Positions 1 through 64,000 of a DNA stretch of 64,000 nt are shown here, piece by piece. Under the pieces are notes generated by a model, which was given only the letters and a program-made list of their open reading frames with translations, made no database searches and was not told the DNA's origin. Each line of letters begins with the position of its first letter. Positions within the stretch are counted from its first letter, which is position 1. A program made the translations under genes and the position numbers. The stretch is from Elusimicrobiota bacterium. GTDB lineage: Bacteria > Elusimicrobiota > Elusimicrobia > Elusimicrobiales > UBA9959. Where the stretch lies: positions 831 to 64,830 of the forward strand of contig DMES01000037.1 of NCBI GenBank assembly GCA_003450815.1, written 5' to 3'.

Positions 1-1467
1 AAGTTTTGAGACGAACCATGCGGGAGGCTCGGCCGCGGGCAATTTTACGGTTACAGTCGTTCCCTTTCCCAATTCCGAAGTAATTACCAGACCGCCGCCC
101 CAGCTTTCAGCCGTGGTTCTGGCATGAAACAGCCCCAGGCCGGAACCGCCGGCTTTGCCGTGCGTTTCGCCCCTCTGCCCAAGCTTCGCCAGTATTTCAG
201 GCGGTATGCCTTTGCCGCTGTCTTTTACTTCAATTAACACTTTACCGTCTGCTGCCGACAATAAAACCTTCACGTTTCCTTTGTGCCCCTCTGGCTTGTT
301 ACCTGTGACTTGTGTCCTGTGACTATCCAATGCTTCAACGGCATTGTTGACTAAATTGGACACCAGCCGCTTAAATTCCACCGGCTGAATTTTTGCGAAC
401 AGACCGTAGGAAGCGGCGGTTAACTCAAAATCAATATTGATTCCGGGCTTTGATTCAAATTGCAGGCGCTTTTCCGTAACAACGGGGTCAACAAGACTTG
501 AAAGCAGGCAGACTTCCAGCGACTCGGCAACGGCCGCTCCGACACCGGCGGCGTTATCCATGGCGGGAGCGGTTTTAGCCTGCTGCCTGTTTTTCTCAAG
601 CAGATTATTGGCTATATCGCGTATTCGGTTGACCGCGTGCCGCAAGATAATACGCTGTTCTTCCGGCATCTGTGCCGCATTCTTAAGCGCCGCATCCAGC
701 GCCGTCAAAGGCGACCTTATATCATGCGCCACCTGCGCCGCCAGGTTTGAAGTGGCATTTGCAACAGCCAGTTCGCTTTCAAGGTGGGAGGCGCGCTGAA
801 GCACTTCGGCCAACCGGCTTATTAATACGGCAAAAGGAGTGTTCCGCAGGCTTTGCGGCAGTGATTCTATATTGCGCTGTATAGCGTCCTGAATTTTACC
901 ATGTTCACCGGCATCCGCCAGGGCATTAGTCTCGGCCACGCAACGCTCTATACTGAAAATGGTTTTTATGGCCCCGATGTTGGACAAAAAAAGCAGGCCT
1001 AAAAAGAATATCACCACGGTTATAAACAAAATATAATTCTGCTTGAAAATAGCGTAGTTTACATCCACTAGGTCTACTACGTATTCAAGTTTTCCAATTT
1101 CTACCCCGTTAGCGATAAGTGGTATATTACGAGTTAGTTGTGCGTATGGACGATTATATAAGTTCCCCACTATCTCATTTTTAAATATCCATTTGCCACC
1201 GTTAAACTTGACTGGTTGGAAGATAATGCGTTTTATATTGTTGTTTTTGATTCGCCACATTATTTTTTGAGTTTCAAGAACATCACCGTCCAGAAAAGCC
1301 TTTTCGAAATAAGCGGCGTTCTGATGCATACTAGCCAACAGATTGTTGTTCGCCATGCATACTACGGAAACAACTGAAAAAATTTGCCAGAATGCCACAA
1401 ATATCGCCAACGCGGCGGTGTAATATGTCCAATTATAAGAAAATGCTCGTCCCAAAATTTTCACCAT
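1..1467 (-). CDS. sensor histidine kinase; the C-terminus runs off the window start
   Basis: Absent from the ORF track because there is no stop inside the window. Hand translation of the minus strand from ATG 1467-1465 gives MVKILGRAFSYNWTYY... It shows two hydrophobic segments flanking a ~140-aa sensor region, H-box AHDIRSPLTAL, N-box LVSNLVNNAVEAL, and G-boxes VKDSGKGIP and GGSGLGL. It is still open at base 1 (...PPAWFVSKL). The start overlaps the stop of the upstream gene (ATGGTGA). Confidence 0.85.
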   Translation of the reverse strand, partial: MVKILGRAFSYNWTYYTAALAIFVAFWQIFSVVSVVCMANNNLLASMHQNAAYFEKAFLDGDVLETQKIMWRIKNNNIKRIIFQPVKFNGGKWIFKNEIVGNLYNRPYAQLTRNIPLIANGVEIGKLEYVVDLVDVNYAIFKQNYILFITVVIFFLGLLFLSNIGAIKTIFSIERCVAETNALADAGEHGKIQDAIQRNIESLPQSLRNTPFAVLISRLAEVLQRASHLESELAVANATSNLAAQVAHDIRSPLTALDAALKNAAQMPEEQRIILRHAVNRIRDIANNLLEKNRQQAKTAPAMDNAAGVGAAVAESLEVCLLSSLVDPVVTEKRLQFESKPGINIDFELTAASYGLFAKIQPVEFKRLVSNLVNNAVEALDSHRTQVTGNKPEGHKGNVKVLLSAADGKVLIEVKDSGKGIPPEILAKLGQRGETHGKAGGSGLGLFHARTTAESWGGGLVITSELGKGTTVTVKLPAAEPPAWFVSKL

Positions 1468-2918
1468 CTCAAATCCCCCACATCTGGATATTCAATAAAA
1501 TTTTTCCCAACTGTTAAGTTCTTAATCTCCGTTGGATAATAAAAGCTGCGCGTCTCTTGGTAAAGCGGCAAAACTGCGGCCTCGCTAGATAATCCTTCCG
1601 CAATTTTTACTGCGATGTTAGTTTTTTCATGGTCATCTTCTTCTTTAATCATTGAATTGCGTAAAGAGTTTAAGTGGGGCAAGTCAAAATCCAAAAGCCC
1701 GTCCTTTTTTAGAAAATCTTTAAAGAAAACGTCGTACTCCGGCTGTACGAGACTGTTCCCTATCATCACAAGATTGTAGGGATGAGGTCGTTTAAATAAT
1801 GTTTTAACCAAATCGTATGCGGAGTAGTTTTTAATTTTCATGATTATGCCGGTGGTTTTGTGAAAGTCTGTGGCAAATGTCTCAAGTTGCCTCTGATTAT
1901 CACTTCTCCAATTAGCAAAAATAAGAGTAGTCCCTTCCATCTGGTGCGGCTTACTACATAATTGCATTGGCCTACCAGCTTGTCCACCAGGAACGCCAAC
2001 AGGCAAGATGGTCGCAATATCATAAAAACCTTTGGTTTTAGGAAAGAATGCCTGCCTTAGTTTTACGATATCAACACAGTTATACACAATTTTACGCAGC
2101 TTTATGTTTGGAGAATTTATTACAAGACTAACAGATTTTAGCGAAATATTCTCAAAAGATAAAAACTGTTTAGAAACATTCTCTGGTATCTCGCTCTCAG
2201 GAATCCTGTTGAAATCCTTTAGATCTATTTTTTGTGGATTCAAATCAGAAATGCCGCCATACTCATATACTGTTATTGTGTTATATCCTTTACCACAATA
2301 TTTCTTTCGTTTGAGAACAATCTTTTCTTTCGAAATGTCCGCTACATAAAAAGCTCCCAGCCCCGCTTCAATATTTCCATTTTCCCGAATAGTGGGCGCA
2401 TTAGTATATTTGGTCAAAAATTCCAGGTACCCTTTTCTGCTTTTTTTAAAATCAACAACAACGCATCCTCCGGTTTGTGACACTGCAAAATCGGGCGAAT
2501 ATCTCCGCGTAATAAAAGCGATATGGGTTTTAAGGTATTCAGTGGAAAATGCGTATTGCGTATTAAACCGCTGTGATGTATCAGGGCAAAAAGTATATAT
2601 GGATGAGTCAACACTACGCCGCCAGTTTTTGAGTATCCTAGAGGAATAGTTTTCGCCGTCATCCCGTCTCAGTATGGGTTCATGGGTCTGCTTTAGGATA
2701 TAGAAAACGGCGTCCTCTCCGGCAAGCTCGGCAAAAATTCTTTCAGGTAATCCTGAAAAATAAACTCCCCAAAAATAATCTTTCGGTTTTGAACAACCAA
2801 AAACCAAAAAAGCACATAAGACAAACATAAGCAGTGGAATAATTTTGCTACATTGGAACAGGTTGGATCGCGATTTTGTCATAACAATCATGCACACATC
2901 AAAGCAAAATTCAGGCAA
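1461..2918 (-). CDS. extracellular solute-binding lipoprotein, ABC family-5 (peptide/nickel-type)-like
   Basis: 485-aa ORF. The hydrophobic N-terminus ends in the lipobox-like LVFGCSK. Size and general pattern fit family-5 SBPs. It is translationally coupled to the downstream kinase. The true start may be an internal Met (2891 or 2882). Confidence 0.55.
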   Translation of the reverse strand: MPEFCFDVCMIVMTKSRSNLFQCSKIIPLLMFVLCAFLVFGCSKPKDYFWGVYFSGLPERIFAELAGEDAVFYILKQTHEPILRRDDGENYSSRILKNWRRSVDSSIYTFCPDTSQRFNTQYAFSTEYLKTHIAFITRRYSPDFAVSQTGGCVVVDFKKSRKGYLEFLTKYTNAPTIRENGNIEAGLGAFYVADISKEKIVLKRKKYCGKGYNTITVYEYGGISDLNPQKIDLKDFNRIPESEIPENVSKQFLSFENISLKSVSLVINSPNIKLRKIVYNCVDIVKLRQAFFPKTKGFYDIATILPVGVPGGQAGRPMQLCSKPHQMEGTTLIFANWRSDNQRQLETFATDFHKTTGIIMKIKNYSAYDLVKTLFKRPHPYNLVMIGNSLVQPEYDVFFKDFLKKDGLLDFDLPHLNSLRNSMIKEEDDHEKTNIAVKIAEGLSSEAAVLPLYQETRSFYYPTEIKNLTVGKNFIEYPDVGDLRW

Positions 2919-2993
2919 TCAATCCTTAATATTGGACTGCGCCCTTCTCCCTGAACAGTATCTCTGCAAGTTTAGGATGGCTTGACAGGTTTT

Positions 2994-3785
2994 TCATACA
3001 CCCTCAAATTGCCGCTCAAACTCATCAGGGGGCATATAGCCCAGTGATGAATGTAACCGCTTCTTGTTGTAAAGCTCTTCTATGAAGTAAGGAAGTCGGT
3101 TTAACACGTCTTCGTAAGTTTCGTAGCCTCCCAGATACACCTCCTCGTATTTCAATGTCTTCATAAAACTCTCGGCGGCGGCATTATCGTACGGGTTCCC
3201 GCTCCTGGACATGCTGGGCCGCAACTTGTTATCTTCCAGCAGCTTTACATAGTCGTCGCACGCATACTGTACGCCCCGGTCCGAATGATGAAGGCAGCCT
3301 GCCGGCGGTTTACGCTCTCTTAAAGCCTGCTGCAACGCTCCCAGCGTCAACCGGCGGTCTATCTGCCGCGATATGGACCATCCGATGACTTTGCGTGAAT
3401 ACAGATCCAGAATGGCCGCCAGGTACACAAAGCCCGTAAGGATGCGGATATACGTGATATCCGCCACCCAAACCTGGTTCGGCCCGCTGATGGCCAATAT
3501 CCCAGCCAGCAGGTTCGGATAACACCGCCAAGGATGATCCGAATCAGTGGTCCTGATAAACGCCCGCGGACGTATCGGAAAAAGACCGTAGTCTTTCATT
3601 ATCCGCCGCAGCCGCTTGGCATTTACCCGCTTGCCGCCACGCAATAACGCATTGTATATGCGCCGGTATCCGTAAGCCGGAAATTCCACGTGGATAGCGT
3701 CTATCTCACCTTTGATCTCCGTGTCGGATATCTGTCGGCTTAGGCTCGGCTTATAATAATAAGCCCCGAGCTTCAGGCCGATCAT
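2994..3785 (-). CDS. IS3-family transposase OrfB (DDE/rve integrase core)
   Basis: 263-aa ORF with rve-type motifs VWVADITYI, HHSDRGVQY and SGNPYDNAAAESF. Its frame is open upstream of the listed ATG back to the slippery site. Confidence 0.9.
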   Translation of the reverse strand: MIGLKLGAYYYKPSLSRQISDTEIKGEIDAIHVEFPAYGYRRIYNALLRGGKRVNAKRLRRIMKDYGLFPIRPRAFIRTTDSDHPWRCYPNLLAGILAISGPNQVWVADITYIRILTGFVYLAAILDLYSRKVIGWSISRQIDRRLTLGALQQALRERKPPAGCLHHSDRGVQYACDDYVKLLEDNKLRPSMSRSGNPYDNAAAESFMKTLKYEEVYLGGYETYEDVLNRLPYFIEELYNKKRLHSSLGYMPPDEFERQFEGV

Positions 3786-4132
3786 TTCGCATCCTTGCGC
3801 GATTGTTCCCAGTTTAGCCCGGTTATCACGGAGGAATTGGCGCTTCTCAGTCGTCTTGCGTAGCCCGCCGTTTTTTTTAGAACACCAACCTGCATGTACA
3901 GCTCGCCGATCTGCTCTTTAAGCGCCCGATTCTCTTTCTCAAGGGCCTTCTCTCGCGTGGAAGGCCGATCAATCAGCGCGCCGTCGCGCGCTTTGTCGCG
4001 CCAGACTTGGATCAGGCTTGGGGCCAATTCGTAGCGCCTGGCCGCCTCGGCCAAACCGCATACGCCGGTTTCCACTTCCCGGACGACCTGCTTCTTGAAT
4101 TCAACTGAAAATATCCGCTTCTTCTTTCCCAT
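3782..4132 (-). CDS. IS3-family transposase OrfA (HTH)
   Basis: 116 aa. N-terminal MGKKKRIFSVEFKKQVV.. resembles an HTH. A leucine-zipper-like EKENRALKEQIGELYMQVGVLKK lies just before the slippery A8. Confidence 0.9.
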   Translation of the reverse strand: MGKKKRIFSVEFKKQVVREVETGVCGLAEAARRYELAPSLIQVWRDKARDGALIDRPSTREKALEKENRALKEQIGELYMQVGVLKKTAGYARRLRSANSSVITGLNWEQSRKDAK

Positions 4133-4259
4133 GGCTGGTTCCTCGCTTATTTCTCATTATATCACGGCACTTTGAGAAACCAGTCAAAACCATACCTAAT
4201 CTAGCCTTGAAATCTGTTCAGTTTTAGGGGCGCACTCCATATCATACCTTCACCCCTTG

Positions 4260-5888
4260 TTAAAGACTTGGGTGAGCTGGTTTTGAGGGAGTTTTTGCAA
4301 AAAAAAGATTCTTTACGCGCCCGGCCCCGATATAAAATCCGGTATGCCTGCCAAGGCTGTCGCCTATAAACCTCAGGGTGATCCATATGCCTGTAAACAA
4401 ATCTTCGCACACAAGCCGAAGCAGTTCTTTTACATTGCCCTGCCTGATTAATTGTAGTTTTCCGTCTTCTAACGTAACTTTATACACCGTGTCCAGTTCA
4501 TCGCAATAATATTCACCAGCAAAGGCTTTTAGTTTTTCTAGATTAATCGTTACCGGATCCATTTTGTGATAAACATCAGGTCTCCCACCGTCTTTTCTTG
4601 CTACCAACTGGAAAGGTTTTTTTGGTTTGCTTCTTTCGAATTTAATATCAAAAGAGTTCGCAGTCGCTACAAAGTGATTTAAACTGACCGAGTCTAATGG
4701 GTAACATGTCCCGGAAATGCCTAAAATCATTTTTCCATCTTTGACTAAGATTTCCGCAACGCCGCCGTTTTTTGAATTAACATAAAATCCGGACTTGTTC
4801 TCCATTGCAGGTAGCGATATAAGCGTTTTTCTGGTATGTGTCGAATGAGGCTTGTTCGTTTTTTCTGCAAAATCACCAGCCAGGCAAAGGTCAACTATTT
4901 GTTTCGCAATCTGTGTCGGGTGTGTATTGCCTAAATTTGACAAACAAATAACAGAGAATTTTCTTTGAGGTAATCGAAGCATTTCTGCCCTGTATCCAGC
5001 CCAGCTTCCTCCATGGCTGATCATCTTTATGCCTCTGTAAGAGGTAACGAATAAACCGAAAGCATAATCTAACGGGGCCCCATTGTTGAGCCTTCCCGGA
5101 GTGGTAATCTCTTTAATCAAATTCTGACCACCTCCGCCGAGTTTGTTATGATAAAAATTCTGATCCCAAAGGAAAAGATCTTCTGTTGTGGTATTTACTC
5201 CGCCATCACCCACAACATCAAAAATAGACATATCAATTTTAAAACCTTGGTTTCCTGATGAATAGCCTGTGGCTTTGTTTTTTACAATCATGGAGAAGTC
5301 ATCATGGAAGTGGGTGTTTTTCATTCCAAGCGGCGAAAAGATATTCTCTTCAGCAAAATCACGTAGTGATTGTCCGGAAACCCGTTTTACGATCTCACCC
5401 AGCAAAAGGTAGCCGGAATTGCTATATAAAAATTCTTTGCCAGGTTTAAAATTAAGTGCTTTTTGTCTTGAGATAAGCCCAATTATTTCCTCATCAGGAT
5501 ATTCATTCTCAAGACGCATCCCGGTCAGTTCCATAAGTGTCAAATAATCACGGATACCGCTTATATGATGAATTAAGTGACGAATGGTGATAGTGTCTTG
5601 ATATCTTGACATTTCCGGAATATGTCTTTGAATGTCATCCTCCAAGGAGAGCTTGCCTTCACTTGCAAGAACAGCAACACAAAATGCAACAAATTGCTTG
5701 GAAGTTGACCCAATGTCAAATACGGATGTAGTTGAGATTGGGATGTTATGTTCTAAACTGGCCATGCCATACCCGCGCTTAAATATTATTTTTCCGTTCT
5801 TAACGATTGCCAAAGAAAATCCGGGAGAATCCGGTTTATTCCATTCAACGAATAGCTGGTCGATTTTATTAACGGGAATTGTTTTCAT
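4260..5888 (-). CDS. serine hydrolase, beta-lactamase/transpeptidase-like (class C / D-aminopeptidase-like family)
   Basis: 542 aa. SxxK nucleophile motif in FDIGSTSKQF, a YSNSGY (YxN) motif, an HGGS tract, and an extra ~170-aa C-terminal domain. Confidence 0.8.
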   Translation of the reverse strand: MKTIPVNKIDQLFVEWNKPDSPGFSLAIVKNGKIIFKRGYGMASLEHNIPISTTSVFDIGSTSKQFVAFCVAVLASEGKLSLEDDIQRHIPEMSRYQDTITIRHLIHHISGIRDYLTLMELTGMRLENEYPDEEIIGLISRQKALNFKPGKEFLYSNSGYLLLGEIVKRVSGQSLRDFAEENIFSPLGMKNTHFHDDFSMIVKNKATGYSSGNQGFKIDMSIFDVVGDGGVNTTTEDLFLWDQNFYHNKLGGGGQNLIKEITTPGRLNNGAPLDYAFGLFVTSYRGIKMISHGGSWAGYRAEMLRLPQRKFSVICLSNLGNTHPTQIAKQIVDLCLAGDFAEKTNKPHSTHTRKTLISLPAMENKSGFYVNSKNGGVAEILVKDGKMILGISGTCYPLDSVSLNHFVATANSFDIKFERSKPKKPFQLVARKDGGRPDVYHKMDPVTINLEKLKAFAGEYYCDELDTVYKVTLEDGKLQLIRQGNVKELLRLVCEDLFTGIWITLRFIGDSLGRHTGFYIGAGRVKNLFFAKTPSKPAHPSL

Positions 5889-5983
5889 ATAAAAATGACT
5901 CTCTCTTGCTGTTTTAAAAAATCTTAAATTGCGATATTGGTTTTAACCTTTTTAGAAGCTTCTACTTTAAAATATTGGACATC

Positions 5984-6859
5984 TTAAGTGGAATTTTCGC
6001 TTTTAAGTATCCTGGGTATAACGTGTGAACAGAGCACACATGGATCTGAGTCCGCCGGAGACAAGTTTTTTTTAGGCAAACCAGACATCTGCAGGAGTCT
6101 GCCAAATGAAAACCTAGAAATTAATTTATAAAACCGACTACGCCGATGTATTTCTACGGTGGGGTGTACATAGTTTCTATTGTCAGACGCAGAAGCAAGA
6201 AAAGCACAGCAGGTGGTAAAGCCAAAGCCGCAATTATATACAAGTTTACCGAGATTTGGGCAGGTTTTTTTAAAAACATTACCATCAACTCGTTTATACC
6301 TGTACTCTATAGCATTCTTCTTTGCATTCCCTATTGATAAGACTTTCTGAATAGTAATAGGTACTCCAGGCAATTTAATACTGTTTAAAAAAACAAGATC
6401 CAATGGGGATTCTATCGCACAAACAATACTGAAAGATAGATTTAATTTAGCGCATGCTTCAAAAAGGTTGTAAATATGCGTAACGGGGGCAAATTTCGCA
6501 TGAAATTTATCATAAGACATCTGTACACTATGTAGCACACTAAAAGACCTGAGAGTTTTTTCCGCGGAGGCGGGGCTTATGGCAAAATGACCATTGGTAA
6601 CTATACGGGTTCTTATTTTATTGGGATCATCGATTGCCGAAAGAATTTTGGTTATTTCTTTAATATACAGTGTGGGCTCACCTCCCGTGAAGATAAGGGA
6701 GCGTGGATGATACTTATTAATTGTTTCAATTTGTAGGGAAACTTCCCTACTGGAAATCTTTTTGCGTCCTAAATTTCGATCTACAATGCAATGCCGGCAC
6801 TGAAAATTACATCTAGTGCCGACAGTGATTCCAAGCTCCAAATTGCCCGCACCACTCAT
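5984..6859 (-). CDS. radical SAM protein, with Cys-rich C-terminal region
   Basis: 291 aa. CNFQCRHC (CxxxCxxC) near the N-terminus and FTGGEPTL. C-terminal cysteines occur in CPNLG..YNCGFGFTTCC and CVLC. The start overlaps the upstream small ORF (ATGA). Confidence 0.8.
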   Translation of the reverse strand: MSGAGNLELGITVGTRCNFQCRHCIVDRNLGRKKISSREVSLQIETINKYHPRSLIFTGGEPTLYIKEITKILSAIDDPNKIRTRIVTNGHFAISPASAEKTLRSFSVLHSVQMSYDKFHAKFAPVTHIYNLFEACAKLNLSFSIVCAIESPLDLVFLNSIKLPGVPITIQKVLSIGNAKKNAIEYRYKRVDGNVFKKTCPNLGKLVYNCGFGFTTCCAFLASASDNRNYVHPTVEIHRRSRFYKLISRFSFGRLLQMSGLPKKNLSPADSDPCVLCSHVIPRILKSENST

Positions 6860-7059
6860 TCCCGTTTGGTGTTTTCTGTGGGTAGGCGGGTAGATGGATC
6901 AGAGCACTGGATATTGCCATCTGAGTGATTCGCTCTCAGTATATAAAAAGCTGTTTTCTGTCCGGTAGACAGCTTTTGAACATACTGGATAGCGCTACTC
7001 ATCGGGAAAAGGCCAATCGAAACCAAAAATGCCGCTATCACCTTATCGTTAATTTTCAT
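6856..7059 (-). CDS. 67-aa hypothetical protein with one N-terminal hydrophobic helix, coupled to the radical SAM gene
   Basis: Internal ATG at 7059 is preceded by GGGGAGGATAAA (strong SD). The sequence is MKINDKVIAAFLVSIGLFPM... Its stop overlaps the rSAM start. The longer form in the ORF track has no RBS. Confidence 0.5.
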   Translation of the reverse strand: MKINDKVIAAFLVSIGLFPMSSAIQYVQKLSTGQKTAFYILRANHSDGNIQCSDPSTRLPTENTKRE

Positions 7060-7377
7060 TTTATCCTCCCCTCTAATACTTATTTTACCATTATTGCCGC
7101 CGCTGCTCAAAAAAAGGGAAAGCAAATTTATTCGCTTTCCCTGGGTGCACCGGATTATGGTCCGGTCGTGATACTCTGGCGCCAATCCGCCAAATTACAA
7201 GGATAACTGCAAGTATAGGTTAGCCGCCGGATTCTCATACTACAAGGGCCGGAAGTCCTATGTGCTTTTGGGCCCAGAAAAGCAATTCTGGGCTTTGCTT
7301 TTTACAATGTGCCCGTGGTTTATTTTTGAAGTAAGTCATATATGTGGAAGATATTCGTTGTTCCAGTAGGATAAGAG

Positions 7378-7581
7378 TTATTTGCCTTGTTTGTTTATTC
7401 TTTCCAGTATCCACACATGTGCCCGGTGGCCCAAATAGGCGCCTACGGCAAAAGTCATTGGGGGTAAGACAATCTGGAATATTTTAGGAAGGCATACATA
7501 GTTATGCGCACCTAAAATAATTGGCAGAATTATCCCAGCTAGGGCGCCGATGAAAGCGCCATGTTCATGTTTAAGTTTCAT
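7378..7581 (-). CDS. small (67-aa) two-helix membrane protein, hypothetical
   Basis: AAGGAG lies 6 nt upstream of the ATG. It has two hydrophobic segments. Confidence 0.55.
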   Translation of the reverse strand: MKLKHEHGAFIGALAGIILPIILGAHNYVCLPKIFQIVLPPMTFAVGAYLGHRAHVWILERINKQGK

Positions 7582-7634
7582 TTTACTCTCCTTAGCTTTT
7601 TTGATCCGCAGTCAAAAGTATAAATGAGGTTTAA

Positions 7635-8300
7635 TTAACCACCTATGGGTGGTTCACAATTCCAGTTAGAGCAATAACGTTCAGGAATACAAGATGGTAT
7701 AATCGTAGCTACTGCCTTGCATATCATATAGGTGGCAGTGCATTCCGGCATAGTCCAGACTCCGCCAACCCATGACCCAGCTGCGCAAAGCCCGCCCACT
7801 TGCTCGCAAACATCCTTGTATACAGTGACATCATGACATACATCACGATAACTGTATTCTGAGCATGTGCAAACTCCGGGTGATCTTGTGGGCAGCAAAC
7901 AATTTTCAGGAAGCGTATGTGTCGAACCCTTTACAGCATACACAAAATCGTATTTTTGCTCCAAAGTTCCTTGGTCACGCAGGCATTCGAATCCGTCGCG
8001 AAGCTGGGGCGCAAGATTATTCGCATTTACATAAGCCATTGCGGAGCCAATAGCCTCATCCATTGCTATTAACATGCGCGGGCTGAAAACAGGTTCCGCT
8101 TCAACTGTTAAAACCGCCGCCGGCTTCGGTTTCTCACACGCTATATTATCATTTTGGCTGGAATCAGCGGTTTTTATTGCTTCCATGAAGTTTATGCCAC
8201 CTAAAGCTTTGCCGTCAAAGTCTACTTTTATATCCTCGGCATGAACAACGCCAAGTCCCAAACCGGCCACCGCCGCAACCGCCAGTATTAGTCTTTTCAT
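7635..8300 (-). CDS. secreted cysteine-rich hypothetical protein
   Basis: 221 aa. Signal peptide MKRLILAVAAVAGLGLGVVHA. I count 13 Cys, concentrated in the C-terminal half. GGAG lies upstream of the start. Confidence 0.65.
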   Translation of the reverse strand: MKRLILAVAAVAGLGLGVVHAEDIKVDFDGKALGGINFMEAIKTADSSQNDNIACEKPKPAAVLTVEAEPVFSPRMLIAMDEAIGSAMAYVNANNLAPQLRDGFECLRDQGTLEQKYDFVYAVKGSTHTLPENCLLPTRSPGVCTCSEYSYRDVCHDVTVYKDVCEQVGGLCAAGSWVGGVWTMPECTATYMICKAVATIIPSCIPERYCSNWNCEPPIGG

Positions 8301-8478
8301 CTTTTTTCTCCGGTCTTTTTGAATTACCGGTGAAGTTTTTCTCGCCGGTTTTGCTTATGCCTCTCACGGAGCAATTTTTGTGCCAAAATCAGGCAGATAG
8401 CCTGATTTTGGGCGGTTTCATTGGGAAAATATGGAGTTGAGTATTTATCAGGAGTAAGGAAAGCGGGCAAAAACATTT

Positions 8479-8506
8479 TCATTTGAAAACATTTGTTTTC
8501 AAATGA
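8479..8506. promoter_or_regulatory. perfect 13-bp inverted repeat TCATTTGAAAACA-tt-TGTTTTCAAATGA; candidate operator
   Basis: Read directly from the sequence. It lies ~180 nt upstream of the 7635..8300 gene, in a 600-bp non-coding gap next to the ZIP metal transporter. Confidence 0.3.
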
Positions 8507-8836
8507 AATGAAAAACCGCTTTAAGCAGAAATTAAAAAAGCATGCTGGCAGCGCTATTTTCCGCCGGTCAGCTATAAACACCGACTGAAGCATCTTGCAT
8601 TTAAGCGTTTAATCAACGTCCCGCCTGCCACCACGAGAACCAATATTCGCGTATTTTGGGGCCATAAGGAATTAAATGCACCGACCCGGCTGGCCGCATC
8701 AGTTTAGGGATGGGGGACGCAGCTTTGTTTCTTGGTTATTTTGCCGTATCGCAGATTATTTCAAAGACTGACGAGAAAAATTCAAGGCACTCTGAAAAGT
8801 GCCCTGAATTTTTCCCTGGGAGTTAGACAAGGTTTT

Positions 8837-8873
8837 ATCCTGAAAAACGGCGTTGTTAGCCGTTTTTCAGGAT
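8837..8873. other. 15-bp perfect-stem hairpin (ATCCTGAAAAACGGC-gttgtta-GCCGTTTTTCAGGAT)
   Basis: Read directly. A second hairpin, ATAAGCGCGCG-ttg-CGCGCGCTTAT (8887-8911), overlaps the ZIP stop codon. There is a weak U-tract on the plus side only. Confidence 0.4.
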
Positions 8874-8906
8874 TTAGAATTTCTAATAAGCGCGCGTTGC
8901 GCGCGC

Positions 8907-9632
8907 TTATCTGCCTATCGCGGTTATAGCCATAACCGCGACATAACCTAACGCGTAAAAAGCAGGGATAAGACGGTCGTGCGTTTTATGCAGGCCCGGC
9001 AAGATGTCCGCCATGGCGATATAGAGGAAAGAGCCGCCGCTTATGCCTAGCAGAAGGGATTCGGTCCAAGGGGTTACGCTCAGGAAAAAGGGCTCCACTA
9101 TCAGCGCCCCAAGCGGCGTGGCGAGTGCCAGCAGCAGGCTTAAATACATGGCCCGTTTGACGGTGCGGCCGGAATGCAGCAGAAGCGATACCAAGGCTAT
9201 GCCGTCGGCGAGTTTGTGCAGAATAACGCCTAGCGAGATATTAAGGCCCGCGAGCGAACCCGTTTTAAAACCCACCGCGATGTTGAACCCGTCAAGCACC
9301 GAGTGCACTGTCATGGCAGCCAGCGCGAAGGCGCCAAGCGCGTGCTCATGCACTTCGCAATTTTCCATGTATTCGCCGGAGGAATTTATTACCGTGAAAT
9401 TTTCAAGCGCGAAAAGAGTGAGCAGCGCCGCCAGGCAGCCGTAGGCCGCGGCCCCGGGGTTCAGGCGCCATGCTTCGGGGAAAATGTCAAGGAAAGCCGC
9501 CGACAGCAGAACTCCCGCCGAAAAAGCCAGCGTGCGCGAAAGCAGGCGCTTGTTCACGGCGCCGAAGCGGGCGGTCAGTCCCGCTCCAAGCATTGTGAAG
9601 GCTACGGCGATAAGGCTGAAGAGATAGATCAT
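8907..9632 (-). CDS. ZIP-family divalent metal (zinc) transporter
   Basis: 241 aa, polytopic. Has a His-rich loop EVHEH and ZIP signature-like HSVLDGFNIAVGF and HKLADGIAL. Confidence 0.8.
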   Translation of the reverse strand: MIYLFSLIAVAFTMLGAGLTARFGAVNKRLLSRTLAFSAGVLLSAAFLDIFPEAWRLNPGAAAYGCLAALLTLFALENFTVINSSGEYMENCEVHEHALGAFALAAMTVHSVLDGFNIAVGFKTGSLAGLNISLGVILHKLADGIALVSLLLHSGRTVKRAMYLSLLLALATPLGALIVEPFFLSVTPWTESLLLGISGGSFLYIAMADILPGLHKTHDRLIPAFYALGYVAVMAITAIGR

Positions 9633-9703
9633 GCAAATTCCCCGGAGGGAATTTGACGCCTATACAGGTATTGAAGTATTGTTTGTCTCATCCTTACATA
9701 ACT

Positions 9704-9731
9704 TCCGAAAATTGTGGTTGCAATTTTCGGA
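9704..9731. repeat. palindromic hairpin TCCGAAAATTG-N6-CAATTTTCGGA (family P2, copy 1)
   Basis: Directly abuts the msbA stop. The same arms recur at 21998-22022. Confidence 0.8.
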
Positions 9732-11501
9732 CTAATTCTGCGCTTCGTAGAGCGCCTTGTAAACCCCGTTTTTAGCCAGCAGTTCTTCGTGATTGCCCGT
9801 TTCCGCCAGTTCACCCTGTCTTAACACGAAAATTTTATCCGCGTTCCTTACTGTGGACAAGCGGTGCGCCACCATTACCACTGTGCGGCCCTTTAAAATC
9901 CGCTCTATGGCCGCCTGCACCACCTGCTCGCTGGTTGTATCCAGGTTTGAAGTGGCCTCGTCCAAAAGCAGTATTTCCGGTTTTTTTATTATGGCTCGCG
10001 CTATGGCAAGGCGCTGGCGCTGGCCGCCTGAAAGCTTTACGCCGCGCTCGCCCAGGCGGGTGTCGTAACCCTGCGGCATGGCTTTTATGAAATTATGGAC
10101 ATCGGCCGCAGTGGCTGCCTCAATAACTTCATCCATTGTGGCGGCCGGCTTGCCTATGGTGATGTTTTTTAAAACTGTGTCGTCAAAGAGTATGGTGTCC
10201 TGCGTCACAAGGCCCATGTGGTCTTTAAGCTCTTTGGTGTCTATCTCGCGCAACTCCCGCCCGTCTATTAAAACCCGGCCTGTGACAGGGTCAAAAAACC
10301 TGAGCAGCAGGTGGATAATGGTGGTTTTTCCGGAGCCAGAAGGCCCCACAAAGGCGGCCACCTGCCCCGGCTCAATCTGGAAGCTGAGGTTTTTAAGCAC
10401 CTGTGTGTCGCGGGAGGGGTACTTGTAGCCCAGGCGGTCAAATTCTATGCGGCCCTGAACACATTCTAGCGGCTTCGGGTTGTTTACTATGGTTACTGTC
10501 GGTTTTTCTTCCAGGATCTGAAAGATGCGTTCCCAGGAAGCCAGGCCAAGCTGTAGTTTTGAGTTGAGGTTGGCTATGTTCTTAAGCGGCATGTAGGCGG
10601 TAAAGAAAGCCGCTATAAAGGAGAAGAAAGCGGCGGTAGTCATGGTGCCTTCAAAAATAGCGTGTCCCCCAAGGTAAATTACAACCATCATTATGATGCT
10701 GCCTATAAACTCCATAAGCGGGCCGGTAAGGGCGGCGGCGCGCAGGTAGCGCATGGTTTTTCCGAAGTAGTCGTCGTTTGAGCGGCGGAATTTGGCTATA
10801 GCCTCTTCTTCGTAGTTAAAGGCTTTTACCACTGTCATGCCCTGCAGGCTTTCCTGGAAGCGGTGGGAGATCTCGCCCACTATCACCTGGGATTCCATGC
10901 TGGATTTACGCATTTTTTTGCCCAGCACTTTCATCACTGTGGAGGCGACCGGTATGATTACAAGCGAGATAAGCGCGAAGCGCCAGTTTACATAGAAAAG
11001 GACGCCTATAAGCCCCATTACGGTAAGCGAGTCGCGTATGAGGTAAAGCGGCACAAACTGCACGGCGGACTGCACATTATTCAGGTCGTTTATAACCCGG
11101 CTCATCACATCGGAGGAGCGTTTGCGCCAGTAAAATTCTATGGACAGGCGGTGGATGTGGGTAAAAAGGTCGTCGCGTATCTGCTGGACCGCTTTCTGGC
11201 CTATCCAGCTCATCAGGTAGCCGTTTATGTATTCGGCCGCCATGCGCACTATGGCTAGTATGGGCAGGCCTATAAGCACCAGGCGCAGCATGTCCAGGTT
11301 CTTTTCTATGAACACGCCCTGTATTACCGGGCCCATCAGGTAAACCAGTCCGCCGCGCACGGTGGCAAGGGCTATCATGGAAAGCGCCGCGTGCGCAAAT
11401 TTTTTCTTGTAAGGTTTTATGTATTCAAAAAGAGTTCTGGTCAGATAAGAGGTCTGGTTTTTGGCGGTTTGCGCGTCAGATTTGGTTTTTGTGTCGGGCA
11501 T
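9732..11501 (-). CDS. msbA: ABC exporter, fused permease and ATPase; lipid A flippase MsbA-like
   Basis: 589 aa. Six-TM N-terminal half, Walker A GPSGSGKTT, signature LSGGQRQR, Walker B ILLLDEATS. It sits immediately downstream of lpxB. Confidence 0.7.
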   Translation of the reverse strand: MPDTKTKSDAQTAKNQTSYLTRTLFEYIKPYKKKFAHAALSMIALATVRGGLVYLMGPVIQGVFIEKNLDMLRLVLIGLPILAIVRMAAEYINGYLMSWIGQKAVQQIRDDLFTHIHRLSIEFYWRKRSSDVMSRVINDLNNVQSAVQFVPLYLIRDSLTVMGLIGVLFYVNWRFALISLVIIPVASTVMKVLGKKMRKSSMESQVIVGEISHRFQESLQGMTVVKAFNYEEEAIAKFRRSNDDYFGKTMRYLRAAALTGPLMEFIGSIIMMVVIYLGGHAIFEGTMTTAAFFSFIAAFFTAYMPLKNIANLNSKLQLGLASWERIFQILEEKPTVTIVNNPKPLECVQGRIEFDRLGYKYPSRDTQVLKNLSFQIEPGQVAAFVGPSGSGKTTIIHLLLRFFDPVTGRVLIDGRELREIDTKELKDHMGLVTQDTILFDDTVLKNITIGKPAATMDEVIEAATAADVHNFIKAMPQGYDTRLGERGVKLSGGQRQRLAIARAIIKKPEILLLDEATSNLDTTSEQVVQAAIERILKGRTVVMVAHRLSTVRNADKIFVLRQGELAETGNHEELLAKNGVYKALYEAQN

Positions 11502-11527
11502 ATCAAATATTTAAGCGTTATAACCAA

Positions 11528-11616
11528 GGTTCACGGTTTAGCGGTTCAAAGGTTGAAGGAGCATCAGGAAAAAATAACCGTGAACCCTGAACTGTGAACC
11601 CCTGAACCGTTGAACC
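11528..11616. repeat. imperfect inverted repeat built from GGTTCA / TGAACC words (family P4)
   Basis: The left arm GGTTCACGGTTTAGCGGTTCAAAGGTTGAAGG faces the right arm ACCGTGAACCCTGAACTGTGAACCCCTGAACCGTTGAACC. It fills the lpxB-msbA gap. Confidence 0.7.
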
Positions 11617-11624
11617 AGACAACC

Positions 11625-12773
11625 TTAATTCAAATATGAAAGTATTTTTTCCGCAGCGCGCGCCGCCGCTCCCGGCGAACCGAGCATTGCCCTTAAGGAG
11701 GAGAATTCCGCCCGCTGAGCCGTCATTTTAGGGGGATTGTTGAAGAGGGCGAAGGCTTCCCGGGTCAGGAATTCAACCGTGGCCTTTTCCTGGATAAGCT
11801 CTTTTACCGCCGGTTTGTTCAGCAGGATGTTTACAAGCGAGATGTACGGTATCTTTATTACCCTGCGCGCCACTTCGTATGTGAGACGGGGCACTTTGTA
11901 GGCCACCACCATAGGTATGCCCAGCAGGGCGTTTTCAAGCGTGGCCGTGCCCGAACAGGTGAAGGCGAAATCCAGTGCGGCGCGTTCTTTGTAGCCGTAT
12001 TCGCGCACTATCTCAATATCCTTCGACCAGTATTTTTCCGCCCGTTCAAGGAACGGCACCAGTTTTTCGTCCGGGAATTCCGGCACGGCAAACACTTTCG
12101 CTTTGGCGTTCGGGCAGCTTGCCTTTATTTTGTAGAATGCGTTCAGGAAAATGGGCAGATGCCGTGAAATTTCGGTCTTTCGTGAGCCGGGCAGTATGCC
12201 GATCTGCCAGGAATTATCCGCAGGCGGGAAAGTCTTTTCCACCGGCGGGGGCAACAGGTCTAAAAGCGGATGCCCCACGAAAGTGACATTGGCCCCGGCT
12301 TTTTTGTAGATGGTTTCTTCAAAAGGAAAGATGACAAAAAGCTCTTTTGTGAGCTTGGCAAGTTTGGCCGCCCTGCCCAGGCGGGAGGCCCACACCTGCG
12401 GGCTGATATAATAAAACGCGGGAATGTGCCGGTGGGCCGCAAGCCCCAGCATCTGGTGGTTGAAGCCGTAAAAATCGACGGCTATAACGCAGGCCGGGCG
12501 TTTTTCCTCAAGGTAGCGGCGCACCAGCTTCAGCAGTTTCAGCCAGAGGAAAAAATTCTTGAAGGGTTCGGAAAATCCCACGGCTCCCACCGAAACAAGG
12601 TTGTAAATAAAATGCGAGGACACCTCCTGCATGCGCATTCCGCCTATAGAGGTTATAGAAAGGTCGGGGTCTTTCTCTTTCAGCGCCCTTATCAGGTTCG
12701 CGGCGTGCAAATCTCCCGACGGGTCGCCGGCGACTATAAGAATATTTTTTGTTGTAGGAGCGATTTTAGACAT
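11625..12773 (-). CDS. lpxB: lipid-A-disaccharide synthase
   Basis: 382 aa. Has VAGDPSGDLHAANLIRALK, YYISPQVWASR, LPGSRKTEI and TCSGTATLE.. PMVVAYK, collinear with E. coli LpxB. Confidence 0.9.
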   Translation of the reverse strand: MSKIAPTTKNILIVAGDPSGDLHAANLIRALKEKDPDLSITSIGGMRMQEVSSHFIYNLVSVGAVGFSEPFKNFFLWLKLLKLVRRYLEEKRPACVIAVDFYGFNHQMLGLAAHRHIPAFYYISPQVWASRLGRAAKLAKLTKELFVIFPFEETIYKKAGANVTFVGHPLLDLLPPPVEKTFPPADNSWQIGILPGSRKTEISRHLPIFLNAFYKIKASCPNAKAKVFAVPEFPDEKLVPFLERAEKYWSKDIEIVREYGYKERAALDFAFTCSGTATLENALLGIPMVVAYKVPRLTYEVARRVIKIPYISLVNILLNKPAVKELIQEKATVEFLTREAFALFNNPPKMTAQRAEFSSLRAMLGSPGAAARAAEKILSYLN

Positions 12774-12786
12774 AATTACCGGGGAA

Positions 12787-12960
12787 GATTACACAGATTA
12801 GGCTACGATTACACAGATTGCAATGAAAACCGCTTAATTTGATAATGTGTATCTCCAAAAGTCAACAAACAAACCCATCTTTAGATTATCAGCTTGAGAT
12901 ATCAGGTTGTTGCTTCAAGTCATATAATCTGTGTAATCGTCGTACTAAATCTGTGTAATC
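12787..12960. repeat. GATTACA hairpin element, copy A, with decayed GxxExxY remnant inside
   Basis: GATTACACAGATT at 12787-12799 and 12807-12819. The inverse AATCTGTGTAATC at 12926-12938 and 12948-12960. The interior keeps a recognisable 3' end of the GxxExxY ORF (AATGAAAACCGCTTAATTTGA..) and a short inverted piece of its 5' end (AGGTTGTTGCTTCAAG). Confidence 0.85.
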
Positions 12961-12963
12961 ATA

Positions 12964-14034
12964 TTACGACTTATCTATCCCCGCGTTTTTCAGGCCTTCT
13001 TCAACCACCACGCCTGCGGCATGGCCGATATCGGAAATGGAGCGGGCCAGCGACTGGCCGGGCTCATCCGTTTGTAAGCCGGAAACTTCAAAGCGCCGCA
13101 TAACCTCGGTTATGCTAAGCGCCAGGCGCATGGCTTTAAGACCTTTTTCGCCGCTTGGCGCCGGGGTTTTAGAGGTCTTAATGCAGTCAATAAAGTGATA
13201 AAGCTCTTCTTTTATGGGCTCTTTTTTCTCTAGTTTCGGGAACAGTATCTCTATGTCCTTCATGGATTTTACCGCCGGGGTTTTCTTGTGATAAATTTTA
13301 AGGCGGGCGCTCACATAATCCACCGATAGATAGGCGTCCTGCTGGTAAATGCGCATGCGGCGGGAATTCTCCATGCTGACGCGGCTGGCGGTGATATCGG
13401 CCACGCAGCCGTTTTTGAATTTAATGCGCACATTTGAGATGTCTTCGTGATTGGATAGTATGCTCGCGCCGATAGCCTCAAAAGTCGCCACTTCGGAATC
13501 TATCATAGTAAGGATGATGTCCAGGTCATGTATCATCAGGTCCAGCGTTACGCCGGTGGCCGCCACGCGCGGGTCGTATGGTCCAAGGCGCTCTATGGTG
13601 ACATAGCGCGGGTTTTTTACATGCTTAAGCGTTTCAACCACGGCTGGATTAAAGCGCTCGGAATGTCCCACCTGGAGCACCACATTGTTTTTTTCTGAGA
13701 GGGCCAGCAGGTTGCGAGCGCCTTCTTCCGAGTTGGCCAGCGGCTTTTCAATCAGCACATGCAGGCCGGCTTCCAAAGCTTTTATGCCTATTTCAGCATG
13801 GAATTCAGTGGGGGCGGCCAAAACCAGTGCGTCCACCTGGCCGAACATGTCAAGATAATCCTTATAGGCCACGCAGTTGTAGCGCCATGCCAGTGTCTGC
13901 GCACGCATGAGGTTGGGGTCGGAAACCCCTATCAGCTCAACTTCCGGCATTTTGGAGAGGGTGCGAGTATGGAAGCCGCCGAGTTTGCCGGCGCCGATCA
14001 CGCCGAAACGCATTTTCTTTTCTTTTTCAGCCAT
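12964..14034 (-). CDS. Gfo/Idh/MocA-family NAD(P)-dependent oxidoreductase
   Basis: 356 aa. N-terminal Rossmann motif MRFGVIGAGKLGG and an EKPLA motif. It sits inside the lipid A gene block. Confidence 0.8.
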   Translation of the reverse strand: MAEKEKKMRFGVIGAGKLGGFHTRTLSKMPEVELIGVSDPNLMRAQTLAWRYNCVAYKDYLDMFGQVDALVLAAPTEFHAEIGIKALEAGLHVLIEKPLANSEEGARNLLALSEKNNVVLQVGHSERFNPAVVETLKHVKNPRYVTIERLGPYDPRVAATGVTLDLMIHDLDIILTMIDSEVATFEAIGASILSNHEDISNVRIKFKNGCVADITASRVSMENSRRMRIYQQDAYLSVDYVSARLKIYHKKTPAVKSMKDIEILFPKLEKKEPIKEELYHFIDCIKTSKTPAPSGEKGLKAMRLALSITEVMRRFEVSGLQTDEPGQSLARSISDIGHAAGVVVEEGLKNAGIDKS

Positions 14035-14271
14035 ATAGTGTCCTCTAAATCAGATAATAAACCACTGCCGGCCCGAGGCCGGTCTTGTATTATCATTCTA
14101 CTAAATGTGCGGGCGATATGTGAGGGGGGAGCTGTGTAAAGCGGCACGATAGCTTAGAGCCCAATGGTGTCAGGCTTTTTGTCTCCAAAAGATACCATGA
14201 CACCAGGTCCTACGCTTTAATTATGTAAAATACCAATATGCCGCGCAATCTGTACTTTTGCAAGAGGATAT

Positions 14272-15483
14272 ATGAATAACAATAACCTGCCGGATGGAAT
14301 GGAAAAAGAAGAAAATTTTGCCGAGATGTTTGAGAATAACTCTATGGAAACGGACCGGTTGGAGCCGGGACAGAAGATCGAGGCCCCTATAGTAAAAATA
14401 ACCGCCGAATGGGCGCTCCTTCAGGTGGGGGGCAAGGGCGAGGGTTACCTGGACAGGAAAGAATTGCAGGATGAAAACGGCAGCCTGACCGTAAAAGAGG
14501 GCGACAAAATCCGCGCTTACTTCATGTTTTCAGAGGACGGCGAAATGCGCTTCACCACAAAAATAGGGTCGGGTCCGGCTGCCTATGTGCAGCTTGAAGA
14601 CGCCTGGAAGAACGGCATTCCCGTGGAAGGAACGGTATCAAAAGAAATGAAAGGCGGCTTTGAAATTACCATCAGCGGCGGAGCGCGCGCTTTCTGCCCC
14701 TTCTCGCAGATGGGCCTGCGGCGTGAGGAGAACAAGGAAAGTTACCTGAGCAGGGTTATGATATTTGAGATCATAGAGTGCGGCGAGCGCAACATTGTGC
14801 TTTCCCGCAAAGGCATACTGGGGCGTGAGAGACAGGCAAAAACGGCGGTTCTTAAAGAAACCCTGAAAGAGGGTGTTAGAATAAAAGGCATTGTGACTTC
14901 CATACAAAAATTCGGCGCTTTTATTGATATAGGCGGCGTGGAAGGCCTGCTGCCGGTTTCAGAGATAGCTTGGAACCGGACGGAAAACGTGAGCGACATC
15001 CTTTCAGTCGGCCAGAAGGTGGAAGTTATAATTAAAAGCCTGGACTGGGCGAATGAGAAAATGTCCTTCAGTCTCAAAGACACACTGCCCGACCCCTGGG
15101 ATCTGGCTGTGCAGAACTGGCCACCGGGTTCATATCACACGGGCACCGTTTCACGGCTTGCCCCTTTCGGCGCTTTTGTCACCCTGGGGGAAGGCGTGGA
15201 CGGACTTATACATATCTCCCGCCTGGGCGGAGAGCGGCGGATACAGCACCCGGATGAAGTATTGAAGGCGGGGGAGTCCATTGAGGTGTGCGTGGAATCG
15301 GTGGACAGGGAAAACAAGAAAATTTCGCTGGTTCCCGCCGATGTCCGCCGCGAAGAGGCGGAAACAGCGGCCACTTTGAAACAATATCAGCAACAGGATC
15401 TCTCGGAGCAGCCGATAATGAGTTCTTTCGGGGATTTGATTGAGCAGCAGTTGCAAAAAAAAGCGAAGACGCCAAGGCAGTAA
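14272..15483 (+). CDS. S1 RNA-binding domain protein (four S1 repeats; ribosomal protein S1-like)
   Basis: 403 aa. Has repeated G.V..(I/V)..FGAF(V/I) S1 signatures. AGAGGA is upstream of the ATG. Confidence 0.75.
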   Translation: MNNNNLPDGMEKEENFAEMFENNSMETDRLEPGQKIEAPIVKITAEWALLQVGGKGEGYLDRKELQDENGSLTVKEGDKIRAYFMFSEDGEMRFTTKIGSGPAAYVQLEDAWKNGIPVEGTVSKEMKGGFEITISGGARAFCPFSQMGLRREENKESYLSRVMIFEIIECGERNIVLSRKGILGRERQAKTAVLKETLKEGVRIKGIVTSIQKFGAFIDIGGVEGLLPVSEIAWNRTENVSDILSVGQKVEVIIKSLDWANEKMSFSLKDTLPDPWDLAVQNWPPGSYHTGTVSRLAPFGAFVTLGEGVDGLIHISRLGGERRIQHPDEVLKAGESIEVCVESVDRENKKISLVPADVRREEAETAATLKQYQQQDLSEQPIMSSFGDLIEQQLQKKAKTPRQ

Positions 15484-15529
15484 AAAAGCTAGAGTTGTAA
15501 AGGAACTCCTTAATACTATCCCCTCTACC

Positions 15530-16180
15530 CTATCCCCTAACCCCTGCACTTAATAGTTCTTCGGCTTCGGCGGTCAGCGCGTTCAGGATATTTTCAAGCT
15601 CAACAGCTTTGGCCGCCACGTCGTCGGTTTCCGTTATGATAAACGGAGCGCCGTAAACAGCCTGGATGCGGCCGAAGGGGAGAGGGAACTGATAGCGGTC
15701 CCAGCTGGGCAGGATCTTTTTTCTTGAAAGGGCGCACGCGGCCGGTATTATAGGCACTCCGGCTTTCCGGGCCAGGTATACCGCGCCTGGCTGCACCTTA
15801 AAAACGGGCCCGCGCGGGCCGTCGGGCGTGATGGCTATTGAGCTGCCGCCGCGCGCGGCTTTTATCAGGCCGCGCAGCGAAATGAAGCCGCCCGAAGTGG
15901 TGGAGCCGCGCACAAAAGTAAATCCAAAGAGCTTTAATATGCGGGCCATATATTCGCCGTCTTTGCTCTTGCTGATCAGGCCGCAGGTGCCGCGGTTCCT
16001 GTGCAGATAGATCATCAATACTTCCTGGCGGTGCCAGAGGGCGTAAATTACCGCGCCGGGATGGTCTTTTACGCCTTTAATTGAAATTTTAGAGGTAAGG
16101 GCTGTCAGTTGTATGTAAAACCAGGCAAGCCATGAAAGCAGGGTGTGGGCGGGGGAGTGTTTGTAAAAAAGTTCGTTCAT
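15530..16180 (-). CDS. DUF374 / lysophospholipid acyltransferase-like protein
   Basis: 216 aa. ALWHRQ.., ITPDGPRGP and GAVYLARKAGVPIIP are typical of the DUF374 family often linked to LPS core genes. Confidence 0.7.
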   Translation of the reverse strand: MNELFYKHSPAHTLLSWLAWFYIQLTALTSKISIKGVKDHPGAVIYALWHRQEVLMIYLHRNRGTCGLISKSKDGEYMARILKLFGFTFVRGSTTSGGFISLRGLIKAARGGSSIAITPDGPRGPVFKVQPGAVYLARKAGVPIIPAACALSRKKILPSWDRYQFPLPFGRIQAVYGAPFIITETDDVAAKAVELENILNALTAEAEELLSAGVRG

Positions 16181-16190
16181 TATTGAAGAA

Positions 16191-16681
16191 GATTACACAG
16201 ATTACTGAAGAAGATTACACGGATTAAACTACGATTAAACAGATTTCGAAAAGTTCCTGTGATAGCAGGAACGGATTATAATGAAAACCGTTTAATTTGA
16301 CAGCTTTTGTTCCCGAAATTAACAAGCAACCCTATCTTTAAATCAGCGGCTTTAAGATACGAAATAATTTGGTGTTTAAAAACCTCTGGGATAAACCCCG
16401 TAACAGCCTTAAGTTCAACAATAATCTCCCCTTCAACTACAAGGTCCAATAAAAAATTCCCCGCTTTTTGACCGCCAAAATTCACGCTAAAACTTTTTTC
16501 ATTCTGATATTTGAGCCCATTATCTTCAAGCGCAATCTGAAGAGCTTTATGATATATCTTTTCGGTAAAACCGGGTCCGAGCGCCGCATGAACCTTGAAG
16601 CAACAACCTATAATCCTACCTGTCAGATCATTGTTAGGAGCCATACAATCTGTGTAATCGTCGTGCTAAATCTGTGTAATC
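16191..16681. mobile_element. GATTACA hairpin element, copy B, carrying an intact GxxExxY gene
   Basis: GATTACACAGATT at 16191-16203, GATTACACGGATT at 16213-16225, and a degenerate GATTAAACAGATT at 16233-16245. The inverse AATCTGTGTAATC at 16647-16659 and 16669-16681. A 7-bp hairpin GTTCCTG-tgatag-CAGGAAC (16253-16272) follows the ORF stop. Confidence 0.7.
16276..16644 (-). CDS. GxxExxY protein (PD-(D/E)XK nuclease-fold family)
   Basis: 122 aa. Has GPGFTEKIYHKAL, LDLVVEGEIIVELKA and the family pattern throughout. Its length is typical. Confidence 0.85.
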   Translation of the reverse strand: MAPNNDLTGRIIGCCFKVHAALGPGFTEKIYHKALQIALEDNGLKYQNEKSFSVNFGGQKAGNFLLDLVVEGEIIVELKAVTGFIPEVFKHQIISYLKAADLKIGLLVNFGNKSCQIKRFSL

Positions 16682-17540
16682 AATCTGCCTCAAAAGACTG
16701 TTCGCTTGCGGCGCCGAAAACGGTTATACCTGTCTCTTTGGCGGCGGCCAGAAAGTCTTCCATGCCGAGTATCAGTGTTTTTCCGGCTTCAAGCACCAGA
16801 GTGTCCGCGCCGGCGGCTTTCATGTTATGCAGCGTGGGCGCGCCGGCAACCGGCAGGTCGAAGCGCATATCCTGGTCCGGGCGGGCCACTTTCACCACCA
16901 TCATGGCCTGGCCTTTGTGCCCCTGATTACGCAGACGGAGAAGAATTTCCCCCGCCCGTTTTATGCAGGCGTCCGTGCCTTCCTGGGCTTCTGCCGCCAC
17001 CACAATGTGGTCGCGCAGAACCACGGTGAGGCCTATATCCAGGGCGGCAAGGGTCTTTGCGGCTTTCCAGCCGAACGCGGCGCATTTAAGGCTGTCTGCG
17101 GAAAGTTTTTTGCCGGCCAGCAGGCCAGGTTTCATAAGCAGGTGTTCGAGCATTGTGGCGGAGTTTACAAGCTGTATGCCGTCGGAGGCCAGCTCTTCCG
17201 CTATTGCGCCAAGGATGGCGTTGGCTTTCTTATCTTTGAGTTTGAAAAGCAGCTTGGCGGCGCGCACATCGGGCAGGAGGCCTCCGAAAATAGACAGATG
17301 CGGGACCGAGCCCGCCATAAGAATTTTTTTTACGCCGTGGTTTTTCAGGAATTCAATGGGTCCGCTTACCTGGCCCAGCCGGAAATAGGCGGTTTCCTCA
17401 GCATAATTTTCTATCTCTTTCGGTGTAATGCCCTTAAGGCCGATGACAAATAACTTGCGCCCGGCTTTTTTAGCCTCGGCAGCGAACAGCAGGGGAAAAG
17501 AGCCTCCGCCGGATATCAGTCCTATTTTGTCGTCAGTCAT
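16680..17540 (-). CDS. lpxI: UDP-2,3-diacylglucosamine diphosphatase LpxI (DUF1009)
   Basis: 286 aa. Has IGLISGGGSFP.. and ..EAQEGTDACIKRAG. It lies between lpxA and lpxB as in LpxI-type clusters. No LpxH is present in the window. Confidence 0.8.
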   Translation of the reverse strand: MTDDKIGLISGGGSFPLLFAAEAKKAGRKLFVIGLKGITPKEIENYAEETAYFRLGQVSGPIEFLKNHGVKKILMAGSVPHLSIFGGLLPDVRAAKLLFKLKDKKANAILGAIAEELASDGIQLVNSATMLEHLLMKPGLLAGKKLSADSLKCAAFGWKAAKTLAALDIGLTVVLRDHIVVAAEAQEGTDACIKRAGEILLRLRNQGHKGQAMMVVKVARPDQDMRFDLPVAGAPTLHNMKAAGADTLVLEAGKTLILGMEDFLAAAKETGITVFGAASEQSFEAD

Positions 17541-18360
17541 TTGAGGTTTCGGTCAGTTCTTTTAAATTCCGGCGCGGCCGCGCTATGCCGCGTTTCGAAC
17601 CTTCGCAGAAATCAAGTATAAGCGCGGCTTCAGGCGGAAGTTTTTCTCCGCGCAGCCGGGCTAAGGCGTCTTTGAGCGGCAGGCCTTCAAAAAACAGCGT
17701 TTTAAAAACATGCTTTATAATTTTTATGTTTTCGCGGGAGATGCCGTTGCGCCTCATTCCGACAAGATTCAAGCCCACGGGTTTGGCCCGGTCGCCCTGG
17801 GCGATAACGTAGGGGATTATGTCCTGGTTGGCCATGGCTCCGCCGGAGAGCATGGCGAAATTGCCTATGCGGGTGAACTGATGTATGCCTACAAGTCCCG
17901 AGAGCAGGGCGCGGTCGCCTATATGCACATGCCCGGCGGCTGCGGCGGAATTCACCATTATTATGTTGTTTCCCAGTCGGCAGTCGTGGCCTATGTGGGA
18001 ATTTGCCATTAGCATGCAGCCCGATCCCATAGAGGTGAGATTTGTGGCATGCGAGCCGCGGTGCAGTGAAACACCCTCACGGATTATATTTGAGTCGCCC
18101 ATGGTGAAGCGGGTGTGCTCGCCGTGGTAAGAGTAGTCCTGAGGGGGCATTCCTATGTAGGCCGCGCCGGTAAACTGGTTGTTTTTGCCGATGGTGGAAA
18201 ATTCTATTATGCAGTGCGGGCCCACATAGGTGCCGGAGCCTATCTGGGTGTCTTCGCCAATTACGGTAAAGGGCCCTATTTCCACATTGTTGTCTATCAG
18301 AGCTTTGGGGTGTATAACCGCTGTGGTGTGTATTTTGGTAGCCATGCCATCCTCATTCAA
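17533..18360 (-). CDS. lpxA: acyl-ACP--UDP-N-acetylglucosamine O-acyltransferase
   Basis: 275 aa. Has left-handed beta-helix hexapeptide repeats and a C-terminal helical domain (..GLNLVGMRRNG..). The start may be the Met at 18345. Confidence 0.9.
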   Translation of the reverse strand: MNEDGMATKIHTTAVIHPKALIDNNVEIGPFTVIGEDTQIGSGTYVGPHCIIEFSTIGKNNQFTGAAYIGMPPQDYSYHGEHTRFTMGDSNIIREGVSLHRGSHATNLTSMGSGCMLMANSHIGHDCRLGNNIIMVNSAAAAGHVHIGDRALLSGLVGIHQFTRIGNFAMLSGGAMANQDIIPYVIAQGDRAKPVGLNLVGMRRNGISRENIKIIKHVFKTLFFEGLPLKDALARLRGEKLPPEAALILDFCEGSKRGIARPRRNLKELTETSND

Positions 18361-18387
18361 AATTCAAGATTTCGGATTCAAGATTCT

Positions 18388-18849
18388 CTAAGCCAGCGCG
18401 AAGGTCAGATCCGCCTCGGCCGCGAGTTCGTTTTCAACAAAGGCCCGGCCTCGCGCCTTGCCGACCTTTCCTTTTAACCGCAGTATTTCCACATAAAATT
18501 TAAGCACTTCCCCCGGTATCACCTGCCTGCGGAATTTGGCCGATCTTATGCCCGCAAGGTATGCAAAACGGTTCTTTGTTTCCGGCAGGTGCATCATCAT
18601 GGCGGCTCCGGTCTGGGCTATGCCCTCAATAATCAATACTCCCGGCATTATGGGTTTTTGCGGGAAATGGCCATGGAAATAAAGTTCGTTGGCGGTAACG
18701 CATTTTATGCCCACGCAGCTTTTGTTTTCTTCTATAATTTCCACCCTGTCCACCAGCAGAAAGGGATAGCGGTGCGGTATTATTTTTAAAATTTCCTCGC
18801 AGAGAATAATTCTGACTGGTTTGTGTACCGGCGGCTTGGTTTCGTTCAT
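18388..18849 (-). CDS. fabZ: 3-hydroxyacyl-ACP dehydratase FabZ
   Basis: 153 aa. Has HRYPFLLVD and FHGHFPQKPIMPGVLIIEGIAQ. Confidence 0.95.
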   Translation of the reverse strand: MNETKPPVHKPVRIILCEEILKIIPHRYPFLLVDRVEIIEENKSCVGIKCVTANELYFHGHFPQKPIMPGVLIIEGIAQTGAAMMMHLPETKNRFAYLAGIRSAKFRRQVIPGEVLKFYVEILRLKGKVGKARGRAFVENELAAEADLTFALA

Positions 18850-18878
18850 AGTCGGATTCCTGATCCCAGATTCAATAT

Positions 18879-19730
18879 TTAAGATTTAGAATAATTTTCA
18901 ATCGTTTCTCCTGATAATAGTTTAGCAAAATTAATATTACCCGCGTGTCCTGGGCGTTCGGCTTCAATGATAAGGTCTTCGAAAAACAGGCCTGTCAGCG
19001 CCAAATCTCCGATAAGGTCCAGCAGTTTGTGCCGGGCGAATTCGTCGGCGAAGCGCAGACCGTTCTTTGCCAGGATCTCTGTTTCGTCTATTAATACGGC
19101 ATTTTCAAGCGAACCGCCTTTTGCGAGTCCCGCCGCTTTCAGGGCTTTTAGTTCATGGCTGAAGGCAAAGGTTCGCGCCGGTGCTATTTCCCTGAGGTAT
19201 GCTTCTGGTGAAAGGCTAAACTCCACCGCCTGCCTGCCCACCAGCGGGTGCGGGTAGTCATAAACCAGCCTGAAGACCGCTTCGGAAGCTGCGGGCGCCG
19301 CGCGGTACCTGGTTTCGCCTTTTGAAAATTCCACCGGTTTGGTAAGGCGCCCGGCAGAGCGCTCAGAGCCGGGTTTTTCCGTGAGGCCGGCTTCCAGCAG
19401 GGCTTCGGCGAACGGCAGGGCCGAGCCGTCCATAGCCGGCGGCTCCTCTCCCGAGATCTCAATATCCAGATCATCCACGCCAAGCCCGGCGGCCGCCGAA
19501 AGCAAATGCTCAATGGTGTAGAGAGTGTTTTTACCGTCGCCTATATTGGTGCCGCGCGCTGTGCCGCATACATTTTCAGTCAGAGCCGGCATGGGGCCGT
19601 GGAAAAGGGGACTTATAAAGCGTATGCCTGATGAGCCGGGGGCGGGCAGAAAGGTGACCCGTGAAGGAGTTCCCCTGTGCAGGCCTATCCCTTCAAGAGC
19701 TATCGATTTTTTTATTGTTTTCCGGAACAT
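18879..19730 (-). CDS. lpxC: UDP-3-O-acyl-N-acetylglucosamine deacetylase
   Basis: MFRKTIKKSIALEGIGLHRG.. is a typical LpxC N-terminus. The track's GTG start at 19748 lies inside the GATTACA repeat, so ATG 19730 is preferred. Confidence 0.9.
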   Translation of the reverse strand: MFRKTIKKSIALEGIGLHRGTPSRVTFLPAPGSSGIRFISPLFHGPMPALTENVCGTARGTNIGDGKNTLYTIEHLLSAAAGLGVDDLDIEISGEEPPAMDGSALPFAEALLEAGLTEKPGSERSAGRLTKPVEFSKGETRYRAAPAASEAVFRLVYDYPHPLVGRQAVEFSLSPEAYLREIAPARTFAFSHELKALKAAGLAKGGSLENAVLIDETEILAKNGLRFADEFARHKLLDLIGDLALTGLFFEDLIIEAERPGHAGNINFAKLLSGETIENYSKS

Positions 19731-19740
19731 ATTTGAAGAA

Positions 19741-19899
19741 GATTGCACAGATTAAACCAGGATTACACGGATTTTTGTAGTCGCAAAGCTTGCTTTGCCT
19801 CTTCGGCGGTGACGGGCAGTGTCGTCGGCCTGTTCCGCCTATGTTTCTGTCCGTGAGTGATCTGTTAATCTGTGTAATCGCGGTCTAATCTGTGTAATC
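19741..19899. repeat. GATTACA hairpin element, copy C (non-coding insert)
   Basis: GATTGCACAGATT at 19741-19753 and GATTACACGGATT at 19761-19773. The inverse AATCTGTGTAATC at 19867-19879 and 19887-19899. The interior contains a P3 word, GTAGTCGCAAAGCTTGCTTTGCC (19777-19799). Confidence 0.85.
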
Positions 19900-19908
19900 A
19901 CTCAATCA

Positions 19909-20940
19909 CTAAATTCCCAGATGCTTTTTTATTTTGCGGATGGTGGTGTGCATTTCCGGAAGTTTTGAAAGCAGGACCTCTATTCTCATAGCCTGTATGC
20001 GGGGTCTTGCCATATGCCCAAAAACTATCTGGTTTGGGCCTAAATCCGAGATAACGCCCGTTTTGCCCATTACCACCGTATTGTCGCCTATAGTTATGTG
20101 GTCTGAGATCGCTACCTGACCGGCGAGAATAACGCTGTTGCCGATTACGGCTGAGCCGGCTATGCCGACCTGCCCCATAATAAGACAGTTTTTGCCCATG
20201 CGCACATTGTGCGCGATGTGCACGAGGTTGTCTATTTTGGTCCCGTCTCCTATGACGGTGGCTTCAAGTGCCGCCCGGTCTATGGCGGTGTTGGCGCCTA
20301 TTTCCACATCCGAACCTATAATTACCCTGCCTATCTGGGGGATTTTTTTATGAAGCCCTCCGTCGGGTGTGTAGCCGTATCCGTCTGAGCCCGCCACGGC
20401 GCCGGCGTGCAATATTGAGCGCTCGCCTACTTCGCAGTTGTCAAGCACTTTTACGCCGGGGTAAAGACGGGCGTTGGAGCCTATTTTGGCCCCGGCGCCC
20501 ACAAAGCATTGTGCGTCAACATAAGCTCCGTCGCCTATAACGGCGCTGTCTTCGATAATGGATAAGGGGCCTATATAAACGTCTTTTCCAAGCCGCGCTG
20601 TTATGGAGATAACAGCGGAAGGGTGGCAAACACGCGCTTTAAGCGGACGCAGTTCCTTCTCGAGAGCCGCAAGCGCGAGGCTGAAAGCCAGCCTGGGATT
20701 TTTAACCAGCACCAGCGTTCCCTTGAAATCCTTGAGCGCTTCCGCCGCCATTGGGCTTGCCAGCAGGCAGCCTGAGTTTGAGCGTCCGGCTGCCCCGGCA
20801 TATTTGGCGTCCGCCAGGAAACTGAGGTCTTTCGGCCCGGCTTTTTCAAGCGGTGCGGCGCCCGTTATTTCTACATTTTTGCCGGCGCCGCGCAGCTCAC
20901 CGCCGGTCAGTTTCGCCACGGCTTCGGACGTCAGCTTCAT
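19909..20940 (-). CDS. lpxD: UDP-3-O-acylglucosamine N-acyltransferase
   Basis: 343 aa. Has an N-terminal LpxD domain (..LSFLADAKY..) followed by hexapeptide repeats. Confidence 0.9.
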   Translation of the reverse strand: MKLTSEAVAKLTGGELRGAGKNVEITGAAPLEKAGPKDLSFLADAKYAGAAGRSNSGCLLASPMAAEALKDFKGTLVLVKNPRLAFSLALAALEKELRPLKARVCHPSAVISITARLGKDVYIGPLSIIEDSAVIGDGAYVDAQCFVGAGAKIGSNARLYPGVKVLDNCEVGERSILHAGAVAGSDGYGYTPDGGLHKKIPQIGRVIIGSDVEIGANTAIDRAALEATVIGDGTKIDNLVHIAHNVRMGKNCLIMGQVGIAGSAVIGNSVILAGQVAISDHITIGDNTVVMGKTGVISDLGPNQIVFGHMARPRIQAMRIEVLLSKLPEMHTTIRKIKKHLGI

Positions 20941-21986
20941 ATCGGGCTTTCCTCAAGTTTTTTAACAAGTTTGTCCGTAAGGTCAACTGCGGAATGACCG
21001 AAAAGGATGGTGCGCTTGTCCACTACCACGCTCACTCCCTCTTTCACGGCAAGTTCTTTAAGGACCAGGTAGATCCGGCCGAGTATTATTTCGCTTTTAT
21101 TGTTTTCAAATTCCAGGAGTTCCCGCTCGGTCTGGTGCTGGGACAGGCGCAGTCCTTCTTCTTTCTTTGCGAGTTCCGTTTCTTTGAGCACTATCGCGGA
21201 ATCAATTTCCGCGGCTGAGGTTGAAATGGAAAATTTGAAGTAATCCATCGGCACACGGCTTATGCCGGGCATATCTATGCCGGTCATTCCCGGCAGGCCT
21301 GGCGGAGGGACCACCAAAGCAGGCAGAGGTGAAGGGGGGGGAGAGGTTAAGGTGGAGGAAGAGGCTGCGGCTGCTTTACCTATACCTGCTGTTTCCCCGG
21401 CGGTGTTCGTGACTACGGCCGGAATTGTTTGGGTTGAAAGTTGTACCGCGGCGGTAGACATTGAGACTCCGCTGTTCGCCGGCCCGGTTTTGCCGGGCGC
21501 TTCAGGTCCCGAAGCCGGCGGCAGGGGGACTACGGCCGGTTGCGGACCATTTGGGGTGTCAGTGGTTGGAAAATTTGACTGCGCTTCCCCGGGTGAAAGC
21601 TGTACCGGGACGATTTGGGTGGAAATTTGCGGGATTGGAATCTCGGCGGCTTTAGCCGCGGCGGCTGATATCTCTTCAGCCTGGCGCATGAGGCCGGGCA
21701 AAGTAAGGGCGAATTCACGCTCCTGTTTTAGTTTCGCTATATCGGCTTTCAGAGAAAAAATGGCCTGTTTTTTAATGTTCAGGGCGTCTTCTTTCTTTTT
21801 TATTCTGTCTAAAAACTCCTCCCTGGCGTTGGAAGTGCCGGAAAAATTCTTGAAAACACGGTCTATGTCCACATAGCCTATGGTGCCGGACTCGCCCTTG
21901 TTTTCTTCAAGTGAAAGTTCAAGCGCCAAAGCGCGTGATGCCGTAAAAAAAGCTAAAGCGGATAAAAAAAGCGTCAGTTTTTTCAT
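20937..21986 (-). CDS. skp: OmpH/Skp-family periplasmic chaperone with a long Pro/Ala/Thr-rich insertion
   Basis: Signal peptide MKKLTLFLSALAFFTASRALA. OmpH-like coiled segments lie at both ends (IGYVDIDRVF.., ..VVVDKRTILFG). About 150 aa of low complexity lies between them. GAGGG is upstream of ATG 21986. Confidence 0.7.
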   Translation of the reverse strand: MKKLTLFLSALAFFTASRALALELSLEENKGESGTIGYVDIDRVFKNFSGTSNAREEFLDRIKKKEDALNIKKQAIFSLKADIAKLKQEREFALTLPGLMRQAEEISAAAAKAAEIPIPQISTQIVPVQLSPGEAQSNFPTTDTPNGPQPAVVPLPPASGPEAPGKTGPANSGVSMSTAAVQLSTQTIPAVVTNTAGETAGIGKAAAASSSTLTSPPPSPLPALVVPPPGLPGMTGIDMPGISRVPMDYFKFSISTSAAEIDSAIVLKETELAKKEEGLRLSQHQTERELLEFENNKSEIILGRIYLVLKELAVKEGVSVVVDKRTILFGHSAVDLTDKLVKKLEESPI

Positions 21987-21997
21987 GTCAACCCTCA

Positions 21998-22022
21998 TCC
22001 GAAAATTGCTGCAATTTTCGGA
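21998..22022. repeat. palindromic hairpin TCCGAAAATTGC-t-GCAATTTTCGGA (family P2, copy 2)
   Basis: Sits between the bamA stop and the skp start. Its arms are identical to those of the copy at 9704-9731. Confidence 0.8.
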
Positions 22023-24512
22023 TTAGAACAAATTCCCGAGCGTGAAATAAATATCCGAACGCTGCTCTCCGGGCTTATGGTTGAAGCCGTAACCCCAGTC
22101 AAGCCGTATTGGGAAGGCAGGCGTGGTGAAACGGATGCCGAAACCCGCTCCGGCTTTCAGGTTGTTCTGGCTTGTGCCGCTGCGCAGGTTTATGTTGTTG
22201 AAGTGGTCCCAGGAATTGCCCAGATCAAAGAAGAAGGCCCATTGTACTATGGTGCGCTTGCGTTCCCTGGCTATCGGGATCTTGAGCTCTATGTTCAGTA
22301 TGTCGTAAACCTTGCCGCCGTTTTGAGGCCCGATCTGGCCGTTATTGGCGTATCCCCTGATGGTGTCGGCGCCGCCGATGAAATAACGCTCATAAACAGG
22401 CACGCTTTTGGTGGAGCCGAAACGCGCCGCGTAACCCAGACGGTTTGAGATTGCCAGCACAAATGGATAATCTTCTATGGAGAAAAGCTTGAGATTATAA
22501 CTGGCGGTAAGGCTCGGTTTATAATAATCCGCATCCCCCATAAGAGGTCCGCCGGTAAAATCAAGTCCCAGCGCTATGCGCGAACCGCGGGTGGGATCCC
22601 ACACGCTATCCCTGGTATCGCGCGCGAATTCCAGGTAAATGGAGGAAGTGACGCTGGTGCCCTCCAGCAGTTCGCCGGTATAGAGCGGATCTACCGCCGA
22701 AATCCTTACTTTTTCATAGGTATAGGAGGTGGTAAGGGTATATTTGTCGTTCTGAAATCTGGGGGCGAGCGTTACCTTGCCTCCGGCGCGCTGCTCGGTA
22801 TAGGCGGAAAGAGAGGTTTTGTAAGGTTTATAGCGGCGGGTGTTGTAAACATCCACACCAAGGGTAGTGGGATGTGTTCCCATCCAGGGGGTGGACCAGC
22901 TTAGGGTATAATCGTTCACCTTTTTACCGAAGTTCCACGACAGGGAGGTTTTGTAGGCCCGTCCGAAAAGGTTCAGGTGCGACAGCGCGACCGTTCCCAC
23001 CAGCCCGTCCACGGAGGAGATTCCCATGCCGGCGGTAAGCATGCCGGGTTTGCCCTCGGCAACATCAAAAACCAGGTCCACTTTATCCGGGTCGGAGGTG
23101 GGGTTTATTACGGGGCTCACATCGTCTATGAAACCCAGGTTGAAGATCCTTTCCTGGCTGCGCCGTATTTTTGTGGAACTGAAAACTTCGCCCTCTTTTT
23201 GCGTTATTTCGCGCCGTAGCACATAGGTTTTGGTGGCCTTGTTGCCCTCAACGTCTATGTGGTCCACATAGATCGGTTTGTTTTCGGTAATGACAAATTC
23301 AATGTCCAGCGCGCCTGTTTTTTCATTGGGCACTTTCACGGGCTTTATCTGGGCCTTCAGGTAGCCTTTGTCGGCATATTTGTCCTGGATTCCGCGCAGG
23401 GTGTCGTCGAAGCGTTCCTGGTTGAAAAGCTTGCCTTCGCGATATTCCACGGCCGTGGAGAGGTCTTTTGAAAGATAAACGGTGTTGCCAGAAAAATAGG
23501 TGCGGCCGAAGCTTTGCAGCAGGCCCTCGGCAATGTCTATGTGTATAAAAACCCGGCTCCGGTCCTCGTTGAATGAAACTGAAGACGAAGTTATGCTGAA
23601 GTTGCTGTAGCCGTTGTTTTTGTAGAAGGTCTCCAGAACTTTCAGATCGGCGTCAATATCCTGCGGGGAGTAGATCTTTTTAGGGCGGTTTTTCAGTTTC
23701 TTCAGCAGTTTGTTGGTTTTAAATGCTTTGGCTCCTTCAAGCTTCACCTCGGCTACCCTGGCCTTTTTACCCTCGGCTACCGACACCGTAAGGAAGCAGA
23801 GGCGAGCGGCCGTGTCATAGCGGATTTCGTAATCGGTTGTGGCGTCTATGAAGCCTTTTTCATGGTATTTATCGGTTATTTTTATGAGGTCTTCCCTGAT
23901 TTTTAGTTCGTCAAAAAAATCCTTTTCTTTCAGGGACATCTCGTCTTTAACGGAGGTTTTTGAAAGTTCTTTATTGCCTTTCAGCGCTATTTCCTTTATC
24001 ATCGGTTTTTCCGAAACAATATAAGTGATGCGCGCGGTAATGCTTGACGCCGACAGGGCGCTGAACTTGGCCGCCGAGGGCTTGTCGGGAAGTTCCGCGA
24101 TATCCACTGAAACGGTATCCATGCTGCCAAGGCCTAAAATCGCCTCTATGTCCAGGTTGACATAGTCCGGGTAGTAAAGCGCGCCTTTTTTAGCCTTGCC
24201 GGTTTTAAGCACGACTTTTGGTTTCACATTAACCGTGCCTTTCACGGCGGTTTCATACACTTCCCAGGGGCCCCTGGCCTTTTCAAGCGCCGGCTCCGAC
24301 ATGCCCGGCAGGGCGGAGGGGGCAACCGCGGTAACTGTGGATATTTCAGCAGGCGCCGGGGAGGAGGGCGTGGGAGCCGGCTGGGTGGCGGAAGAGGGGG
24401 ATTCTGCGGTGTCGGTGGAAACCGCGCTTGCGGCCGGAACCGGCGCGCCCTGGGCCGCTGAGAAGGAAGCGGAAGCGAAAGGTAAAAGAAGGAGCAGTAA
24501 ATATTTTTTCAT
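22023..24512 (-). CDS. bamA: outer membrane protein assembly factor BamA
   Basis: 829 aa. Signal peptide, POTRA-like repeats, and a C-terminal Omp85 barrel ending ..IYFTLGNLF. It is followed by skp-lpxD in the canonical order. Confidence 0.9.
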   Translation of the reverse strand: MKKYLLLLLLPFASASFSAAQGAPVPAASAVSTDTAESPSSATQPAPTPSSPAPAEISTVTAVAPSALPGMSEPALEKARGPWEVYETAVKGTVNVKPKVVLKTGKAKKGALYYPDYVNLDIEAILGLGSMDTVSVDIAELPDKPSAAKFSALSASSITARITYIVSEKPMIKEIALKGNKELSKTSVKDEMSLKEKDFFDELKIREDLIKITDKYHEKGFIDATTDYEIRYDTAARLCFLTVSVAEGKKARVAEVKLEGAKAFKTNKLLKKLKNRPKKIYSPQDIDADLKVLETFYKNNGYSNFSITSSSVSFNEDRSRVFIHIDIAEGLLQSFGRTYFSGNTVYLSKDLSTAVEYREGKLFNQERFDDTLRGIQDKYADKGYLKAQIKPVKVPNEKTGALDIEFVITENKPIYVDHIDVEGNKATKTYVLRREITQKEGEVFSSTKIRRSQERIFNLGFIDDVSPVINPTSDPDKVDLVFDVAEGKPGMLTAGMGISSVDGLVGTVALSHLNLFGRAYKTSLSWNFGKKVNDYTLSWSTPWMGTHPTTLGVDVYNTRRYKPYKTSLSAYTEQRAGGKVTLAPRFQNDKYTLTTSYTYEKVRISAVDPLYTGELLEGTSVTSSIYLEFARDTRDSVWDPTRGSRIALGLDFTGGPLMGDADYYKPSLTASYNLKLFSIEDYPFVLAISNRLGYAARFGSTKSVPVYERYFIGGADTIRGYANNGQIGPQNGGKVYDILNIELKIPIARERKRTIVQWAFFFDLGNSWDHFNNINLRSGTSQNNLKAGAGFGIRFTTPAFPIRLDWGYGFNHKPGEQRSDIYFTLGNLF

Positions 24513-24651
24513 TTTAATCGGACCGCACGAAAACTTCAGACTTATCCTTTGGGCCGCATTTCATCTAAACACGCGGTCTCAAATTCCTGACTATAACAGC
24601 ACATATAATACAAATTTTGGTCGCAGTTTTGGAAAACCGCTTTCTAACACT

Positions 24652-24680
24652 TTGCGAGCGAACGACAAATAGACTATAAT
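24652..24680 (+). promoter_or_regulatory. sigma70-type promoter candidate for the PIN-PhoH gene
   Basis: TTGCGA (24652-24657), a 17-nt spacer, then a perfect TATAAT (24675-24680), ~45 nt upstream of ATG 24725. Confidence 0.5.
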
Positions 24681-24724
24681 CTCATTGTTCAATGCAAAGG
24701 CCGGTGGAAAATGGAAGGTTCACA

Positions 24725-26026
24725 ATGAAAAAGATCTATATTCTGGACACAAACGTGCTCATTCACGATCCGCTTTCTTTTACCAAATTCGACGACAACA
24801 CCGTTGTAATACCTATTTCTGTTCTGCAGGAGCTGGATACTTTCAAAACCGCCGGCGACGAGCGCGGAAAGAGCGCCCGCGTGATCTCGCGCCGCCTTGA
24901 TGAGTACCGGGTTAAGGGCAAGCTTAATGTCGGAGTTAAACTTGAAAACGGCGGAACGCTGAAAATTGAGCTTGATCATCAGCAGGTGCTGCCGCCGGAG
25001 TTTAGGCTAACGGAGATGGATGACCGCATTCTTAACAGCGCTTTCTGGCTGGCCAAAGAAAAAAATAATGTGGTGCTGGTCACCAAAGATATTAATCTGC
25101 GCCTGAAATCAGATGCCGTGGGCATTAAGGCTGAGGATTACAAGGCGGGCAAGGTAAAGGTGGACGAGTTGTACCCGGGGTTGGAGTTCAGGGATGTTGG
25201 TTCCGCCGTCATAGATAAATTTTATAAAGACAAATCCGTAAAAAACGAAGCGGCGGACCTGGTGCCTAATGAATTCGTCATTTTCAGGGCCAAGGAAGAC
25301 CCGAAAAAAACGGCCATAGGCCGCTGCGACCCCGCGGACGCCTCGGTAATAAGGGCGCTTAGCCCGGAACCGTCACCCTGGGGTATCAGGCCCCTGAACA
25401 AAGAACAGCGCTGCGCCATGGAACTTTTGCTCGACGATAATGTAAAGCTGGTAACCCTTATCGGCACGGCGGGCACGGGTAAAACGCTTATATCGCTGGC
25501 CTGCGGTCTGCAGAAAGCCGTTGACGACAATATTTACAAGCGGCTGATCATATGCCGTTCAGTGGTGCCCGTGGGACGCGACATCGGTTTCCTGCCCGGC
25601 ACCAAGGAAGAGAAACTTTCCACCTGGATGGGCGCCATTTACGATAACCTTGAGATAATAATGGACAAGCGCCACCAGGAGGACTCCCTGCAGAAGTTCG
25701 AATACCTCCTGCAGAACGAGAAGATCGAAATAGCTTCCGTCAGCCATATCCGCGGCCGTTCGCTGCCAAAACAATATATGCTGGTGGACGACGCGCAGAA
25801 CCTGAGCCCGCACGAAATTAAAACCATACTGAGCCGCGCGGGCGAGGGCACCAAGGTGGTGGTGACAGGCGATCCCTATCAGATCGACAACCCCTACCTG
25901 GATATCGCCTCTAACGGACTTACCTATATAGTGGACCGCATGAAAGGCCAGAAGCTTTACGGCCATCTGACCTTCACCAAAACCGAGCGCAGCCAGCTGG
26001 CGTCACTGGTGGCGGAGCTGTTGTAA
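24725..26026 (+). CDS. PhoH-family ATPase with N-terminal PIN domain (YlaK-like)
   Basis: MKKIYILDTNVLIHDP (PIN), Walker A GTAGTGKT, and DDAQN / TGDPYQID. GGAAGG is upstream of ATG 24725. The track's 24692 start has no RBS. Confidence 0.85.
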   Translation: MKKIYILDTNVLIHDPLSFTKFDDNTVVIPISVLQELDTFKTAGDERGKSARVISRRLDEYRVKGKLNVGVKLENGGTLKIELDHQQVLPPEFRLTEMDDRILNSAFWLAKEKNNVVLVTKDINLRLKSDAVGIKAEDYKAGKVKVDELYPGLEFRDVGSAVIDKFYKDKSVKNEAADLVPNEFVIFRAKEDPKKTAIGRCDPADASVIRALSPEPSPWGIRPLNKEQRCAMELLLDDNVKLVTLIGTAGTGKTLISLACGLQKAVDDNIYKRLIICRSVVPVGRDIGFLPGTKEEKLSTWMGAIYDNLEIIMDKRHQEDSLQKFEYLLQNEKIEIASVSHIRGRSLPKQYMLVDDAQNLSPHEIKTILSRAGEGTKVVVTGDPYQIDNPYLDIASNGLTYIVDRMKGQKLYGHLTFTKTERSQLASLVAELL

Positions 26027-26031
26027 ACATG

Positions 26032-26056
26032 GGCTGCTGAAAAAAATCAGCAGCCT
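26032..26056 (+). terminator. hairpin GGCTGCTGA-a7-TCAGCAGCC after the phoH-like gene
   Basis: 9-bp perfect stem 6 nt after the stop. The U-tract is weak (TTGTG). Confidence 0.45.
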
Positions 26057-26059
26057 TGT

Positions 26060-26142
26060 GATTACACGGATTAGCAACAGCGATTACACAGATTATTTTG
26101 TATGAGAAAATCAGTGTAATCTTTTCAGGAATCTGTGTAATC
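26060..26142. repeat. GATTACA hairpin element, copy D (minimal, empty form)
   Basis: GATTACACGGATT at 26060-26072 and GATTACACAGATT at 26082-26094. A 14-nt loop follows, then AATCAGTGTAATC at 26109-26121 and AATCTGTGTAATC at 26130-26142. Confidence 0.85.
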
Positions 26143-26149
26143 CATTTTC

Positions 26150-26971
26150 TTATGGGAACGGGCAATATACCAGGCGGTCAACGCGCAGCTTCTTAAGTTC
26201 TTTTTCCGAAGAATAAAACTTATCGGGAAATTCAATAAACATTGTGTTCCCCCGTATCAGCAGTTTTTCCTTTATCCAGGGGTGGGTTACTTCGAACGCG
26301 CAGGCGCGGCATTCGCGGTCGCAGTCTATGCTGCGCACGGAATTGTCGGGCGCTATGTAGGGCATTCCAACCATGCATGTGCGGGTGGTGGTCAGGTTCA
26401 GGTAGGGATAGTAAAGCGTAAGGCTGAATTTTTTCGGGTTAAACCCATAGGCTCTGTCTCTGAAGTTGGTGCGGGGTCTGATGCCTATGGTTGAAAGTTC
26501 ATAGCGGTTTATACCGATTTTTGTGAAAAAGTCCAGCGCCAGCCGGTTGAGGACTCTGAGCTGGGTCCTTTTCAGCACGAAAATATTGTCGTAAAGCTGC
26601 CGCCCGATGTTTATCTTAAACGGCAGGTTTTCCCTCTCGGCCAGTTCAAGCGCGCCGAAGTCGTTGACGGTGATTTCAAGGTTGTTAATATCCAGTCGCC
26701 CCGCGCTGCGCAGTTTAATAAGTTTTTTGAAGACGGCGGTCAGACGCTTCAGTCCCTTTTCGCTTAAAAGCGGTGTTAGAAGGCAGACTTTTTTGCCTTT
26801 TTCCTGAAAGCGGACGATTTCCGAAACTACCGCGTTTTCCAGCAGATTTTCGCAAAATTCAGGCCCCAGATAAACCCAGTCAAAACGCTCCAGCAGATCT
26901 TTAAGCCTGCCGGAATTCTCCAGCTTGGAAAAGGAGAGGCTGCCCAGCCTTATGCCGTGTTCAATGCTCAT
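26150..26971 (-). CDS. U32-like partner protein (UbiV-like position), Cys cluster
   Basis: About 273 aa from ATG 26971. YLGPEFCENLL, ITVNDFGALELA and the Cys cluster TRTCMVG..CDRECRAC are paralogous to 41583..42278. It starts 2 nt after the upstream U32 stop. Confidence 0.6.
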   Translation of the reverse strand: MSIEHGIRLGSLSFSKLENSGRLKDLLERFDWVYLGPEFCENLLENAVVSEIVRFQEKGKKVCLLTPLLSEKGLKRLTAVFKKLIKLRSAGRLDINNLEITVNDFGALELAERENLPFKINIGRQLYDNIFVLKRTQLRVLNRLALDFFTKIGINRYELSTIGIRPRTNFRDRAYGFNPKKFSLTLYYPYLNLTTTRTCMVGMPYIAPDNSVRSIDCDRECRACAFEVTHPWIKEKLLIRGNTMFIEFPDKFYSSEKELKKLRVDRLVYCPFP

Positions 26972-26973
26972 AA

Positions 26974-27930
26974 TCAAAATTTGTTTCCGTCCCAGCCTGT
27001 CATTTTTTCAATAAAACAGGCCCGGGCGTCTTTGTGCGGAAGTGTTGTGGAAAACTTTTCCACCAGGTCAAGCATTGCGCGCAATTCCCGCACCTTTTTT
27101 ATTTTTATTTCACTCGCGTCCTGGCGGGTGCCGTATTTAAGGTAATTAACTCCCGCCGAAAAAAAATCAAAAAAAGAGGCGGCATTGGCCATTCTGGGCG
27201 CTCCGCCGCAGCCGAGCCTGACCGAGAGGCGTTTCATTACAGGGCCAAGACGCGGTTTCCAAGCCGGGTCCGTTTCAATACAACTGAGCGCCGGCAGTTT
27301 TTCAGCTTTGACATTCAGGCGGCACATGGAGCCGTCACGGATGGCGATATTTGGGGTGTAATGATCGGGGAAGTGCAGGTGGCAGCGGCCGTTCAGGTAA
27401 GCGCAGCCGAAAAAGCGGTAATCAAAAATTTCCGTTTCAACTTTGCGCGCGCGGCAAAGCTTTATGATTTCACGCGCTTCAAAAGGGGCCAGTTGATTCG
27501 GGAGTATCAGCCTTGAAACGCCCAGTTTTATAAAAAAACCGGCTGTCAGGCTGTTGAAACACGGTTGCACCGAACTAAGGTGCAGTTTAGCGCGCAACTG
27601 CGGCTTAAGTTTTGACAACAGGCTGAACATGGAGGGGCTTGCGGTTATAAACGCGTCCACGCCGGACGCGTCCGCCGCGGCCAGGCGTTTCAGCAGACCG
27701 GCTTCCTGTTTAAGTGTAAATTCGGGCGCTATGCCGTTAACCGCAAGTGAAAGTTTCATGCCCAGGCCATGTGCCGCGCGGACGGCGGTTTTAAGCGGAC
27801 CGATGCCAGTGAGAGCGGCGGGTTTACCGAAGTGAGGCAGAGTGGCGACGGCACAGTAAAGCTCGTCCGCCCCGGCTTGGGCCAAAGGCTTGATTTCTTC
27901 CAGATATGAAAAGCAGGAGACTATTTTCAT
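26974..27930 (-). CDS. peptidase-U32-family protein (RlhA/TrhP/UbiU-type fold)
   Basis: 318 aa. Has AGADELYC.., ..GVDAFITASP, ..RLILPNQLAPFEAREI, and the Cys cluster FFGCAYLNGRCH..MCRL. Confidence 0.7.
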   Translation of the reverse strand: MKIVSCFSYLEEIKPLAQAGADELYCAVATLPHFGKPAALTGIGPLKTAVRAAHGLGMKLSLAVNGIAPEFTLKQEAGLLKRLAAADASGVDAFITASPSMFSLLSKLKPQLRAKLHLSSVQPCFNSLTAGFFIKLGVSRLILPNQLAPFEAREIIKLCRARKVETEIFDYRFFGCAYLNGRCHLHFPDHYTPNIAIRDGSMCRLNVKAEKLPALSCIETDPAWKPRLGPVMKRLSVRLGCGGAPRMANAASFFDFFSAGVNYLKYGTRQDASEIKIKKVRELRAMLDLVEKFSTTLPHKDARACFIEKMTGWDGNKF

Positions 27931-28033
27931 ATGGAGAGATTGCAGTGATAAAACAACGATTGCGGTGATATGGCGGAGATCATAGTAATTTCTTAATCGC
28001 TGTCATCGCTTCCCCTATCACCGTAAGCTCCTC

Positions 28034-28954
28034 TTAAAATCTTTCGGGAGTTATGGAGAAAAGGTCTTTTTGTGAGGCCTTGAGTTCTCCGCCGCCGTGA
28101 ACTTTCAGGTAATCAGGCCTGGCCCCGCAGCACGCGGGCTTAAGGCTGCAGCGCGAACAGGCGGGCCGGCGCGCCTTTGGGGCTATGCCGTCTTCAAGCA
28201 CCCTGTCGCCGCGGCGCCAGCGCTGGAATTCAAAGGAAAACCCCTCAAATTTTTCCAGCGCGCAAAGCGGCATATTCTGCACCACCGCCTTGCGGCCTTT
28301 GAGCTTGAGGTTTGCGAGTGCCAGTTTGATAAACGGTGAAACCTGCGTATAGCGCGGCACTATTCCAGGGGCTTTGAGGGCTCTGCCTTTATTGCGCACA
28401 AAAGTAAAATTTACAAATGCGGCGCGCGGAAAATTTGCCGCCGTCCAGAGCGCGAACTCGGGCAGCTGGCGATAGTTTTCGCTTGAGATGATGTGGAAAA
28501 ACCGCAGCTTTTCCTCGGCGCCGGCGGCTTTAATGTTAGCAAGGCCTTTAAGGGCCATCTGGAATTTTATGCTGCGCGTTACTTTTGCGTAAATTTCAGC
28601 GCGGTGGGAGGGGAAGTTTACGGTAAAAAAATCGATATCAGCGGCCGCTTTCCGGCAAAAAGCGCGATCTGAGAGCGCCACGGCGTTTGTGGAAAGCATG
28701 AAATTTTTTACCCCCGCGGCTTTAAGCGCCTTTATCCAGTTAAAAAAATCCGTGCCGGCGGTGGGTTCGCCTCCGCCTTCAAGGCTTACGGCTTTCACCC
28801 CCGCGGTTTTTATCAGGGCGGCTGTTTTCAGGGGATCTTGTCTCTTTCCATCCGGAGGATTATGGCAGTAAAGGCAGTAGAGGTTGCAAGTGTGGGCCAT
28901 GCTGACACAGGCCTGTTCGCTTATCCATTTATTTTTTTGTCCACAGTTCGCCAT
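28034..28954 (-). CDS. radical SAM protein, compact family with C-terminal CX2CX5C
   Basis: 306 aa. Has CNLYCLYC, EGGGEPT, MPLCALEKFEGF, and the C-terminal CSRCSLKPACCGARPDYLKVHGGGEL. It is paralogous to seven genes in the 39.6-52 kb operon. Confidence 0.8.
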   Translation of the reverse strand: MANCGQKNKWISEQACVSMAHTCNLYCLYCHNPPDGKRQDPLKTAALIKTAGVKAVSLEGGGEPTAGTDFFNWIKALKAAGVKNFMLSTNAVALSDRAFCRKAAADIDFFTVNFPSHRAEIYAKVTRSIKFQMALKGLANIKAAGAEEKLRFFHIISSENYRQLPEFALWTAANFPRAAFVNFTFVRNKGRALKAPGIVPRYTQVSPFIKLALANLKLKGRKAVVQNMPLCALEKFEGFSFEFQRWRRGDRVLEDGIAPKARRPACSRCSLKPACCGARPDYLKVHGGGELKASQKDLFSITPERF

Positions 28955-29237
28955 ATTGCCGGGTTCATTATACCATTAAGAATTACCGTTGCGAATTGAA
29001 TAAGTGAACAGGACGAATATGATGATTCGCAGGTTCAATTCGTGATGTCCATTGTCATTCGCTTTGAGTATTGTTTCATTCAGCGGCCCCGGTGACAAGA
29101 CGCTGCTTGCCCCAGACACACCCGGAAAAATAGGTGGGACTTTAGACCCATAATATTATGGGTCTTTTGGCACTTACTTCCCCCAACTCCGCACATTATC
29201 ATATTATGGTGCACAAGCAGTCATAAAGGATAAAACA

Positions 29238-29804
29238 ATGAAAAAAACGAAAGCTGCGCTGCTCTCCCTGTCGGTCGTCTTGTTCTCGTCGGTGTTTTCT
29301 TTTTCCCAGCAGGTAAATGAAATCTCATCTCCTTCTCTGGACAATATCGCGTCCGAGGCGGCCTCCGCTTTCAGTCTGAGCGCAGAGCTCAATGTCCGGG
29401 AAAAACTTTCCGCCGGGCTCCCTCTGCCGCTGCCGGAAAACTCAGACAGGGCCCAGCAGTCGATCACTCCACTCATTGAGGACCCTCTGCGCGTCAAGTG
29501 TATCCTGAAACTCATAAATGATATTTATGCCGGCGTGCACCTGCCGTTCAAAGAGGACGGGCAGATATTTTCGAATAAGGAAAAAATCCTGCCGCCCCAG
29601 GCCGCCGGCTATTATCGTGAATATACGCTTATAGTGCCCACTCAGTATCCCGGCACTGTCGTGGTGGGCGGCGTTACCTACCAGGTCCCTCCGTCTCTGT
29701 CAAAGCGCGGCCCTGAGCGGATGGTTATAGGCGGAGGAAAGACGATTTATTACAGCCCGGACCACTACAAGAGTTTTATAGAAATACAGGTGGTGAATAG
29801 TTGA
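29238..29804 (+). CDS. secreted guanyl-specific ribonuclease (barnase / RNase Sa family)
   Basis: 188 aa. Signal peptide MKKTKAALLSLSVVLFSSVFSFS. The C-terminal domain carries YYREYTL, KRGPERMV and YYSPDHYKSF (catalytic Glu/Arg/His contexts). Confidence 0.8.
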   Translation: MKKTKAALLSLSVVLFSSVFSFSQQVNEISSPSLDNIASEAASAFSLSAELNVREKLSAGLPLPLPENSDRAQQSITPLIEDPLRVKCILKLINDIYAGVHLPFKEDGQIFSNKEKILPPQAAGYYREYTLIVPTQYPGTVVVGGVTYQVPPSLSKRGPERMVIGGGKTIYYSPDHYKSFIEIQVVNS

Positions 29805-30220
29805 TGGAGCCGCCGGCCTTCGCATTAACACAGGAGGCTGTTGTAAAACTTGACGGTCCGGTTGCAAAAGCCGGGGAGGTGGAAAAAATTTTCACCGACC
29901 TCGGCTTTTTCTTTTGCCGGGTTGATTGCGCGGGCCTGGGCGGCAAAGGGGAGTTTATAACGGCCGTGGGAACGGGTTTCGGTTTTAGCGGCGTGGACGC
30001 GCACAATTGGGATTCGCTTGAGGATTCTCTGGGCTCGCTGCCATGTTTCAGAAAAGCCGCCGGTTACGCCGCGGTTCTTTCAAATTTTTCAGGTCTGCCG
30101 CCTGGGGAGCTGGCGCTTTTTGAAGAAGTGGTCCGCGATGCGGCGGCCGCGCTTTGGAGAAATTACTCCCTTCGGCTGAAAGTCGTTTTACTGAAACCCG
30201 AAAAATCCAGCCGGAAATAA
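29804..30220 (+). CDS. barstar-family ribonuclease inhibitor
   Basis: Its ATG overlaps the RNase stop (TGATG). HNWDSLEDSLGSL matches the barstar NxDALWDxL core. Its position is that of an immunity gene. Confidence 0.7.
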   Translation: MEPPAFALTQEAVVKLDGPVAKAGEVEKIFTDLGFFFCRVDCAGLGGKGEFITAVGTGFGFSGVDAHNWDSLEDSLGSLPCFRKAAGYAAVLSNFSGLPPGELALFEEVVRDAAAALWRNYSLRLKVVLLKPEKSSRK

Positions 30221-30261
30221 ATTTCCCGGGCTGGGCTTGATGATTTACCGGATTGTTGTGG

Positions 30262-30397
30262 GTAAATATTCGGTGACCTTGTGTATCTTACACTGACCCT
30301 TGTTCGGTGTGTAGTGGCAGAGCTTGCTCTGCCAGCGGAAGAGGCAAAGCAAGCTTTGCCACTACAAGGGCAAATGACGGGTTCACCGAATATTTAC
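30262..30397. repeat. nested long palindrome (family P3)
   Basis: Outer arms are GTAAATATTCGGTGACC and GGGTTCACCGAATATTTAC. Inner arms are GTAGTGGCAGAGCTTGCTCTGCC (30311-30333) and GGCAAAGCAAGCTTTGCCACTAC (30343-30365). Each inner arm is itself a hairpin. Confidence 0.8.
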
Positions 30398-30464
30398 TGT
30401 TGTGGTGTGGGGCACAATTCAATAAACAAGTGTGAATTTTTCTATAGGCGGACAAGGAAATACC

Positions 30465-31274
30465 ATGGTTGCTGAACTTAAACACAGGCAGTTATTGAGA
30501 AAAATTTTTTTCGCCGCTTTGCTGATCACCGCGACCGGTTCATTGAAAGCTGTTGAAAGTGTGCGCTTTAAAACAGCCGATGACTGCCTTGTTGCCGCCT
30601 CTTACCAGGCGCCGGCCAGGGGCGGGATGGTTTTTGTCAATGTGCACGGCCTTGGGTCTAATAAAGGCGAATGGGCCCCATTTGAAAAAGTCCTTAAAGC
30701 GCGGGGGGTGGGCTGGCTGACGCTTGATCTGAGGGGGCATGGGCAAAGTGTTGAGTGTGCGGGTAAGAAAGCTGACTACCGGTTTTTTAGCGCTGAAGCC
30801 TGGAACTCGGCTGCCAAAGACATTGTTGCCGCGTCCGGGTATCTGAAAAAAAGGAAGATTCCCGCTTCAAGAACGGCGCTTTGCGGCGCGAGCGTAGGGG
30901 CGAATCTGGTTTTGAAAGCGGCGGTTGATCACTCACTTAAACCTGCCGCTGTAATAATGCTTTCCCCGGGTCTTATTTACGCAGGTGTCGGTATTGAGGA
31001 GTATTTCACGCGGCCGGGGCCTTTCCCCTTGTTGTTGGTGGCATCACCTGACGATTCTTATGCCTGGCAAAGCTCCAAGCGTCTTTTTGAAGCGGCAAAC
31101 TCCCAAAAGCTCTCCGCCAAACAAGCCAGTGTCACTGGCGGAGAAGTCATTTTCAGGCAAGGTGTTTCAGGTCACGGAGTCAATATGTTTTCAGGCTCCG
31201 GAAAGCACTTAATGGAAGAAATTGCTGTTTGGGCCGCGGGCAATCAAGCTGTGGCGGCGGGAAGACAGAACTGA
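30465..31274 (+). CDS. alpha/beta-fold hydrolase with signal/anchor sequence
   Basis: AAGGA is upstream of ATG 30465. Has VNVHGLGSNKGEW, nucleophile elbow GASVGA, and a late His (VSGHGV). Confidence 0.7.
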   Translation: MVAELKHRQLLRKIFFAALLITATGSLKAVESVRFKTADDCLVAASYQAPARGGMVFVNVHGLGSNKGEWAPFEKVLKARGVGWLTLDLRGHGQSVECAGKKADYRFFSAEAWNSAAKDIVAASGYLKKRKIPASRTALCGASVGANLVLKAAVDHSLKPAAVIMLSPGLIYAGVGIEEYFTRPGPFPLLLVASPDDSYAWQSSKRLFEAANSQKLSAKQASVTGGEVIFRQGVSGHGVNMFSGSGKHLMEEIAVWAAGNQAVAAGRQN

Positions 31275-31481
31275 AGCGCTGAAGGCTGTGGTTACCGGAT
31301 TTTAGTACCATCCGACACCCCAGTTCTGACCTTGGTTTCCTTTTGATTTCCCCTGCTAACTTCCCCTTGTAAAATACGCCTTTATATATTAGACTATTAA
31401 AGCGCGCTGTGACCCGCATGGAAAAATCTGTACGGGTGGTTTTTTTGTTGAACTTTCCCCTGATAACAACAGGGGGACTTT

Positions 31482-32252
31482 ATGGCAAATAGAAAATTTG
31501 TGATTTTAAGACTTAAACTAACCAGAAAGAGCTGTCTTTTCGCCCTGACGCTCGCTTTCCTGTGTTTTCATCCGCGGCCACTTGGGTCGGAAACATTGAC
31601 GCTTACCACTTACTATCCGGCCCCTTATGGCGCCTATATCAGCCTGCTTACCACCCAGCAGACCCTGCTTGCCCGCGACGGCAGCAGCGTGGGTATAGGG
31701 ACATCGGGGCCTGTTCCCGCTAATATAAAGCTTTCGGTCCATTCCGGAACTACCCAAGGGAATATCTCAATCAGCGGCGTATCAGACAACGGCGCCACTT
31801 ATTCAAGTTTAACTCTAAATGACAATAATTTGGACAACAGGATAAATGCATGGGGGCTTGCCCATAAAAGGGCTCTTGGAACTGTGGAGGATAATGACTT
31901 CCAGATAGTGAGATGTAGAGGGGCTTGTGCGACACGTATGGATTTAGCTATTGACAATACCACCGGCAACGTCGGAATACAAACAAACAATCCAGCGTAT
32001 AAGTTCGATGTGTCAGGCGATGCCAGGGTGACTGGCGCCCTCAGAAGTCAGTGCACTGTCGTATGGTACTCCGGCACGACGTACTGCCCCGCCACCTATT
32101 CTTTTATGAGCAATTTGGGCGGTGGAGCCAGTTGCATTTCCGGTGGGCAATTGTTCCTTGGCGGAAATGTTAATACCCCGACTAGCTGGGTGCCGCATAG
32201 AGAAGAGAATTGTACCGGCAATATGCTTTGCTGCAGAGTACAAACAAACTAA
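31482..32252 (+). CDS. secreted/anchored protein with tail-fibre-like GNVGIxTNNP motif and Cys-rich C-terminus (paralogue 1)
   Basis: 256 aa. Has a hydrophobic N-terminus, TLTTYYPAPYGAY, IDNTTGNVGIQTNNPAYKFDVSGDARVTG, and 6 Cys in the last ~70 aa. Confidence 0.7.
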   Translation: MANRKFVILRLKLTRKSCLFALTLAFLCFHPRPLGSETLTLTTYYPAPYGAYISLLTTQQTLLARDGSSVGIGTSGPVPANIKLSVHSGTTQGNISISGVSDNGATYSSLTLNDNNLDNRINAWGLAHKRALGTVEDNDFQIVRCRGACATRMDLAIDNTTGNVGIQTNNPAYKFDVSGDARVTGALRSQCTVVWYSGTTYCPATYSFMSNLGGGASCISGGQLFLGGNVNTPTSWVPHREENCTGNMLCCRVQTN

Positions 32253-32312
32253 ACTGGCTTAAATGTAGGGGGGTTGTTATTGAGCTTTTCCCCGGCAATG
32301 ATAGGGGGCTTT

Positions 32313-33080
32313 ATGGAAAATGAACCATTTATAGTTTTAGAACTTGAATTGACCAGAAAGCGCTGCCTTTTCGCCCTGACGCTCGCTTTTCTGTGTTTCC
32401 ACCCGCGTCCGCTTGGGTCGGAAACACTGACGCTTACCACTTACTATCCGGCCCCTTACGGCGCCTATGTAAGCCTGCTTACCACCCAGCAGACCCTGCT
32501 GGCCCGCGACGGCGGCAGTGTGGGCATCGGGACATCGGGGCCTCTACCAGCGAATGTAAAGCTTTCGGTCCATTCCGGAACTACCCAAGGGAATATCTCT
32601 ATCAGCGGCGTATCAGATAGCGGCGCCACTTATTCAAGTTTGCAGTTGAATGACAATAATCTGGCAAGCACAAATGCCTGGGGAATTGCACATAAAAAGG
32701 CCCTTGGCACTGTGGAGGATAATGATTTTCAGATAGTAAAAGTTAATAATGGTGTCGCAACAGCTGCCAGACTTGCCATTGATAATACCACCGGCAATGT
32801 CGGTATAGGTACAAACAATCCATTGTATAGGTTCGATGTGTCAGGCGATGCCAGGGTGACTGGCGCCCTCAGAAGTCACTGCACTGTCGTATGGTACTCC
32901 GGCACGGCGTACTGCCCCGCCACCTACTCTTTTATGGGCAACCTGGGCGGCGGAGCCAGTTGTATTTCTGGCGGGCAATTGTTCCTTGGAGGAAATATTA
33001 ATTCCCCGACCAGATGGGTGCCGCATAGAGAAGAGAATTGTACCGGCAATATGCTTTGCTGCAGGATGCAAATAAATTGA
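32313..33080 (+). CDS. paralogue 2 of the tail-fibre-motif protein
   Basis: The start at ATG 32313 (MENEPF..) is placed by alignment with paralogue 1 and the AGGGGG SD. The N- and C-terminal thirds are near-identical to 31482..32252, while the middle diverges. Confidence 0.7.
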   Translation: MENEPFIVLELELTRKRCLFALTLAFLCFHPRPLGSETLTLTTYYPAPYGAYVSLLTTQQTLLARDGGSVGIGTSGPLPANVKLSVHSGTTQGNISISGVSDSGATYSSLQLNDNNLASTNAWGIAHKKALGTVEDNDFQIVKVNNGVATAARLAIDNTTGNVGIGTNNPLYRFDVSGDARVTGALRSHCTVVWYSGTAYCPATYSFMGNLGGGASCISGGQLFLGGNINSPTRWVPHREENCTGNMLCCRMQIN

Positions 33081-33296
33081 AAGCGTGCCAATGAAGAAAG
33101 ATGTATAAACTTGTTACTGCCAATAAAACAGAATATCGAAAACACCAGGTGTGGCGCCGCCGTGATTTGCCCTTGGTTGCCCTGGCAACTCCTGCCGCTT
33201 TGTGTTTTGAGTCGGGTTGCAAGGAAATATCCTCTGCGAGAAAGCATACAAGGTAACAGGAGCGCTCATAAGATTTAGTAGAGGAGGAACGCGACA

Positions 33297-33785
33297 TTGA
33301 AAGAAAAAATATCAGTCAGCGTAAGTTTAAAAAGCTATAAGGCCGATACTATCCGCTACGCGGCTTATGCGGTGAGCGGGGGGGCCTATGTTTTGCTCGG
33401 GCCGGGAAAAAAAGGGGAAGTGGAGGCGGCTTTTGAACCCAAGCCGAATGCGTCCGCAAAATATCGCGCCGGCCTTCAGAAGCTTTTTGAGTCGGAGTTG
33501 AGGGACGAAAAAATGCGTTCTGAAATAGCTGATGCCAACAGGGAACTAAGGGAATTTATGGTTCTTAAAGCTCTTTCTGCCGCCGACGACGCGGGAACTC
33601 AGGCAGGCGATTATGCCGGGCTTACCCCCGCCCAGGAAAAGGAATTGGACGCGCTTATTGCCGAGGTTGAGCGCGAAATAAAAACCGAAACCGCCGGCAA
33701 AGAGCGTAAAGATCCGCTTGGCATAACCAAAACATGGGAAGAAAAACATGGCTCAGAACCTTTTAAAAATAAAAACAAAAAATAG
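33297..33785 (+). CDS. HxsD-like small protein with charged C-terminal extension
   Basis: TTG start with GAGGAGGA 9 nt upstream. The N-terminus ISVSVSLKSYKADTIRYAAYAVSGGAYVLL parallels 35196..35516. It overlaps the following HxsB-like gene by 38 nt. Confidence 0.55.
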   Translation: MKEKISVSVSLKSYKADTIRYAAYAVSGGAYVLLGPGKKGEVEAAFEPKPNASAKYRAGLQKLFESELRDEKMRSEIADANRELREFMVLKALSAADDAGTQAGDYAGLTPAQEKELDALIAEVEREIKTETAGKERKDPLGITKTWEEKHGSEPFKNKNKK

Positions 33786-35211
33786 TGTCGCGCAAACCAA
33801 TCCGCCGCATTTTTATTGGCGGGAAGTAGACGGGGCTTACCTCATAAGCAATGATTCCGGCTGCCATGCGTGGCTGGACGCGGCGGCTTTTAAGCGCTTT
33901 TCCGCCGGCACGCTCAGGGAAAAAGACAAAGCCTTTGAGGAGCTTTCTTCAAAAGGTTTTATCAGAGACAGGCTGGATTTCGCGGATTTGGCCGCAAAAT
34001 GGAAGAGCAAAAATTCCCACCTGTCCTGCGGGCCGGGGCTGCATATTTTTGTAATGACGCTGCGGTGTGACCATAAGTGCCTTTATTGCCAGTCAGGGGC
34101 CATAAGCCTGAGCGCCAAAGGCGCGGATATGAAATGGCCCGCGGCCAAAAAAAGCGTGGATTTCGCATTTCAGACCACCGCTCCCGGCCTGACTATTGAG
34201 TTTCAGGGCGGCGAGCCGCTGCTTAACTGGGCGGTCCTTAAAAAAACCGTTTCCTACGCCAGGAAAAAAGAAAAGCTTTCGGGTAAACGCCTTAATCTTG
34301 GCCTTGTTTCAAATTTCAGCCGGATGACCGAAGGGTATGCCCGGTTTCTGCTTGAAAACGAGGTTTCCCTCTGCACCTCGCTTGACGGCCCGGCTGACCT
34401 GCACAACAGAAACAGAATTTGCTCCGGCGGCAATGCCCACGTGTCGGTACGCAAATGGCTAAGGTATTTCACGCGCAGGAACACCGGGCAGGGAGCCGGG
34501 TACAGGATTTTCAAGCCCAGCGCTCTGCTTACGGTCACCAAGTTTTCGCTGGGCCGTGCGCCCGAGATAATTGATGAATATGCCGGGCTTGGGCTTGAGG
34601 ATGTCTTTATACGGCCGCTTTCGCCAATCGGTTACGCTAAAAACAGCTGGAGCGCCATAGGCTATACGGCCGCGGATTTTGTGGCTTTCTACAAAGAAAG
34701 TCTTGGATATATACTGAAACTGAACCGTAAGGGCGCCGTTATAAGGGAAAAAATGGCCGCCATGCTCCTTGAAAAGATAATCGGTTTCAGTGACCCCGGG
34801 TATCTGGACATGCGGTGTCCCTGCGGCGCCGCGGTGGGGCAGATAGCTTACAACTACAACGGAGATCTTTACACCTGCGATGAGGGCCGCATGGCGGCCT
34901 GGGAGGGGGACGATCTTTTTAAAATAGGCAATGTGTTCAGGGACAGTTATAAAAAAGCCGTTTCCTGCTCCACCGCCAGGTCATGCGTGGCCGCTTCCGA
35001 GCTGCATTTACAGCCGGCGTGCTCAAGGTGCGCTTACAGCCCTTATTGCGGTGTTTGCCCCGTGTATAACTACGAAGCGCAGGGCTCGTTGTGGGGCAAT
35101 ATGCCCGCAAACGAGAGATGCGCTTTCATGAAAGGCATATTCGGTATTCTGTTTTCCAAACTAAAAAATTCCAAAGACAGGGAGATACTGCAAAAATGGG
35201 TGAAAAAGTGA
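33748..35211 (+). CDS. radical SAM/SPASM peptide maturase, HxsB-like (copy 1)
   Basis: 487 aa. It has an ~100-aa N-terminal extension (..YLISNDSGCHAWLDAAAFKRF..), CDHKCLYC, EFQGGEPLLN, and a SPASM-type C-terminus CPCGAA..YNYNGDLYTCDEG..ACSRCAYSPYCGVCPVYN. Confidence 0.7.
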   Translation: MAQNLLKIKTKNSVAQTNPPHFYWREVDGAYLISNDSGCHAWLDAAAFKRFSAGTLREKDKAFEELSSKGFIRDRLDFADLAAKWKSKNSHLSCGPGLHIFVMTLRCDHKCLYCQSGAISLSAKGADMKWPAAKKSVDFAFQTTAPGLTIEFQGGEPLLNWAVLKKTVSYARKKEKLSGKRLNLGLVSNFSRMTEGYARFLLENEVSLCTSLDGPADLHNRNRICSGGNAHVSVRKWLRYFTRRNTGQGAGYRIFKPSALLTVTKFSLGRAPEIIDEYAGLGLEDVFIRPLSPIGYAKNSWSAIGYTAADFVAFYKESLGYILKLNRKGAVIREKMAAMLLEKIIGFSDPGYLDMRCPCGAAVGQIAYNYNGDLYTCDEGRMAAWEGDDLFKIGNVFRDSYKKAVSCSTARSCVAASELHLQPACSRCAYSPYCGVCPVYNYEAQGSLWGNMPANERCAFMKGIFGILFSKLKNSKDREILQKWVKK

Positions 35212-35516
35212 AAAGTCATTCGCGTAGAATTATGTTCTCTAAACAAATATACGCGGCCGAAGCGGTTAAACTTGCGGCTTATGTTTTTTCAGACAAAGCC
35301 GATATAAAATTAGCATCCTCCGCCGGCGGCGTCGAGGCTGAAGTGTCCTGGGAAGGGAAGGATTGCGCGGTCGCCGGAGAATTTGCGAACGAGGTTCTTA
35401 ACCAGCAATGCCGGCTTGATCTGGCCGTGAAAAATGGAAAGGTCGCAAACATGATAGTTACCAAGGCCTTGCTTTCCGCTTCCGGTGAAACAGTGAAAAA
35501 GAGGGGGAAACAGTGA
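35196..35516 (+). CDS. HxsD-like small protein (copy 2)
   Basis: About 106 aa. ..FSKQIYAAEAVKLAAYVFSDKADIKL.. resembles 33297..33785. It overlaps the upstream stop. The start is uncertain (35196, 35208 or 35232). Confidence 0.5.
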   Translation: MGEKVKSHSRRIMFSKQIYAAEAVKLAAYVFSDKADIKLASSAGGVEAEVSWEGKDCAVAGEFANEVLNQQCRLDLAVKNGKVANMIVTKALLSASGETVKKRGKQ

Positions 35517-36529
35517 AAAAGTGGACTGTTCTTGTTTTTATAGCGCTTTTGGGGCTTATACTTGGCCTGCGTTATCTGAGTAAAAAGAATGAGGCAAAAG
35601 TGGAACAGAACGCAGGCATGCAGCTGTCCGAACCGGTGGGGGTTGCTCTGCCGCAGGGGGTGAATACCTACTCTCCATCAGGCTCTGTGGCGTCTTCTCC
35701 CGCAGACTCTTCCGCCCTGGATGCGGCCGCTTCCAAAGGGGCTTGTGAGGGCGGCGCTCTTAACGACATACTGTCTTCGCACGGAGTGTCATGGGGTTAT
35801 TCTACAAAAGGCGTTGTTTTTGAACCGTCTGAAACTGAAAAGATCTATGAGGCTTTGGAAAATTATTTTTCCTGCGAGGCTGTCGCCATGGACGATATGG
35901 CTGCATGTGGGCCCTTAACGACCGATTCGGGTGATAAAGGCGATGTGCGTTTCAGTAATCCAAGATATAAATGTTCCGATAGCGCGAACAGGGTGCTGTT
36001 CAAGGCCTATATGGCGGGGATGCACGGCAATGCTTCGGCTTGTGCGTCATTTCTTGCAGGCGATAGTGTCAAGGACATCAAGTTGGATACTGTTGAGTTT
36101 TGCAATATAGCCGCAAAGGGGATGGAGAATATCTGTGTCGGCCTTGCTCCCTTTCTTCCGGCCTCAAAAAAAGCGGAATGCCTGACGGTTTTTCCAGCTA
36201 AAAAAACCGACTGTAGCGGCAAAGAATTCTGTCTGGATAATTACAAAATATATTCCGCCATCAAGGCCAGAAATCCGGGCCAGTGCCCTGAGAAGTACCG
36301 GCCCGCTTGTGAAGCTTTCTTCTCTAAGCGTCAGGCTTCCTGTTCAAATCTCATCACGAAGGCCAGTAAACTGTATTGCTCATCCCTTGCCGTGTTAAAA
36401 AAGAAACAAGCCAGCGGCATGTTTTTGTCTGAGCAAGAAAAGAAAGATGCCGAAATACGGAAAAAGGAAGAGGAAAGAATAATGCAGGAAGTAAATAAAA
36501 ATGCGAGGAAAATGCTGGGTAAGGAGTGA
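35513..36529 (+). CDS. membrane-anchored cysteine-rich protein, hypothetical
   Basis: GTG start overlaps the previous stop (GTGA) and has GAGGGGG upstream. It has one N-terminal TM helix. I count 14 Cys. The tail is Lys/Glu-rich. Confidence 0.65.
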   Translation: MKKWTVLVFIALLGLILGLRYLSKKNEAKVEQNAGMQLSEPVGVALPQGVNTYSPSGSVASSPADSSALDAAASKGACEGGALNDILSSHGVSWGYSTKGVVFEPSETEKIYEALENYFSCEAVAMDDMAACGPLTTDSGDKGDVRFSNPRYKCSDSANRVLFKAYMAGMHGNASACASFLAGDSVKDIKLDTVEFCNIAAKGMENICVGLAPFLPASKKAECLTVFPAKKTDCSGKEFCLDNYKIYSAIKARNPGQCPEKYRPACEAFFSKRQASCSNLITKASKLYCSSLAVLKKKQASGMFLSEQEKKDAEIRKKEEERIMQEVNKNARKMLGKE

Positions 36530-36536
36530 AAATTTT

Positions 36537-36869
36537 ATGGCTCAAAAAAAATCCAAGCTTAAAAAAAATATAAAAATGTTCCTTAACAGCGAAGAAGGTA
36601 AAATGCTGGATGCCGATATTGTTAAAACCGGCATCGCCTTGGGTATTATGGGCGCGGTCATGGCGGATCAGGCTGCGGCTCAGGCCGTTGTACATTCAAA
36701 CTATTTTTTTAATTCAGGCCCAGGCAGTGGTTCAGGCCATGCCAGCCACCAGAGCCACGGTTCGCACGGTTCGCACGGTTCGCACGGCTCACACGCCTCG
36801 CACGGTTCGCACGGTTCGCACGGTTCGCACGGTTCGCATGGCTCGCACTCGCGCGGCGGCTGGTGCTGA
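36537..36869 (+). CDS. His-Xaa-Ser repeat peptide (HxsA-like candidate precursor)
   Basis: AAGGAG is 9 nt upstream of ATG 36537. It is 110 aa: [21 protein letters not shown] / [29 protein letters not shown] / ..GPGSGSG / HAS HQS (HGS)4 HAS (HGS)5 HSR / GGWC. Confidence 0.8.
36738..36854 (+). repeat. 9-bp tandem repeat (CACGGTTCG and variants) encoding the His-Xaa-Ser triplets
   Basis: Read directly. There are 12 full 9-nt units plus a terminal CAC TCG CGC. Most units are identical at the nucleotide level. Confidence 0.95.
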
Positions 36870-36927
36870 TGCTTTTTTCCGGCGCTTTGCTCTTGTTTGA
36901 ATAGCTGATGGATGTTTAAAAAATCCG

Positions 36928-37056
36928 ATGGCGCAGACGTATGTGTGGCGCCATAACGAGTGGAAAGGCGGTCGTCTGGCGGCTCAGTACGCTGTCAAAA
37001 ACGGCTTTAAATTGGAAAGCCTTATATCTTACAATTATCCCCCCCGCATCTTTTGA
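36928..37056 (+). CDS. candidate 42-aa small ORF coupled to the following radical SAM gene
   Basis: Below the track's size cutoff. [42 protein letters not shown]. Its TGA abuts ATG 37057 (TGAATG), and 37057 has no SD of its own. The sORF has no SD either. Confidence 0.3.
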
Positions 37057-38157
37057 ATGAAAGTTCCAAAAGAAATACAGAAACTGAAAATAGCGCTCAC
37101 AACGGATTGCGTTCTTGCCTGCCGGCACTGTCGGGTGGACAAAAAGGCCGGACTCACTATAAGTTTAGACGACGCTGCCCGTGGAGTGGATATGCTGATT
37201 TCCTCTCCCGGGAAATTGAAACGTCTTGAACTTTATGGAGGTGAGCCGTTTCTTAAATTCCGGCTGTTTAAGGATATCGTGCAATACGCCGTAAGGCTTT
37301 CGGCGCGGTCCTGCAAAAAACTTTCAATTTCAGCGGCCTCAAACGGGCTTGTGCTGAATGAAGACCACCTGAAGTTTATCAGGGAAAACCGTGTTAATCT
37401 CTCCATAAGCATTTCCGGCTCGGAGAAGGCTCATGACCTGACACGCGTTTATCCCGGAGGCGGTGGAAGCTACGCCGACCTCAAAAAAAAGCTGGCGCTT
37501 ATCTTCTCCCGGCTTGAGGCTGAAAATATTGTGGCGCTTGAATGCGTACATCCGGCCTGTGCCGCGTCGCTTGGACCCGATTTGCGCCGCTTGGCCGACT
37601 TTGGTTTTAAAGTGATAAATATAGAATGTGTGCACGGGCCTGATTGGGGGCAAAGCTCTCTTAAGGCATTTGAAAGTGCCCTCCTTTCTTTCTCGGGCCG
37701 GCTTTTTACGGCAGTTAAAAAAGGCGTTTACATAGCGCCGGAGCCGTTTCTGGAATTTTTTCGGGTAAAAGGCGCGGCTGCCAGTCTTCAATGTCCTCTT
37801 TACAGAGATCTTGAGCTTTATCCCGACGGTGTTTTTTCTTTTTATCCGTTTGCCTTTATGGATTATTCTAAATGGCGAAAAGCGGTTAAACTAGGAACCT
37901 CCATTTCCGGACTTTGCAGGAGGTATTCGGCCTGTATACCTGGTGGAAAATTGTGCGCCGGCTGCGTCAGTAAATATTATGTGATCGGAGGACTTGCCGG
38001 CGGAGCGCGTGCCTATACCCTTAGAACGGCGGTGCTTAAAAAAGTGCTTCTGGATATAATGCGGCGTGCCCGCACAGAAAAGGCCTTTAACGGGTATGTG
38101 CGCTGGCTTGCAGGCATTGAGCAAAGAACCTATGTCGATTACCGTGGAATGAAGTGA
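37057..38157 (+). CDS. radical SAM protein with auxiliary-cluster (SPASM/twitch-like) C-terminus
   Basis: 366 aa. Has CVLACRHC, LYGGEPFL, and later Cys motifs CPLY..PDGVFSFYP and CRRYSACIPGGKLCAGC. Confidence 0.75.
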   Translation: MKVPKEIQKLKIALTTDCVLACRHCRVDKKAGLTISLDDAARGVDMLISSPGKLKRLELYGGEPFLKFRLFKDIVQYAVRLSARSCKKLSISAASNGLVLNEDHLKFIRENRVNLSISISGSEKAHDLTRVYPGGGGSYADLKKKLALIFSRLEAENIVALECVHPACAASLGPDLRRLADFGFKVINIECVHGPDWGQSSLKAFESALLSFSGRLFTAVKKGVYIAPEPFLEFFRVKGAAASLQCPLYRDLELYPDGVFSFYPFAFMDYSKWRKAVKLGTSISGLCRRYSACIPGGKLCAGCVSKYYVIGGLAGGARAYTLRTAVLKKVLLDIMRRARTEKAFNGYVRWLAGIEQRTYVDYRGMK

Positions 38158-38220
38158 ATGCCGCAAACGGCGGGTTGCAGGATGTCTCAAAAATAAAAAA
38201 AATCTTTTCCATTGAAATAT

Positions 38221-39624
38221 ATGAAAAAACCATTCATAGCATCGTACAATTTCAATTTTGTAAAAAAAGGCCGAAATATTTTAATTTCAAACGAGTTCGG
38301 CGGCTGGAGTCTTATAGGTGAGGCTGATTTTAAAAAATTGGCCGCCGGAAGGCTTTTACACGGCAGTTTAGCGCGTGAGCTTTCCGAAAAGGGGTTTGCG
38401 GCCAACCGCATGGATATGAAAGGCATGGCATTAGGGCTCTCCAAAACGCTGTTTGGTGGTTGGAAAGGGCCGCACGTACATATAATTTCGCTCACACAGC
38501 GTTGCAACCAAGCCTGCGCGTATTGCTGCGCCTCAGCGGGTCACGGCGGCGGCGGCATGAGCCGTAAGACCGCGGCCAAAACCCTTGATTTTATTTTTTC
38601 CATCCCCTGCGGGGACCTGGTTATGGAATTTCAGGGTGGAGAGCCGCTGCTTAATTTCAGCGTTCTGCGGTTCATGGTGAACTCGGCGCGGCGCCGCGCC
38701 GTTGCGCAAGGCCGAAGGGTTCATTTCTCAGTGGTCACAAACCTTACCGCCATGACCGCGGCAAAGCTGGAATTTTTGGTTTTAAACGGTGTTACAATCT
38801 GCACCTCCCTTGACGGGCCCGCTTCCCTGCACGACGCGAACCGCAGATTGGCCGGGCGCGGGACACACGCGCTGGTAACCGCCTGGCTTAAAAAAACAAG
38901 AGTTGCGGCAAAGAAATACCCAGGGTTTGAGCCGCCGAACGCAATCAGCACTATAACGCGCGCTTCGCTGGCGCAGCCCGAGCGTATAGTGGACGAGTTT
39001 ATCAGGCAGGGCATACGCCGCGTGCAACTTGGGCCGCTGGATCCGTTGGGACGCGCCGCCGGCGGCTGGGGCGCGCTGGGTTTTTCCGCCGCGGAATTTC
39101 TGGCTTTTTATTCACGGGCGCTGGATTACATGCTGGCGCTTAACCGCCGCGGTAATCCGGTTTATGAGAAAGGCGCGGTTATGTTCTTAAAGGAAATATT
39201 CGGATTCGGGCGGCCGCGCTACCAGAACCTGGATATTTTTTACCGTCTCGCTTACAATATAGACGGCGGAGTTTACGGGTCGGACGAGGCCCGGATGCTG
39301 GCCAACTCCGGAGACGACTCCTTCCGCCTTGGCAGTGTGCAGCGGGATAGTTTTAAGAGGCTTATAAAAAAACCGACTACCAGGCTGCTGCTGCTTTCGG
39401 CCTTTCCGCAGCTTACCCAGAGCGCCTGCGCCCGCTGTCCATATTCGGTCTGGTGTCGTGTAAGCCCTGCTCATAACTGGGCCGCGCAGGGTTCCTTCTG
39501 GGGAGATATGATGACCAGCCAGCGCTGTGCGATTTTTAAAGGGGTGTTTGACCTGCTTTTATCCAGGCTGAGTGATCGCGCCGCCGGGCCTGTCCTGCGG
39601 CATTGGTCGGAGTTTGAGCCTTAA
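38221..39624 (+). CDS. radical SAM/SPASM peptide maturase, HxsB-like (copy 2)
   Basis: MKKPFIASYNFNFVKKGRNILISNEFGGWSLIGEADFKKL.., CNQACAYC, EFQGGEPLLN, ..ACARCPYSVWC. The track's start at 38212 is TTG, so ATG 38221 is preferred. Confidence 0.7.
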   Translation: MKKPFIASYNFNFVKKGRNILISNEFGGWSLIGEADFKKLAAGRLLHGSLARELSEKGFAANRMDMKGMALGLSKTLFGGWKGPHVHIISLTQRCNQACAYCCASAGHGGGGMSRKTAAKTLDFIFSIPCGDLVMEFQGGEPLLNFSVLRFMVNSARRRAVAQGRRVHFSVVTNLTAMTAAKLEFLVLNGVTICTSLDGPASLHDANRRLAGRGTHALVTAWLKKTRVAAKKYPGFEPPNAISTITRASLAQPERIVDEFIRQGIRRVQLGPLDPLGRAAGGWGALGFSAAEFLAFYSRALDYMLALNRRGNPVYEKGAVMFLKEIFGFGRPRYQNLDIFYRLAYNIDGGVYGSDEARMLANSGDDSFRLGSVQRDSFKRLIKKPTTRLLLLSAFPQLTQSACARCPYSVWCRVSPAHNWAAQGSFWGDMMTSQRCAIFKGVFDLLLSRLSDRAAGPVLRHWSEFEP

Positions 39625-39636
39625 ATTCCCGTCACT

Positions 39637-40680
39637 ATGATAAAATCTAGGTATATGAAGGCAAAAGCTCTTTCCTACAGGCAGGCTGCGGCGCGTTTCG
39701 GCTGGCCGGCAGGGCGGATGAAAATTTGCGAACTAACGCTCGGCTACTCCTGTAACGCCCGCTGCGTGTTCTGCTACAGTTCGCCGGAGCTTGAAAACTG
39801 GAAAGAGCGTCCGTCCATGGATTTAAGGCGGGCGGGGGAGCATTTGCTGGCTTCCTATAAAAATGGCGCCCGCATGCTACAGATTATAGGCGGCGAGCCC
39901 ACCATAAACGAAGACCTTCCCCGCGTAATAAGTCTGGCCAAACGCACAGGTTACCTGGCGGTGCAGATAGTGTCAAATGGCCTTAAGCTTGCGGACGAGG
40001 ATTTTGTTAAAACGCTTGTAAAATCAGGCTTGAATACCGCCAATCTTTCTATCCACGGCCCTGACCGCGTCACCCACGACGCGGTAGTGGGGGTTGAGGG
40101 GGCTTTTGAAAGCACTCTTAAAGCGGCGCGCAATTTAATAGATGCCGGGGTTTACATCAACACCGGCACAGCCGTCACAGGCATTAATTACCGTAAAATT
40201 CCGGCCCTGGCCGCTTTTGTTCTGCGTGAGCTGGGAGTGGATTCCTGCCACATTATAGCCGCGCATTACCTTGGAGCGGCCTTCAAAAGGCGCAGGGCCC
40301 TGCGTGTTACTTACACTGAACAGATGCCGTATATTAAGAAGGCTGTGGCGGCCTTCCGCTTGGCGTATGTGAGGCCGGCTTTCGCTTTCCTAAGCAATTA
40401 TCTGCCCTGTGTGCTGCCCGGCTACGAGGCCCTGATGGGCGACTGGAAGTATCCTGAGGCTGACGACGACCTGTATCTGCCGGAAGCCAGTCACGAAGGA
40501 CGGATGTACACGATGATAACCGAAACTCTGCGCATGAAGTCTCCTTACTGCAAGCGGTGTGTTTATTGTGGCGTCTGCGCCGGTTTTGAAAAAACATATT
40601 TTGAAATGTTTGGCGGCGGGGAATTTGTTCCGCTTCTTGAGAAACCGGATGTTTACCCACTGAAGCCGGTGTGCGTATGA
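39637..40680 (+). CDS. radical SAM protein, compact CX2CX5C family
   Basis: 347 aa. Has CNARCVFC, IIGGEPT, LPCVLPGYEALM, and the C-terminal CKRCVYCGVCAGFEKTYFEMFGGGEFVP. Confidence 0.8.
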   Translation: MIKSRYMKAKALSYRQAAARFGWPAGRMKICELTLGYSCNARCVFCYSSPELENWKERPSMDLRRAGEHLLASYKNGARMLQIIGGEPTINEDLPRVISLAKRTGYLAVQIVSNGLKLADEDFVKTLVKSGLNTANLSIHGPDRVTHDAVVGVEGAFESTLKAARNLIDAGVYINTGTAVTGINYRKIPALAAFVLRELGVDSCHIIAAHYLGAAFKRRRALRVTYTEQMPYIKKAVAAFRLAYVRPAFAFLSNYLPCVLPGYEALMGDWKYPEADDDLYLPEASHEGRMYTMITETLRMKSPYCKRCVYCGVCAGFEKTYFEMFGGGEFVPLLEKPDVYPLKPVCV

Positions 40681-40736
40681 GTTGTACTAGGGTGAAATTT
40701 CTTCTTAATTTTTACCGGTCAGGCGTGATCTGAAGT

Positions 40737-41582
40737 ATGAAAATGCAGGTGGGGATAGGCTCTTTCAGGGAATTGGATTACTTTCTGGCCGCGGGCGCCG
40801 GGGAGTTCTACTGCGGCCTTGATAAAATACCAAGCCATGTTGAGGGCGCGTGTAATTTCGGGAGTTTGGACGATATCCTGACGGCCGCAAGGCTGGTCCA
40901 TGCCGCAGGCGGAAAAATGTTTTTTGCCGCCAACGAGGTTCATGCTTCTCTGCTGGAAGAGACCGGGTGCGTTATAAGAGAACTGGCGAACGGCGGCATA
41001 GACGGCGTGATAATAAAAGATCTAGCCCTGCTGGACCTGCTTAAGCGCCGCGGCATTAAGACCGCTTATATTCTCAGCACTCTTTCATGCTGCATGAACG
41101 CCGCCACGCTGGCCGTTTACCGCGGATACGGGGTTAAGCGGCTCGCTCTGCCCGAGCAGCTTAACCCGGCCGAAACCCGCGAACTGGTGTGTAATTCCTG
41201 GGGTATAGTCTCCGAGGTCTTTCTGAAAGCTCGGGAATGCTGCAGGAATTTCAACGGCCTCTGTTTCCTGGACTGCCACGGAAAACAATCCAACACCTGC
41301 GGGAAGAGCTTCCGCCGTGAAGGCGGCGGTGTTTTTCGGATGCCGGGCTTTTCCCCGGAGGAACATATGGCCCAGCTGCATGACTATTACCATATGGGCG
41401 TGGGAGTGCTGAAAGTGGGGCGCTCTCCCAGACCCGAAACCTCGCGGCTGGTTTTTAAGGAGGCGCTGCTGCTTCTGGATCTATTGAAATCAGGTTTGGG
41501 CCGTAAAGCCTTTACAGGTGAAGCCTTGCGCGTACATACTGTCTTTGACAAGGCTTATCGTCACCTTATAGAGAGAGTCTGA
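40737..41582 (+). CDS. peptidase-U32-family protein
   Basis: 281 aa. Has AGAGEFYCG, GIDGVIIKDLALL, RLALPEQLNPAETREL, and the Cys cluster ECCRNFNGLCFLDCHG..TCG. It is paralogous to 26974..27930. Confidence 0.7.
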   Translation: MKMQVGIGSFRELDYFLAAGAGEFYCGLDKIPSHVEGACNFGSLDDILTAARLVHAAGGKMFFAANEVHASLLEETGCVIRELANGGIDGVIIKDLALLDLLKRRGIKTAYILSTLSCCMNAATLAVYRGYGVKRLALPEQLNPAETRELVCNSWGIVSEVFLKARECCRNFNGLCFLDCHGKQSNTCGKSFRREGGGVFRMPGFSPEEHMAQLHDYYHMGVGVLKVGRSPRPETSRLVFKEALLLLDLLKSGLGRKAFTGEALRVHTVFDKAYRHLIERV

Positions 41583-42278
41583 ATGGAATTAGCCGTGCTG
41601 CTTACTCCCGAAGAGGCCCGCGCCGCGGGCCCCGGCTTGTTTAAAAGGTATTCCAGGGCTTATGTCGGAAGCGGGTTCTGCCAGAACCTCCTGCCGGAAG
41701 CGCGGGATATAGGCATGCTTCATTCAAAAGGCGCTAAAACCATTACACTGGCAACTCCGCTGTTTACCGGCGCCGGCCTGAAAAAATTCGAAAAAATCCT
41801 GAAAGCGGTGCTGGAAACGGAAAAAAGGATTGAGGTTTCGGTAAATGATTTGGGTTTGCTGGCCTTGCTGCGACGGCGCTACCGCGCGCGGGTGACGCCG
41901 CTGCTCGGCAGGCCGGTCTCGCATGATTATCTCCGCATGGAGCCGTCTTTTTTGAAACGGTTTTTGCGGTATTACGGCGTGAAATACCTTGAAAGCGACG
42001 AAAATTCCATGGTGCGCAATCTTCCGGCTTCGTCAAAACTGGCAGTGTCTTTTCATTACCCGCTTGCCTGCCTAGCCATGAGCCGTTTTTGCCCGCACGA
42101 GGGCCGTATGGACGACAGTTGCGCTCGGTCCTGCGCGGTAGGCCCTGTAAAACTGGAAGACGCCTGCGGAGAACAGCTGATTTTAAAGAACGGCGCGTAT
42201 TTTGCAGGGAATACGCCCTGCCGTCACAAGGCTGTAAAGCGTCTGGTTTACGCTCCGGGCGGTTCACTTAAGCTTTAG
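41583..42278 (+). CDS. U32-like partner protein
   Basis: 231 aa. Its ATG directly abuts the upstream stop. YVGSGFCQNLLPE, VSVNDLGLLALL and the Cys cluster SRFCPHEG..DSCARSC are paralogous to 26150..26971. Confidence 0.6.
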   Translation: MELAVLLTPEEARAAGPGLFKRYSRAYVGSGFCQNLLPEARDIGMLHSKGAKTITLATPLFTGAGLKKFEKILKAVLETEKRIEVSVNDLGLLALLRRRYRARVTPLLGRPVSHDYLRMEPSFLKRFLRYYGVKYLESDENSMVRNLPASSKLAVSFHYPLACLAMSRFCPHEGRMDDSCARSCAVGPVKLEDACGEQLILKNGAYFAGNTPCRHKAVKRLVYAPGGSLKL

Positions 42279-42314
42279 AAGCCTGTCCGGCATAAAGAAA
42301 AGAATTATTAAAAA

Positions 42315-43220
42315 ATGAAAAGAGTTGATATAAAAATAGGCTTCAACTGCAATAACCGCTGCGATTTCTGCGCGCAGGGGGACAAGCGTTACAAGAGCAA
42401 ACAAAAATCCCTGACAGAAATAAAACAAATTCTTCGGACCGCCCGCGCCTCCGGAGTGAGCGGGGTGGTTTTTACCGGCGGCGAACCCACGCTGCACCCC
42501 GGCCTTATAGATGCCGTAAAGGCCGCCCGCGCCATGGGGTATGTCAGCGTGCAGGTGCAGACCAACGGGCGGCATTTTGCCTATTACGATTACTGCGCGG
42601 GGCTTAAATCCGCCGGGGTCACTGAAATGGGGCCCTCGCTTCACGGCTCCAGCCCTGAAATTCATGAGGGCCTGACCAACGCCCCGGGAAGTTTTAGCGA
42701 GGTGGTTAAAGGCATACTCAATTGCAAGCGACTCGGGATGTATGTGTTGACCAATTCCGTGATTACAAAAAAAAATTACAAAGATTTGCCCGCGCTTGCT
42801 AAATTGCTCTTATATCTTAAGGTCGATCAGTATCAGCTGGCTTTTATTCATATAATAGGCACGGCTCTTGAAAACCGTGCCGGGATAGTGCCCCTAAAAA
42901 GCGACGCTATGCCGTTTATCCGCCGCGCCCTTGACGCTGGTATAAAAAAAGGCGTGCCCTGCTACACCGAAGCCATACCCTTTTGCCTGATGAAAGGGTA
43001 TGAGCGGTGCGTGGCCGAACGGATAATTCCTGAAGGGCCTGTAGCCGATGCCGGCATTTACGTTAAAAGTTACGGCGATTGGCGCCGCAACCAGGGCAAG
43101 CTCAAGCGAAAAGAGTGCCGGAGCTGCCGCTGGTTTGCGATCTGCGAGGGGCCCTGGCGGGAATATCCTGGGTTATACGGCTGGGATGAATTTGTGCCGG
43201 TCAAGAATAAAGCCGGTTAA
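42315..43220 (+). CDS. radical SAM protein, compact CX2CX5C family
   Basis: 301 aa. Has CNNRCDFC, FTGGEPTL, IPFCLMKGYERC, and CRSCRWFAICEGPWREYPGLYGWDEFVP. Confidence 0.8.
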   Translation: MKRVDIKIGFNCNNRCDFCAQGDKRYKSKQKSLTEIKQILRTARASGVSGVVFTGGEPTLHPGLIDAVKAARAMGYVSVQVQTNGRHFAYYDYCAGLKSAGVTEMGPSLHGSSPEIHEGLTNAPGSFSEVVKGILNCKRLGMYVLTNSVITKKNYKDLPALAKLLLYLKVDQYQLAFIHIIGTALENRAGIVPLKSDAMPFIRRALDAGIKKGVPCYTEAIPFCLMKGYERCVAERIIPEGPVADAGIYVKSYGDWRRNQGKLKRKECRSCRWFAICEGPWREYPGLYGWDEFVPVKNKAG

Positions 43221-43314
43221 AGCGATCCCGTTTAGCTGGATATTGAAAATGAATATAATGAACTATACCGGACTTATACCGAAGGCGGCTTGGCACGGGT
43301 TTTCTGCATAATCA

Positions 43315-44250
43315 ATGTCTGAAACCGGAATTTACGAATGTTATCTTACATACAGGTGCAATCAGCGCTGCACATTTTGCTTTGTGTCGGAGGCGGAGCG
43401 CGCGGTCGGAGCGCCAATCGGTTTCAAAAGCATAATAGGCAAAATTTACAAAATGAGAAAGGCCGGCTGCGATGACCTGCGGCTACTGGGGGGGGAACCG
43501 GCCATGTATCCGGATATAACCGGAGTATGCGCGGCTGCCTCAAAGATCGGTTATAAGAGCATAACTATTTTCACCAATGGAACCTGTTTTGCCGGCAATG
43601 AGCTCGCCAGTCAACTGAAGAAATACGGGCTTGACAGGGCGAATGTAAGTATTCATTCGCACAAGCCGGAAGTCCACGACAAGATAACCGGGGTGAAGGG
43701 TTCTTTTTACAGGATGCTTTCCGGTCTGGACAGCCTCCGACGCGCCGGAGTGAGGATTAGCTTTATCTGTGTGGTGAATTTCCTCAATGCCACAGAACTC
43801 AACAGGACGACGGCTTTTTTTCTGAACAAGGGCATTTCCGGATTCACTTTCTTTTTCACAAAATATCAGGGACGGATGGTTGAAGAGCCTACCAGGTCTG
43901 ATAAACTTTCCATCAGCATGTCCGAAGCGGCGGCCGTGGTGAAAAAAGCTCTCGGAGTATTCAGGCGCCATAAAATGCCATTGCCCGGGCTGGAACATTT
44001 TCTTCCGTGCGTTCTTCCAGGCTATGTACGGCTGATGACCGATTATTTTCCGGCAGAGGCTGGAAAACCGGACACTGGCTATCTGGTGCATCCGGATGGT
44101 ATTACGGCCCGAGTGTATGCCACAGCATATAAAGGCCGCAGATGGCTTGAAACCTGTTCCCGCTGCAGATTTCGGCGGGGCTGCTGCGGGATAGATCCCG
44201 GATATCTGGCTAAATTCGGTTCGCGGGAGTTTAAGCCGGTAAAAAAATGA
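43315..44250 (+). CDS. radical SAM protein, compact CX2CX5C family
   Basis: 311 aa. Has CNQRCTFC, LLGGEPAM, LPCVLPGYVRLM, and CSRCRFRRGCCGIDPGYLAKFGSREFKP. Confidence 0.8.
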   Translation: MSETGIYECYLTYRCNQRCTFCFVSEAERAVGAPIGFKSIIGKIYKMRKAGCDDLRLLGGEPAMYPDITGVCAAASKIGYKSITIFTNGTCFAGNELASQLKKYGLDRANVSIHSHKPEVHDKITGVKGSFYRMLSGLDSLRRAGVRISFICVVNFLNATELNRTTAFFLNKGISGFTFFFTKYQGRMVEEPTRSDKLSISMSEAAAVVKKALGVFRRHKMPLPGLEHFLPCVLPGYVRLMTDYFPAEAGKPDTGYLVHPDGITARVYATAYKGRRWLETCSRCRFRRGCCGIDPGYLAKFGSREFKPVKK

Positions 44251-45671
44251 AAAAAACCATGTCGCTTATGCCTTTTGGTTTTGCGCCGGTTACCGGAGGG
44301 GTGTTGGTTTCCAACGACTTCGGCGGCTGGCTGGTTCTGGACGGAAGGGAGTTCAGGAGCCTGAAAGACGGAAGCTTTGCGCGCAAGAAAGGGCTTTGCG
44401 CCAAACTTGCACGGCGCGGTTTTATAAAAGAGCGGCTTGATTTTGAAAGCCTCGGGCAGGATATGGGCGGACTTCACAGGCACAGTTTCGGCGGCCCGAG
44501 CCTGCACATACTTGTGGTAACGCTGAAGTGCAACCACGCCTGCGTTTATTGCAGGGCGGTAAAAGCCGGCGGGTTTGAAAAAGCCGTGATGAGTCTTGAG
44601 ACCGCCAAAAAAAGCATAGACATGGCCTTTTCCTCACCGAATAAAAATATCGTTATTGAGTTCCAGGGCGGCGAGGCGCTCATAAACTGGCCGGTAGTCA
44701 GGAACGCCATTCTTTACGCCCGGAAGAAAAACACGGCATACGACAAAAACCTTGAAATTTCGGTTGTAACGAATCTTAGCCTGATGGACGAGGAAAAATT
44801 TTCTTTCCTTACCGGTCACGGCGCCGGGGTATGCGCCTCTCTTGACGGCCCCGCTTTTTTGCACGACGCCAACCGGCGCTACGCTGGAGGCTCTTCGCAT
44901 GAAAAGACCTTGTATTGGCTGAAAAAAGCGCTTTCCTTGAAACATGGCGGGGAAAAAGACTCGCTCCCTTCGGCTCTAATGACGGCCACAAAGCTTTCAC
45001 TGAAGTATCCGGAAGAAATTGTTGAAACTTACCGCAAGATCGGGCTGGGCGGTATATTTCTGCGTCCGCTATCGCCGATAGGCTTCGCGCGGTCTGTTTG
45101 GGGCGATATCGGCTATAAGTCTGAGGAATTCGGTTCTTTTTACCGTTCGGCGCTTGAACATATTCTCAGGCTGAACCGGCGCGGCGAGCGTTTTGTGGAG
45201 CGCAATGCCGCCATAGTGGCCCGGAAAGCGCTTAAAAAAGAAGACCCCAACTTTCTGGATCTGCGTTCTCCGTGCGGAGGAGCCATTGGACAGCTAGCCT
45301 ATAACTGGGATGGCGGGGTTTACACCTGCGACGAAGGCAGGATGGCAGGTTTCGGCCGGGACGATTTTTTCAGGCTCGGCAGCGTTTACAAAAACTCTTA
45401 TCAGGAAATAATCAGCGCTCCCGCGGCCAGAGTTTGCGCTTTGGCTTCCTGTCTAGAAAACCAGAGCGCCTGCTCGCGCTGCGCGTGGAAGCCTTTTTGC
45501 GGAGTTTGTCCCGTGTATAATTATGAAACCCAGGGGTCTCCGTGGGGAGATATAGTCACCGGGGACTGGTGTAAAATACAAAAAGGCATTTTCTCGGCGG
45601 TTTTTGACGCCTTGTCAAAACCCTCCAGCCGTAAGATTATAGAGGGCTGGCTGGACACAACGGATAGGTAG
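44247..45671 (+). CDS. radical SAM/SPASM peptide maturase, HxsB-like (copy 3)
   Basis: 474 aa. ATGA overlap with the upstream gene. Has ..VLVSNDFGGWLVLDGREFRSL.., CNHACVYC, EFQGGEALIN, and CGGAIGQLAYNWDGGVYTCDEG..ACSRCAWKPFCGVCPVYN. Confidence 0.7.
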   Translation: MKKTMSLMPFGFAPVTGGVLVSNDFGGWLVLDGREFRSLKDGSFARKKGLCAKLARRGFIKERLDFESLGQDMGGLHRHSFGGPSLHILVVTLKCNHACVYCRAVKAGGFEKAVMSLETAKKSIDMAFSSPNKNIVIEFQGGEALINWPVVRNAILYARKKNTAYDKNLEISVVTNLSLMDEEKFSFLTGHGAGVCASLDGPAFLHDANRRYAGGSSHEKTLYWLKKALSLKHGGEKDSLPSALMTATKLSLKYPEEIVETYRKIGLGGIFLRPLSPIGFARSVWGDIGYKSEEFGSFYRSALEHILRLNRRGERFVERNAAIVARKALKKEDPNFLDLRSPCGGAIGQLAYNWDGGVYTCDEGRMAGFGRDDFFRLGSVYKNSYQEIISAPAARVCALASCLENQSACSRCAWKPFCGVCPVYNYETQGSPWGDIVTGDWCKIQKGIFSAVFDALSKPSSRKIIEGWLDTTDR

Positions 45672-45803
45672 ATAGGCTGTAGGCAGTTAGCCTGTGGGAG
45701 GAAATTTTTCGCGGTCATGCGAAGTGTAGAGCGTTCTGGGCGCCTTGGTCGGTTAATGCGTAACGACTAACAGCCTTCAGTCTATAGCGTAAACAACCTA
45801 TTT

Positions 45804-46691
45804 ATGCCTGATATATCTTTTTGGAACAAATGCAACAGCAAGTGCGTGATGTGTACAAACATGGCTTCTTTTTCCTCGCAGGACAGCTCGCAGTACGGCT
45901 TGAAGAGGCAGATACGGAAAATGGAAAGCTATCTGAAGGGGGAGAGCGTATATTTCAAGAACGCAGACAAATCCGATTTTTTAAGCCTTACCGGCGGCGA
46001 GCCCACCTTACACCCCGATTTTTTCCAGCTGCTCGCCTATTTCAGGCGGAGGCTTGCCGGGACGCCCATCAGGCTTCTGACAAACGGAAGGACGCTTGCT
46101 GATACCGGGTTTACCGCTAAATTGCTGAAAACAGCCGGTCCTCCTTTCTGTTTTATAATTCCTCTGCATGGCTCCGGCCCCTCTCTGCACGATAAGGTCG
46201 CCGGAGTGAAAGGCTGTTTTATGCAGACCATGAAAGGGCTGGAGAACCTGTTTTCCATGGCCGGCGGCAGGGATATAGAAATACGCGTTGTTCTTCATAA
46301 GTTGAACGCCGTGGCTTTGCCTGACATCCTGAAACTTCTGCTTAAAAAATTCCCCCGCACTTCCCGCTACCGCGTGGTAGTTATACACTATGAGATAGAG
46401 GGGGAGTCGGAAAGAAACCACCCCCTGCTGGCGTTACGGTTTAAAAATTCTGTCCGGGCCGTGCGCGCCTGCGTGCGCCTTCTGCCAAAATTCGCGCATC
46501 TTGAGCTTTATCATTTTCCACTTTGTGTTCTTCCGCCGTCTTTGCGTGCCCTGGCCCGCGTCACCCTGCCCCGCGCGGACAGAATATATCCGCCCTCAAA
46601 ATGCGGCCGCTGCGCGCTCAAAGCAAAATGCCTGGGGCTTATGCGTGCATACCACAAAAAATTCGGGGCCTCGGAGCTGAAAACTATATGA
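45804..46691 (+). CDS. radical SAM protein, compact CX2CX5C family
   Basis: 295 aa. Has CNSKCVMC, LTGGEPTL, FPLCVLPPSL, and CGRCALKAKCLGLMRAYHKKFGASEL. Confidence 0.8.
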   Translation: MPDISFWNKCNSKCVMCTNMASFSSQDSSQYGLKRQIRKMESYLKGESVYFKNADKSDFLSLTGGEPTLHPDFFQLLAYFRRRLAGTPIRLLTNGRTLADTGFTAKLLKTAGPPFCFIIPLHGSGPSLHDKVAGVKGCFMQTMKGLENLFSMAGGRDIEIRVVLHKLNAVALPDILKLLLKKFPRTSRYRVVVIHYEIEGESERNHPLLALRFKNSVRAVRACVRLLPKFAHLELYHFPLCVLPPSLRALARVTLPRADRIYPPSKCGRCALKAKCLGLMRAYHKKFGASELKTI

Positions 46692-47839
46692 AACCGGTCT
46701 CTCTTTCCTTTCTTGCGGTTTTGGTTCTTTGGGCGGTTTCCGTGGTAAGCGCCGATATCGCCACTAATAAAATAACCAACCGGAAAATTATTCTGGGCGC
46801 GAAAATACTTTTGGGGGCGTGCATTGCCCAGGCTTTCGTTACGTATCTCGGTTACAAAGGGGATACCCCCGTCTTTTTGCTGTGGGAGTTTTATCCAATG
46901 CTGGCGCGTCACGCGCTGTGGTCGGCGCTGGCCGGCATTATCTTGTGGTACGCTGAAATATGGCCTGCAGGAGACGCCAAATTTTTTATTCTTGTTTCGG
47001 CTTCATTGCCTGTTGTTAATTCGCAGATCCGGAATTTTCCGAATTATCTTTTTCTCTCCCTGCTTGTGAATATTTTCGTTCTCGCCTCCATTTTCGCGGT
47101 GTGCGGGTTTATTTCTTCAGGTATGCGCTCCGCTTCGCCCGGGGATTTTTTAAGCGGACTTTGGACGGATATGCGAAAAAGGTTGTCATCTCTCGGATCT
47201 GGAAAAAGCCGTCTGACAGCCCTGGCATACCTGTTTAATATGATTTTTGTCTTTCTCATGCAGCAGATATTCGCGTTTGAGGCCGCCGGGGCGTTAGGCA
47301 GGCTGTTTTCACGCGTGGAAGTCCTTTATTTCTTTATTTTTATACTTTGGGGTAAGATAGGCGGAGTTTTCAAAGGCCGGCGCCTGTTTTACCTTACAAC
47401 CTGCTGTTACCTTGTGTATTTTTTTGCCGGTTATTTCTTTTTCTATGACCGCCTGGCGCTCATGATAATCACGGCCATAGTCAATGTGCTTAAATTCAGC
47501 CTGCTTTTGTTTTTCGGGCGTTTCATGCTTGAATTCCTGATGGAAAAAAAGGATCTGATCTATGTGGGCGCTGAGGAGCTCTCGCCGGGCATGGTGCTTT
47601 CTTCAAAAGAGAGCGCAAGGCTTAAGGCGAACCCCGTTTTTGAGGGCGCCTTTGATGATTCTTTCAGAGACGGGCTTGTGGCGGAACAGGTGGAACTCCT
47701 GAGAAGCTGGCTTAAAAAGCTGCCGCTTGAGAATGCCAAAATGGAAATGGTCAAAGGCCGGCCTTTCGCTCTTTGGATATCCGCGGGCGCCGCCATTTCG
47801 CTGCTGTTTGACAGAAATCTGGTGCATCTTCTGAAATGA
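46688..47839 (+). CDS. polytopic membrane protein with A24 (prepilin/TadV-type) aspartyl peptidase motifs
   Basis: ATGA overlap at 46688; the track's upstream extension runs inside the previous gene. SADIATNKITN matches D-x5-IPN, WPAGDAKFF matches GGGDAKL, and KGRPFALWISAGAAISL matches the PFGP-type motif. Extra helices and a ~90-aa soluble insert are present. Confidence 0.55.
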   Translation: MKPVSLSFLAVLVLWAVSVVSADIATNKITNRKIILGAKILLGACIAQAFVTYLGYKGDTPVFLLWEFYPMLARHALWSALAGIILWYAEIWPAGDAKFFILVSASLPVVNSQIRNFPNYLFLSLLVNIFVLASIFAVCGFISSGMRSASPGDFLSGLWTDMRKRLSSLGSGKSRLTALAYLFNMIFVFLMQQIFAFEAAGALGRLFSRVEVLYFFIFILWGKIGGVFKGRRLFYLTTCCYLVYFFAGYFFFYDRLALMIITAIVNVLKFSLLLFFGRFMLEFLMEKKDLIYVGAEELSPGMVLSSKESARLKANPVFEGAFDDSFRDGLVAEQVELLRSWLKKLPLENAKMEMVKGRPFALWISAGAAISLLFDRNLVHLLK

Positions 47840-48765
47840 AAAAGAAAATAGCGAAGAAGCTCAAAATTGTGGTTTTTACCGGCTACGCCTGCAATAATAA
47901 CTGCCGGTTCTGCATTGCCGCCGATAAGCGTCTGCTGCCCCAGAAAACCACGGCGGAGCTTTCGCGTGAAATTTATCAGGCGCGCAATAAGGGCGCGCAA
48001 ATACTTGAAATCATAGGCGGCGAGGCCACGATAAGAAAAGACTTCTCTCACATGGTTTCTCTCGCCAAAAAGATAGGCATTCCTGAGGTTATATGCGCCA
48101 CCAACGGCCGTGTGTTCTCGGATTTAAGCCGCGCGCGCGAAATAGTGGAGGCGGGAATGGATACCCTTGTTTTTTCCGTGCACGGCGCCAAAGCGGCCGT
48201 GCATGACGCTTTGACCCGAAGCCCCGGCAGTTTCAGCGAGTTGTGCCGCGGCCTGGAAAACTTAAAAAAAATCGGGTTCTCGAACATAAATGGCAATACG
48301 GCCGTTGTAAAAACCAATATGCGCGGGCTGCCGGAGATAGCAGGGTTTTACGCGGAACATAAAGTGCGCAATGTAGAATACATTTTCGTCGATTCAAATT
48401 CCGGCGGTGCCAATAATAATTTTTTTGAGCTTGTTCCCCATATTTCAAAAGCCGCGCCTTTCATGAGGCGGGCTCTGGAGATAGGGCTTAAGGCCGGTTT
48501 TGGACAGTGGAAAGTGCGTTATGTGCCCCTTTGCCATTTTACCGGCTATGAGGCTCAGATAAGCGAAATCAACGAGAAGGCTCTTTTTCTTACCGAGCAT
48601 TGGGCGCCCGATTTTAAAAACCTCGATGTGGTAAAATCCAGAGCCGCTGTCGGCCGGAGAAAAACTGAAAAGTGCCTTGGCTGCCGGCTTTACGGAACTT
48701 GCGAAGGTATTTGGGTGGAATATCTTAAAAACTACGGAGACGAAGAGCTGCATCCGGTACAATAA
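47836..48765 (+). CDS. radical SAM protein, compact CX2CX5C family
   Basis: 309 aa. ATGA overlap. Has CNNNCRFC, IIGGEATI, VPLCHFTGYEAQI, and CLGCRLYGTCEGIWVEYLKNYGDEELHP. Confidence 0.8.
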   Translation: MKKKIAKKLKIVVFTGYACNNNCRFCIAADKRLLPQKTTAELSREIYQARNKGAQILEIIGGEATIRKDFSHMVSLAKKIGIPEVICATNGRVFSDLSRAREIVEAGMDTLVFSVHGAKAAVHDALTRSPGSFSELCRGLENLKKIGFSNINGNTAVVKTNMRGLPEIAGFYAEHKVRNVEYIFVDSNSGGANNNFFELVPHISKAAPFMRRALEIGLKAGFGQWKVRYVPLCHFTGYEAQISEINEKALFLTEHWAPDFKNLDVVKSRAAVGRRKTEKCLGCRLYGTCEGIWVEYLKNYGDEELHPVQ

Positions 48766-49839
48766 ATGCGCGCGCCAAACCATCTTGTGATATACCTGAG
48801 CGGCAGATGCAATCTTGCCTGCGTTTACTGCTATGCCAGGTTTAAAGGCGCGCCCATAAGCCGTAAACGCCTTCTGGCCGCTTTGGACATTTTTTTTAAA
48901 AACGGCATTACAGGAAAAAAAATTACTTTTTTAGGCGGAGAGCCCGCGCTGCATCCCGCCCTGCTGAAGGCGGCGGTTTTAAGAGCGCGCCTGAAGGCCG
49001 GACGGGATTTGCCGATACAGGTTTTCACCAACGGCACCATGCTCACCCGGTCTCTTTTAAACTTTTTGTCCGGCCGGGGGGTGAAGATTGTTCTCAGCCT
49101 TGACGGGCCCGCGTCCGAAACCGACCTTAACAGGCGCTTCAAGGCCGGCGGCGGCTCGGTTTTTTCCTCGGCGGTCAAAAATGCGGGGAACAGGGAAAAT
49201 ATTGTCGTGAGCATGGTTGTTACTCCGCAAAGCGCCTTAAGGCTGGCGGAAAACATTGAGAGCCTGCTGGCCCTTGGGTTTAAAAGGCTTGCCTGGGCGC
49301 CTGACATCTCCACCCTTTGGAATCAGCGCTCGCTGGCGGAGCTGAAAAAATCGGCGCTGAAAGCTAAGGCCGGCTACTTCAAGGCTTTAAGAAGCGGCGG
49401 CCGGATTTACGAGATAGCCAATATATATGAAATACTTAAGCTTGCGCGCGGCGGCGGCAAGCTGCCCGGCTGCATGAATATAACGCTTGGCCCGGATGGA
49501 TTCTTTTATCCTTGCGATAAAATTTTTGCCGGAGGGCTTGACCGCATAAAGCGTTTCAGGGTTGGGGCCGATGGAACCGGGAGAGAAAAATTTTTTCGCT
49601 TCGCCTCCGCCCTCGGGGCCGGCTCAAAGCAGGTACTGTGCGCTGTGGCGCCCTGGGCGCTGCGCCATTTCTCTCCGGGAGGCCCTGGGCCTCAGGACGC
49701 GGCGGCGCTTAAGCGGCAATACCAGGCGCGCAAGACGGTTCTGGCCTGGCTTGAAGGGATGGCCGTAGAAGGTTGTAAATATCCGGCTTTCCGTTCGGTG
49801 CATGGTTTAAAAAGCTGTAGTCGCCAAAAAATCAGATAA
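48766..49839 (+). CDS. radical SAM protein with partial SPASM/twitch region
   Basis: 357 aa. Its start abuts the previous TAA. Has CNLACVYC, FLGGEPAL, and GCMNITLGPDGFFYPCD. Confidence 0.75.
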   Translation: MRAPNHLVIYLSGRCNLACVYCYARFKGAPISRKRLLAALDIFFKNGITGKKITFLGGEPALHPALLKAAVLRARLKAGRDLPIQVFTNGTMLTRSLLNFLSGRGVKIVLSLDGPASETDLNRRFKAGGGSVFSSAVKNAGNRENIVVSMVVTPQSALRLAENIESLLALGFKRLAWAPDISTLWNQRSLAELKKSALKAKAGYFKALRSGGRIYEIANIYEILKLARGGGKLPGCMNITLGPDGFFYPCDKIFAGGLDRIKRFRVGADGTGREKFFRFASALGAGSKQVLCAVAPWALRHFSPGGPGPQDAAALKRQYQARKTVLAWLEGMAVEGCKYPAFRSVHGLKSCSRQKIR

Positions 49840-49877
49840 AGCTGATTTTTTGGGACTTTTTAAGTTAAAATCAAAAT

Positions 49878-51140
49878 ATGGAGCCGAAAAATAATAATAA
49901 GTGTTACGAACTTATACTGAATTATAACTGTAACGCGCGTTGTCTGTTTTGCTCGCAGGGCTCCTTTGATAAGTCTCTTAACGCCGATTTTAAGCTGACG
50001 GCTGAAAACATCTACGGGGCGTATAAAAGCGGATACAGGCGCCTGGGGCTTACCGGCGGAGAGCCGCTTATCCGGACTGACATCCTGAAAGTTATCTCGC
50101 TCGCCAGGTCTGTCGGATTTAATTTTATCAGGGTTCAGACCAACGGTATAAAACTCTCCGACCCGGCTTTCTGCCGTCGCCTGGCGGGCGCCGGGCTTAC
50201 TTTCTGCAAATTATCGCTGACCTCTGACAGGCCGGCCGAACATGACCGCCTGCTGGGGGTAAGCGGCGCCTGGGAATCCGCCGTTCGGGGCGCCAAAACC
50301 CTGCGCAAACTAAAAATACGCCTTGGCAATAATATTCTGATAAATGCCCTGAATTATAAGCGGCTGCCGGAAATAATCCGGTCATTTCTGGAATTGGGAA
50401 TAACAAACTTTGTGGTTATTTACCCGGTTTATATCGGCAGCATGGCTTCGCATTCGGCCGAGCTGGGTGTGAGCCTGGGAGAATGCGAAAAATATTTTGC
50501 CGAAGCCGCCGACCTTATGGACAAATCCGGGCTGGCGGGCGAAATTCTTTTTTTGAATGTGCCGCCCTGCTTTTTGAAAGGCCGCGAGTCTTTAGCCATA
50601 GGGCTGGATCTTTTTAATACGGTGGTTACAGACCCGGCGGGAGGAAAAAACGATCTGGATGTCACCGCCAACCGGGCCAAGGTGCGCGCTCCCGCCTGCC
50701 GGTATTGTTCTCTCAGGCGTCGCTGCGCGGGGGTGGACGCCCATTATGCGGAGATATTGGGCTTTGACGGTTTTAAGCCGGTCCTTAAACCCCGCCTCGC
50801 GCAAGGCGCCGTTCGCGAAACACCGCGCGTATTCTTTTCCGATAACGAACTTTGCCTTATTGAAATACTTAAAAAAGAAAATCCTTCCTCCACCGCGAGG
50901 GTTTTAAAACTGGCAAAAAACATCGTCCTTTGCCGGGACTGCTCCGACGGCAACTCTGTGCTGAACGCCGCGCAAAGCCTTGTAAAAAAAGGCCTTGTTG
51001 AAAGCGTCTTTGAGCGCGGGCATTATTACTGGAGGCTCATCAAGAGCACAGGAGAGCGGGTCACAGGTCACAAGTCACAAGTCACAAGTTACAAGAGCAT
51101 AAGAGTACAGAAAAATAATGTCGCGGGAGAAGAAGACTGA
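49878..51140 (+). CDS. radical SAM protein (compact CX2CX5C family) fused to a C-terminal winged-helix-like domain
   Basis: 420 aa. Has CNARCLFC, LTGGEPLI, PPCFLKGRESL, and CRYCSLRRRCAGVDAHYAEILGFDGFKP. A ~90-aa domain follows (..NELCLIEILKKENPSSTARVLKLA..AAQSLVKKGLVESVFERGHYYWRL), then a tail encoded by GTCACAAG word repeats. Confidence 0.75.
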   Translation: MEPKNNNKCYELILNYNCNARCLFCSQGSFDKSLNADFKLTAENIYGAYKSGYRRLGLTGGEPLIRTDILKVISLARSVGFNFIRVQTNGIKLSDPAFCRRLAGAGLTFCKLSLTSDRPAEHDRLLGVSGAWESAVRGAKTLRKLKIRLGNNILINALNYKRLPEIIRSFLELGITNFVVIYPVYIGSMASHSAELGVSLGECEKYFAEAADLMDKSGLAGEILFLNVPPCFLKGRESLAIGLDLFNTVVTDPAGGKNDLDVTANRAKVRAPACRYCSLRRRCAGVDAHYAEILGFDGFKPVLKPRLAQGAVRETPRVFFSDNELCLIEILKKENPSSTARVLKLAKNIVLCRDCSDGNSVLNAAQSLVKKGLVESVFERGHYYWRLIKSTGERVTGHKSQVTSYKSIRVQKNNVAGEED

Positions 51141-52033
51141 TGGCTCTCTTGCGTCTGTTTGCCAAGTGCTGCCAGAAATGCGTTTTCTGCTCATATCCCC
51201 GGGAAAAGGAAAGCGGCCGCGCGGCTGAGGAAAAACTTTCGTATTGGCTTAAGTCCGCCGCCGCCGTGAAAGCCCCGCTTATACAGATTTCAGGCGGGGA
51301 GCCGTTGCTGGCCGAGCCTTACGATCTGCTCAAGCTTGCGGCCTTCTGCGCGCGGTTGGGCCGCCGGGTGGAGATCCAGACCAACGCTTCCGGCATTTCG
51401 GGCAGGTTTTCCGAGACGGAACTACAAAAACTGATTAAAATAATTTCCGGGAGCGGCGGCTACTTTAATATTAATTTTTCCGCCGATACTCCCGGGAGCG
51501 ACCTTAAAATTACCCGGACACGCGGCGCTTTTGCCCGGCGCCTTGAAACGGTTAAAAAAATGCTTTCACAGGGCGCGAGCGTGCGTCTGACTTTTGTGAT
51601 CACTAAGCTCAATTACCGGCGCCTTGAAAAATTCGGTTTTTTTGTCGTAAAAGAGTTGAAAGGGGTGTCCTGGGTCCAATTCAGTTTTGTAAAGGGGAGC
51701 GGCCGTGCGGCTTTTGCGAAGAAAATAGTCCCGCGATACGCTATGGCCGCTCCGTATCTGCGCCGTGCGCTTGCGGTTTGCGGGGCCGCCGGTCTTAAGT
51801 GCGAGGTGGATCATATCCCGCCATGTTTTCTCGGTGAGTATTACCGCTGCCATGTGGATATCGGGAAAATGAAGCTTGGTTCGCCAGGGCCTCATTTGGC
51901 CGAGAAAGAGAAACTGACAGAGTGCCTCGGCTGCGGGCTTTACAGTGGTTGTTCAGGCCCCAGGAAAGATTATATAGCCATTTACCCCGGTGCCGGCCTT
52001 ACTGGCGCCGGGATTTACGGCGGATTAAAATGA
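51140..52033 (+). CDS. radical SAM protein, compact family (divergent)
   Basis: 297 aa. TGATG overlap. Has CCQKCVFC, ISGGEPLL, IPPCFLGEYYRC, and CLGCGLYSGCSGPRKDY. Confidence 0.7.
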   Translation: MALLRLFAKCCQKCVFCSYPREKESGRAAEEKLSYWLKSAAAVKAPLIQISGGEPLLAEPYDLLKLAAFCARLGRRVEIQTNASGISGRFSETELQKLIKIISGSGGYFNINFSADTPGSDLKITRTRGAFARRLETVKKMLSQGASVRLTFVITKLNYRRLEKFGFFVVKELKGVSWVQFSFVKGSGRAAFAKKIVPRYAMAAPYLRRALAVCGAAGLKCEVDHIPPCFLGEYYRCHVDIGKMKLGSPGPHLAEKEKLTECLGCGLYSGCSGPRKDYIAIYPGAGLTGAGIYGGLK

Positions 52034-53280
52034 AAAAAATGAATACTGCGTTTGAAAAAGAATTCCCCGCGCTTGGGAGTAACTTCGGCGGCAAAAAGCT
52101 GGTTTACCTTGACAGCGCCTGTACCGCGCTTAAGATGCGGACGGCCGCCGCCGCCCATTCGGAGTTCTTGCTTGAAAGCGGTTTTTGCGGCGGCAGGCGT
52201 TCAGCCCATCTGCCGGCGGTGGCGGTGGAAGAGGCGTTCTTTGAAGCCAGGAGGACAGTGGCGGGTTTTATAGGCGCGGCCCGGGCGGAGGAGATAATCT
52301 TCACGGCTGGGACCACGGACGCGTTTAATTTGTTCCTGTCTTCGTTCCCATTTGAGGGGTCCAGAAAGGAAGTGATTGTTTCTCCGCTTGAGCATAATGC
52401 TGTTTTTCTGCCGCTTTTAAATATGTCAAAGCGCGGCGGGATCCGGCTCAGGGTTATCCCGCTCAGGAACTGGGCGCCTGATCTTTCCGCGTACCGGAAA
52501 CTTTTATCCGCGAAGACGGCTTTGGTATGCCTCAACCGCGCCTCTAATATTTTTGGCGGCGTCACTGACACCGCCCCGTTCGCGCGGCTGGCCAGGGAGG
52601 CGGGGGCTAAAGTGTTTTTGGATGAAGCGCAATATCTGCCCACGCACGCGGAAAATGTCCGCTCCGCCGGGGCCGACGCCTGCGCTTTTTCCGGTCATAA
52701 ACTGGGCGCGCCTTTCGGCACAGGCGCTCTTTATGTCGAACGCTCGCTGATGGAACGACTTGTGCACGGCAAAGTGGGCGGGGGCACTGTGCGTGAAGTT
52801 TCAAGAACGCCCGGCGGCTTTTGCGCGGAGTATTTGAGCGGCTACCAGGGTTTTGAGCCGGGGGTGCAGAATTACGCCGGCGCAGTGGCGCTGGCCGCGG
52901 CAATTAACGCCCTCTCAAAAACTGGAATGCCCGCTATACGGACCCGCGTGGAAGAACTTGTTTCCTATGGTCTTAAAAAGTTTTCGCGGGCGAAGGCCGT
53001 GCGCGTAGTCGGCGACCGGACCCGGCTGAAACTCGGATCTATAATCCCGCTGGTTCCAGCGGCCCCCGGGTTTTCCACGGTTGATTTTAACCTTTACCTG
53101 AACCACGGGGTGAGGGGCAGGGTTATCGCTTTGCGCACGGGCCGGCATTGCGCGGATCTGGCCGCTTTAACATCAGGTACGGACGATATCATCCGCTTGT
53201 CTTTTTTTGTCTATAACAGCAGGGCTGACATAGACGCTTTTGCCGAAGCCCTTGAGGAATACGCGTCCTGCCTCGGCTGA
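52030..53280 (+). CDS. class-V aminotransferase / cysteine desulfurase (SufS/CsdA-like)
   Basis: ATGA overlap with the last rSAM gene. Has YLDSACTAL, the PLP-lysine context FSGHKLGAPFGTGALYV, and the active-site Cys context RTGRHCADL. Confidence 0.75.
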   Translation: MKKMNTAFEKEFPALGSNFGGKKLVYLDSACTALKMRTAAAAHSEFLLESGFCGGRRSAHLPAVAVEEAFFEARRTVAGFIGAARAEEIIFTAGTTDAFNLFLSSFPFEGSRKEVIVSPLEHNAVFLPLLNMSKRGGIRLRVIPLRNWAPDLSAYRKLLSAKTALVCLNRASNIFGGVTDTAPFARLAREAGAKVFLDEAQYLPTHAENVRSAGADACAFSGHKLGAPFGTGALYVERSLMERLVHGKVGGGTVREVSRTPGGFCAEYLSGYQGFEPGVQNYAGAVALAAAINALSKTGMPAIRTRVEELVSYGLKKFSRAKAVRVVGDRTRLKLGSIIPLVPAAPGFSTVDFNLYLNHGVRGRVIALRTGRHCADLAALTSGTDDIIRLSFFVYNSRADIDAFAEALEEYASCLG

Positions 53281-53327
53281 ATAAAATATAATAATATTGT
53301 GCGGTAAATCTGTTTGAAGGAGGCGAA

Positions 53328-54518
53328 ATGAAAGACCTGAACGCCATAAACGAAAAAATCTTAAGCTATAAAAAAGATATGACCGCTTTTGCCAGGGATA
53401 TGATCCGGATTCCCAGCTTTTCCACTAAAGAAGGCAAATTGGTGGCTAGGATAAAAAAAGAGATGTTGAGGGTAGGTTTTGACAGGGTTAAGGTGGACGG
53501 GGTGGGCAATATCATCGGTTTCATAGGCGGCGGAAAAAAGAAAATAATGATAGATGCTCATATAGATACCGTAGGCGTTGGCGACCGGTCCGCCTGGAAA
53601 ATAGACCCGTTTGCCGGCGTGATTAAGAATGATGTCATCTACGGCAGGGGCGCTACCGACCAGAAACTTTCAATGGTTTCAATGGTGTATGCCGGCAAGG
53701 CCATAAAAGAGCTGGGACTTGAGGGCGGGTATACTTTTATGGCTGTGGGTTCAGTTATGGAGGAAGACTGCGACGGGTTGCCGCTTCTGCACCTTATAAA
53801 CAAGGAAAAAATAAGGCCGGACTTTGTGGTGCTGACCGAACCCACGAACCTGGCCGTTTACCGCGGGCACAGGGGCCGTATGGAAATTAAAGTGGTAACC
53901 AAGGGCCGCTCCTGCCACGCCTCGGCGCCGGAGCGAGGCGATAACGCCGTGGTCAAAATGTCCGAAATAGTAAAAGAGATAACCGCCCTTAACCCGAAGC
54001 TTAAAAAAGACAGATTTCTGGGCAAAGGCACCGTTGCAGTCACCTGCATAGAATGCAAGACGCCGTCTTTGAACGCCGTGCCGGACGAATGCACTATTTA
54101 TCTGGACCGCCGCCTTACTGTGGGGGAAACTTTAAAATCTTCCGTGGCCGAGATAAAACGCCTTGGAACGGTTAAAAAATACGGAGCCGAAGTGGAAGTG
54201 CTTTATTACAACGCCGTCGCCTGGACAGGCCTTAAAGTGGGGCAGGAAAAATATTTTCCCACCTGGGTTTTGCCGGAAGCTCATCAACTGGTGCAGGCGG
54301 GAGTAAAGGCCGGTATAACGGCGCTTGGCAAAAAGCCTGTGGTGGATAAATGGGTATTTTCCACCAATGGCGTGGCCACGGCCGGCCGCCTTGGCATTCC
54401 TACTATAGGGTTCGGCCCTTCAAACGAGATATATGCCCACACCGTCAACGAGAACATGCCGGTGGGGGATTTGCTGAAAGCCGCTGTGTTCTACGCGGCA
54501 ATACCGCAGTATCTTTAA
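53328..54518 (+). CDS. ygeY: YgeY-family M20 metallohydrolase
   Basis: 396 aa. Has FARDMIRIPSFSTKEG, DAHIDTVGVGDRSAWKIDPF, and GRGATDQK. It lies directly upstream of ygeW. Confidence 0.8.
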   Translation: MKDLNAINEKILSYKKDMTAFARDMIRIPSFSTKEGKLVARIKKEMLRVGFDRVKVDGVGNIIGFIGGGKKKIMIDAHIDTVGVGDRSAWKIDPFAGVIKNDVIYGRGATDQKLSMVSMVYAGKAIKELGLEGGYTFMAVGSVMEEDCDGLPLLHLINKEKIRPDFVVLTEPTNLAVYRGHRGRMEIKVVTKGRSCHASAPERGDNAVVKMSEIVKEITALNPKLKKDRFLGKGTVAVTCIECKTPSLNAVPDECTIYLDRRLTVGETLKSSVAEIKRLGTVKKYGAEVEVLYYNAVAWTGLKVGQEKYFPTWVLPEAHQLVQAGVKAGITALGKKPVVDKWVFSTNGVATAGRLGIPTIGFGPSNEIYAHTVNENMPVGDLLKAAVFYAAIPQYL

Positions 54519-54586
54519 TCAATAAGGGGCGGAAAAGTAAAACAACAACGGTCCCGCTCATTATTGTAAACGCCTGGAGGTAAAAA

Positions 54587-55777
54587 ATGTCTATTGATAT
54601 CGCTAAGTCTTTAACCGAACTGGATGGCCTTGGCTCCAGCCTGTACGGCAAGGATTTCCTGTTGACCTGGGAAAAATCCGATGCGGAACTCAAATCTGTG
54701 TTCATCATAGCCGAGCTGCTGAAGGAGCTGCATGCGAAGAACATTTCGCTTGATATGTTCCGGACGGGGCTTGCCGTTTCTAACTTTCGGGACAATTCCA
54801 CCAGGACCAGGTTCTCCTTTGCCTCCGCCTGCAACCTGCTCGGGCTCGCCGTGCAGGACCTCGACGAGGGCAAATCGCAGATAGCCCATGGCGAGACCGT
54901 GCGGGAAACGGCCAACATGATCTCCTTTCTGACCGAAGTGGTCGGCATAAGGGACGATATGTTCATAGGCAAAGGCCACCCCTATATGAAGGAAGTGGCC
55001 GAAGCCCTTGATGACGGTTTCAAGAACGGGGTGCTGAACCAGCGCCCAGCCGTGGTGAACCTGCAGTGCGACCTGGACCATCCCACCCAGACGATGGCCG
55101 ACATGCTTTTCATAAAGAACCATTTTGGCGGGTTCGACAAGCTGAAGGGTAAGAAGATAGCTATGACCTGGGCTTATTCGCCGAGCTACGGCAAACCACT
55201 TTCCGTTCCCCAGGGCGTCATAGCCCTCATGACCAGGTACGGGATGAATGTTGATCTCGCCTACCCCGAAGGCTACGACCTGATGCCGGAGACTATAAAG
55301 GCGGCCGGAGACAACGCGAAGAGATCCGGCGGATCTTTCAAGGTTTCCAACAGCATGGAGAGCGCCTTCAAAGACGCCGATATTGTTTATCCTAAAAGCT
55401 GGGCACCCTACAAGGTGATGGAGCGCCGCACCCAGTTGCTTGAGAAGTCCGACACGGTGGGCCTGAAGGAGCTAGAGAAAGAATGCCTCGCGCAGAACGC
55501 GCAGCATATGGACTGGATCTGCGACGAGAAGAAGATGACGCTCACAAACAAAGGCGGGGGCCTTTACCTGCACTGTCTCCCCGCGGACATCAAGGACGTT
55601 TCCTGCGAAAACGGCGAAGTCACCGCAGGAGTATTCGAGAAATACAGGATAGGGACCTACAAAGAAGCCGGGTACAAGCCCTTCGTCATCGCGGCCATGA
55701 TAGCGGCTTGCACTAAAAAGAATCCCGCGAAAGTGATTGGGGAGCTGTATAAGTCCGGGCAGAAACGGGTTCTGTAG
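54587..55777 (+). CDS. ygeW: knotted carbamoyltransferase YgeW
   Basis: 396 aa, collinear with E. coli YgeW as I recall it. Has KDFLLTWEKS, FRDNSTRTRFSFASACNLLGLAVQDLDEGKSQIAHGETVRETANMISF, and MTWAYSPSYGKPLSVPQG. Confidence 0.9.
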   Translation: MSIDIAKSLTELDGLGSSLYGKDFLLTWEKSDAELKSVFIIAELLKELHAKNISLDMFRTGLAVSNFRDNSTRTRFSFASACNLLGLAVQDLDEGKSQIAHGETVRETANMISFLTEVVGIRDDMFIGKGHPYMKEVAEALDDGFKNGVLNQRPAVVNLQCDLDHPTQTMADMLFIKNHFGGFDKLKGKKIAMTWAYSPSYGKPLSVPQGVIALMTRYGMNVDLAYPEGYDLMPETIKAAGDNAKRSGGSFKVSNSMESAFKDADIVYPKSWAPYKVMERRTQLLEKSDTVGLKELEKECLAQNAQHMDWICDEKKMTLTNKGGGLYLHCLPADIKDVSCENGEVTAGVFEKYRIGTYKEAGYKPFVIAAMIAACTKKNPAKVIGELYKSGQKRVL

Positions 55778-55824
55778 GTTTGGTAAACGGACAGGCTCCT
55801 AAAGGCATCCGCCCCCGATTCTTT

Positions 55825-56556
55825 ATGAAAAAAACGCTGGCATTTTTGTTGAAAAGTCAGCTTGTTCAGTGTTTTTTCCGAAAGGACAGAAGTGCGTGGT
55901 TTATAGCGCTCGCGGTTGTTGCCTGTGCCTGCGCCTCCGCGCCTCTCAGGTACGGCGGCGCGGATAGCTATAAAAACTTTGCCGAACTTAGCGCGGCAAA
56001 TACAGAAGGGCGCGATTATTCCTGTGAGGTCTACGATCGCGGTTCTAAAATAACGGTTTTTGCCGTACACGGCGGAGACATTGAACTTACCACGTCGCGT
56101 GTGGCCAGAAAACTCGCCGGCGCTGAGTTTAACCTTTATATCTTCAATGGCTGGCTGCAAAAAGAAAGCCGCAAACTGCATATGACCTCCACGCATTTTG
56201 ATGATCCCCGGGCCATAGGACTTTCCACCGGCGCGGTTCTTGGAGTGTCGGTTCATGCTCAGTTGGAACCAGGACGCTGGGTTTGCGTGGGAGGCTTGAA
56301 TAAGGCAGCGGCTGAAATGACCGCGTCAGGGCTTCGCGCGGCCGGTTTTTCAGCCGAAACGCCCTGCGCGCTAAACCCCGGAGTTTCGCCGCAAAATATA
56401 TCGAACCGCGCTTCCGCGGGGGGGGTGCAGCTTGAAATAAGCCTGCAGCTCCTGAAAGGACTTGAAAGCTCGCCTCCTGATTTAACAAAATTTACGGAAG
56501 CTGTAAGAAACTCGGTTTTGGACTATTTAAACACTATGCAAGGAGAAAAGAAATGA
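55825..56556 (+). CDS. poly-gamma-glutamate hydrolase-like (DUF867/PghP family) protein, probable lipoprotein
   Basis: MKKTLAFLL..VVACACAS. Has VFAVHGGDIELTTSRVA, LHMTSTHFDDP, VSVHA, and GGVQLEIS. The track's earlier start lacks support. Confidence 0.65.
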   Translation: MKKTLAFLLKSQLVQCFFRKDRSAWFIALAVVACACASAPLRYGGADSYKNFAELSAANTEGRDYSCEVYDRGSKITVFAVHGGDIELTTSRVARKLAGAEFNLYIFNGWLQKESRKLHMTSTHFDDPRAIGLSTGAVLGVSVHAQLEPGRWVCVGGLNKAAAEMTASGLRAAGFSAETPCALNPGVSPQNISNRASAGGVQLEISLQLLKGLESSPPDLTKFTEAVRNSVLDYLNTMQGEKK

Positions 56557-57656
56557 AAAGAATAAGAATTTTCGCTTTTGGTGGCAATGAGGTATCCCCT
56601 GTTGGCCTGAAAGATAAAAGCGGCAAGGCCATAAATCCGGATATCGCGATGCAGTGGCAGCGCACGGCCGATACCTGCAAACTTGTGGCCGATATCTTCC
56701 AGCAGCATCCGGAAGACCTTTACGTGATGACGCACGGCAATGGCCCTCAGGTGGGCAATGTGCTGATGCGCGCTGAACTTTGCCGCGACACCCTGCCGCC
56801 GCTGCCGCTGGATGTCTGCGTGGCCGACACCCAGGGCGCTATGGCCTATATGCTGGGCCAGCTAAACAATGAACTGAACATACGCGGCATAGACAATATT
56901 CTCTCCGGTATTGTGACCCAGGTGGTGGTGGATAAGGACGACCCCGACTTCAAGAACCCCTCCAAGTATATTGGTCCCTCCTATTCCCGCGAAGAGGCTG
57001 ACCGGCGCGTAAAAGAAAACGGCTGGGTCATGAAGCTTTATAAGAAAGACGACAAGGGCGCGGAAATATGGCGGCGCGTTGTGCCCTCTCCGGTGCCAAC
57101 GGATATAGTTGAAATAGACGCCATAGAGGCAATGCTCGCAAAAGGCATAGTTCCCGTCACAGTGGGGGGCGGCGGCATCCCAGTGCGCGAAGTCAGGCCG
57201 GAAATTGAAGGCGGGAAGGAAACTTATACCTGTAATTACGGCGTTAAATTCTCCAGGAAAGCCAAGGCGGCCCAGAAACCGCTTAAAATGTACACCGGCG
57301 TGGAAGCCGTGATAGACAAGGACCTAGCTTCCGCGCTTTTAGGCGTGATGCTGATGAAACGCGCAAGGGCCCGCAGCGAGGAGGTGGAAGTAAGCCTTAC
57401 TATTTTTACGGGTGAGGACGGCGCGAAGCTCAATTACCAGAAGTCTGACCAGCGGGACCTGCGCGTGATAAAGGTATCGGAACTGGAAGACATTTATAAC
57501 CAGACTCCGCCCCCGTTCCCCGCCGGTTCCATGGGACCGAAAATAAAAGCCGCCATAGAGTTTGTCAAACACGGCGGAAGTGTGGCGTATATCTCAAAGA
57601 CCGACCTCTTTGAGGAAACGCTTAAGGGTAAGGCCGGCACTACGGTGATACCTTAA
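56553..57656 (+). CDS. carbamate kinase-family protein (YqeA-like, long form)
   Basis: 367 aa. Has IFAFGGNEV, MTHGNGPQVGN, and the GGGGIPV motif. ATGA overlap with the upstream gene. Confidence 0.8.
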   Translation: MKRIRIFAFGGNEVSPVGLKDKSGKAINPDIAMQWQRTADTCKLVADIFQQHPEDLYVMTHGNGPQVGNVLMRAELCRDTLPPLPLDVCVADTQGAMAYMLGQLNNELNIRGIDNILSGIVTQVVVDKDDPDFKNPSKYIGPSYSREEADRRVKENGWVMKLYKKDDKGAEIWRRVVPSPVPTDIVEIDAIEAMLAKGIVPVTVGGGGIPVREVRPEIEGGKETYTCNYGVKFSRKAKAAQKPLKMYTGVEAVIDKDLASALLGVMLMKRARARSEEVEVSLTIFTGEDGAKLNYQKSDQRDLRVIKVSELEDIYNQTPPPFPAGSMGPKIKAAIEFVKHGGSVAYISKTDLFEETLKGKAGTTVIP

Positions 57657-57785
57657 TCATAGCGTAAACGCTATGATTGCTATAGGCCATCTGCCGGAGG
57701 CCATAAACCAGAAGGAAACTCCTAAAAAAGCATATGGCGTACGGCTTAGGGCTTATGGCATATATTGTAATATAACAAGGACGTT

Positions 57786-59024
57786 ATGAAGAAAATCAAG
57801 ACTTTACAGTGCATTAACTGCGGAAAGGACCATGCGCAGGACGATGTGAAGTACACCTGTTCGTCATGCGGCGGGAACCTGCAGGTGCTTTATGACTACA
57901 ATCTGATAAAGAAGCGGCTTAATTATGAGGTGCTTAAGAACAACCATGACCTGAGCATCTGGCGCTATATGGAAATACTGCCGCTGGCCGGGTTTAAAAA
58001 TATTCCGCCCGTGCAGGTGGGCTGGACGCCGCTCTATAAAGCCGAGCGGCTGGGCGCCGAGGCCGGAGTGCCGAATCTTTACATCAAGGACGATGGCCGT
58101 AACCCAAGCGCCTCTTTCAAGGACCGGGCCAGCGCCGTGGTGGTGGCAAAGGCGCGCGAGCTGAAAGAAAAAATTATAACCACGGCCTCCACCGGCAATG
58201 CGGCTTCTTCCCTTGCCTGCCTGACCGGCAGTCTGGATTTGAAAACAATTATCTTTGTGCCGGAAACCGCCCCGACGGCTAAAGTGGCGCAGCTCCTTGT
58301 GTTCGGCGCGGTCGTCATTATGGTGAAAGGCACCTATGACGACGCTTTTGAGCTGTGCCTCAAGGCCTCGCAGGAATACGGCTGGTATAACCGCAGCACC
58401 GGCATAAACCCGTTCACCCGGGAGGGGAAAAAGACCTGCGCTTTTGAAATTTGCGAACAGCTTAAATGGGAAACTCCCGATAAGGTTTTTGTTTCGGTGG
58501 GCGACGGCAATATCATAAGCGGCATGTGGAAAGGGTTTGTTGAGTTTCATCGGCTGGGTATAATCGACAGGCTGCCGCAGCTGATAGCCGTGCAGGCGGA
58601 GAAATCCGACGCCGTGAAGCGCGCTTTTGAGGCGGGAGGGGAAATCCAGCCCGTGTCCGGCGCCACCATAGCCGACAGCATTTCGGTAAGTGTGCCGCGC
58701 GACGGGCTGGCCGCCGTTATGGCTATAAGGGACTCGGGAGGATTTGCCGTTTCCGTTACCGACGCGGAAATACTGGAAGCAATCCCGCAGATCGCCAGGG
58801 GCTCAAATGTGTTCGCGGAACCGGCCGCCGCGGCGGCGTACGCCGGCCTTAAAAAAACAGCCGCCGCCGGAAAAATAAAAGACAGCGAATCCGCGGTTGT
58901 CCTGATAAGCGGCAACGGCCTCAAAGATATACAGAGCGCCATGAAATCAGTGGGCAAGCCCTTTGTGATCAGGCCGGATATAGGCGAACTTAAAAAACTT
59001 GTGGCGGAAAATAAAATAGGATAG
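57786..59024 (+). CDS. threonine-synthase-family PLP enzyme with N-terminal Zn-ribbon
   Basis: 412 aa. Has CINCGK..CSSCGG, the PLP-lysine motif NPSASFKDRA, and TASTGNAASSLA. Confidence 0.75.
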   Translation: MKKIKTLQCINCGKDHAQDDVKYTCSSCGGNLQVLYDYNLIKKRLNYEVLKNNHDLSIWRYMEILPLAGFKNIPPVQVGWTPLYKAERLGAEAGVPNLYIKDDGRNPSASFKDRASAVVVAKARELKEKIITTASTGNAASSLACLTGSLDLKTIIFVPETAPTAKVAQLLVFGAVVIMVKGTYDDAFELCLKASQEYGWYNRSTGINPFTREGKKTCAFEICEQLKWETPDKVFVSVGDGNIISGMWKGFVEFHRLGIIDRLPQLIAVQAEKSDAVKRAFEAGGEIQPVSGATIADSISVSVPRDGLAAVMAIRDSGGFAVSVTDAEILEAIPQIARGSNVFAEPAAAAAYAGLKKTAAAGKIKDSESAVVLISGNGLKDIQSAMKSVGKPFVIRPDIGELKKLVAENKIG

Positions 59025-59060
59025 AAGGTTGAGGGCAAGAATAGCCGGACTTAAATAAAA

Positions 59061-59088
59061 ATGTCCCGACGTTTTTACGTCGGGACAT
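59061..59088. terminator. bidirectional rho-independent terminator
   Basis: ATGTCCCGACG-ttttta-CGTCGGGACAT is flanked by an A-run (5') and a T-run (3'). It lies between the convergent thrC-like (+) and histidine kinase (-) genes. Confidence 0.8.
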
Positions 59089-59121
59089 TTTTATTCCTAT
59101 GGCTTCCGGCTTATGGCGGTA

Positions 59122-60684
59122 TTACAGCGGAAGCAGCAGGGTAAAAGCGGAACCCCTCTGCAGCTGCGATTTCGCAAAAATGCGGCCATGATGTATGTCC
59201 GCGGTTTTTTTAACAAGAGAAAGTCCGATTCCCCAGCCTTCCACCTGGCCGGTGAAGGAGGCTTCCACCTGGTAGAATTTATTGAAAATATTTTCCAGTT
59301 CTTCTCCGGGGATGCCCGGGCCGTTGTCGCCGACCGATAACAGGGTGTGTCCGTCCCTGTTCTGGGCGGAGAGGATAACCAGCTTTTCCGGGGCTGGGTT
59401 GAATTTAATGGCGTTTTCAATAAGACATTTAAGAGCGTTTTTTATCAGGTTCCTGTCGGCGTTCAGCGTCACGGTTTCCGTAACCGCCGTTTTAAAGGTA
59501 AGGTTCGCTACATCCCTGAAGCGGATTTTCATCATGTCCACCGTTTCATTTATCAGCTCAAGGGCGTCAAAACTTATTTTATTGAGGGCTGTTTCATCCA
59601 GATTCTCTATCGTCACAAAATCAAGCAGGCTTTCCACAAGGGTGTTAAGTTTCAGGCCCTGTGCAAGGATTGTGCCGGAAGATTTTTTTACCATCTCGGG
59701 CAGGCCCTTGGACTGCGCTTCTTCGTTGAGTATGTGCGCGTATCCGTTAATTGAGGCCAGTGGCGTTTTAAATTTATGCGAGATAAGCGACAGGAAATTC
59801 CTCGCCATGTGCTCTTCCAGGCGCTGGGCGGTTATATCAGAGAGTATCCAAAGCCAGCCTTCGTGAATGGAAACCCCGTCCTTATCTTCTTTGAAAAGTT
59901 TTATGGCCGCGCCTTCCAGATAGAACTTTTTTGGTTTTTCCCTGCAGACCTCAAAAAGCGATACCGTCTGCGCGCAGCCCAGAATGGTTTCAGGCGCGGG
60001 CTTTATGGAAAAACCCTGAAAGGCGGCTGTTACATTGCTGAATTTGTATTTGTCGTGTTCAAGATACAGATCTGCGGCGCTATTGAGTATCAATATCTCT
60101 CCGGCGGTATCGGTCAGTATGGCGCCTTCTTTTATCTTTTTAAAGACAATTTCCATCTTGCGTTTTTCCTCTTTCACCGAGGAAAAAAGCCGCGAATTTT
60201 CTATGGCGATGGCGGCCTGCGAAGCGAAGGCCTCAAAATTATTCTTATCGGTTTCCGAAAAATCCCCGTCTGTCTTGTTTATGGCCTGCACAACCCCTAT
60301 AACCTTGCCCTTGATGATCATGGGGCAGGTTAAAAGCGACCGGGTGGTATATCCGCTTTTGGCGTCCGCTTTTTTTGAATGCCGCGGGTCGCTGGCCGCG
60401 TCGTTAATTATTATGGAGCGAGCCTCTTTGGCGCAGGAGCCGGCCATCCCTTCTCCGAGCTGGAAACGCATTTTCTGCACATCTTCCGGCAGGCCGAGCG
60501 CCACGTCAAAATAAAGTTCTTTGGTTTTTTCATCCAGCAGGTAAAGCGAGGCGCGCTCCGCCCCCACCACCCGCGAGGCCAGGCGCATTATGGTGGTCAG
60601 TAGTTCCGAGATTTCCAGTTTTGAGGACAGCAGCCGTGAAACCATCACAAGCATTTCAAGGCTTTCCTGCGATTGCAGTATCAT
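59122..60684 (-). CDS. GAF-domain sensor histidine kinase
   Basis: 520 aa. Has an N-terminal GAF domain (..ASLYLLDEKTKELYF..), H-box SLISHKFKTPL, N-box IENAIKFN, and G-boxes GDNGPGIP and GWGIGLS. Confidence 0.85.
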   Translation of the reverse strand: MILQSQESLEMLVMVSRLLSSKLEISELLTTIMRLASRVVGAERASLYLLDEKTKELYFDVALGLPEDVQKMRFQLGEGMAGSCAKEARSIIINDAASDPRHSKKADAKSGYTTRSLLTCPMIIKGKVIGVVQAINKTDGDFSETDKNNFEAFASQAAIAIENSRLFSSVKEEKRKMEIVFKKIKEGAILTDTAGEILILNSAADLYLEHDKYKFSNVTAAFQGFSIKPAPETILGCAQTVSLFEVCREKPKKFYLEGAAIKLFKEDKDGVSIHEGWLWILSDITAQRLEEHMARNFLSLISHKFKTPLASINGYAHILNEEAQSKGLPEMVKKSSGTILAQGLKLNTLVESLLDFVTIENLDETALNKISFDALELINETVDMMKIRFRDVANLTFKTAVTETVTLNADRNLIKNALKCLIENAIKFNPAPEKLVILSAQNRDGHTLLSVGDNGPGIPGEELENIFNKFYQVEASFTGQVEGWGIGLSLVKKTADIHHGRIFAKSQLQRGSAFTLLLPL

Positions 60685-60687
60685 ATA

Positions 60688-61557
60688 TTAGAAAAACGCC
60701 TGAACAAATATCTTATAGTAGCTCTTGCAGGGCCCGGTACTTTGCTTATACAAATTATAAGCAAAGTCGAACGAGGATGTTTCATTCAGGCGCAATTTGA
60801 GCCCGAAAACAGCCGAATCAGCCGGGGCCTCCTGCCTGAAAGATATTCTACTAAATCCCGCGTAAAAATAACTATCAAAATCAGGCGCCATGTTGCGAGC
60901 GAATTGCAGAACCAAAGCCAGCTCGGGAAGGGCGGTGACCGTTTTGAAGGTTCCCAGGTCGGCCAATTCCGACTGGTCAAGAACCGGGTTTATTAAATCC
61001 CGGCTTTTAACCCCGGCGGGTTTGGTGAAGCCGGAGGCTGAGAGCGAAAAGAAGAACTGGTCATCCATGGCCTTTTCCAATTGCGCGCCAAAGGCGCTCT
61101 GGCTGAATGTTTTATCTATTCTTGTGCCGCCAATGTTTTGGCCGGTCTTTTGTTCGGCTATCGCTCCTGAAATAGTGAGGTGCAGATAGTTCGGATTTAA
61201 GTTGCCGTTCAAAGAGGTCAGGGCGGAAAACCGGGCCCCGTGTGCGCTTGATTTTATCAGACCGGCGGGATAAAGAAAGGGCCTGAAAGACAGGAAATAA
61301 TTTTTGCCTGAATATAAGACAGGCAGGCGCAGAGAATACACTTTGTCCCGGTATATCCCTCCATCCTTATAGAATGCGACGCCCAGCGCCATCACGGTTC
61401 TGGTGGAGATTTTGGAAAAAAAAGAGAAAGAGTCTTTGGCAAAATTGTTAGAGCCAAAGGAGTAATCATTTTCCGCCCATGTGGCTCCGCGAAGCGGAGC
61501 GTGCGCAAACAACAAAAAGACCATCAACGCCAGAGATGTCTTTAGAGGCTCTTTCAT
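60688..61557 (-). CDS. predicted outer-membrane beta-barrel protein, hypothetical
   Basis: 289 aa. It has a signal peptide, an alternating amphipathic pattern, and a C-terminal ..IFVQAFF aromatic terminus. Its stop lies 3 nt from the downstream kinase start. Confidence 0.55.
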   Translation of the reverse strand: MKEPLKTSLALMVFLLFAHAPLRGATWAENDYSFGSNNFAKDSFSFFSKISTRTVMALGVAFYKDGGIYRDKVYSLRLPVLYSGKNYFLSFRPFLYPAGLIKSSAHGARFSALTSLNGNLNPNYLHLTISGAIAEQKTGQNIGGTRIDKTFSQSAFGAQLEKAMDDQFFFSLSASGFTKPAGVKSRDLINPVLDQSELADLGTFKTVTALPELALVLQFARNMAPDFDSYFYAGFSRISFRQEAPADSAVFGLKLRLNETSSFDFAYNLYKQSTGPCKSYYKIFVQAFF

Positions 61558-61840
61558 GTATTTACATTATATATTATTGAACCCTGCTGTCTATTTTTTT
61601 TTAGCATGCGCGTTTTCATGCCGTTCTGGATAACGGCTTTGGAGGCCGCAAGTTTCGGAAGGCGCAAGACTGAGGGCTGAAGTTGTCCGTCTGGAGGCCT
61701 TCAGCCTTATCTTACTTTACGGATAGGAAGAGATACTGCGGAAAATCGTAAAGGTCGCAGTTGGTAAGCGTTATGTCCACCGGCGAATTACTCATGCCGC
61801 CCTTCAGTGTCCCTGTTTTTACGGCGAAAGTGGACTTTGA

Positions 61841-62302
61841 TCAAACTCTGAATAGAACGTCAAACAGTGAGTCGTACACTTTCTGTCCCACCTGTACCTC
61901 GGTCACATAGTAGTATTTGGCAAGACCGATGGCCGCATCGCCCGCGTCCCTGCCTGAAACGTCAACCATAATAAAATAGTAGTTGCCTCCATCTGTGTAG
62001 GCCCCGGCTTTGAACCCCGCTGCATTCAGTTCTTTGAGTACCGCGTCAATATCCAGGCCTTTCTTCAGTTTTGCCACCAAAGTGTCATTCATGTCCGACT
62101 GCGCCTCGTTGACCTTTATTTTGGCGAGAGCTATGTTCTGCTGGTTGTATTTTACATCCGGCATAGGCGCGGCGGGCATGGGTATTTCTGTTTTAAGGAG
62201 TTGTTTGTTTATGTCTTTGAGAGTTATGGGCGAAAGTTCCCCGGCGAATACCGTGCCGGCCGCCAGTAAAAAGATGCCGATAAAATAAGCGTTGGTTTTC
62301 AT
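61841..62302 (-). CDS. secreted hypothetical protein
   Basis: 153 aa. AGGAGG is upstream. Signal peptide MKTNAYFIGIFLLAAGTVFA. Confidence 0.6.
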   Translation of the reverse strand: MKTNAYFIGIFLLAAGTVFAGELSPITLKDINKQLLKTEIPMPAAPMPDVKYNQQNIALAKIKVNEAQSDMNDTLVAKLKKGLDIDAVLKELNAAGFKAGAYTDGGNYYFIMVDVSGRDAGDAAIGLAKYYYVTEVQVGQKVYDSLFDVLFRV

Positions 62303-62480
62303 GTGTAGCCTCCTATGATTCTTACTTTCGTATATTATGCACTAAAGCGTAGTTTTTGACAAAGGTCCTAAGTCCCGGCGCGCTTGGGCCTTTTGGTCCA
62401 GCCGTTCCCGGGACTTTGGAGGCTTGACATGTAAAGGGCATCTGCTATACTATAAGCGTCCGGGTTTCCAAGGAGGATTT

Positions 62481-63971
62481 ATGACGCGGAAAATAATGGC
62501 GATGGCGGCTCTTTTAAGTTTCTGTCTGTCCGATATTTCGTATGCTGTCAGCCTTAATTTCAGCGGCTCAGCTTACAGTCTGGATAATTCCAATGTTCCC
62601 CTGCCCGATGTGGCAAAAGCGGCACGAATAACCCCGCCCGCTTCCAGGACGGAAAAAAAATGGACCGTTATGGTTTTTCTGAACGGAAAGAACAACCTTG
62701 AACCAGCCGGGCTTTATAATGTAAACCAGATGGAAAAAGTGGGTTCCACAAAGGATGTTAACATTGTGGTGGAGCTTGGGCGGCTGAACGGAGGAGGCGC
62801 GGCCGGCACGGCTGAAAACTGGACCGGCGCAAGGCGGCTGTTTATAAAGAAAGATAACGACCCGAATAAGATAACCTCTCCCGGAATAGAGGGCGGCGGT
62901 AATGCCGATATGGGCGATTACAAGCGGGTGGTAGATTTTATCAACTGGGCCAGGAAATATTACCCCGCGCGGAAGTACATGCTTATCCTCTGGGACCACG
63001 GCACAGGCTGGATGGACCCCCAGCAGACTACGAACCCCGACAACAAGGGCATCTCTTTTGACGATGAAACCAATAACTACATAAGGACCAGGCAGATAGG
63101 CCAGATACTGAAAGACGCGGGAAAGGTGAATGTGCTGGCTTTTGACGCCTGCCTGATGCAGATGGGTGAAGTGGCTTTTGAGGTTAAAGATAAAACCGAT
63201 GTTGTTGTGGGTTCGGAAGAGGTCGTTCCCGGGCTTGGTTTCCCTTACAGTCTGTTTCTCGGCGCTTTGGCAGGCAATCCTGACATGAGCGCGGAAACTC
63301 TGGGAGCCGCCACGGTTGAGTCCTTCAAAATGTTTTATGATGCGTTAAATACGAACGCTGCCGCGGCCGGCAAACCTGTATCCGGCGTGCAACTCTCCGC
63401 CATCCGCTCCGCCAAACTTGGCGATTTTGGGACCATGGTTTCCGCGTTTGCGGCCCTGGCCAAAGAAGTCAATGACACAGACGCGCTTCAGGCTGCCAGA
63501 GCCGGAGTCATGCGCTACGATATAATCGGTAAGAATTCCGATCTGCAAAAAACCATCAGCTTCTACGGCGATTTGCATAATTATGCCGGGCTGCTGGCCG
63601 CAGCCCTTAAGGGTACTGAGGGGCCTACAAAAGCCGCCACCCTGAAGCGCTATGCCGCCGACCTGCAGAACTTTATTGACAAGGAACTGGTCATTGATAA
63701 CAAAGCGTCAGGGAAAGACCGCCTGGGCCGCGATATGGCCGACAGCCACGGCATTTCCATCTATCTGCCTCCCGCAGAGGCCAGGGTGCCGCAGGAGAAG
63801 CTTGAGGGAATATTTGAGGGCAAGTATACCGACTTTGAATTTGATAAGGCGACCAGGTGGCATGACTTCATAAACTATCTGTATGGATTGAAGGACATTA
63901 CGGCTAAGGGAGAGACGCAGCGCGGAGGAGTTCCAGCAATGGATATTCCGGTCATAAACTTAGCGCGCTGA
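62481..63971 (+). CDS. clostripain-family (C11) cysteine peptidase, secreted
   Basis: AAGGAGG is upstream of ATG 62481. It has a signal peptide, WTVMVFLNGKNNLE, ILWDHGTGW (His) and LAFDACLM (Cys). Confidence 0.8.
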   Translation: MTRKIMAMAALLSFCLSDISYAVSLNFSGSAYSLDNSNVPLPDVAKAARITPPASRTEKKWTVMVFLNGKNNLEPAGLYNVNQMEKVGSTKDVNIVVELGRLNGGGAAGTAENWTGARRLFIKKDNDPNKITSPGIEGGGNADMGDYKRVVDFINWARKYYPARKYMLILWDHGTGWMDPQQTTNPDNKGISFDDETNNYIRTRQIGQILKDAGKVNVLAFDACLMQMGEVAFEVKDKTDVVVGSEEVVPGLGFPYSLFLGALAGNPDMSAETLGAATVESFKMFYDALNTNAAAAGKPVSGVQLSAIRSAKLGDFGTMVSAFAALAKEVNDTDALQAARAGVMRYDIIGKNSDLQKTISFYGDLHNYAGLLAAALKGTEGPTKAATLKRYAADLQNFIDKELVIDNKASGKDRLGRDMADSHGISIYLPPAEARVPQEKLEGIFEGKYTDFEFDKATRWHDFINYLYGLKDITAKGETQRGGVPAMDIPVINLAR

Positions 63972-64000
63972 TAACTTCCGGATTTTCCGCTGAATACTGT

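Follow-up and report, generated by a model that had tools for sequence, protein, structure and literature searches.

Word-array elements in an Elusimicrobiota genome and a candidate mobile unit carrying a GxxExxY gene

Four word-array elements in the window

The window, a stretch of 64,000 nt from an Elusimicrobiota bacterium (contig DMES01000037.1, positions 831 to 64,830), contains four short loci, A to D, in which direct copies of a 13-nt word, an interior and inverted copies of the same word follow one another (Table 1). All 17 matches to GATTACACNGATT with at most one mismatch are confined to these loci, and with at most two mismatches GATTACACAGATT is matched 20 times in the window, compared with 0.70 ± 0.80 times in shuffled sequences, none of which (0/100) reached 20. 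These counts bear out the sequence-only reading, which had grouped the four loci as one family of this architecture. Two direct and two inverted words enclose an interior of 106 nt in A (12787-12960), of 93 nt in C and a loop of 14 nt in D, and in B (16191-16681) three words and two words enclose 401 nt. B overlaps the stop codon of lpxI by 2 nt, the TGA being supplied by the outer word on the 5' side of the GxxExxY gene; 9 nt separate C from the lpxD stop, and 7 nt lie between D and the stop of the unnamed ORF. The proposal that all four occupy gaps of lipid A and outer membrane operons has to be narrowed, as D lies between convergent 3' ends.

Table 1. Coordinates of the elements and related features in the window.
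Feature	Position	Strand	Remark
Element A arm, two direct words (12787-12799, 12807-12819)	12787..12819		exact word matches
Element A interior, decayed GxxExxY	12820..12925	-	tblastn and exact nucleotide matches to B
Element A arm, two inverted words (12926-12938, 12948-12960)	12926..12960		3 nt from Gfo/Idh/MocA oxidoreductase stop
Element B arm, three words (16191, 16213, 16233)	16191..16245		gene's 3' side; 10 nt from DUF374 start codon
Small hairpin GTTCCTG-N6-CAGGAAC	16253..16272	-	between GxxExxY stop and inner 3' word; read from sequence
Intact GxxExxY / PF13366 PD-(D/E)XK nuclease gene, 122 aa (fold predicted)	16276..16644	-	co-oriented with lpx genes
Element B arm, two words, gene's 5' side	16647..16681		inner word 2 nt from ATG
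Element C, 2 + 2 words, 93-nt non-coding interior	19741..19899		between lpxD and lpxC
Element D, minimal form, 14-nt loop	26060..26142		between convergent 3' ends of phoH2 and unnamed ORF
Second palindromic family, full hairpin	30310..30366		not a GATTACA element; half-copy inside C

As first described, D holds nothing but its short loop, C holds non-coding DNA that includes a 24-nt word from another palindromic family (19776-19799), and B holds a complete GxxExxY gene together with a small hairpin of its own. A hairpin resembling the latter is also found directly past the lpxI stop in L121. When the four loci were compared, GxxExxY sequence was present in A and B and absent from C and D; A and B furthermore have arm spacers in common, the spacer of A on the gene strand (gtagcct) being close to that of B (gtagttt). 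In A, an ATG (12921-12923) lies 2 nt from the inner word, the same distance as in B, and the last 27 codons of the gene are retained (12901..12821; 48% identity over 27 aa in tblastn). Exact matches to B comprise an inverted one of 16 nt to 16594-16609 and one of 21 nt to 16280-16300. The interior of A was said to align with both ends of the gene, and it does contain both, but the N-terminal fragment (core 12904-12919) runs opposite to the C-terminal remnant. A is best explained as an internally deleted, rearranged copy of the element. Gene remnants also occur inside mid-sized elements at L022, L031, L033, L080, L092 and L105, in agreement with the decay of filled elements suggested earlier. 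Most interiors measure about 15 nt; a tail extends over 60-200 nt, a further group clusters at 364-416 nt, and the loops of the shortest elements resemble gene ends only weakly.

The GxxExxY gene and its flanking words in other bacteria

The ORF of element B matches TIGR04256 (GxxExxY, E 3e-37) and PF13366 (E 2e-35). Residues E28, D67, E77-x-K79 and Q92, which include a D…ExK nuclease motif, are invariant, and the AF2 model of the protein (pLDDT 86.9) has the Cas4 structure 4ic1 as its best PDB match. The predicted fold is PD-(D/E)XK, nearest to Cas4, MGME1 and lambda exonuclease, with I-Bth0305I among the weak matches; motif and model together uphold the earlier assignment to this fold, catalytic residues included. 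A dN/dS of 0.11 between the window and L119 indicates that purifying selection acts on the protein, which looks functional.

Seven homologues (L129, L130, L131, L133, L138, L154 and L155) were picked on protein similarity alone. They are 58-68% identical to the window protein and come from several phyla (Omnitrophota, WOR-3, Nitrospirae and Deltaproteobacteria, where named), and all seven are flanked by words, degenerate in one of them, as expected if GxxExxY genes generally lie between these words. In most, a word adjoins the start codon or is overlapped by the stop: the inner word adjoins ATG/GTG in L130, L131 and L133 and overlaps the ATG in L154, and the inner 3' word is overlapped by the TAA stop in L130 and L133. 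Six further gene-in-hairpin cases came from a scan with the word itself, so that word conservation at those loci is partly ascertainment. In 18 of 19 cases, gene and upstream neighbour point in the same direction. Gene and words constitute one unit. The words also change in step with the protein subfamily: proteins of the L059 type, a second subfamily, have GGRGATA/TATCTCC arrays in four of four phyla (Nitrospinae, Spirochaetota, Planctomycetota and Armatimonadota), and members further removed, in Bernardetia, Treponema and Gemmatirosa and among the L105/L155 paralogues, are flanked by yet other words.

Insertion, copying and competing explanations

Comparison of orthologous gaps revealed empty, filled and element-free states at the lpxI|DUF374 junction, as the sequence-only reading had foreseen. 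The stop and start codons lie 0-9 nt apart, with no element between them, in L122, L123, L124, L127 and L128; L125 has an empty hairpin whose spacer (tagcacgRc) and junction are the same as in the window, and L119 has the filled form. These states indicate that the hairpin at this junction is itself an insertion. Element D is likewise missing from L118, and in L021 two empty copies in unrelated flanks are 90% identical over 118 nt, an identity that spans spacers, loop and nested hairpin, showing that hairpins without the gene are duplicated whole and arrive at unrelated sites. Neither a target-site duplication nor a target motif was found at the examined insertions. Between the window and L119, the element has diverged (dS 0.42) to an extent not significantly different from lpxI (dS 0.63); site B would fit prolonged vertical descent as opposed to a recent move.

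These observations lend no support to the view, as first stated, that the nuclease gene invaded an empty hairpin which was already in place as a passive target. The hairpin was itself inserted and is absent from five relatives, empty hairpins spread as units, start and stop of the ORF are fused to words, and A and B have arm spacers in common besides gene sequence. For the same reasons the alternative offered at first reading, that arms and cargo are one mobile unit, is favoured.

A to D are best explained as four members of a single family of short inserted elements; taken jointly with mobility driven by the nuclease, we consider this about evenly poised between right and wrong. The family would be MITE/REPIN-like, and at the same even level of confidence its autonomous form would encode the nuclease that drives mobility of the unit. 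Each element end is an array of one to three (rarely more) copies of the non-palindromic word GATTACACNGATT, roughly two helical turns apart (observed spacing 19-23 nt, mode 22), and the two end arrays are mutually inverted. B would be the complete element and presumably the autonomous one, with the order (word-word)-ATG…GxxExxY…stop-(word'-word') and a length of about 440-490 bp; its ORF takes up the room between the inner words and would be expressed via transcription of the host operon. C would be a copy with foreign or non-coding filler, and D a minimal MITE-like form, also copied as a unit. From the sequence comparisons we infer that the PD-(D/E)XK nuclease binds and cuts at its cognate words and so drives mobility. 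It probably acts as a dimer or larger oligomer that spans the two inverted arrays; its breaks would lead to the unit being copied or moved with no target-site duplication, host repair or replication would finish the event, and the short forms would depend for their movement on the nuclease acting in trans, as supposed for REPINs and RAYTs. As a side effect, the word arrays would pair over a long distance into a stem within the polycistronic transcript of the host. Against nuclease-driven mobility it has to be said that PD-(D/E)XK enzymes, to our knowledge, hydrolyse DNA and are not known for strand transfer, that we know of no element with such a protein as its sole enzyme, and that neither a target-site duplication nor a target motif points to a particular insertion chemistry.

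The protein might instead be a passenger: a host process, or an enzyme not linked to it, would move or propagate the word-array hairpin, and GxxExxY, like PF05635 ORFs, would be small selfish or accessory cargo, which we regard as unlikely. Such cargo would be kept through expression from the enclosing stem and operon read-through, and the co-variation of words would reflect long co-inheritance. In L154, 0.8 kb from a GATTACA element, an unrelated small ORF for a PF05635 four-helix bundle lies inside its own inverted word array (5198-5578); such an enclosure can therefore exist without a nuclease, and the enclosed ORF may be cargo. Empty copies moreover exceed filled ones by about 10:1, the same operon gaps of related genomes hold other word-array palindromes with no gene in view, and the 23S rRNA of Coxiella harbours a selfish intervening sequence (IVS) of 428 nt whose ORF is decaying and for which no mobility enzyme is known (PMC4990558). 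However, a near-exact 13-nt word beside proteins only 58-68% identical across phyla calls for a sequence-specific reader that travels with it, no gene other than that of the protein itself is linked consistently, and the protein is under strong purifying selection with an invariant nuclease motif.

Homing, in which GxxExxY would cut an empty GATTACA hairpin in or near the loop and repair from a filled copy, with the word arrays as homology, would install the gene until decay emptied the site again, seems to us quite improbable. It would account for one orthologous site being empty in L125 and filled in the window and L119 while the arm spacers stay the same, for a gene that exactly fills the space between inner words, and, by a co-conversion tract, for arm and spacer being identical in the window and L119 though the flanking lpxI has diverged. 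PD-(D/E)XK homing endonucleases such as I-Ssp6803I exist, and the weak fold match to I-Bth0305I points the same way. Nevertheless, homing alone cannot explain a family whose hairpins are themselves insertions that spread without the gene, and the homology arms would measure only about 35 nt. Gene deletion, documented in A and seven other loci, gives the same pattern, and the LpxI tree, shallow and with saturated synonymous sites, does not polarise the difference between L125, the window and L119.

A role in the host RNA is the least probable of these explanations: the arrays would form a stem for RNase III processing, stability or translational coupling, like the rRNA IVS, and be maintained as neutral or useful to operon expression, in keeping with tight, co-transcribed operon gaps (53 of 66 elements lie between co-directional genes, at a median of about 10 nt past the upstream stop), with stable predicted folds (z-scores of -4.7 and -5.9 for the two strands of D; a predicted long-range stem closing around the ORF in B), with persistence at site B over a dS of about 0.4-0.6 and with RNase III cleavage of stem-enclosed intervening sequences (PMC4990558), but the same word recurs in unrelated gene contexts across many phyla, the element is missing at the same junction in close relatives, and Rfam has no family matching the elements. 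Position 9 is identical between arms in 59% of pairs (54% expected) and often unpaired on either strand, and spacers and flanks have neither complementarity between arms nor covariation; the word is conserved as sequence and not as a helix.

Relation to known systems

In the literature that could be searched, no description of this element type was found. A close parallel is REPIN/RAYT, in which REP doublets occur with a REP-associated tyrosine transposase (PMC3116915, PMC3337134, PMC3733652). Both systems have short inverted repeat pairs, intergenic hairpins, many gene-less copies, an enzyme gene flanked by cognate repeats that differ among enzyme lineages, and no target-site duplication. In contrast to the HUH/Y1 transposase of RAYTs, however, the enzyme here is a 122-aa protein of predicted PD-(D/E)XK nuclease fold; the repeat is a non-palindromic 13-mer in phased tandem arrays, whereas REPs are palindromes of 20-40 nt with a GTAG/CGTC head; and the word is common to many phyla and the gene multi-copy and horizontally mixed, whereas RAYTs are single-copy and vertically inherited.

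ORF-carrying 23S rRNA IVSs, known from Coxiella and Leptospira (S23p / PF05635; PMC4990558), are likewise selfish insertions of about 430 nt in a transcribed unit, with a small, decay-prone ORF within an inverted-repeat stem and with horizontal acquisition followed by vertical retention. The present elements differ in lying between protein-coding genes, in an ORF that encodes a putative nuclease under purifying selection, and in a stem built from an array of words that are conserved in sequence, with spacers that do not pair. Correia/NEMIS elements of Neisseria, which are MITEs in bacterial operons, share the small size (80-500 bp), terminal inverted repeats, and multicopy, intergenic, co-transcribed occurrence, and short forms of MITEs are similarly internally deleted relatives of a longer coding element. 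Here, in contrast, neither a TA nor any other target duplication was found, arrays of words form the terminal repeats, and the coding parent encodes a PD-(D/E)XK protein, not a DDE transposase. Homing endonuclease genes, whether free-standing or borne on introns and including PD-(D/E)XK types (I-Ssp6803I, I-Bth0305I), resemble the unit as small selfish nuclease genes with presence/absence at a fixed site and a cycle of gain and decay, but here there is no intron or intein, the 'site' is a mobile repeat at many loci, and the gene is fused to the repeat words.

Short direct-repeat arrays that are inverted between ends are also found in foldback (FB) transposons (Galileo, PMC2775673) and at the ends of Tn7 and Mu. 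All of these are far larger, FB elements are eukaryotic, and mobility is via DDE-type transposases. The end arrays of FB, Tn7 and Mu are interpreted as multiple protein-binding sites, and TnsA of Tn7 has the PD-(D/E)XK fold, with joining dependent on TnsB. Set beside these systems, the word-plus-gene unit, which is met again in many phyla of bacteria, looks like a mobile element of a kind not yet described.

The word and its elements in the window and beyond

With no more than one mismatch allowed, the 64-kb window contains 17 copies of the 13-nt word GATTACACAGATT, each of them inside one of the four GATTACA elements A to D, and each element has the same layout of two to three direct words, an interior and two inverted words. 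At up to two mismatches, the count rises to 20, where 0.7 would be expected and which none of the shuffles approached; a chance origin of the word clusters is rejected. The single architecture that the sequence-only reading had described for the four loci is therefore real, as words and interiors are present at each of them; its further statement that all four lie in gaps of lipid A and OM operons needs a small correction for D, which sits outside such gaps, where phoH2 and an unnamed ORF converge at their 3' ends. All four elements share a 13.4-kb stretch (12787-26142) of the window, with a rough probability of about 0.04 under uniform placement; local hopping could account for this clustering, as could a tolerance of the region for insertions. 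The window comes from a 70-kb JGI metagenome contig, and NCBI assigns a protein identical to the one encoded in B to an Elusimicrobia MAG. A terminator-like hairpin, GCTGCTGAaaaaaaTCAGCAGC, follows phoH2 at 26033-26055, directly before D.

Features of the GATTACA elements in the window and of related loci in other genomes (L, contigs or loci; P, database proteins)
Feature	Location	Interior or word	Context
Element A	12787-12960	interior 106 nt	between Gfo/Idh/MocA oxidoreductase gene and lpxB
Element B	16191-16681	interior 401 nt	between lpxI and DUF374
Element C	19741-19899	interior 93 nt	between lpxD and lpxC
Element D	26060-26142	interior 14 nt	between convergent 3' ends of phoH2 and unnamed ORF
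lpxB, Gfo/Idh/MocA oxidoreductase, DUF374, lpxI, lpxA, fabZ, lpxC, lpxD, ompH, bamA			minus strand
phoH2, S1-domain gene			plus strand
Second palindromic family, full hairpin	30310-30366	TGTAGTSGCARAGCTTGCTYTGCC	
lpxI end rewritten by element	window 16680-16690; L119 1120-1135; L125 1853-1866		+2 codons
Other word-array palindromes	L118 14077-14290, 7480-7550, 10855-10960; L125 3946-4055; L121 6245-6385; L128 5390-5480		
Spurious GxxExxY extensions	P0021, P0030, P0050, P0057, P0110, P0120; L153 1501-1935		
TATAAT/TATAAA box	L130 3400-3420; L131 3440-3455; L133 3400-3415		
Arrayed-word loci	L033 1550-1771; L080 1275-1502; L068 748-778; L108 2212-5774; L093 2110-2332		
Flanking word, Bernardetia		CACAGAGA	
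Flanking word, Treponema		CACACGGATTCG	
Flanking word, Gemmatirosa		CGCGGAT	
Flanking word, L155		CACGGAA	
Flanking word, L105		CACTCAAAT	

A scan for two words 5-12 nt apart, with one genome per species, returned at least 116 loci, and the matches listed come from Omnitrophota, Elusimicrobiota, Deltaproteobacteria, Planctomycetota, Nitrospirota, Clostridia, Bacteroidota and others. After 9-nt microsatellite-like arrays had been set aside, 79 elements of the same architecture were recognized among the matches listed, about 80% of them gene-less. Interior lengths in this set peak at about 15 nt, with a tail of 60-200 nt and a further group at 364-416 nt. The interiors of this long class are GxxExxY genes or pseudogenes, and several mid-sized interiors retain C-terminal GxxExxY remnants beside an arm. 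The 396-nt interior of L011 was rejected as gene-bearing, having neither GxxExxY similarity nor a convincing ORF. Where both neighbours could be identified among the matches listed, 53 of 66 elements lie between co-directional genes, and the median distance to the stop codon upstream is about 10 nt. Phage were dismissed as the vector, as 2.9 million viral contigs yielded only 7 word-pair matches, none with a GxxExxY gene. The word also occurs in 9-nt phased arrays, (GATTACACA)n, which in Desulfosporosinus flank GxxExxY remnants; L108 carries about 105-nt units, each like an empty hairpin, in tandem over 3.5 kb, and L093 has eight direct words with a 44-nt unit repeated four times.

We considered whether the elements could be explained purely as RNA hairpins. 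Predicted folds are stable, with z-scores of -4.7 and -5.9 for D and a predicted long-range stem in B that encloses the ORF. Nevertheless, word position 9 is variable; the paired arms agree there in 59% of cases, where 54% would be expected, and roughly one arm pair in four is unable to pair at this position on either strand. Because the pairing does not covary, the RNA-hairpin explanation was rejected as sufficient. Spacers and outer flanks lack complementarity, and the distance from one word start to the next is 19-23 nt (mode 22), so that the word is conserved as a helix-phased sequence and not as a helix; such a pattern points to a sequence-specific reader. An Rfam scan of 12000-27000 at E <= 1 gave nothing relevant, and no element reached an Rfam 15 gathering score, the sole match on an element being bglG-cis-reg at 31.8 bits vs 80.

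Insertion between lpxI and DUF374 and its effects on host genes

The lpxI/DUF374 junction was compared among 11 metagenome contigs encoding LpxI at 69-87% identity. Five of them (L122, L123, L124, L127 and L128) carry no element, with stop and start 0-9 nt apart or overlapping. In L125 an empty GATTACA hairpin with an identical arm spacer occupies the exact window position, while L119 holds a filled element whose GxxExxY protein is 91% identical to that of the window (LpxI, 83%). L121 has a variant-word element at this junction and L118 a different palindrome. The orthologous-gap comparison suggested by the sequence-only reading hence reveals filled (window, L119), empty (L125) and element-free (five relatives) states at one site, and GATTACA elements are insertions. 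The coexistence of gene-containing and gene-less alleles at a single site, as looked for in homing genes, is seen at lpxI/DUF374. D is absent from L118. In an LpxI NJ tree, the window sits beside L124, itself without the element, with synonymous sites near saturation; likewise, at these near-saturated sites, element dS and lpxI dS between the window and L119 do not differ significantly. L125 may have lost the gene, or the window and L119 may have gained it; the tree and the dS values fit either history.

At sites A and C, relatives have either other word-array palindromes of the same design (words GTCACAAGT, AGAGTTAAG and GAGGGT) or nothing. Such palindromes, including a further one with the word GATTACAGCGATT, occupy lpx operon gaps of relatives; the word family at any one gap differs between related genomes while the design stays constant.

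The insertions also alter the genes beside them. LpxI ends in SF-x-stop without the element and in SF-x-x-D-stop with it, a gain of two residues, and its TGA is then supplied by the outer word; host gene ends are in this way rewritten. The listed GTG start of lpxC (19748) extends into element C, and the true start is probably the ATG at 19729-19731. Gene callers are misled in the same way within the family, running through the words to produce spurious N-terminal (ITQI, DYTD) or C-terminal (SPIPLSP) extensions of GxxExxY proteins.

The GxxExxY protein and its flanking words

The gene in B encodes 122 aa that match TIGR04256 at 127.4 bits (cut-off 35) and PF13366 (PDDEXK_3) at 122 bits (cut-off 22). 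Its motif reads G25-F-T-E28-K-I-Y31. Across 31 homologues, G25, E28 and Y31 do not vary, nor do D67, E77-x-K79 and Q92. Since a PDB sequence search gave no match, the predicted fold was used. The AF2 model (pLDDT 86.9; H28-41, E46-56, E59-70, E74-79, H87-100, E104-110) has an alpha-beta-beta-beta-alpha-beta core with D67 in beta-2 and E77-L-K79 in beta-3, and Foldseek found Cas4 (4ic1, E 7e-5) as its best solved match, along with MGME1, lambda exonuclease, AddB and Hjc. The PD-(D/E)XK-like fold attributed to GxxExxY proteins by the sequence-only reading is borne out by this modelled core, the Foldseek matches and the invariant D67, E77 and K79; by predicted fold and D…(D/E)xK motif the B protein belongs to the PD-(D/E)XK superfamily, with metal-dependent nuclease activity predicted. 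Comparison with the L119 orthologue gave dN/dS = 0.048/0.42 = 0.11, and the gene is therefore maintained by selection. The GxxExxY/PF13366 family comprises about 20,000 clusters at 50% identity, and a PD-(D/E)XK survey entered PF13366/TIGR04256 as "Unknown … multiple transfers" (PMC3424549). Tandem double GxxExxY domains are found in many proteins of 250-280 aa (e.g. P0244, P0246, P0248), which hints at a dimer as the working unit. In B, a hairpin, GTTCCTG-N6-CAGGAAC followed by TTTT (16253-16272), separates the GxxExxY stop from the 3' arm; a similar one stands right after the lpxI stop of L121 (6246-6271), in another position relative to the words.

We asked whether other GxxExxY genes are word-flanked as well, a point raised by the sequence-only reading. 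Seven homologues from independent assemblies, chosen by protein similarity alone and 58-68% identical to the window protein, were inspected, and words flank all seven, in degenerate form in L155; the named sources are Omnitrophota, WOR-3, Nitrospirae and Deltaproteobacteria. The fit is tight: the start codon (ATG or GTG) directly adjoins the inner 5' word in L130, L131 and L133 and, as an ATG, is overlapped by it in L154, and L130 and L133 have a TAA stop that shares nucleotides with the inner 3' word. Genes of another subfamily (L059 type, with 44% identity to the window protein) are bounded by GGRGATA/TATCTCC arrays in 4/4 members, from Nitrospinae, Spirochaetota, Planctomycetota and Armatimonadota, and members that are more distant, cultured organisms among their sources, are flanked by different words again. 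In one Fusobacteria plasmid the repeats flanking the GxxExxY gene are direct, not inverted. Of 19 cases, 18 have the GxxExxY gene in the same orientation as the neighbour upstream. A TATAAT/TATAAA box, which could be an outward-facing -10 element, lies a few nt past the outer 3' word in three unrelated filled elements.

Mobility, decay and comparison with known systems

Mobility extends to the empty copies. L021 carries a pair of them, separated by 2 kb and set in unrelated flanks, with 90% identity across 118 nt that take in the spacers, the loop and a nested GC hairpin. Direct repeats in the flanks of 47 elements among the matches listed were no commoner than in re-paired controls, giving no target-site duplication, and neither a target motif nor an outward extension of the palindrome rose above control.

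The interior of A preserves the final 27 codons of a GxxExxY gene and, 2 nt away from the inner word, an ATG; besides gene sequence A and B have arm spacers in common. At 12875-12925, some 15 codons of the N-terminus run opposite to the C-terminal remnant, including a 16-nt exact inverted match to 16594-16609, which suggests template switching or inversion during deletion. Element C instead holds a 24-nt half-copy (19776-19799) of a second palindromic family. Similarity of empty loops to the last codons of the gene is weakly enriched (mean local score 8.65 vs 7.73 for shuffled loops), with 4/52 elements individually notable, and we do not claim these as remnants. The life cycle proposed from sequence, in which an empty target hairpin is invaded by a nuclease-fold gene that subsequently decays, is upheld in its decay half only, by the remnants in A and in mid-sized interiors; empty copies might also be invaded.

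The best-supported reading is a MITE/REPIN-like family whose full-length form would encode a PD-(D/E)XK nuclease, whose ends would be arrays of the presumed recognition word of that nuclease, and of which A, C and D would be non-autonomous or decayed forms. A serious caveat comes from L154, where a PF05635 (23S_rRNA_IVP, four-helix-bundle) gene lies at 5198-5578 within its own inverted word array (AATTTCTAAATCCTAATTTCTAATAAA|ATG … TAG…TTTATTAGAAATTAGACATTAGGATTTAG), 0.8 kb from a GATTACA element. The stem-enclosed architecture is common to this second, unrelated small-ORF family, so that an enclosed ORF could be a passenger rather than the engine.

No published description of the word or of the gene-repeat association was found in the searchable literature, and there is a substantial chance that the GATTACA family is a new class of mobile element. 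Tentatively, and at distinctly less than even confidence, we combine these observations as follows: an unrecognized, cross-phylum class of minimal autonomous elements, working without DDE, HUH, serine or tyrosine recombinases, would have GxxExxY/PF13366 proteins as its sequence-specific nucleases, and each protein subfamily would have evolved jointly with a short word of its own, arrayed in inverted phase at the two element ends. MITE-like operon-gap hairpins in Elusimicrobiota, Omnitrophota, Nitrospirota and numerous further lineages, most of them uncultivated, would derive from the family, and PF05635 ORF-bearing rRNA intervening sequences would be a sister manifestation of the stem-enclosed-ORF life style. 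The proposal gives the large PF13366/TIGR04256 family a testable function as nuclease partner of a specific DNA word. If true, it would offer an origin for many palindromic intergenic repeats in uncultivated phyla and a REPIN/RAYT-like mobility route on a different enzyme fold, without target duplication; if specific for 13 bp, the 122-aa mini-nuclease could be a useful reagent.

Several known systems invite comparison. The PF05635 gene of L154 resembles the ORF-bearing 23S rRNA intervening sequence (IVS) of Coxiella (PMC4990558), whereas all four window copies lie between protein-coding genes and none in an rRNA helix. Like MITEs, A, C and D are small, multicopy and bear the terminal inverted repeats of a longer coding element, B, but GATTACA elements show no target-site duplication. 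The REP/REPIN-RAYT system is matched by a GxxExxY gene flanked by inverted cognate repeats and by many gene-less inverted doublets. A REP unit, however, is an imperfect palindrome of 20-40 nt with a GTAG or CGTC head (PMC3733652), whereas the word GATTACACNGATT is non-palindromic and has no tetranucleotide head, and the only enclosed gene is of the PF13366 family, with no match to a Y1/HUH (IS200/IS605-like) transposase. The GATTACA elements fall outside the definitions of REP/RAYT, of classical MITEs with target duplication and of rRNA IVSs, and in their working they stand closest to REPIN/RAYT.

Follow-up and report, generated by a model that had tools for sequence, protein, structure and literature searches.

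Two pairs of adjacent genes, each coding for a U32-family protein and a partner, are found in the window analysed here, a stretch of Elusimicrobiota DNA of 64,000 nucleotides. Both are part of a single peptide-maturation locus conserved in Elusimicrobia, located at approximately 26150-51140 and centred on an HxsA4-type precursor. We give about even chances to the proposal that these pairs form UbiU-UbiV-like heterodimers performing an O2-independent oxidation of a peptide, most likely a hydroxylation. The occurrence of U32 pairs in a His-Gly-Ser repeat peptide cluster suggests that a family of oxygen-free hydroxylases also acts on peptides. The initial annotation anticipated that a U32 pair in a RiPP-like cluster would be new, and a literature search returned no paper linking U32 proteins to RiPP or radical SAM (rSAM) peptide clusters.

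The two pairs and their locus

All six ORFs of the initial annotation are present, and all the motifs quoted in it are found in their translations. The first three form triad A:

26150..26971, minus strand: partner A, 273 aa (TTG at 26977 as an alternative start), predicted TIM-barrel protein, UbiV-like and putatively Fe-S
26974..27930, minus strand: U32 A, 318 aa, U32 family, putative Fe-S protein; PF01136, 48 bits (cut-off 22.4)
28034..28954, minus strand: rSAM A, compact, HxsC-like, 306 aa; PF04055; TIGR03977 (HxsC), 67.5 bits, below cut-off
39637..40680, plus strand: rSAM B, compact, HxsC/HxsC4-like, 347 aa; PF04055, 70 bits; HxsC4, 98.6 bits
40737..41582, plus strand: U32 B, 281 aa, U32 family, putative Fe-S protein; PF01136, 47.8 bits
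41583..42278, plus strand: partner B, putative UbiV-like Fe-S protein, 231 aa; profile kinship to partner A

The remainder of the locus comprises the following features:

28967..28995, minus strand: promoter-like site upstream of triad A, TTCGCA-17-TATAAT with extended TG, 10/12 matches, a consensus match only
29238-29804, plus strand: barnase-like ribonuclease; PF00545
29801-30220, plus strand: barstar-like inhibitor; PF01337
31482..33080, plus strand: two apparently paralogous proteins, 256 and 268 aa; no family match
33297..33785, plus strand: HxsD-like protein 1; TIGR03976, 38.5 bits, below cut-off 50; upstream of HxsB1, a conserved arrangement
33748..35211, plus strand: HxsB1, rSAM/SPASM maturase; TIGR03978, 468 bits (cut-off 370)
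35091..35516, plus strand: HxsD-like protein 2; TIGR03976, 44.8 bits, below cut-off 50
35513..36529, plus strand: Cys-rich protein, 338 aa, N-terminal hydrophobic segment; no family match, kept in related loci
36501..36869, plus strand: HxsA4-type precursor; NF038313, 56.6 bits (cut-off 55)
37057..38157, plus strand: rSAM, PapB-like
38212..39624, plus strand: HxsB2, rSAM/SPASM-type maturase; TIGR03978, 354 bits, slightly below cut-off 370
42315-43220, plus strand: compact rSAM, HxsC4-like
43315-44250, plus strand: compact rSAM
44247..45671, plus strand: HxsB3, rSAM/SPASM maturase; TIGR03978, 445 bits (cut-off 370)
45804..46691, plus strand: HxsC-like rSAM; TIGR03977, 154 bits, below cut-off 268
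46688..47839, plus strand: multi-pass membrane protein with kinship to the A24 (prepilin-type) aspartic peptidases
47836-48765, plus strand: rSAM, HxsC4-like
48766-49839, plus strand: rSAM, PapB-like
49878-51140, plus strand: rSAM

The locus thus harbors three HxsB-like and several HxsC/HxsC4-like rSAMs, two HxsD-like proteins and an A24-like membrane peptidase; seven compact HxsC-like rSAMs are encoded in the window. The HxsA4-type precursor, whose probable start is at 36537 (MAQKK...), combines a leader with a hydrophobic segment and a run of (HGS)n repeats, the latter followed by a ...SRGGWC end, and orthologous precursors occur in seven related loci. The A24-like protein, a candidate leader peptidase, shares 34% identity (E 4e-70) with the product of L001:4923-6143 (L numbers designate the loci compared), which itself matches PF01478 with 30 bits for a cut-off of 26.5.

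Both pairs and the rest of the locus are kept across many Elusimicrobia genomes, with a shuffled gene order and with HxsA4-type precursors alongside. Triad A lies divergently beside the HxsD/HxsB cluster in at least 8 further genomes of Elusimicrobia, and in 5 it is in tandem with pair B. The minus-strand triad, initially described as a stand-alone copy that may act on the same substrate in trans, is thus part of the same system. In eight of the loci compared, a barnase orthologue likewise separates triad A from the Hxs genes, and the 268-aa protein has orthologues in 9 related loci. To note, the 256- and 268-aa proteins give an identical faint, non-significant match.

U32 subunits and partner proteins

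All four proteins had been assigned to U32-like pairs. PF01136 recognizes both U32 subunits, whereas partners A and B match nothing in Pfam or NCBIfam, PF01136 included. The top NCBIfam matches of the U32 subunits are UbiU, then TrhP. Orthology of the pair proteins to UbiU/UbiV is ruled out by scores of 45.6 (U32 A against UbiU) and 40.9 bits, far below the cut-off of 440. U32 A and U32 B share 28% identity over 186 aa (E 2e-16); the 35 clusters found for U32 B are all from Elusimicrobia. The AF2 model of U32 B is a TIM barrel (pLDDT 89.1) that superimposes on 5d88, which we take to be the only solved U32 structure, with TM scores of 0.48/0.53 and an rmsd of 3.2 Å.

Partner A is represented by about 100 clusters at 90% identity, all in Elusimicrobia, while the partner family as a whole gathers about 1,800 representative clusters from bacteria and archaea. 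Partners A and B display 33% identity over 80 aa (E 6e-10), and their family profiles match over their full length in hhalign (99.8%, E 1e-27). Sequence and modelling support the assignment of the partner as a cryptic UbiV-like protein of U32 fold, in line with the U32-like TIM barrel initially predicted. The family profile aligns with E. coli UbiV over 199 columns (hhalign 88%, E 3e-6), C40 of partner A facing UbiV C39, while hhalign returned no match of this profile with E. coli UbiU; against the local U32 profile, the match reaches 93.5% (E 2e-7). The AF2 model of partner A (pLDDT 87.9) exhibits a (beta-alpha)8 barrel and a C-terminal beta domain. Partner and U32 B models are both confident TIM barrels of comparable similarity to 5d88.

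The conservation of four Fe-S cysteines, expected for both subunits, was found in the partner and not in the U32 subunit. The invariant cysteines of partner A are C40, C199, C217 and C221, and those of partner B, C33, C170, C180 and C184, form a CXnCX9CX3C arrangement. The family pattern is CXnCX9-17CX3C, as in UbiV, and its four cysteines are invariant in 70 diverse representatives and 69 genomic copies. In UbiV, this pattern was experimentally shown to bind a [4Fe-4S] cluster (PMC6747719). The U32 subunit possesses three universally conserved cysteines (CX6CXnC) without a universal fourth: C176, C183 and C203 (CX6CX19C) are near-invariant in U32 A, and C169, C176 and C188 in U32 B. Judging from this pattern, its Fe-S cluster may differ from that of UbiU.

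Gene pairing and the adjacent radical SAM enzymes

The U32 and partner genes are separated by 2 nt in A (or overlap by 4 nt from the TTG start at 26977) and by 0 nt in B, as first described. When U-V pairs are picked by an intergenic distance of -60 to +200 nt, all the located pairs in this order (75/75) are adjacent; betaproteobacterial pairs are adjacent too, in the order V-U. The U and V distance matrices correlate with r = 0.93 over 69 pairs, a value equalled by none of 2000 permutations, although such a mirror-tree correlation partly reflects shared species history. Adjacency, translational coupling and co-evolution fit a putative UbiU/UbiV-like heterodimer.

The initial annotation described a three-gene module duplicated as a unit, each pair working with a cognate rSAM. 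Sequence comparison establishes that U32 A and U32 B are specific paralogues, and likewise the two partners, but the rSAM lies outside the duplication. rSAM A, which has a CX3CX2C motif and conserved C-terminal C231, C266, C269 and C275, shares 22% identity with rSAM B (E 5e-15) and is equidistant from every other compact HxsC-like rSAM of the window (47-64 bits). The nearest window relatives of rSAM B are those starting at 49878, 43315 and 42315 (117-140 bits), rSAM A scoring only 60 bits. In L035 and L036, the rSAM B orthologue is located behind HxsB2, separate from U32 B, and in other genomes varying rSAMs, or none, precede U32 B-partner B. The duplicated unit is therefore the U32-partner pair, present as two ancient paralogous copies, and not a triad; the conserved association of rSAM B is with HxsB2, not with U32 B. 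Because rSAM genes make up 12 of the about 24 genes of the locus, chance would be expected to place one ahead of a U32 gene.

A cognate rSAM is retained for A. In other genomes, 28/34 A-type pairs have an adjacent rSAM as compared to 7/16 B-type pairs, and rSAM and U32 distance matrices correlate with r = 0.92 (0/2000 permutations as high). rSAM-U32-partner A is thus a conserved, co-evolving triad, the sole one of the two.

Related pairs in other bacteria

In Omnitrophota, related pairs belong to a RiPP-like cluster with PqqD, three rSAMs, an ABC exporter and two small ORFs (79 and 83 aa) that look mutually related. In denitrifying Rhodocyclales, they adjoin qhpADCB, the operon for quinohemoprotein amine dehydrogenase. 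A Trp of the peptide QhpC has to be dihydroxylated there, a step normally performed by the O2-dependent QhpG complexed with the rSAM QhpD (PMC7876137). No ORF with a FAD motif, a QhpG candidate, was seen near these pairs, though one may exist elsewhere in the genomes. By analogy, the qhp-linked pairs would stand where a Trp hydroxylase is needed, which supports peptide hydroxylation.

Proposed function and alternatives

The function best suited to these sequences is most likely an O2-independent peptide oxidation, and probably a hydroxylation. Each pair would assemble as a UbiU-UbiV-like heterodimer carrying [4Fe-4S] clusters and oxidize the rSAM-processed peptide. The likeliest step would be hydroxylation of an aromatic side chain, the His imidazole or a Tyr/Trp near the C-terminus, with an organic oxygen donor, e.g., prephenate. 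Pair A would work with its own dedicated compact rSAM, and pair B without one. All the characterised U32 Fe-S enzymes are tied to O2-independent hydroxylation of (hetero)aromatic rings by genetics or isotope labelling (PMC10990095, PMC11574389). Since neither subunit reaches an equivalog cut-off, function cannot be transferred by orthology. To our knowledge, the known U32 hydroxylases do not need an rSAM partner, which counts against this proposal, as do the A-type pairs located far from Hxs genes or without an rSAM and the +8 Da modification of the E. coli Hxs system, which has no U32 protein (both described below).

It is unlikely that the pairs catalyze a different Fe-S reaction on the peptide, such as dehydration or dehydroxylation of the Ser residues of the repeat, using a site-differentiated [4Fe-4S] cluster like those of IspH and serine dehydratase, or else the completion of an rSAM-made cross-link by two-electron oxidation. 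The three universal cysteines of the U32 subunit would suit this scheme, such a pattern being common among clusters that have an open iron for substrate binding, and His and Ser dominate the substrate peptide. The only characterised Hxs system, that of E. coli, is devoid of a U32 protein, and the modification reported for it is +8 Da, not +16 Da, described as of the +C/-4H type and not as an oxygen insertion (PMC13128918); the catalytic role of U32 enzyme clusters is moreover unsettled in the literature. Against this stand the ties of all U32 enzymes of known role to hydroxylation and the position of the qhp-linked relatives.

Electron transfer has been proposed for the UbiU and UbiV clusters, and the pairs repeatedly adjoin rSAMs in several phyla. 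They could thus be redox or accessory modules (electron donors/acceptors or cluster carriers) for the 12 multi-cluster rSAMs of the locus, among whose annotated genes there is no ferredoxin or flavodoxin. This is quite unlikely: a full TIM barrel with invariant G, E, D, N and R resembles an active site rather than a carrier, some pairs have no rSAM nearby, and two divergent paralogous pairs per locus favor substrate specificity.

A-type pairs are very widespread in Elusimicrobia and may be found far from Hxs genes or without an rSAM (L003 and L025, beside PKS; L005, L006 and L022, isolated), with FtsJ or tRNA methyltransferase genes as neighbours in L006. Such cases would befit housekeeping hydroxylases of RNA, quinone or lipid, coincidentally close to a peptide cluster. 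This is very unlikely, as pair B lies within an operon at 0-56 nt from its neighbours, both pairs keep their linkage to the locus through extensive gene shuffling, relatives outside Elusimicrobia also occur in rSAM/peptide contexts, and neither subunit comes near the RlhA, TrhP or UbiU cut-offs.

Finally, removal of the precursor leader by the U32 proteins, in keeping with the PF01136 name "Peptidase family U32", the historical "collagenase-like" annotation and the N-terminal processing involved in E. coli HxsA maturation, is highly improbable given the conserved Fe-S cysteine patterns indicative of a redox enzyme, the conserved A24-like peptidase already in the locus, and the doubts now cast on U32 peptidase activity in the literature.

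Comparison with known systems

TrhP/TrhP1-P2 and RlhA have the PF01136 core and Fe-S dependence in common with the U32 subunits. The scores, however, are 28-37 bits, far below the cut-off of 534; the subunits lack the RNA-related domains, and their gene context differs.

The HXS system (HxsD-HxsB-HxsC-HxsA) is an antiphage defence of Gammaproteobacteria (PMC13128918). The locus resembles it by its rSAM/SPASM enzymes of HxsB type, two of which exceed the TIGR03978 cut-off, by compact rSAMs akin to HxsC and proteins akin to HxsD, and by a precursor with His-Xaa-Ser repeats that passes the HxsA4 model cut-off; its HxsC- and HxsD-like proteins score below their respective cut-offs. Canonical HXS consists of four genes, none of which codes for a U32 protein. 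Here, two U32 pairs and 12 rSAMs are accompanied by an A24-like peptidase, barnase/barstar and a protein rich in cysteine, and the short (HGS)n precursor shows no peptidoglycan-binding domain in Pfam.

QhpG/QhpD/QhpC (PMC7876137) offers a functional analogy, a hydroxylase acting on a ribosomal peptide held by an rSAM/SPASM maturase. QhpG itself, which shares neither sequence nor fold with the U32 pair, is a FAD monooxygenase that depends on O2, and the presumed link between them comes only from gene neighbourhood.

UbiU-UbiV (E. coli YhbU/YhbV) is an O2-independent, prephenate-dependent hydroxylase of ubiquinone biosynthesis. Elusimicrobia are mostly anaerobes, presumably including the present host. 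Among the differences, PF01136 does not detect the partner, the universal cysteines of the U32 subunit number three instead of four, and the context is an rSAM peptide-maturation locus instead of quinone synthesis, with a dedicated rSAM for pair A and no UbiT/SCP2 gene among the annotated neighbours of the pairs. Conversely, both systems associate, in adjacent genes, a U32 protein with a divergent U32-like protein of shorter length, both predicted to be TIM barrels; the U32 subunit shares with UbiU the CX6C start of its motif, and the partner shares with UbiV a first cysteine far upstream, followed by C-Xn-C-X3-C.

The six genes

The initial annotation had described two modules, each made of a compact rSAM, a U32 protein and a U32-like partner encoded beside the U32 gene. 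All six open reading frames were found, as listed here, and the motifs quoted for them are all present in the translations.

26150-26971, minus strand: partner A
26974-27930, minus strand: U32 A
28034-28954, minus strand: rSAM A
39637-40680, plus strand: rSAM B
40737-41582, plus strand: U32 B
41583-42278, plus strand: partner B

The U32 and partner genes of each pair are as close as claimed, with a junction of 2 nt in the A set (a 4-nt overlap if an alternative TTG start is used) and of 0 nt in the B set. Both rSAMs match PF04055 in a Pfam search. Membership of the U32 family was borne out by PF01136 for the two U32 subunits only, with 48.0 bits (U32 A) and 47.8 bits (U32 B) against a gathering score of 22.4, over the N-terminal half of the profile only; partners A and B have no match in the Pfam or NCBIfam copies searched. 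The similarity between the two sets is real, since pairwise BLASTP of A against B gives E-values of 5e-15 (rSAM), 2e-16 (U32) and 6e-10 (partner), and the family profiles of the two partners can be aligned from end to end (hhalign 99.8%, E 1e-27).

The U32 subunit

Three cysteines are near-invariant in the U32 subunits, arranged as CX6CX19C (A) or CX6CX11C (B), each being 99% conserved in 69 genomic copies. The four conserved Fe-S cysteines anticipated for these proteins were not found: a CX6CX15CX3/4C-type motif is absent, and no fourth cysteine is universally conserved, the best candidates reaching 58-59% among 69 sequences. The best NCBIfam matches are UbiU, then TrhP, with scores about one tenth of the cut-offs; the UbiU model NF047963 (cut-off 440 bits) gives 45.6 bits for U32 A and 40.9 bits for U32 B. 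On sequence grounds, the U32 subunits are a distinct U32 subfamily and not UbiU orthologues.

The partner family

In a word-indexed search, partner A had ~100 clusters and partner B had 9, every one of them an unannotated Elusimicrobia entry. With the partner profile, an exhaustive search extended this to 1,806 representative clusters at E <= 1e-3, 1,211 of them at E <= 1e-10, from Elusimicrobia, Omnitrophota, Undinarchaeota, Nanoarchaeota, Clostridia and Proteobacteria. Cluster look-ups returned almost no names, only "hypothetical protein" and one Nanoarchaeota methyltransferase fusion, and the plasmid and phage collections contain no partner relative. Among 70 diverse representatives, PF01136 matches none of 69 and one weakly, while the G, E, D and G positions and the four cysteines are all invariant. 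Methyltransferase-family Pfam matches occur in 2 of the 70, as apparent fused domains. A candidate for such a fusion is P0259 (489 aa, Nanoarchaeota), a representative named "class I SAM-dependent methyltransferase" at its source; a second, P0265 (481 aa), is assumed from its length only.

The four partner cysteines, 99-100% conserved in 69 genomic copies, are C40 followed by C199-X17-C217-X3-C221 in partner A, and C33 followed by C170-X9-C180-X3-C184 in partner B. The [4Fe-4S] cluster of UbiV is bound by an unusual CXnCX12CX3C motif, the first cysteine of which lies far upstream of the other three (PMC6747719). The partners have this pattern in common with UbiV, including the distant first cysteine, but their middle spacing is X9-X17 instead of X12. 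The partner A profile gives a suggestive alignment with the single E. coli UbiV sequence, used as a one-sequence template (hhalign 88%, E 3e-6, 199 columns), with C40 falling on UbiV C39, and yields no hhalign alignment with UbiU. A combined partner profile aligns with the local U32 profile (hhalign 93.5%, E 2e-7).

The AF2 model of partner A (pLDDT 87.9) comprises eight beta-alpha units and a C-terminal beta domain bearing three of the four cysteines. Foldseek retrieves TIM barrels only, and among the matches listed the target-normalised TM is highest (0.48) for 5d88, the sole solved U32 structure. The model of U32 B, the Pfam-matching protein, is only slightly closer to 5d88 (TM 0.48/0.53). 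Searched against PDB sequences, neither the partner profile nor U32 A found more than chance-level matches. The proposal that the partner is a U32-like barrel with conserved cysteines thus withstands the AF2 model, the Foldseek search and the cysteine alignment. By analogy with UbiU-UbiV, U32 and partner are predicted to form a heterodimer with one [4Fe-4S] cluster per subunit; their constant adjacency, the junctions of 0-2 nt and their co-evolution (r = 0.93) bear on this indirectly. Judged from their sequences, the UbiV-like partners are a large new family, for which the Pfam and NCBIfam copies searched contain no model.

The unit of duplication

Partner relatives were located in 78 loci of a species-representative genome collection, and these loci (L numbers) were annotated by searching all ORFs with HMMs made from the proteins of the window. 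The 75 pairs of U-V order (U32, then partner), which were selected for a spacing of -60 to +200 nt, all have U32 and partner adjacent. Neighbour-joining trees were computed for U32, for partner and for rSAM; in each, the A-type and B-type sequences form separate clades, and the non-Elusimicrobia sequences fall between them. The distance matrices correlate strongly (U32 and partner, r = 0.93; rSAM and U32, r = 0.92; rSAM and partner, r = 0.88), these values being reached in 0 of 2000 permutations and reflecting in part a shared species history.

The picture is different for the rSAMs. All seven compact rSAMs of the window lie equally far from rSAM A (47-64 bits), and rSAM B is nearer to three other window rSAMs (117-140 bits) than to rSAM A. 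An rSAM lies immediately upstream of the A-type pair in 28/34 cases, and is the rSAM A orthologue wherever orthology was checked; the corresponding count for the B-type pair is 7/16, with rSAMs of differing kinds. In L035 and L036, the rSAM B orthologue follows HxsB2, and four genes separate it from U32 B, which is preceded by other rSAMs in L075 and L058 and by no rSAM in L062. These distances, upstream counts and gene orders indicate that the pair, and not the triad (rSAM plus pair), was duplicated. Of the duplicated three-gene module first proposed, the ancient duplication of the U32-partner pair therefore stands, and joint duplication of the triads is, as far as the rSAMs are concerned, rejected. 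As a unit, triad A is truly conserved, and a conserved rSAM, U32 and partner triad is new; "triad B" amounts to a juxtaposition, rSAMs making up half of the genes of this locus.

In one Elusimicrobiales MAG, the rSAM and the B-type U32 form a single 593-aa protein (L001:8774-10555); a one-base difference in a TGATG stop/start overlap sets it apart from the unfused L007:8776-10559. As Rosetta-stone evidence this fusion, a matter of one base in one MAG, was given little weight because it may be either genuine or an assembly error.

The peptide locus

Both pairs lie in a peptide locus (~26150-51140) of ~24 genes, 12 of which encode rSAMs. Besides the six genes listed, it contains:

29238-30220: barnase/barstar pair
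33748-35211: HxsB-type rSAM/SPASM protein (TIGR03978, 468 bits, cut-off 370)
36501-36869: HxsA4-type precursor with a long H-x-S repeat run (NF038313, 56.6 bits, cut-off 55)
38212-39624: HxsB-type rSAM/SPASM protein (TIGR03978, 354 bits, just under the cut-off of 370)
44247-45671: HxsB-type rSAM/SPASM protein (TIGR03978, 445 bits, cut-off 370)
within the locus: membrane protein related to A24 aspartic peptidases
within the locus: Cys-rich protein with an N-terminal hydrophobic segment

Two HxsD-like proteins score 38-45 bits against a cut-off of 50, and the best scores among the HxsC/HxsC4-like compact rSAMs (HxsC, 154 bits against 267.9; HxsC4, 152 bits against 500) are also below cut-off. 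PADLOC reported generic rSAM/viperin similarity only. Housekeeping genes flank the locus: BamA, OmpH and LpxD at one end, and at the other a SufS-like desulfurase together with genes of amino-acid metabolism.

The same gene set, with both U32 pairs and with similar precursors whose C-terminus is SRGGWC or GSY, is found in other Elusimicrobia in two arrangements. In the first, triad A is divergent from HxsD-HxsB (window, L015, L016, L017, L020, L021, L024, L027, L030); in the second, all genes are on one strand with both pairs in tandem (L001, L007, L035, L036, L037). A promoter-like site of its own precedes triad A, and a hairpin lies downstream. Triad A, initially described as a stand-alone copy that may act on the same substrate, is therefore integral to the same system.

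The precursors are of two C-terminal types, ...HSRGGWC and ...HGSY (window 36501-36869; L010, L014, L035, L036, L049, L052, L062), with a leader conserved in both, KKNI(K/R)MFL(S/N)SEEGKM.D.D..KTG.ALGI. The terminal Trp-Cys of the first type is a reminder of Cys-Trp cross-linked cofactors. A barnase-like RNase lies between triad A and HxsD/HxsB, at the same position in the window and in L015, L016, L017, L020, L021, L024, L030 and L062, and a barstar-like inhibitor was detected beside it in part of those related loci; this conserved position suggests a toxin/immunity component of the system. Two adjacent ORFs at 31482-33080 (256 and 268 aa) are apparent paralogues without family assignment, the second of which is conserved beside HxsD in 9 related loci.

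Relatives in other phyla

The order rSAM-U32-partner recurs in a Gammaproteobacteria MAG (L039), Undinarchaeota (L040 and L043), Omnitrophota (L046) and a hydrothermal-vent MAG (L055). In the triads of Undinarchaeota, which are DPANN archaea (L040:7626-10816, L043:6218-9600), the rSAM has an N-terminal zinc ribbon (PF23545), and the same genomes encode further U32-partner pairs without rSAM (L041, L042, L050). An Omnitrophota single-cell genome (L045:8391-17081) associates a pair with a PqqD-like protein, three rSAMs, an ABC exporter and two small ORFs of 79 and 83 aa (MPRKLKFKPSVSRVKLYYEQAVLSCSCYD..., MSRKPKFRPRLTRIKLNPEQAVLTCACYD...) that look mutually related; this is a different RiPP-like cluster.

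Directly downstream of the partner gene in the Gammaproteobacteria MAG lies a gene of the DAHP synthase family (PF00793, 192 bits; L039:9950-11476). DAHP synthase starts the shikimate pathway, which leads to prephenate, the oxygen donor of UbiU/V. This neighbour is only a hint, since PF00793 also takes in KDO8P synthase. In some Elusimicrobia (L003:7063-16837; also L004, L025), the A-type pair has no rSAM and stands upstream of genes for a FabD-like protein and a polyketide-synthase-like protein of 2196 aa (KS-AT-ACP-KR).

Pairs linked to qhp genes

The reverse order, partner then U32 (V-U), was found in 21 betaproteobacterial loci, from Thauera, Aromatoleum, Azoarcus, other Rhodocyclaceae, one Pseudomonas jinjuensis and one Burkholderiaceae. 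Their U32 carries a UbiU-like CX6CX13CX40C motif, and the partner retains all four cysteines. In at least 12 of the 21 (L066:9764-19171, L060, L061, L063, L067, L071, L072, L077, L078, L080, L083, L085), qhpA, qhpD (rSAM/SPASM), qhpC and qhpB lie within a few kb of the pair; those of L066 each score far above their own NCBIfam cut-off. An ExaC-like aldehyde dehydrogenase also stands beside the pair in the qhp-linked Rhodocyclales loci.

Formation of cysteine tryptophylquinone involves dihydroxylation of a Trp of QhpC by the O2-dependent flavoprotein QhpG, in a QhpC-QhpD-QhpG complex (PMC7876137). A crude scan of 10 kb on either side of the pairs revealed, in the 21 V-U loci, no ORF with an N-terminal FAD-binding motif as a QhpG candidate. 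By analogy, denitrifying Rhodocyclales may use the V-U pair in place of QhpG to make tryptophylquinone without O2. The qhp linkage is, circumstantially, a second and independent case of a pair located where an oxygen-free peptide hydroxylase would be needed, and it bears on how the tryptophylquinone cofactor forms under anoxic, denitrifying conditions.

Proposed function

U32 Fe-S "oxidases" are a recently recognised route to hydroxylation without O2. To our knowledge, their known substrates are quinone and RNA only, and most subfamilies are uncharacterised. For every characterised member (UbiU/V, TrhP and RlhA) there is a link to aromatic-ring hydroxylation without O2, with prephenate as the oxygen donor in the case of UbiU/V (PMC10990095, PMC11574389). 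Because of this shared chemistry, a peptide-hydroxylase model was adopted: each pair would be a heterodimeric Fe-S oxidase that hydroxylates the rSAM-processed (HGS)n peptide on an aromatic residue, and pair A would act jointly with its own dedicated rSAM.

Confidence is high that the pairs are of the UbiU/V-like Fe-S kind and form part of the peptide locus; peptide hydroxylation as their chemistry is close to an even proposition. It competes with some other Fe-S chemistry at the three-cysteine cluster, and with a redox-accessory role in which the pairs serve the rSAMs. Leader proteolysis by the U32 proteins is a weaker alternative, as the locus has a conserved A24-like peptidase of its own. 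An unrelated housekeeping role is similarly weakened, the linkage of pairs to the locus having outlasted gene shuffling.

On the peptide-hydroxylase model, a wider generalisation is possible and, in our estimation, rather doubtful: U32 and UbiV-like partner, often with a compact rSAM, would constitute unrecognised, widespread O2-independent and probably prephenate-dependent hydroxylases of ribosomal peptides or proteins, one branch being the anaerobic QhpG substitute of denitrifying Rhodocyclales and two others decorating the HxsA4-type (HGS)n peptides of Elusimicrobia. The peptide locus and its relatives are a pointer to ribosomal peptides as a third U32 substrate class, and triad A, as a conserved rSAM, U32 and partner unit, is open to direct expression and testing.

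Comparison with known systems

The enzyme class is already known; the peptide/rSAM context and the qhp association are new. The literature searched, outside which most subscription journals fall, held nothing relevant on U32 with RiPP, rSAM or SPASM, and no link between QHNDH and U32. The UbiU-UbiV system is associated with UbiT and quinone genes, whereas the window pairs have no UbiT (SCP2), ubi or men gene among the annotated neighbours at 19909-63971.

In its canonical form, the HXS system is an antiphage defence of four genes without a U32 protein, with a reported modification of +8 Da (PMC13128918). The peptide locus has in common with it HxsB, two copies of which score above cut-off, and an HxsA-family repeat precursor. 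It differs from the D-B-C-A four-gene architecture of >99% of described systems by its ~24 genes and by HxsC- and HxsD-like proteins that fall below the cut-offs. The recently reported Hxs-type antiphage defence, with its four genes, has relatives of much greater complexity, here with 12 rSAMs.

Follow-up and report, generated by a model that had tools for sequence, protein, structure and literature searches.

Eight HxsC-like radical-SAM paralogues in a modular Elusimicrobia gene cluster related to the His-Xaa-Ser system

HxsC is a little-understood radical-SAM enzyme, and a single locus of an Elusimicrobiota bacterium (GCA_003450815.1, contig DMES01000037.1) holds eight old, diverged HxsC-like versions of it, which raises the question of how they came to stand together and what they act on. 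The window analysed here comprises 64,000 nt (forward-strand positions 831 to 64,830 of the contig). An original prediction had described the eight as a paralogous family of ~300-aa proteins that arose by local tandem expansion.

All eight ORFs are present where the prediction had placed them (Table 1), and a real paralogous family is confirmed. In an all-against-all BLASTP comparison every pair is significant, with identities of 20-33%, and in all but three pairs the alignment covers most of the length with E-values of 1e-7 to 5e-47. A profile of the eight finds exactly eight full-length ORFs in the window, at 300-379 bits, and the next ORFs, other radical-SAM genes, reach at most 39 bits; as the eight themselves supplied the profile, the gap between these scores is informative and the absolute scores are not. 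Seven proteins have approximately the predicted size (295-347 aa), while C49878 has 420 aa owing to an added C-terminal domain. In agreement with the proposed operon, seven of the genes lie in one co-directional array with intergenic gaps of -38 to +187 nt; C28034 is located on the opposite strand, 4.3 kb upstream of the array.

In a MAFFT alignment of the eight, the three cysteines of CX3CX2C, a GGE motif, two asparagines, a mid-protein cysteine, and the three cysteines of CX2CX5C with the next glycine and a tyrosine (CX2CX5C-x-G-x4-Y) are invariant, hence the motifs are positionally homologous. The columns of CX3CX2C, the mid-protein cysteine and CX2CX5C-x-G-x4-Y stay invariant over 114 sequences, with 11 invariant columns including all seven cysteines. 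Every motif string quoted in the prediction is found, while two of the proposed signatures hold only in part: the N-terminal cysteine motif is common to all, but its "C-N" reads C-C in C51140, and CX2CX5C is present in all eight, but the tail G..E(F/L).P is complete only in C39637, C42315, C43315 and C47836, one residue off in C28034, C45804 and C49878, and weak in C51140. Convergence of unrelated radical-SAM subfamilies on short cysteine motifs could be considered, as CX3CX2C is common among radical-SAM proteins and the MoaA model ties with the HxsC models for C43315. The alignment leads us to reject this reading, to which we give practically no credence: besides the invariant columns, most pairs align over nearly the whole length, including the C-terminal domain, and with the family profile the five other radical-SAM genes of the operon do not exceed 38 bits, where the eight reach at least 300.

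The proposed search with TIGR03977 and SPASM/twitch models gave a mixed picture. For each of the eight paralogues the top NCBIfam match, alone or jointly, is HxsC, named beforehand as a candidate, or HxsC4; all HxsC and HxsC4 scores lie under the curated cut-offs, and SPASM and twitch models give no score at cut-off on any of the eight. In a profile-profile comparison with HxsB (hhalign), the CX2CX5C of the eight falls on the SPASM CX2CX5C of HxsB, the probability of 98.5% applying to the alignment as a whole; this supports the suggested homology to the SPASM core. The nearest solved structures are BlsE, GDGT-MAS, SkfB, MoaA, SuiB and PqqE. Neighbour-joining trees of 52 sequences (100 bootstraps) join the C45804 clade to canonical HxsC of Klebsiella, Mesorhizobium and Leptospira with 100% support, and a distance of 25-26 residues between the mid-protein cysteine and CX2CX5C is common to C45804 and canonical HxsC. 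We place the eight proteins in the HxsC branch of SPASM/twitch-type radical-SAM enzymes.

The predicted local tandem expansion is not supported by the same trees as an event within this lineage. Every window paralogue except C51140 has its own orthologue clade with 99-100% bootstrap; C51140 is without an orthologue in the tree, and its orthologues come from BLAST. Identities to orthologues in other Elusimicrobia genomes are 33-86%, compared with 20-33% between the window paralogues, and no two of the latter are each other's closest relatives. A recent tandem expansion, in which eight copies were duplicated within the locus of this lineage and then diverged, would fit the seven adjacent copies of the co-directional array, and the sister relationship of the C42315 and C47836 clades (99% bootstrap) suggests that some duplications in the history of the family occurred in such clusters. 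However, each copy has a closer orthologue elsewhere in Elusimicrobia, and the C45804 clade is nearer to proteobacterial HxsC than to the other seven, so that we regard a recent expansion as very improbable. The eight ORFs most likely represent eight anciently diverged orthologous groups.

Table 1. Features of the cluster, with positions in the window. HxsC (TIGR03977) and HxsC4 (NF038332) have NCBIfam cut-offs of 268 and 500 bits, respectively.
Feature	Position	Strand	Description	Family match
U32 pair 1	26150-27930	minus	UbiU-like; large (26974-27930) and small Cys-rich (26150-26977); downstream of C28034	PF01136 48 bits; weak UbiU/TrhP similarity
C28034	28034-28954	minus	HxsC-like radical-SAM, 306 aa	PF04055 48.5 bits; top match HxsC, 67.5 bits
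Pil-like proteins	31482-32252, 32274-33080	plus	two paralogous secreted proteins upstream of first hxsD-like gene	no family match
HxsD1	33297-33785	plus	HxsD-like protein 1	TIGR03976 38.5 bits (cut-off 50); precomputed Pfam PF27806 (HxsD)
HxsB1	33748-35211	plus	radical-SAM/SPASM maturase	TIGR03978 468 bits (cut-off 370); SPASM TIGR04085 36 bits (cut-off 27)
HxsD2	35196-35516	plus	HxsD-like protein 2	TIGR03976 44.8 bits (cut-off 50); PF27806
p338	35513-36529	plus	membrane-anchored Cys-rich protein, same position in related loci	no family match
HxsA4	36537-36869	plus	precursor, 110 aa	NF038313 56.6 bits (cut-off 55)
rS37057	37057-38157	plus	additional radical-SAM gene, not HxsC-like	PF04055; best NCBIfam PapB, 107 bits (cut-off 340); 19 bits against HxsC-like profile
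HxsB2	38221-39624	plus	HxsB-like radical-SAM/SPASM	TIGR03978 354 bits (just under cut-off 370)
C39637	39637-40680	plus	HxsC-like, directly 3' of HxsB2	HxsC4 98.6 bits; HxsC 92.8 bits
U32 pair 2	40737-42278	plus	UbiU-like; large (40737-41582) and small (41583-42278)	PF01136 47.8 bits; weak UbiU/TrhP similarity
C42315	42315-43220	plus	HxsC-like, HxsC4-like type	HxsC4 152 bits across whole model
C43315	43315-44250	plus	HxsC-like	MoaA, HxsC4 and HxsC tie at 77-82 bits
HxsB3	44247-45671	plus	radical-SAM/SPASM maturase	TIGR03978 445 bits (cut-off 370)
C45804	45804-46691	plus	HxsC-like, nearest canonical HxsC, 3' of HxsB3	HxsC 154 bits, highest of the eight
memb	46688-47839	plus	polytopic membrane protein, 383 aa, kept in all related clusters	no family match
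C47836	47836-48765	plus	HxsC-like, HxsC4-like type	HxsC4 141 bits
rS48766	48766-49839	plus	additional radical-SAM gene, not HxsC-like	PF04055 54 bits; best NCBIfam PapB, 113 bits (cut-off 340)
C49878	49878-51140	plus	HxsC-like, additional C-terminal winged-helix domain	top match HxsC, 81 bits
C51140	51140-52033	plus	HxsC-like	top match HxsC, 78 bits
CysDes	52030-53280	plus	SufS/CsdA-type cysteine desulfurase, last array gene	PF00266 244 bits; SufS subfamily 247 bits (under its cut-off)

Altogether the cluster contains 13 radical-SAM genes (eight HxsC-like, three HxsB-like, two others), two HxsD-like genes, an HxsA4 peptide, two UbiU-like U32 pairs, a membrane protein and a cysteine desulfurase. 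HxsA4, for which orthologues were found and aligned, consists of a conserved 17-residue leader, a hydrophobic stretch, 12 H-x-S repeats, mostly SHG (Ser-His-Gly), and the tail SRGGWC. In the alignment of p338, nine cysteines are invariant and two nearly so, and the memb orthologue in locus L005 has a weak precomputed Peptidase_A24 match. In all Elusimicrobia loci covering that position, HxsD1 is directly preceded by a pil-like homologue, and from this adjacency we infer that the pil-like proteins are members of the system. The cysteine desulfurase follows the C51140 orthologue in L088, L089, L090, L092 and L094, where C51140 identities are 83, 58, 53, 52 and 52%, respectively. Orthologues of U32 pair 2 occur in L006, L009, L010, L011 and L012.

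Related loci, viewed over the 10 kb that flank the query gene on either side, reveal a modular organization. L089 and L090 contain the core five paralogues C42315, C45804, C47836, C49878 and C51140 with HxsD1, HxsB1 and HxsD2, and a six-frame scan found no HxS-repeat ORF within 10 kb; in L089 another HxsB-like gene follows the query gene at a distance of ~8 kb downstream. L088 shows the right-hand block by itself (C45804, memb, C47836, C49878, C51140, CysDes). L006, L011 and L091 keep the order C28034, large U32, small U32 with translational coupling; in L006 and L011 this unit lies inside the cluster, and in L091 C28034 and two U32 pairs stand alone beside a PBP1 gene. The C28034 orthologue is found inside the cluster, after the membrane protein, in L006, L007, L008, L011 and L016. 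C39637 is present only in loci with HxsA4 or in loci whose sequence view ends before that position.

Three modules are distinguished. The core consists of the pil-like protein, HxsD1, HxsB1, HxsD2, p338, C42315, C45804, the membrane protein, C47836, C49878, C51140 and the cysteine desulfurase. An add-on module comprises HxsA4, with its (Ser-His-Gly)n repeat, one more radical-SAM gene, HxsB2 and C39637, and C43315 and HxsB3 are further additions. C28034 and its UbiU-like U32 pair form a third unit, which in the window has been relocated to the opposite strand and lies upstream of the array. In our view this modular cluster is most likely inherited vertically within Elusimicrobia, and part of the gene adjacency seen across related genomes is due to common descent and not to function.

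Such modules might be separate pathways that are only co-located: C39637, perhaps with C43315, would mature HxsA4, the core five would modify another substrate, e.g. a pil-like protein, p338 or a non-peptide molecule, and C28034-U32 would be a third, independent unit. We consider this a serious possibility, somewhat short of an even chance. The loci with the core five but without an HxS-repeat ORF, the right-hand block alone in L088 and the isolated unit in L091 point in this direction, as do the orthologue clusters, of which, among the matches listed, C49878 (at least 117, identity 58-86%) and C28034 (at least 94 in Elusimicrobia, 51-87%) have several-fold more than C39637 (at least about 22, 48-62%). 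On the other hand, the window, L006, L011 and L013 each have all genes in an unbroken array in which stops and starts overlap, HxsA4-like peptides in metagenomes adjoin C43315-, C42315- and C49878-like genes (L092, L094, L107, L118), and HxsA4 may lie outside the 10 kb view elsewhere in those genomes.

We favour, with good confidence, the explanation that ancient groups of the HxsC branch work in a modular, enlarged relative of the His-Xaa-Ser (HXS) system. In each paralogue, CX3CX2C would be the site of the SAM-cleaving [4Fe-4S] cluster. The four further invariant cysteines, one after Pro/Leu and then CX2CX5C, may together ligate one auxiliary [4Fe-4S] cluster within a SPASM domain of truncated, twitch-like form, as inferred from their invariance. 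Each paralogue might perform a different radical step, or act on a different site, of a peptide or protein substrate before its export, and the HxsB2-C39637 pair, at least, is predicted to act on HxsA4. Whether the His-x-Ser repeat is a target of all eight is uncertain: five occur in clusters without an HxS ORF within 10 kb, and the C28034-U32 unit occurs alone in another genome.

Specialization of the paralogues, as originally suggested, is plausible from their sequences: the spacing between the mid-protein cysteine and CX2CX5C and the residues flanking the motifs are fixed within each clade and clade-specific, and C49878 alone of the eight has a winged-helix domain (~aa 321-388). This extension has the order H-H-H-beta-beta in the AF2 model (pLDDT 86-94), and Foldseek found only generic winged-helix folds for it; the AF2 model of C39637 has a pLDDT of 94.7. 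Orthologues of C42315 and C47836 are 60-73% and 58-68% identical, respectively, and the C43315 clade (99% bootstrap) only 33-36%. The paralogues probably work as hetero-oligomers. The best family matches among 1.84 billion representatives are single proteins that combine two or three complete HxsC-like modules, in some cases together with further partial ones, with Nanoarchaeota, Woesearchaeota and Omnitrophota as named sources, which supports joint action of the paralogues. The Omnitrophota protein P0127 and the relatives P0128 and P0133 each join a C47836-type module (45-53% identity) to a second HxsC-like module.

The canonical hxsD-B-C-A genes constitute an anti-phage system in which an HxS-repeat protein is exported and acts as the effector; HxsA does not mature unless HxsB, HxsC and HxsD are all present, and it bears a +8 Da modification on an HxS repeat (PMC13128918). 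The Elusimicrobia cluster, which contains genes similar to those for HxsD, HxsB and HxsC and encodes an HxS-repeat peptide whose N-terminal segment is hydrophobic, could likewise serve anti-phage defence: matured HxsA4 would be exported to stop phage DNA from entering, and the extra enzymes would do no more than elaborate the effector. We regard this as unlikely. The conserved chromosomal neighbourhood with BamA, PhoH and barnase-barstar is common to distant Elusimicrobia MAGs and the cluster genes are widespread in the phylum, a pattern more in keeping with a housekeeping or envelope function than with a mobile defence island. HxsA4 is without a peptidoglycan-binding domain, PADLOC, which predates the HXS paper, yields only generic viperin-level radical-SAM matches, and more than 99.8% of canonical systems consist of four genes (PMC13128918). 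At the level of the enzyme, canonical HxsC from three plasmids has the same P-x-C...CX2CX5C-x-G cysteines as the eight paralogues, all of which lack the ~100-aa N-terminal domain of canonical HxsC. At the level of the locus, with HxsB1, HxsB3 and HxsA4 above the curated cut-offs and two HxsD-like genes, the cluster resembles a greatly enlarged relative of the four-gene HXS system.

All eight open reading frames proposed to encode one family of radical-SAM proteins, named here by their ORF starts (C28034 to C51140), are present, and in a MAFFT alignment the motifs they were said to share occupy coinciding positions. Invariant in the eight are the three cysteines of CX3CX2C, a GGE, two asparagines, one mid-protein cysteine, the three cysteines of CX2CX5C, the glycine that follows and a tyrosine five residues further on. 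In an all-against-all BLASTP comparison every pair is significant (E 1e-7 to 5e-47), aligning over most of the length for all pairs except three, at an identity of just 20-33%. A profile built from the eight retrieves exactly these proteins in the window, each covered in full and scoring 300-379 bits, and none of the array's five other radical-SAM genes exceeds 38 bits. Three details of the original prediction need correction. The N-terminal C-N motif is replaced by C-C in C51140, the length of ~300 residues does not hold for C49878, which reaches 420 residues because of an extra domain, and only four members have the whole tail G..E(F/L).P. Seven members do lie in one operon, an array in which 20 genes run in the same direction at intergenic distances from -38 to +187 nt. 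This identification, which covers the family and is based on sequence and comparative evidence throughout, indicates that the family of eight is real and related to HxsC.

As expected for radical-SAM enzymes, all eight pass the Pfam model PF04055 (48-96 bits, threshold 29.5). HxsC had been named as a candidate subfamily, a lead supported by the NCBIfam rankings and by the grouping of C45804 with canonical HxsC. The HxsC equivalog model (TIGR03977) is the top NCBIfam match for C28034, C45804, C49878 and C51140, and either HxsC or HxsC4 is best or joint-best for all eight, always under the curated cut-off; for TIGR03977 this is 267.9 bits, which no member reaches. The gene context of HxsC is found for two paralogues: C39637 lies 12 nt after HxsB2 and C45804 132 nt after HxsB3 (both HxsB-like radical-SAM genes), with HxsD-like genes and the His-x-Ser repeat precursor HxsA4 in the same array. 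The other six have no HxsB gene immediately preceding them.

Positions of the features in the window and in related loci of other genomes and metagenomes (L numbers), with TIGR03977 scores and orthologue identities of the eight paralogues
Feature	Sequence	Position (nt)	Strand	TIGR03977 (bits)	Orthologue identity
C28034	window	start 28034	-	67.5	51-87% (among matches listed)
C39637	window	start 39637		92.8	44-62% (among matches listed)
C42315	window	start 42315		103.9	60-73%
C43315	window	start 43315		76.8	33-36%
C45804	window	start 45804		154.1	44-62%
C47836	window	start 47836		74.2	58-68%
C49878	window	start 49878		81.2	47-86% (among matches listed)
C51140	window	start 51140		78.1	52-83%
Array of 20 genes	window	33297-53280
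HxsA4	window	36537-36869
Paired secreted proteins (pil-like)	window	31482-32252, 32274-33080	+
p338	window	35513-36529	+
memb	window	46688-47839	+
U32 pair after C39637	window	40737-42278	+
U32 pair after C28034	window	26150-27930	-
Winged-helix domain of C49878 (aa 321-388)	window	50838-51041
Barnase-like ribonuclease and barstar	window	29238-30220	+
PhoH/PIN	window	24692-26026
Repeat protein	L088	5713-6360
Radical-SAM genes with B12-binding neighbours	L004	8257-15693
Two-module protein region	L007	14252-17277
Two-module protein region	L008	15029-17383

The eight genes had been explained by local tandem expansion, which as a recent event is contradicted by the comparison with other genomes. 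A genome scan with C39637 orthologues gave 11 Elusimicrobia loci, with more from exact-protein look-ups; the homologue search with all eight was dominated by C28034 and C39637 orthologues, a second search by those of C49878, and the homologues bear Elusimicrobia names. The window itself is part of a metagenome contig of 70 kb. Orthologue identities lie far above the values between the window paralogues. In a neighbour-joining tree of 52 sequences (100 bootstraps), each orthologue clade has 99-100% support, C42315 and C47836 form sister clades (99%), and the C45804 clade alone joins the three canonical HxsC proteins (100/100 bootstraps), the remaining seven paralogues falling into separate clades. 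C51140 has no partner in the tree, since BLAST recovered its orthologues only afterwards. A ninth clade, '39637-like-2', occurs in other genomes but has no member in the window. The distance from the mid-protein cysteine to CX2CX5C is constant within a clade and varies from clade to clade (25-26, 33, 35, 43-49, 44 and 47 residues), a pattern that fits long-standing specialisation under purifying selection, in keeping with the proposal that each paralogue has probably specialised. On this comparative evidence, the paralogues of this modular 'super-Hxs' locus are ancient and specialised rather than recent local duplicates.

CX2CX5C had also been read as the core of the SPASM/twitch auxiliary-cluster motif. 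None of the eight matches SPASM (TIGR04085, Pfam), either in the Pfam results or among the up to 25 NCBIfam matches listed per protein, unlike the HxsB-like protein HxsB1, which matches TIGR04085. They have just four extra invariant cysteines, compared with the seven of the SPASM motif CX9-15GX4C...CX2CX5CX3C...C (two auxiliary clusters). The link to SPASM does hold at the level of alignment: hhalign against the HxsB alignment gives a probability of 98.5% over 269 columns and places CX2CX5C on the SPASM CX2CX5C of HxsB. The putative ligand pattern of one upstream cysteine plus CX2CX5C is also unlike the two-plus-two pattern of BtrN. An AF2 model of C39637 was obtained with a pLDDT of 94.7 and a pTM of 0.92. 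The solved structures closest in both sequence and fold are the twitch and SPASM enzymes BlsE, SkfB, BtrN, MoaA, PqqE, SuiB, anSME and GDGT-MAS, and viperin is also among the nearest; superposition on solved structures covers ~220 core residues only (TM 0.47-0.53), and the C-terminal domain has no good match among those compared. We infer that this domain is truncated and SPASM-derived, with four putative ligands and, as in twitch enzymes, one expected auxiliary cluster.

Among the other genes of the array, HxsB1 and HxsB3 pass the HxsB model (468 and 445 bits, cut-off 370) and HxsB2 scores 354. There are two HxsD-like genes (HxsD1 and HxsD2), two further radical-SAM genes, a SufS-type cysteine desulfurase (CysDes), a polytopic membrane protein (memb) and a Cys-rich membrane-anchored protein (p338); the array listing also gives two U32 pairs, with weak UbiU/TrhP similarity in the large subunit. 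The genes of the related loci L006 and L011 run in the order pil-like, HxsD1, HxsB1, HxsD2, p338, HxsA4, HxsB2, C39637, memb, C28034, four U32 genes, C42315, HxsB3, C45804, C47836 and a further radical-SAM gene. As C28034 and the U32 genes are here inside the cluster, the minus-strand trio of the window appears to belong to the same system, relocated in the window. L089 and L090 have the order pil-like, HxsD1, HxsB1, HxsD2, p338, C42315, C45804, memb, C47836, C49878, one other gene, C51140 and CysDes, and a six-frame scan of ~21 kb found no HxS-repeat ORF there. C45804, memb, C47836, C49878, C51140 and CysDes form a stand-alone block in L088, and in L091 C28034 and two U32 pairs adjoin a PBP1 gene. 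HxsB2 and C39637 were seen only in loci with HxsA4 or in loci that end before the HxsA4 position.

Several loci carry additional genes. In L004, a metagenome contig, a C39637 orthologue, HxsB2, an extra radical-SAM gene and 39637-like-2 adjoin six tandem B12-binding radical-SAM genes. Two MAGs (L007, L008) have an added protein of 783-784 residues with two radical-SAM modules, the second HxsC-like; in L007 the gene ahead of it encodes a Dph6-like ATP-pyrophosphatase of the diphthamide synthase family (PF01902). In the window, a barnase-like ribonuclease and barstar pair is located between C28034 and the operon and is syntenic with PhoH/PIN in several Elusimicrobia MAGs. Loci L017-L084 were discarded as generic radical-SAM matches without a full-length HxsC-like module or HxS peptide, and a promoter and terminator scan gave nothing usable.

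The precursor HxsA4 passes its model (NF038313) with 56.6 bits against a cut-off of 55; it has 12 His-x-Ser repeats, mostly SHG, ends in SRGGWC and has a leader conserved across eight orthologues. Scanning metagenomes with the HxsA4 alignment yielded 28 loci (L092-L119), whose peptides have the common leader F(L/F)xSEEGK...KT..ALGIxG followed by (SHG)n and by variable tails (SRGGWC, GSY, GSW, GQW, FSF, CRGGWCNPRC, (F/N)(S/G)CY and others), and which are usually placed after HxsD1, HxsB1, HxsD2 and p338. L098 has two such peptides in tandem, and L107 has three consecutive C42315-like genes beside one peptide. Among the related Elusimicrobia loci, which are truncated, repeat number (9-18) shows no correlation with the number of HxsC-like genes visible per locus (2-6), a weak negative. 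HxsA4 is thus an obvious candidate substrate of some of these enzymes, above all of the HxsB2-C39637 pair. The core five (C42315, C45804, C47836, C49878 and C51140) may act on another substrate.

Candidates for an alternative substrate are the pil-like genes, since they are kept even without HxsA4: in all related loci that cover the position, those lacking HxsA4 included, a homologue immediately precedes HxsD1. The two secreted proteins of the window are paralogous and have no family match; they share an invariant SE(T/S)L(T/Q)LTTYYPAPYG(G/A)Y after the hydrophobic N-terminus and a C-terminal CC(R/K)xQ. The position of p338 is likewise kept in all related clusters, between HxsD2 and either HxsA4 or C42315. 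This protein has nine invariant and two nearly invariant cysteines, a Lys/Glu-rich C-terminus and no family match; it was rejected as a one-site HxS substrate, as its 'SSHG..WGY' is found in the window, L089 and L090 and is not conserved in other orthologues. Directly upstream of the C45804-to-CysDes block of L088, a secreted protein with ~10 repeats of AGYGACVxxGLxxAYCxxAx may be a different repeat substrate. The membrane protein memb (383 residues), kept in every related cluster, may be a leader peptidase or exporter; its L005 orthologue has a weak precomputed match to Peptidase_A24 (prepilin peptidase).

Each of the two pairs of U32 'peptidase' family genes follows one of the paralogues, and the small subunits are Cys-rich with no family match. 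In L006, L011 and L091 a radical-SAM gene is followed, with translational coupling, by the large and then the small U32 gene, and in L091 this trio stands alone; such a unit may be an O2-independent hydroxylase module that acts together with a radical-SAM enzyme. C49878 and its orthologues are the only members with a C-terminal winged-helix domain, which has invariant cysteines (C...x25...CRDC) and an AF2 pLDDT of 86-94. Foldseek returned only generic winged-helix matches (BlaI/MecI/MarR/eS10-type, E >= 4e-3), and an assignment as RRE (peptide recognition) is therefore unsupported; the extension could be a peptide-recognition or a DNA-binding domain. The PADLOC result was set aside, as it amounts to viperin-level radical-SAM similarity.

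Among 1.84 billion representative proteins searched with a profile, 4,835 match at E <= 1e-30. In the top-scoring relatives a single chain combines two or three full-length HxsC-like modules, in some cases together with partial ones. CX3CX2C is present in every full module and CX2CX5C in nearly all of them. Where a source is named, it is Nanoarchaeota, Woesearchaeota or Omnitrophota, and the annotation reads just 'radical SAM protein'. Assigning the fused modules to clades of the window was mostly ambiguous (score margins <20 bits); the C47836 type alone is clear, as the second module of P0127 (Omnitrophota), P0128 and P0133 (45-53% identity). The occurrence of both fused proteins and gene arrays makes use in sets a general trait of the family, and the fusions support, without proving, joint action of the paralogues. 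The set would carry out several different radical steps, with one or more exported peptides or proteins as substrates.

We consider it rather unlikely that the cluster is a phylum-wide, vertically inherited radical-SAM assembly line. Such a line would consist of as many as 13 radical-SAM enzymes together with two UbiU/UbiV-like U32 pairs and a cysteine desulfurase of its own, and its HxsC-like modules would act as obligate hetero-oligomers, which would explain the two- and three-module fusions of relatives (those named being from DPANN archaea and Omnitrophota). From a secreted (Ser-His-Gly)n peptide, or from a surface protein of the pil-like kind, it would make a heavily cross-linked product unlike any described so far, and the canonical four-gene HXS would be a reduced offshoot of the larger family.

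HxsC, one of two radical-SAM enzymes required to mature the HXS anti-phage effector (PMC13128918), is part of a much larger family (~4,800 representative clusters at E <= 1e-30). The four-Cys auxiliary motif is common to all members examined, and the family is repeatedly deployed in sets, as arrays or fused proteins. One lineage retains eight distinct types beside a very simple (Ser-His-Gly)n peptide. With separate paralogues, a short repetitive candidate substrate and orthologue sets that mark specificity regions, the locus is natural material for dissection, and it suggests that radical-SAM enzymes may pair with U32 proteins of the UbiU/UbiV-like kind.

The His-Xaa-Ser (HXS) system was reportedly defined by Haft and Basu. 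Li et al. 2026 showed it to be an anti-phage system, in which the canonical four genes hxsD-B-C-A block phage DNA entry (PMC13128918). Maturation of HxsA needs HxsB, HxsC and HxsD, all three; HxsC, the second radical-SAM maturase, binds HxsD, and HxsA receives a +8 Da modification on S-H-R-S-S (S-H-x-S-S), the chemistry of which is unsolved, in vitro reconstitution having been unsuccessful (PMC13128918). In the survey of canonical systems 99.7% were in Pseudomonadota and >99.8% had four genes (PMC13128918). We compared the paralogues with three canonical HxsC plasmid proteins, from Klebsiella, Mesorhizobium and Leptospira. These share the radical-SAM core and the four extra cysteines (P-x-C...CX2CX5C-x-G), and the signature of the original prediction is therefore largely an HxsC-family signature; the C45804 clade also shares their 25-26-residue spacing. 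However, the canonical proteins (370-386 residues) have 95-110 extra N-terminal residues, a domain absent from all eight, and lack the tail Y...G..E(F/L).P, which is at least partial in seven of the window proteins; seven of the eight also fall into other, deeper clades. At the level of the system, HxsB-adjacent C39637 and C45804, HxsD-like genes and an HxS-repeat peptide recall canonical HXS, but there are eight HxsC-like copies instead of one, in Elusimicrobia instead of Pseudomonadota.

A full-text literature search found no description of multi-paralogue Hxs clusters and no mention of HxsA4 or HxsC4, a rare Hxs variant already catalogued in NCBIfam (NF038313/NF038332). The precursor resembles this variant in passing the HxsA4 cut-off, and C42315 and C47836 cover the HxsC4 model end to end, but their scores (152 and 141 bits, cut-off 500) fall far short, and the two are therefore relatives rather than members. 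Radical-SAM-rich loci in groundwater Elusimicrobia, beside nitrogenase paralogues, were reported by Meheust et al. 2020 (bioRxiv 10.1101/765248). They share the phylum and the abundance of radical-SAM genes (up to 13 per neighbourhood) with the locus described here. Those loci are centred on NifHDK paralogues with B12-binding or HemN-type radical-SAM genes (bioRxiv 10.1101/765248), whereas in the array at 33.3-53.3 kb Nif-like genes are absent and the radical-SAM genes belong to the HxsB and HxsC types; the nitrogenase-linked loci are a different system.
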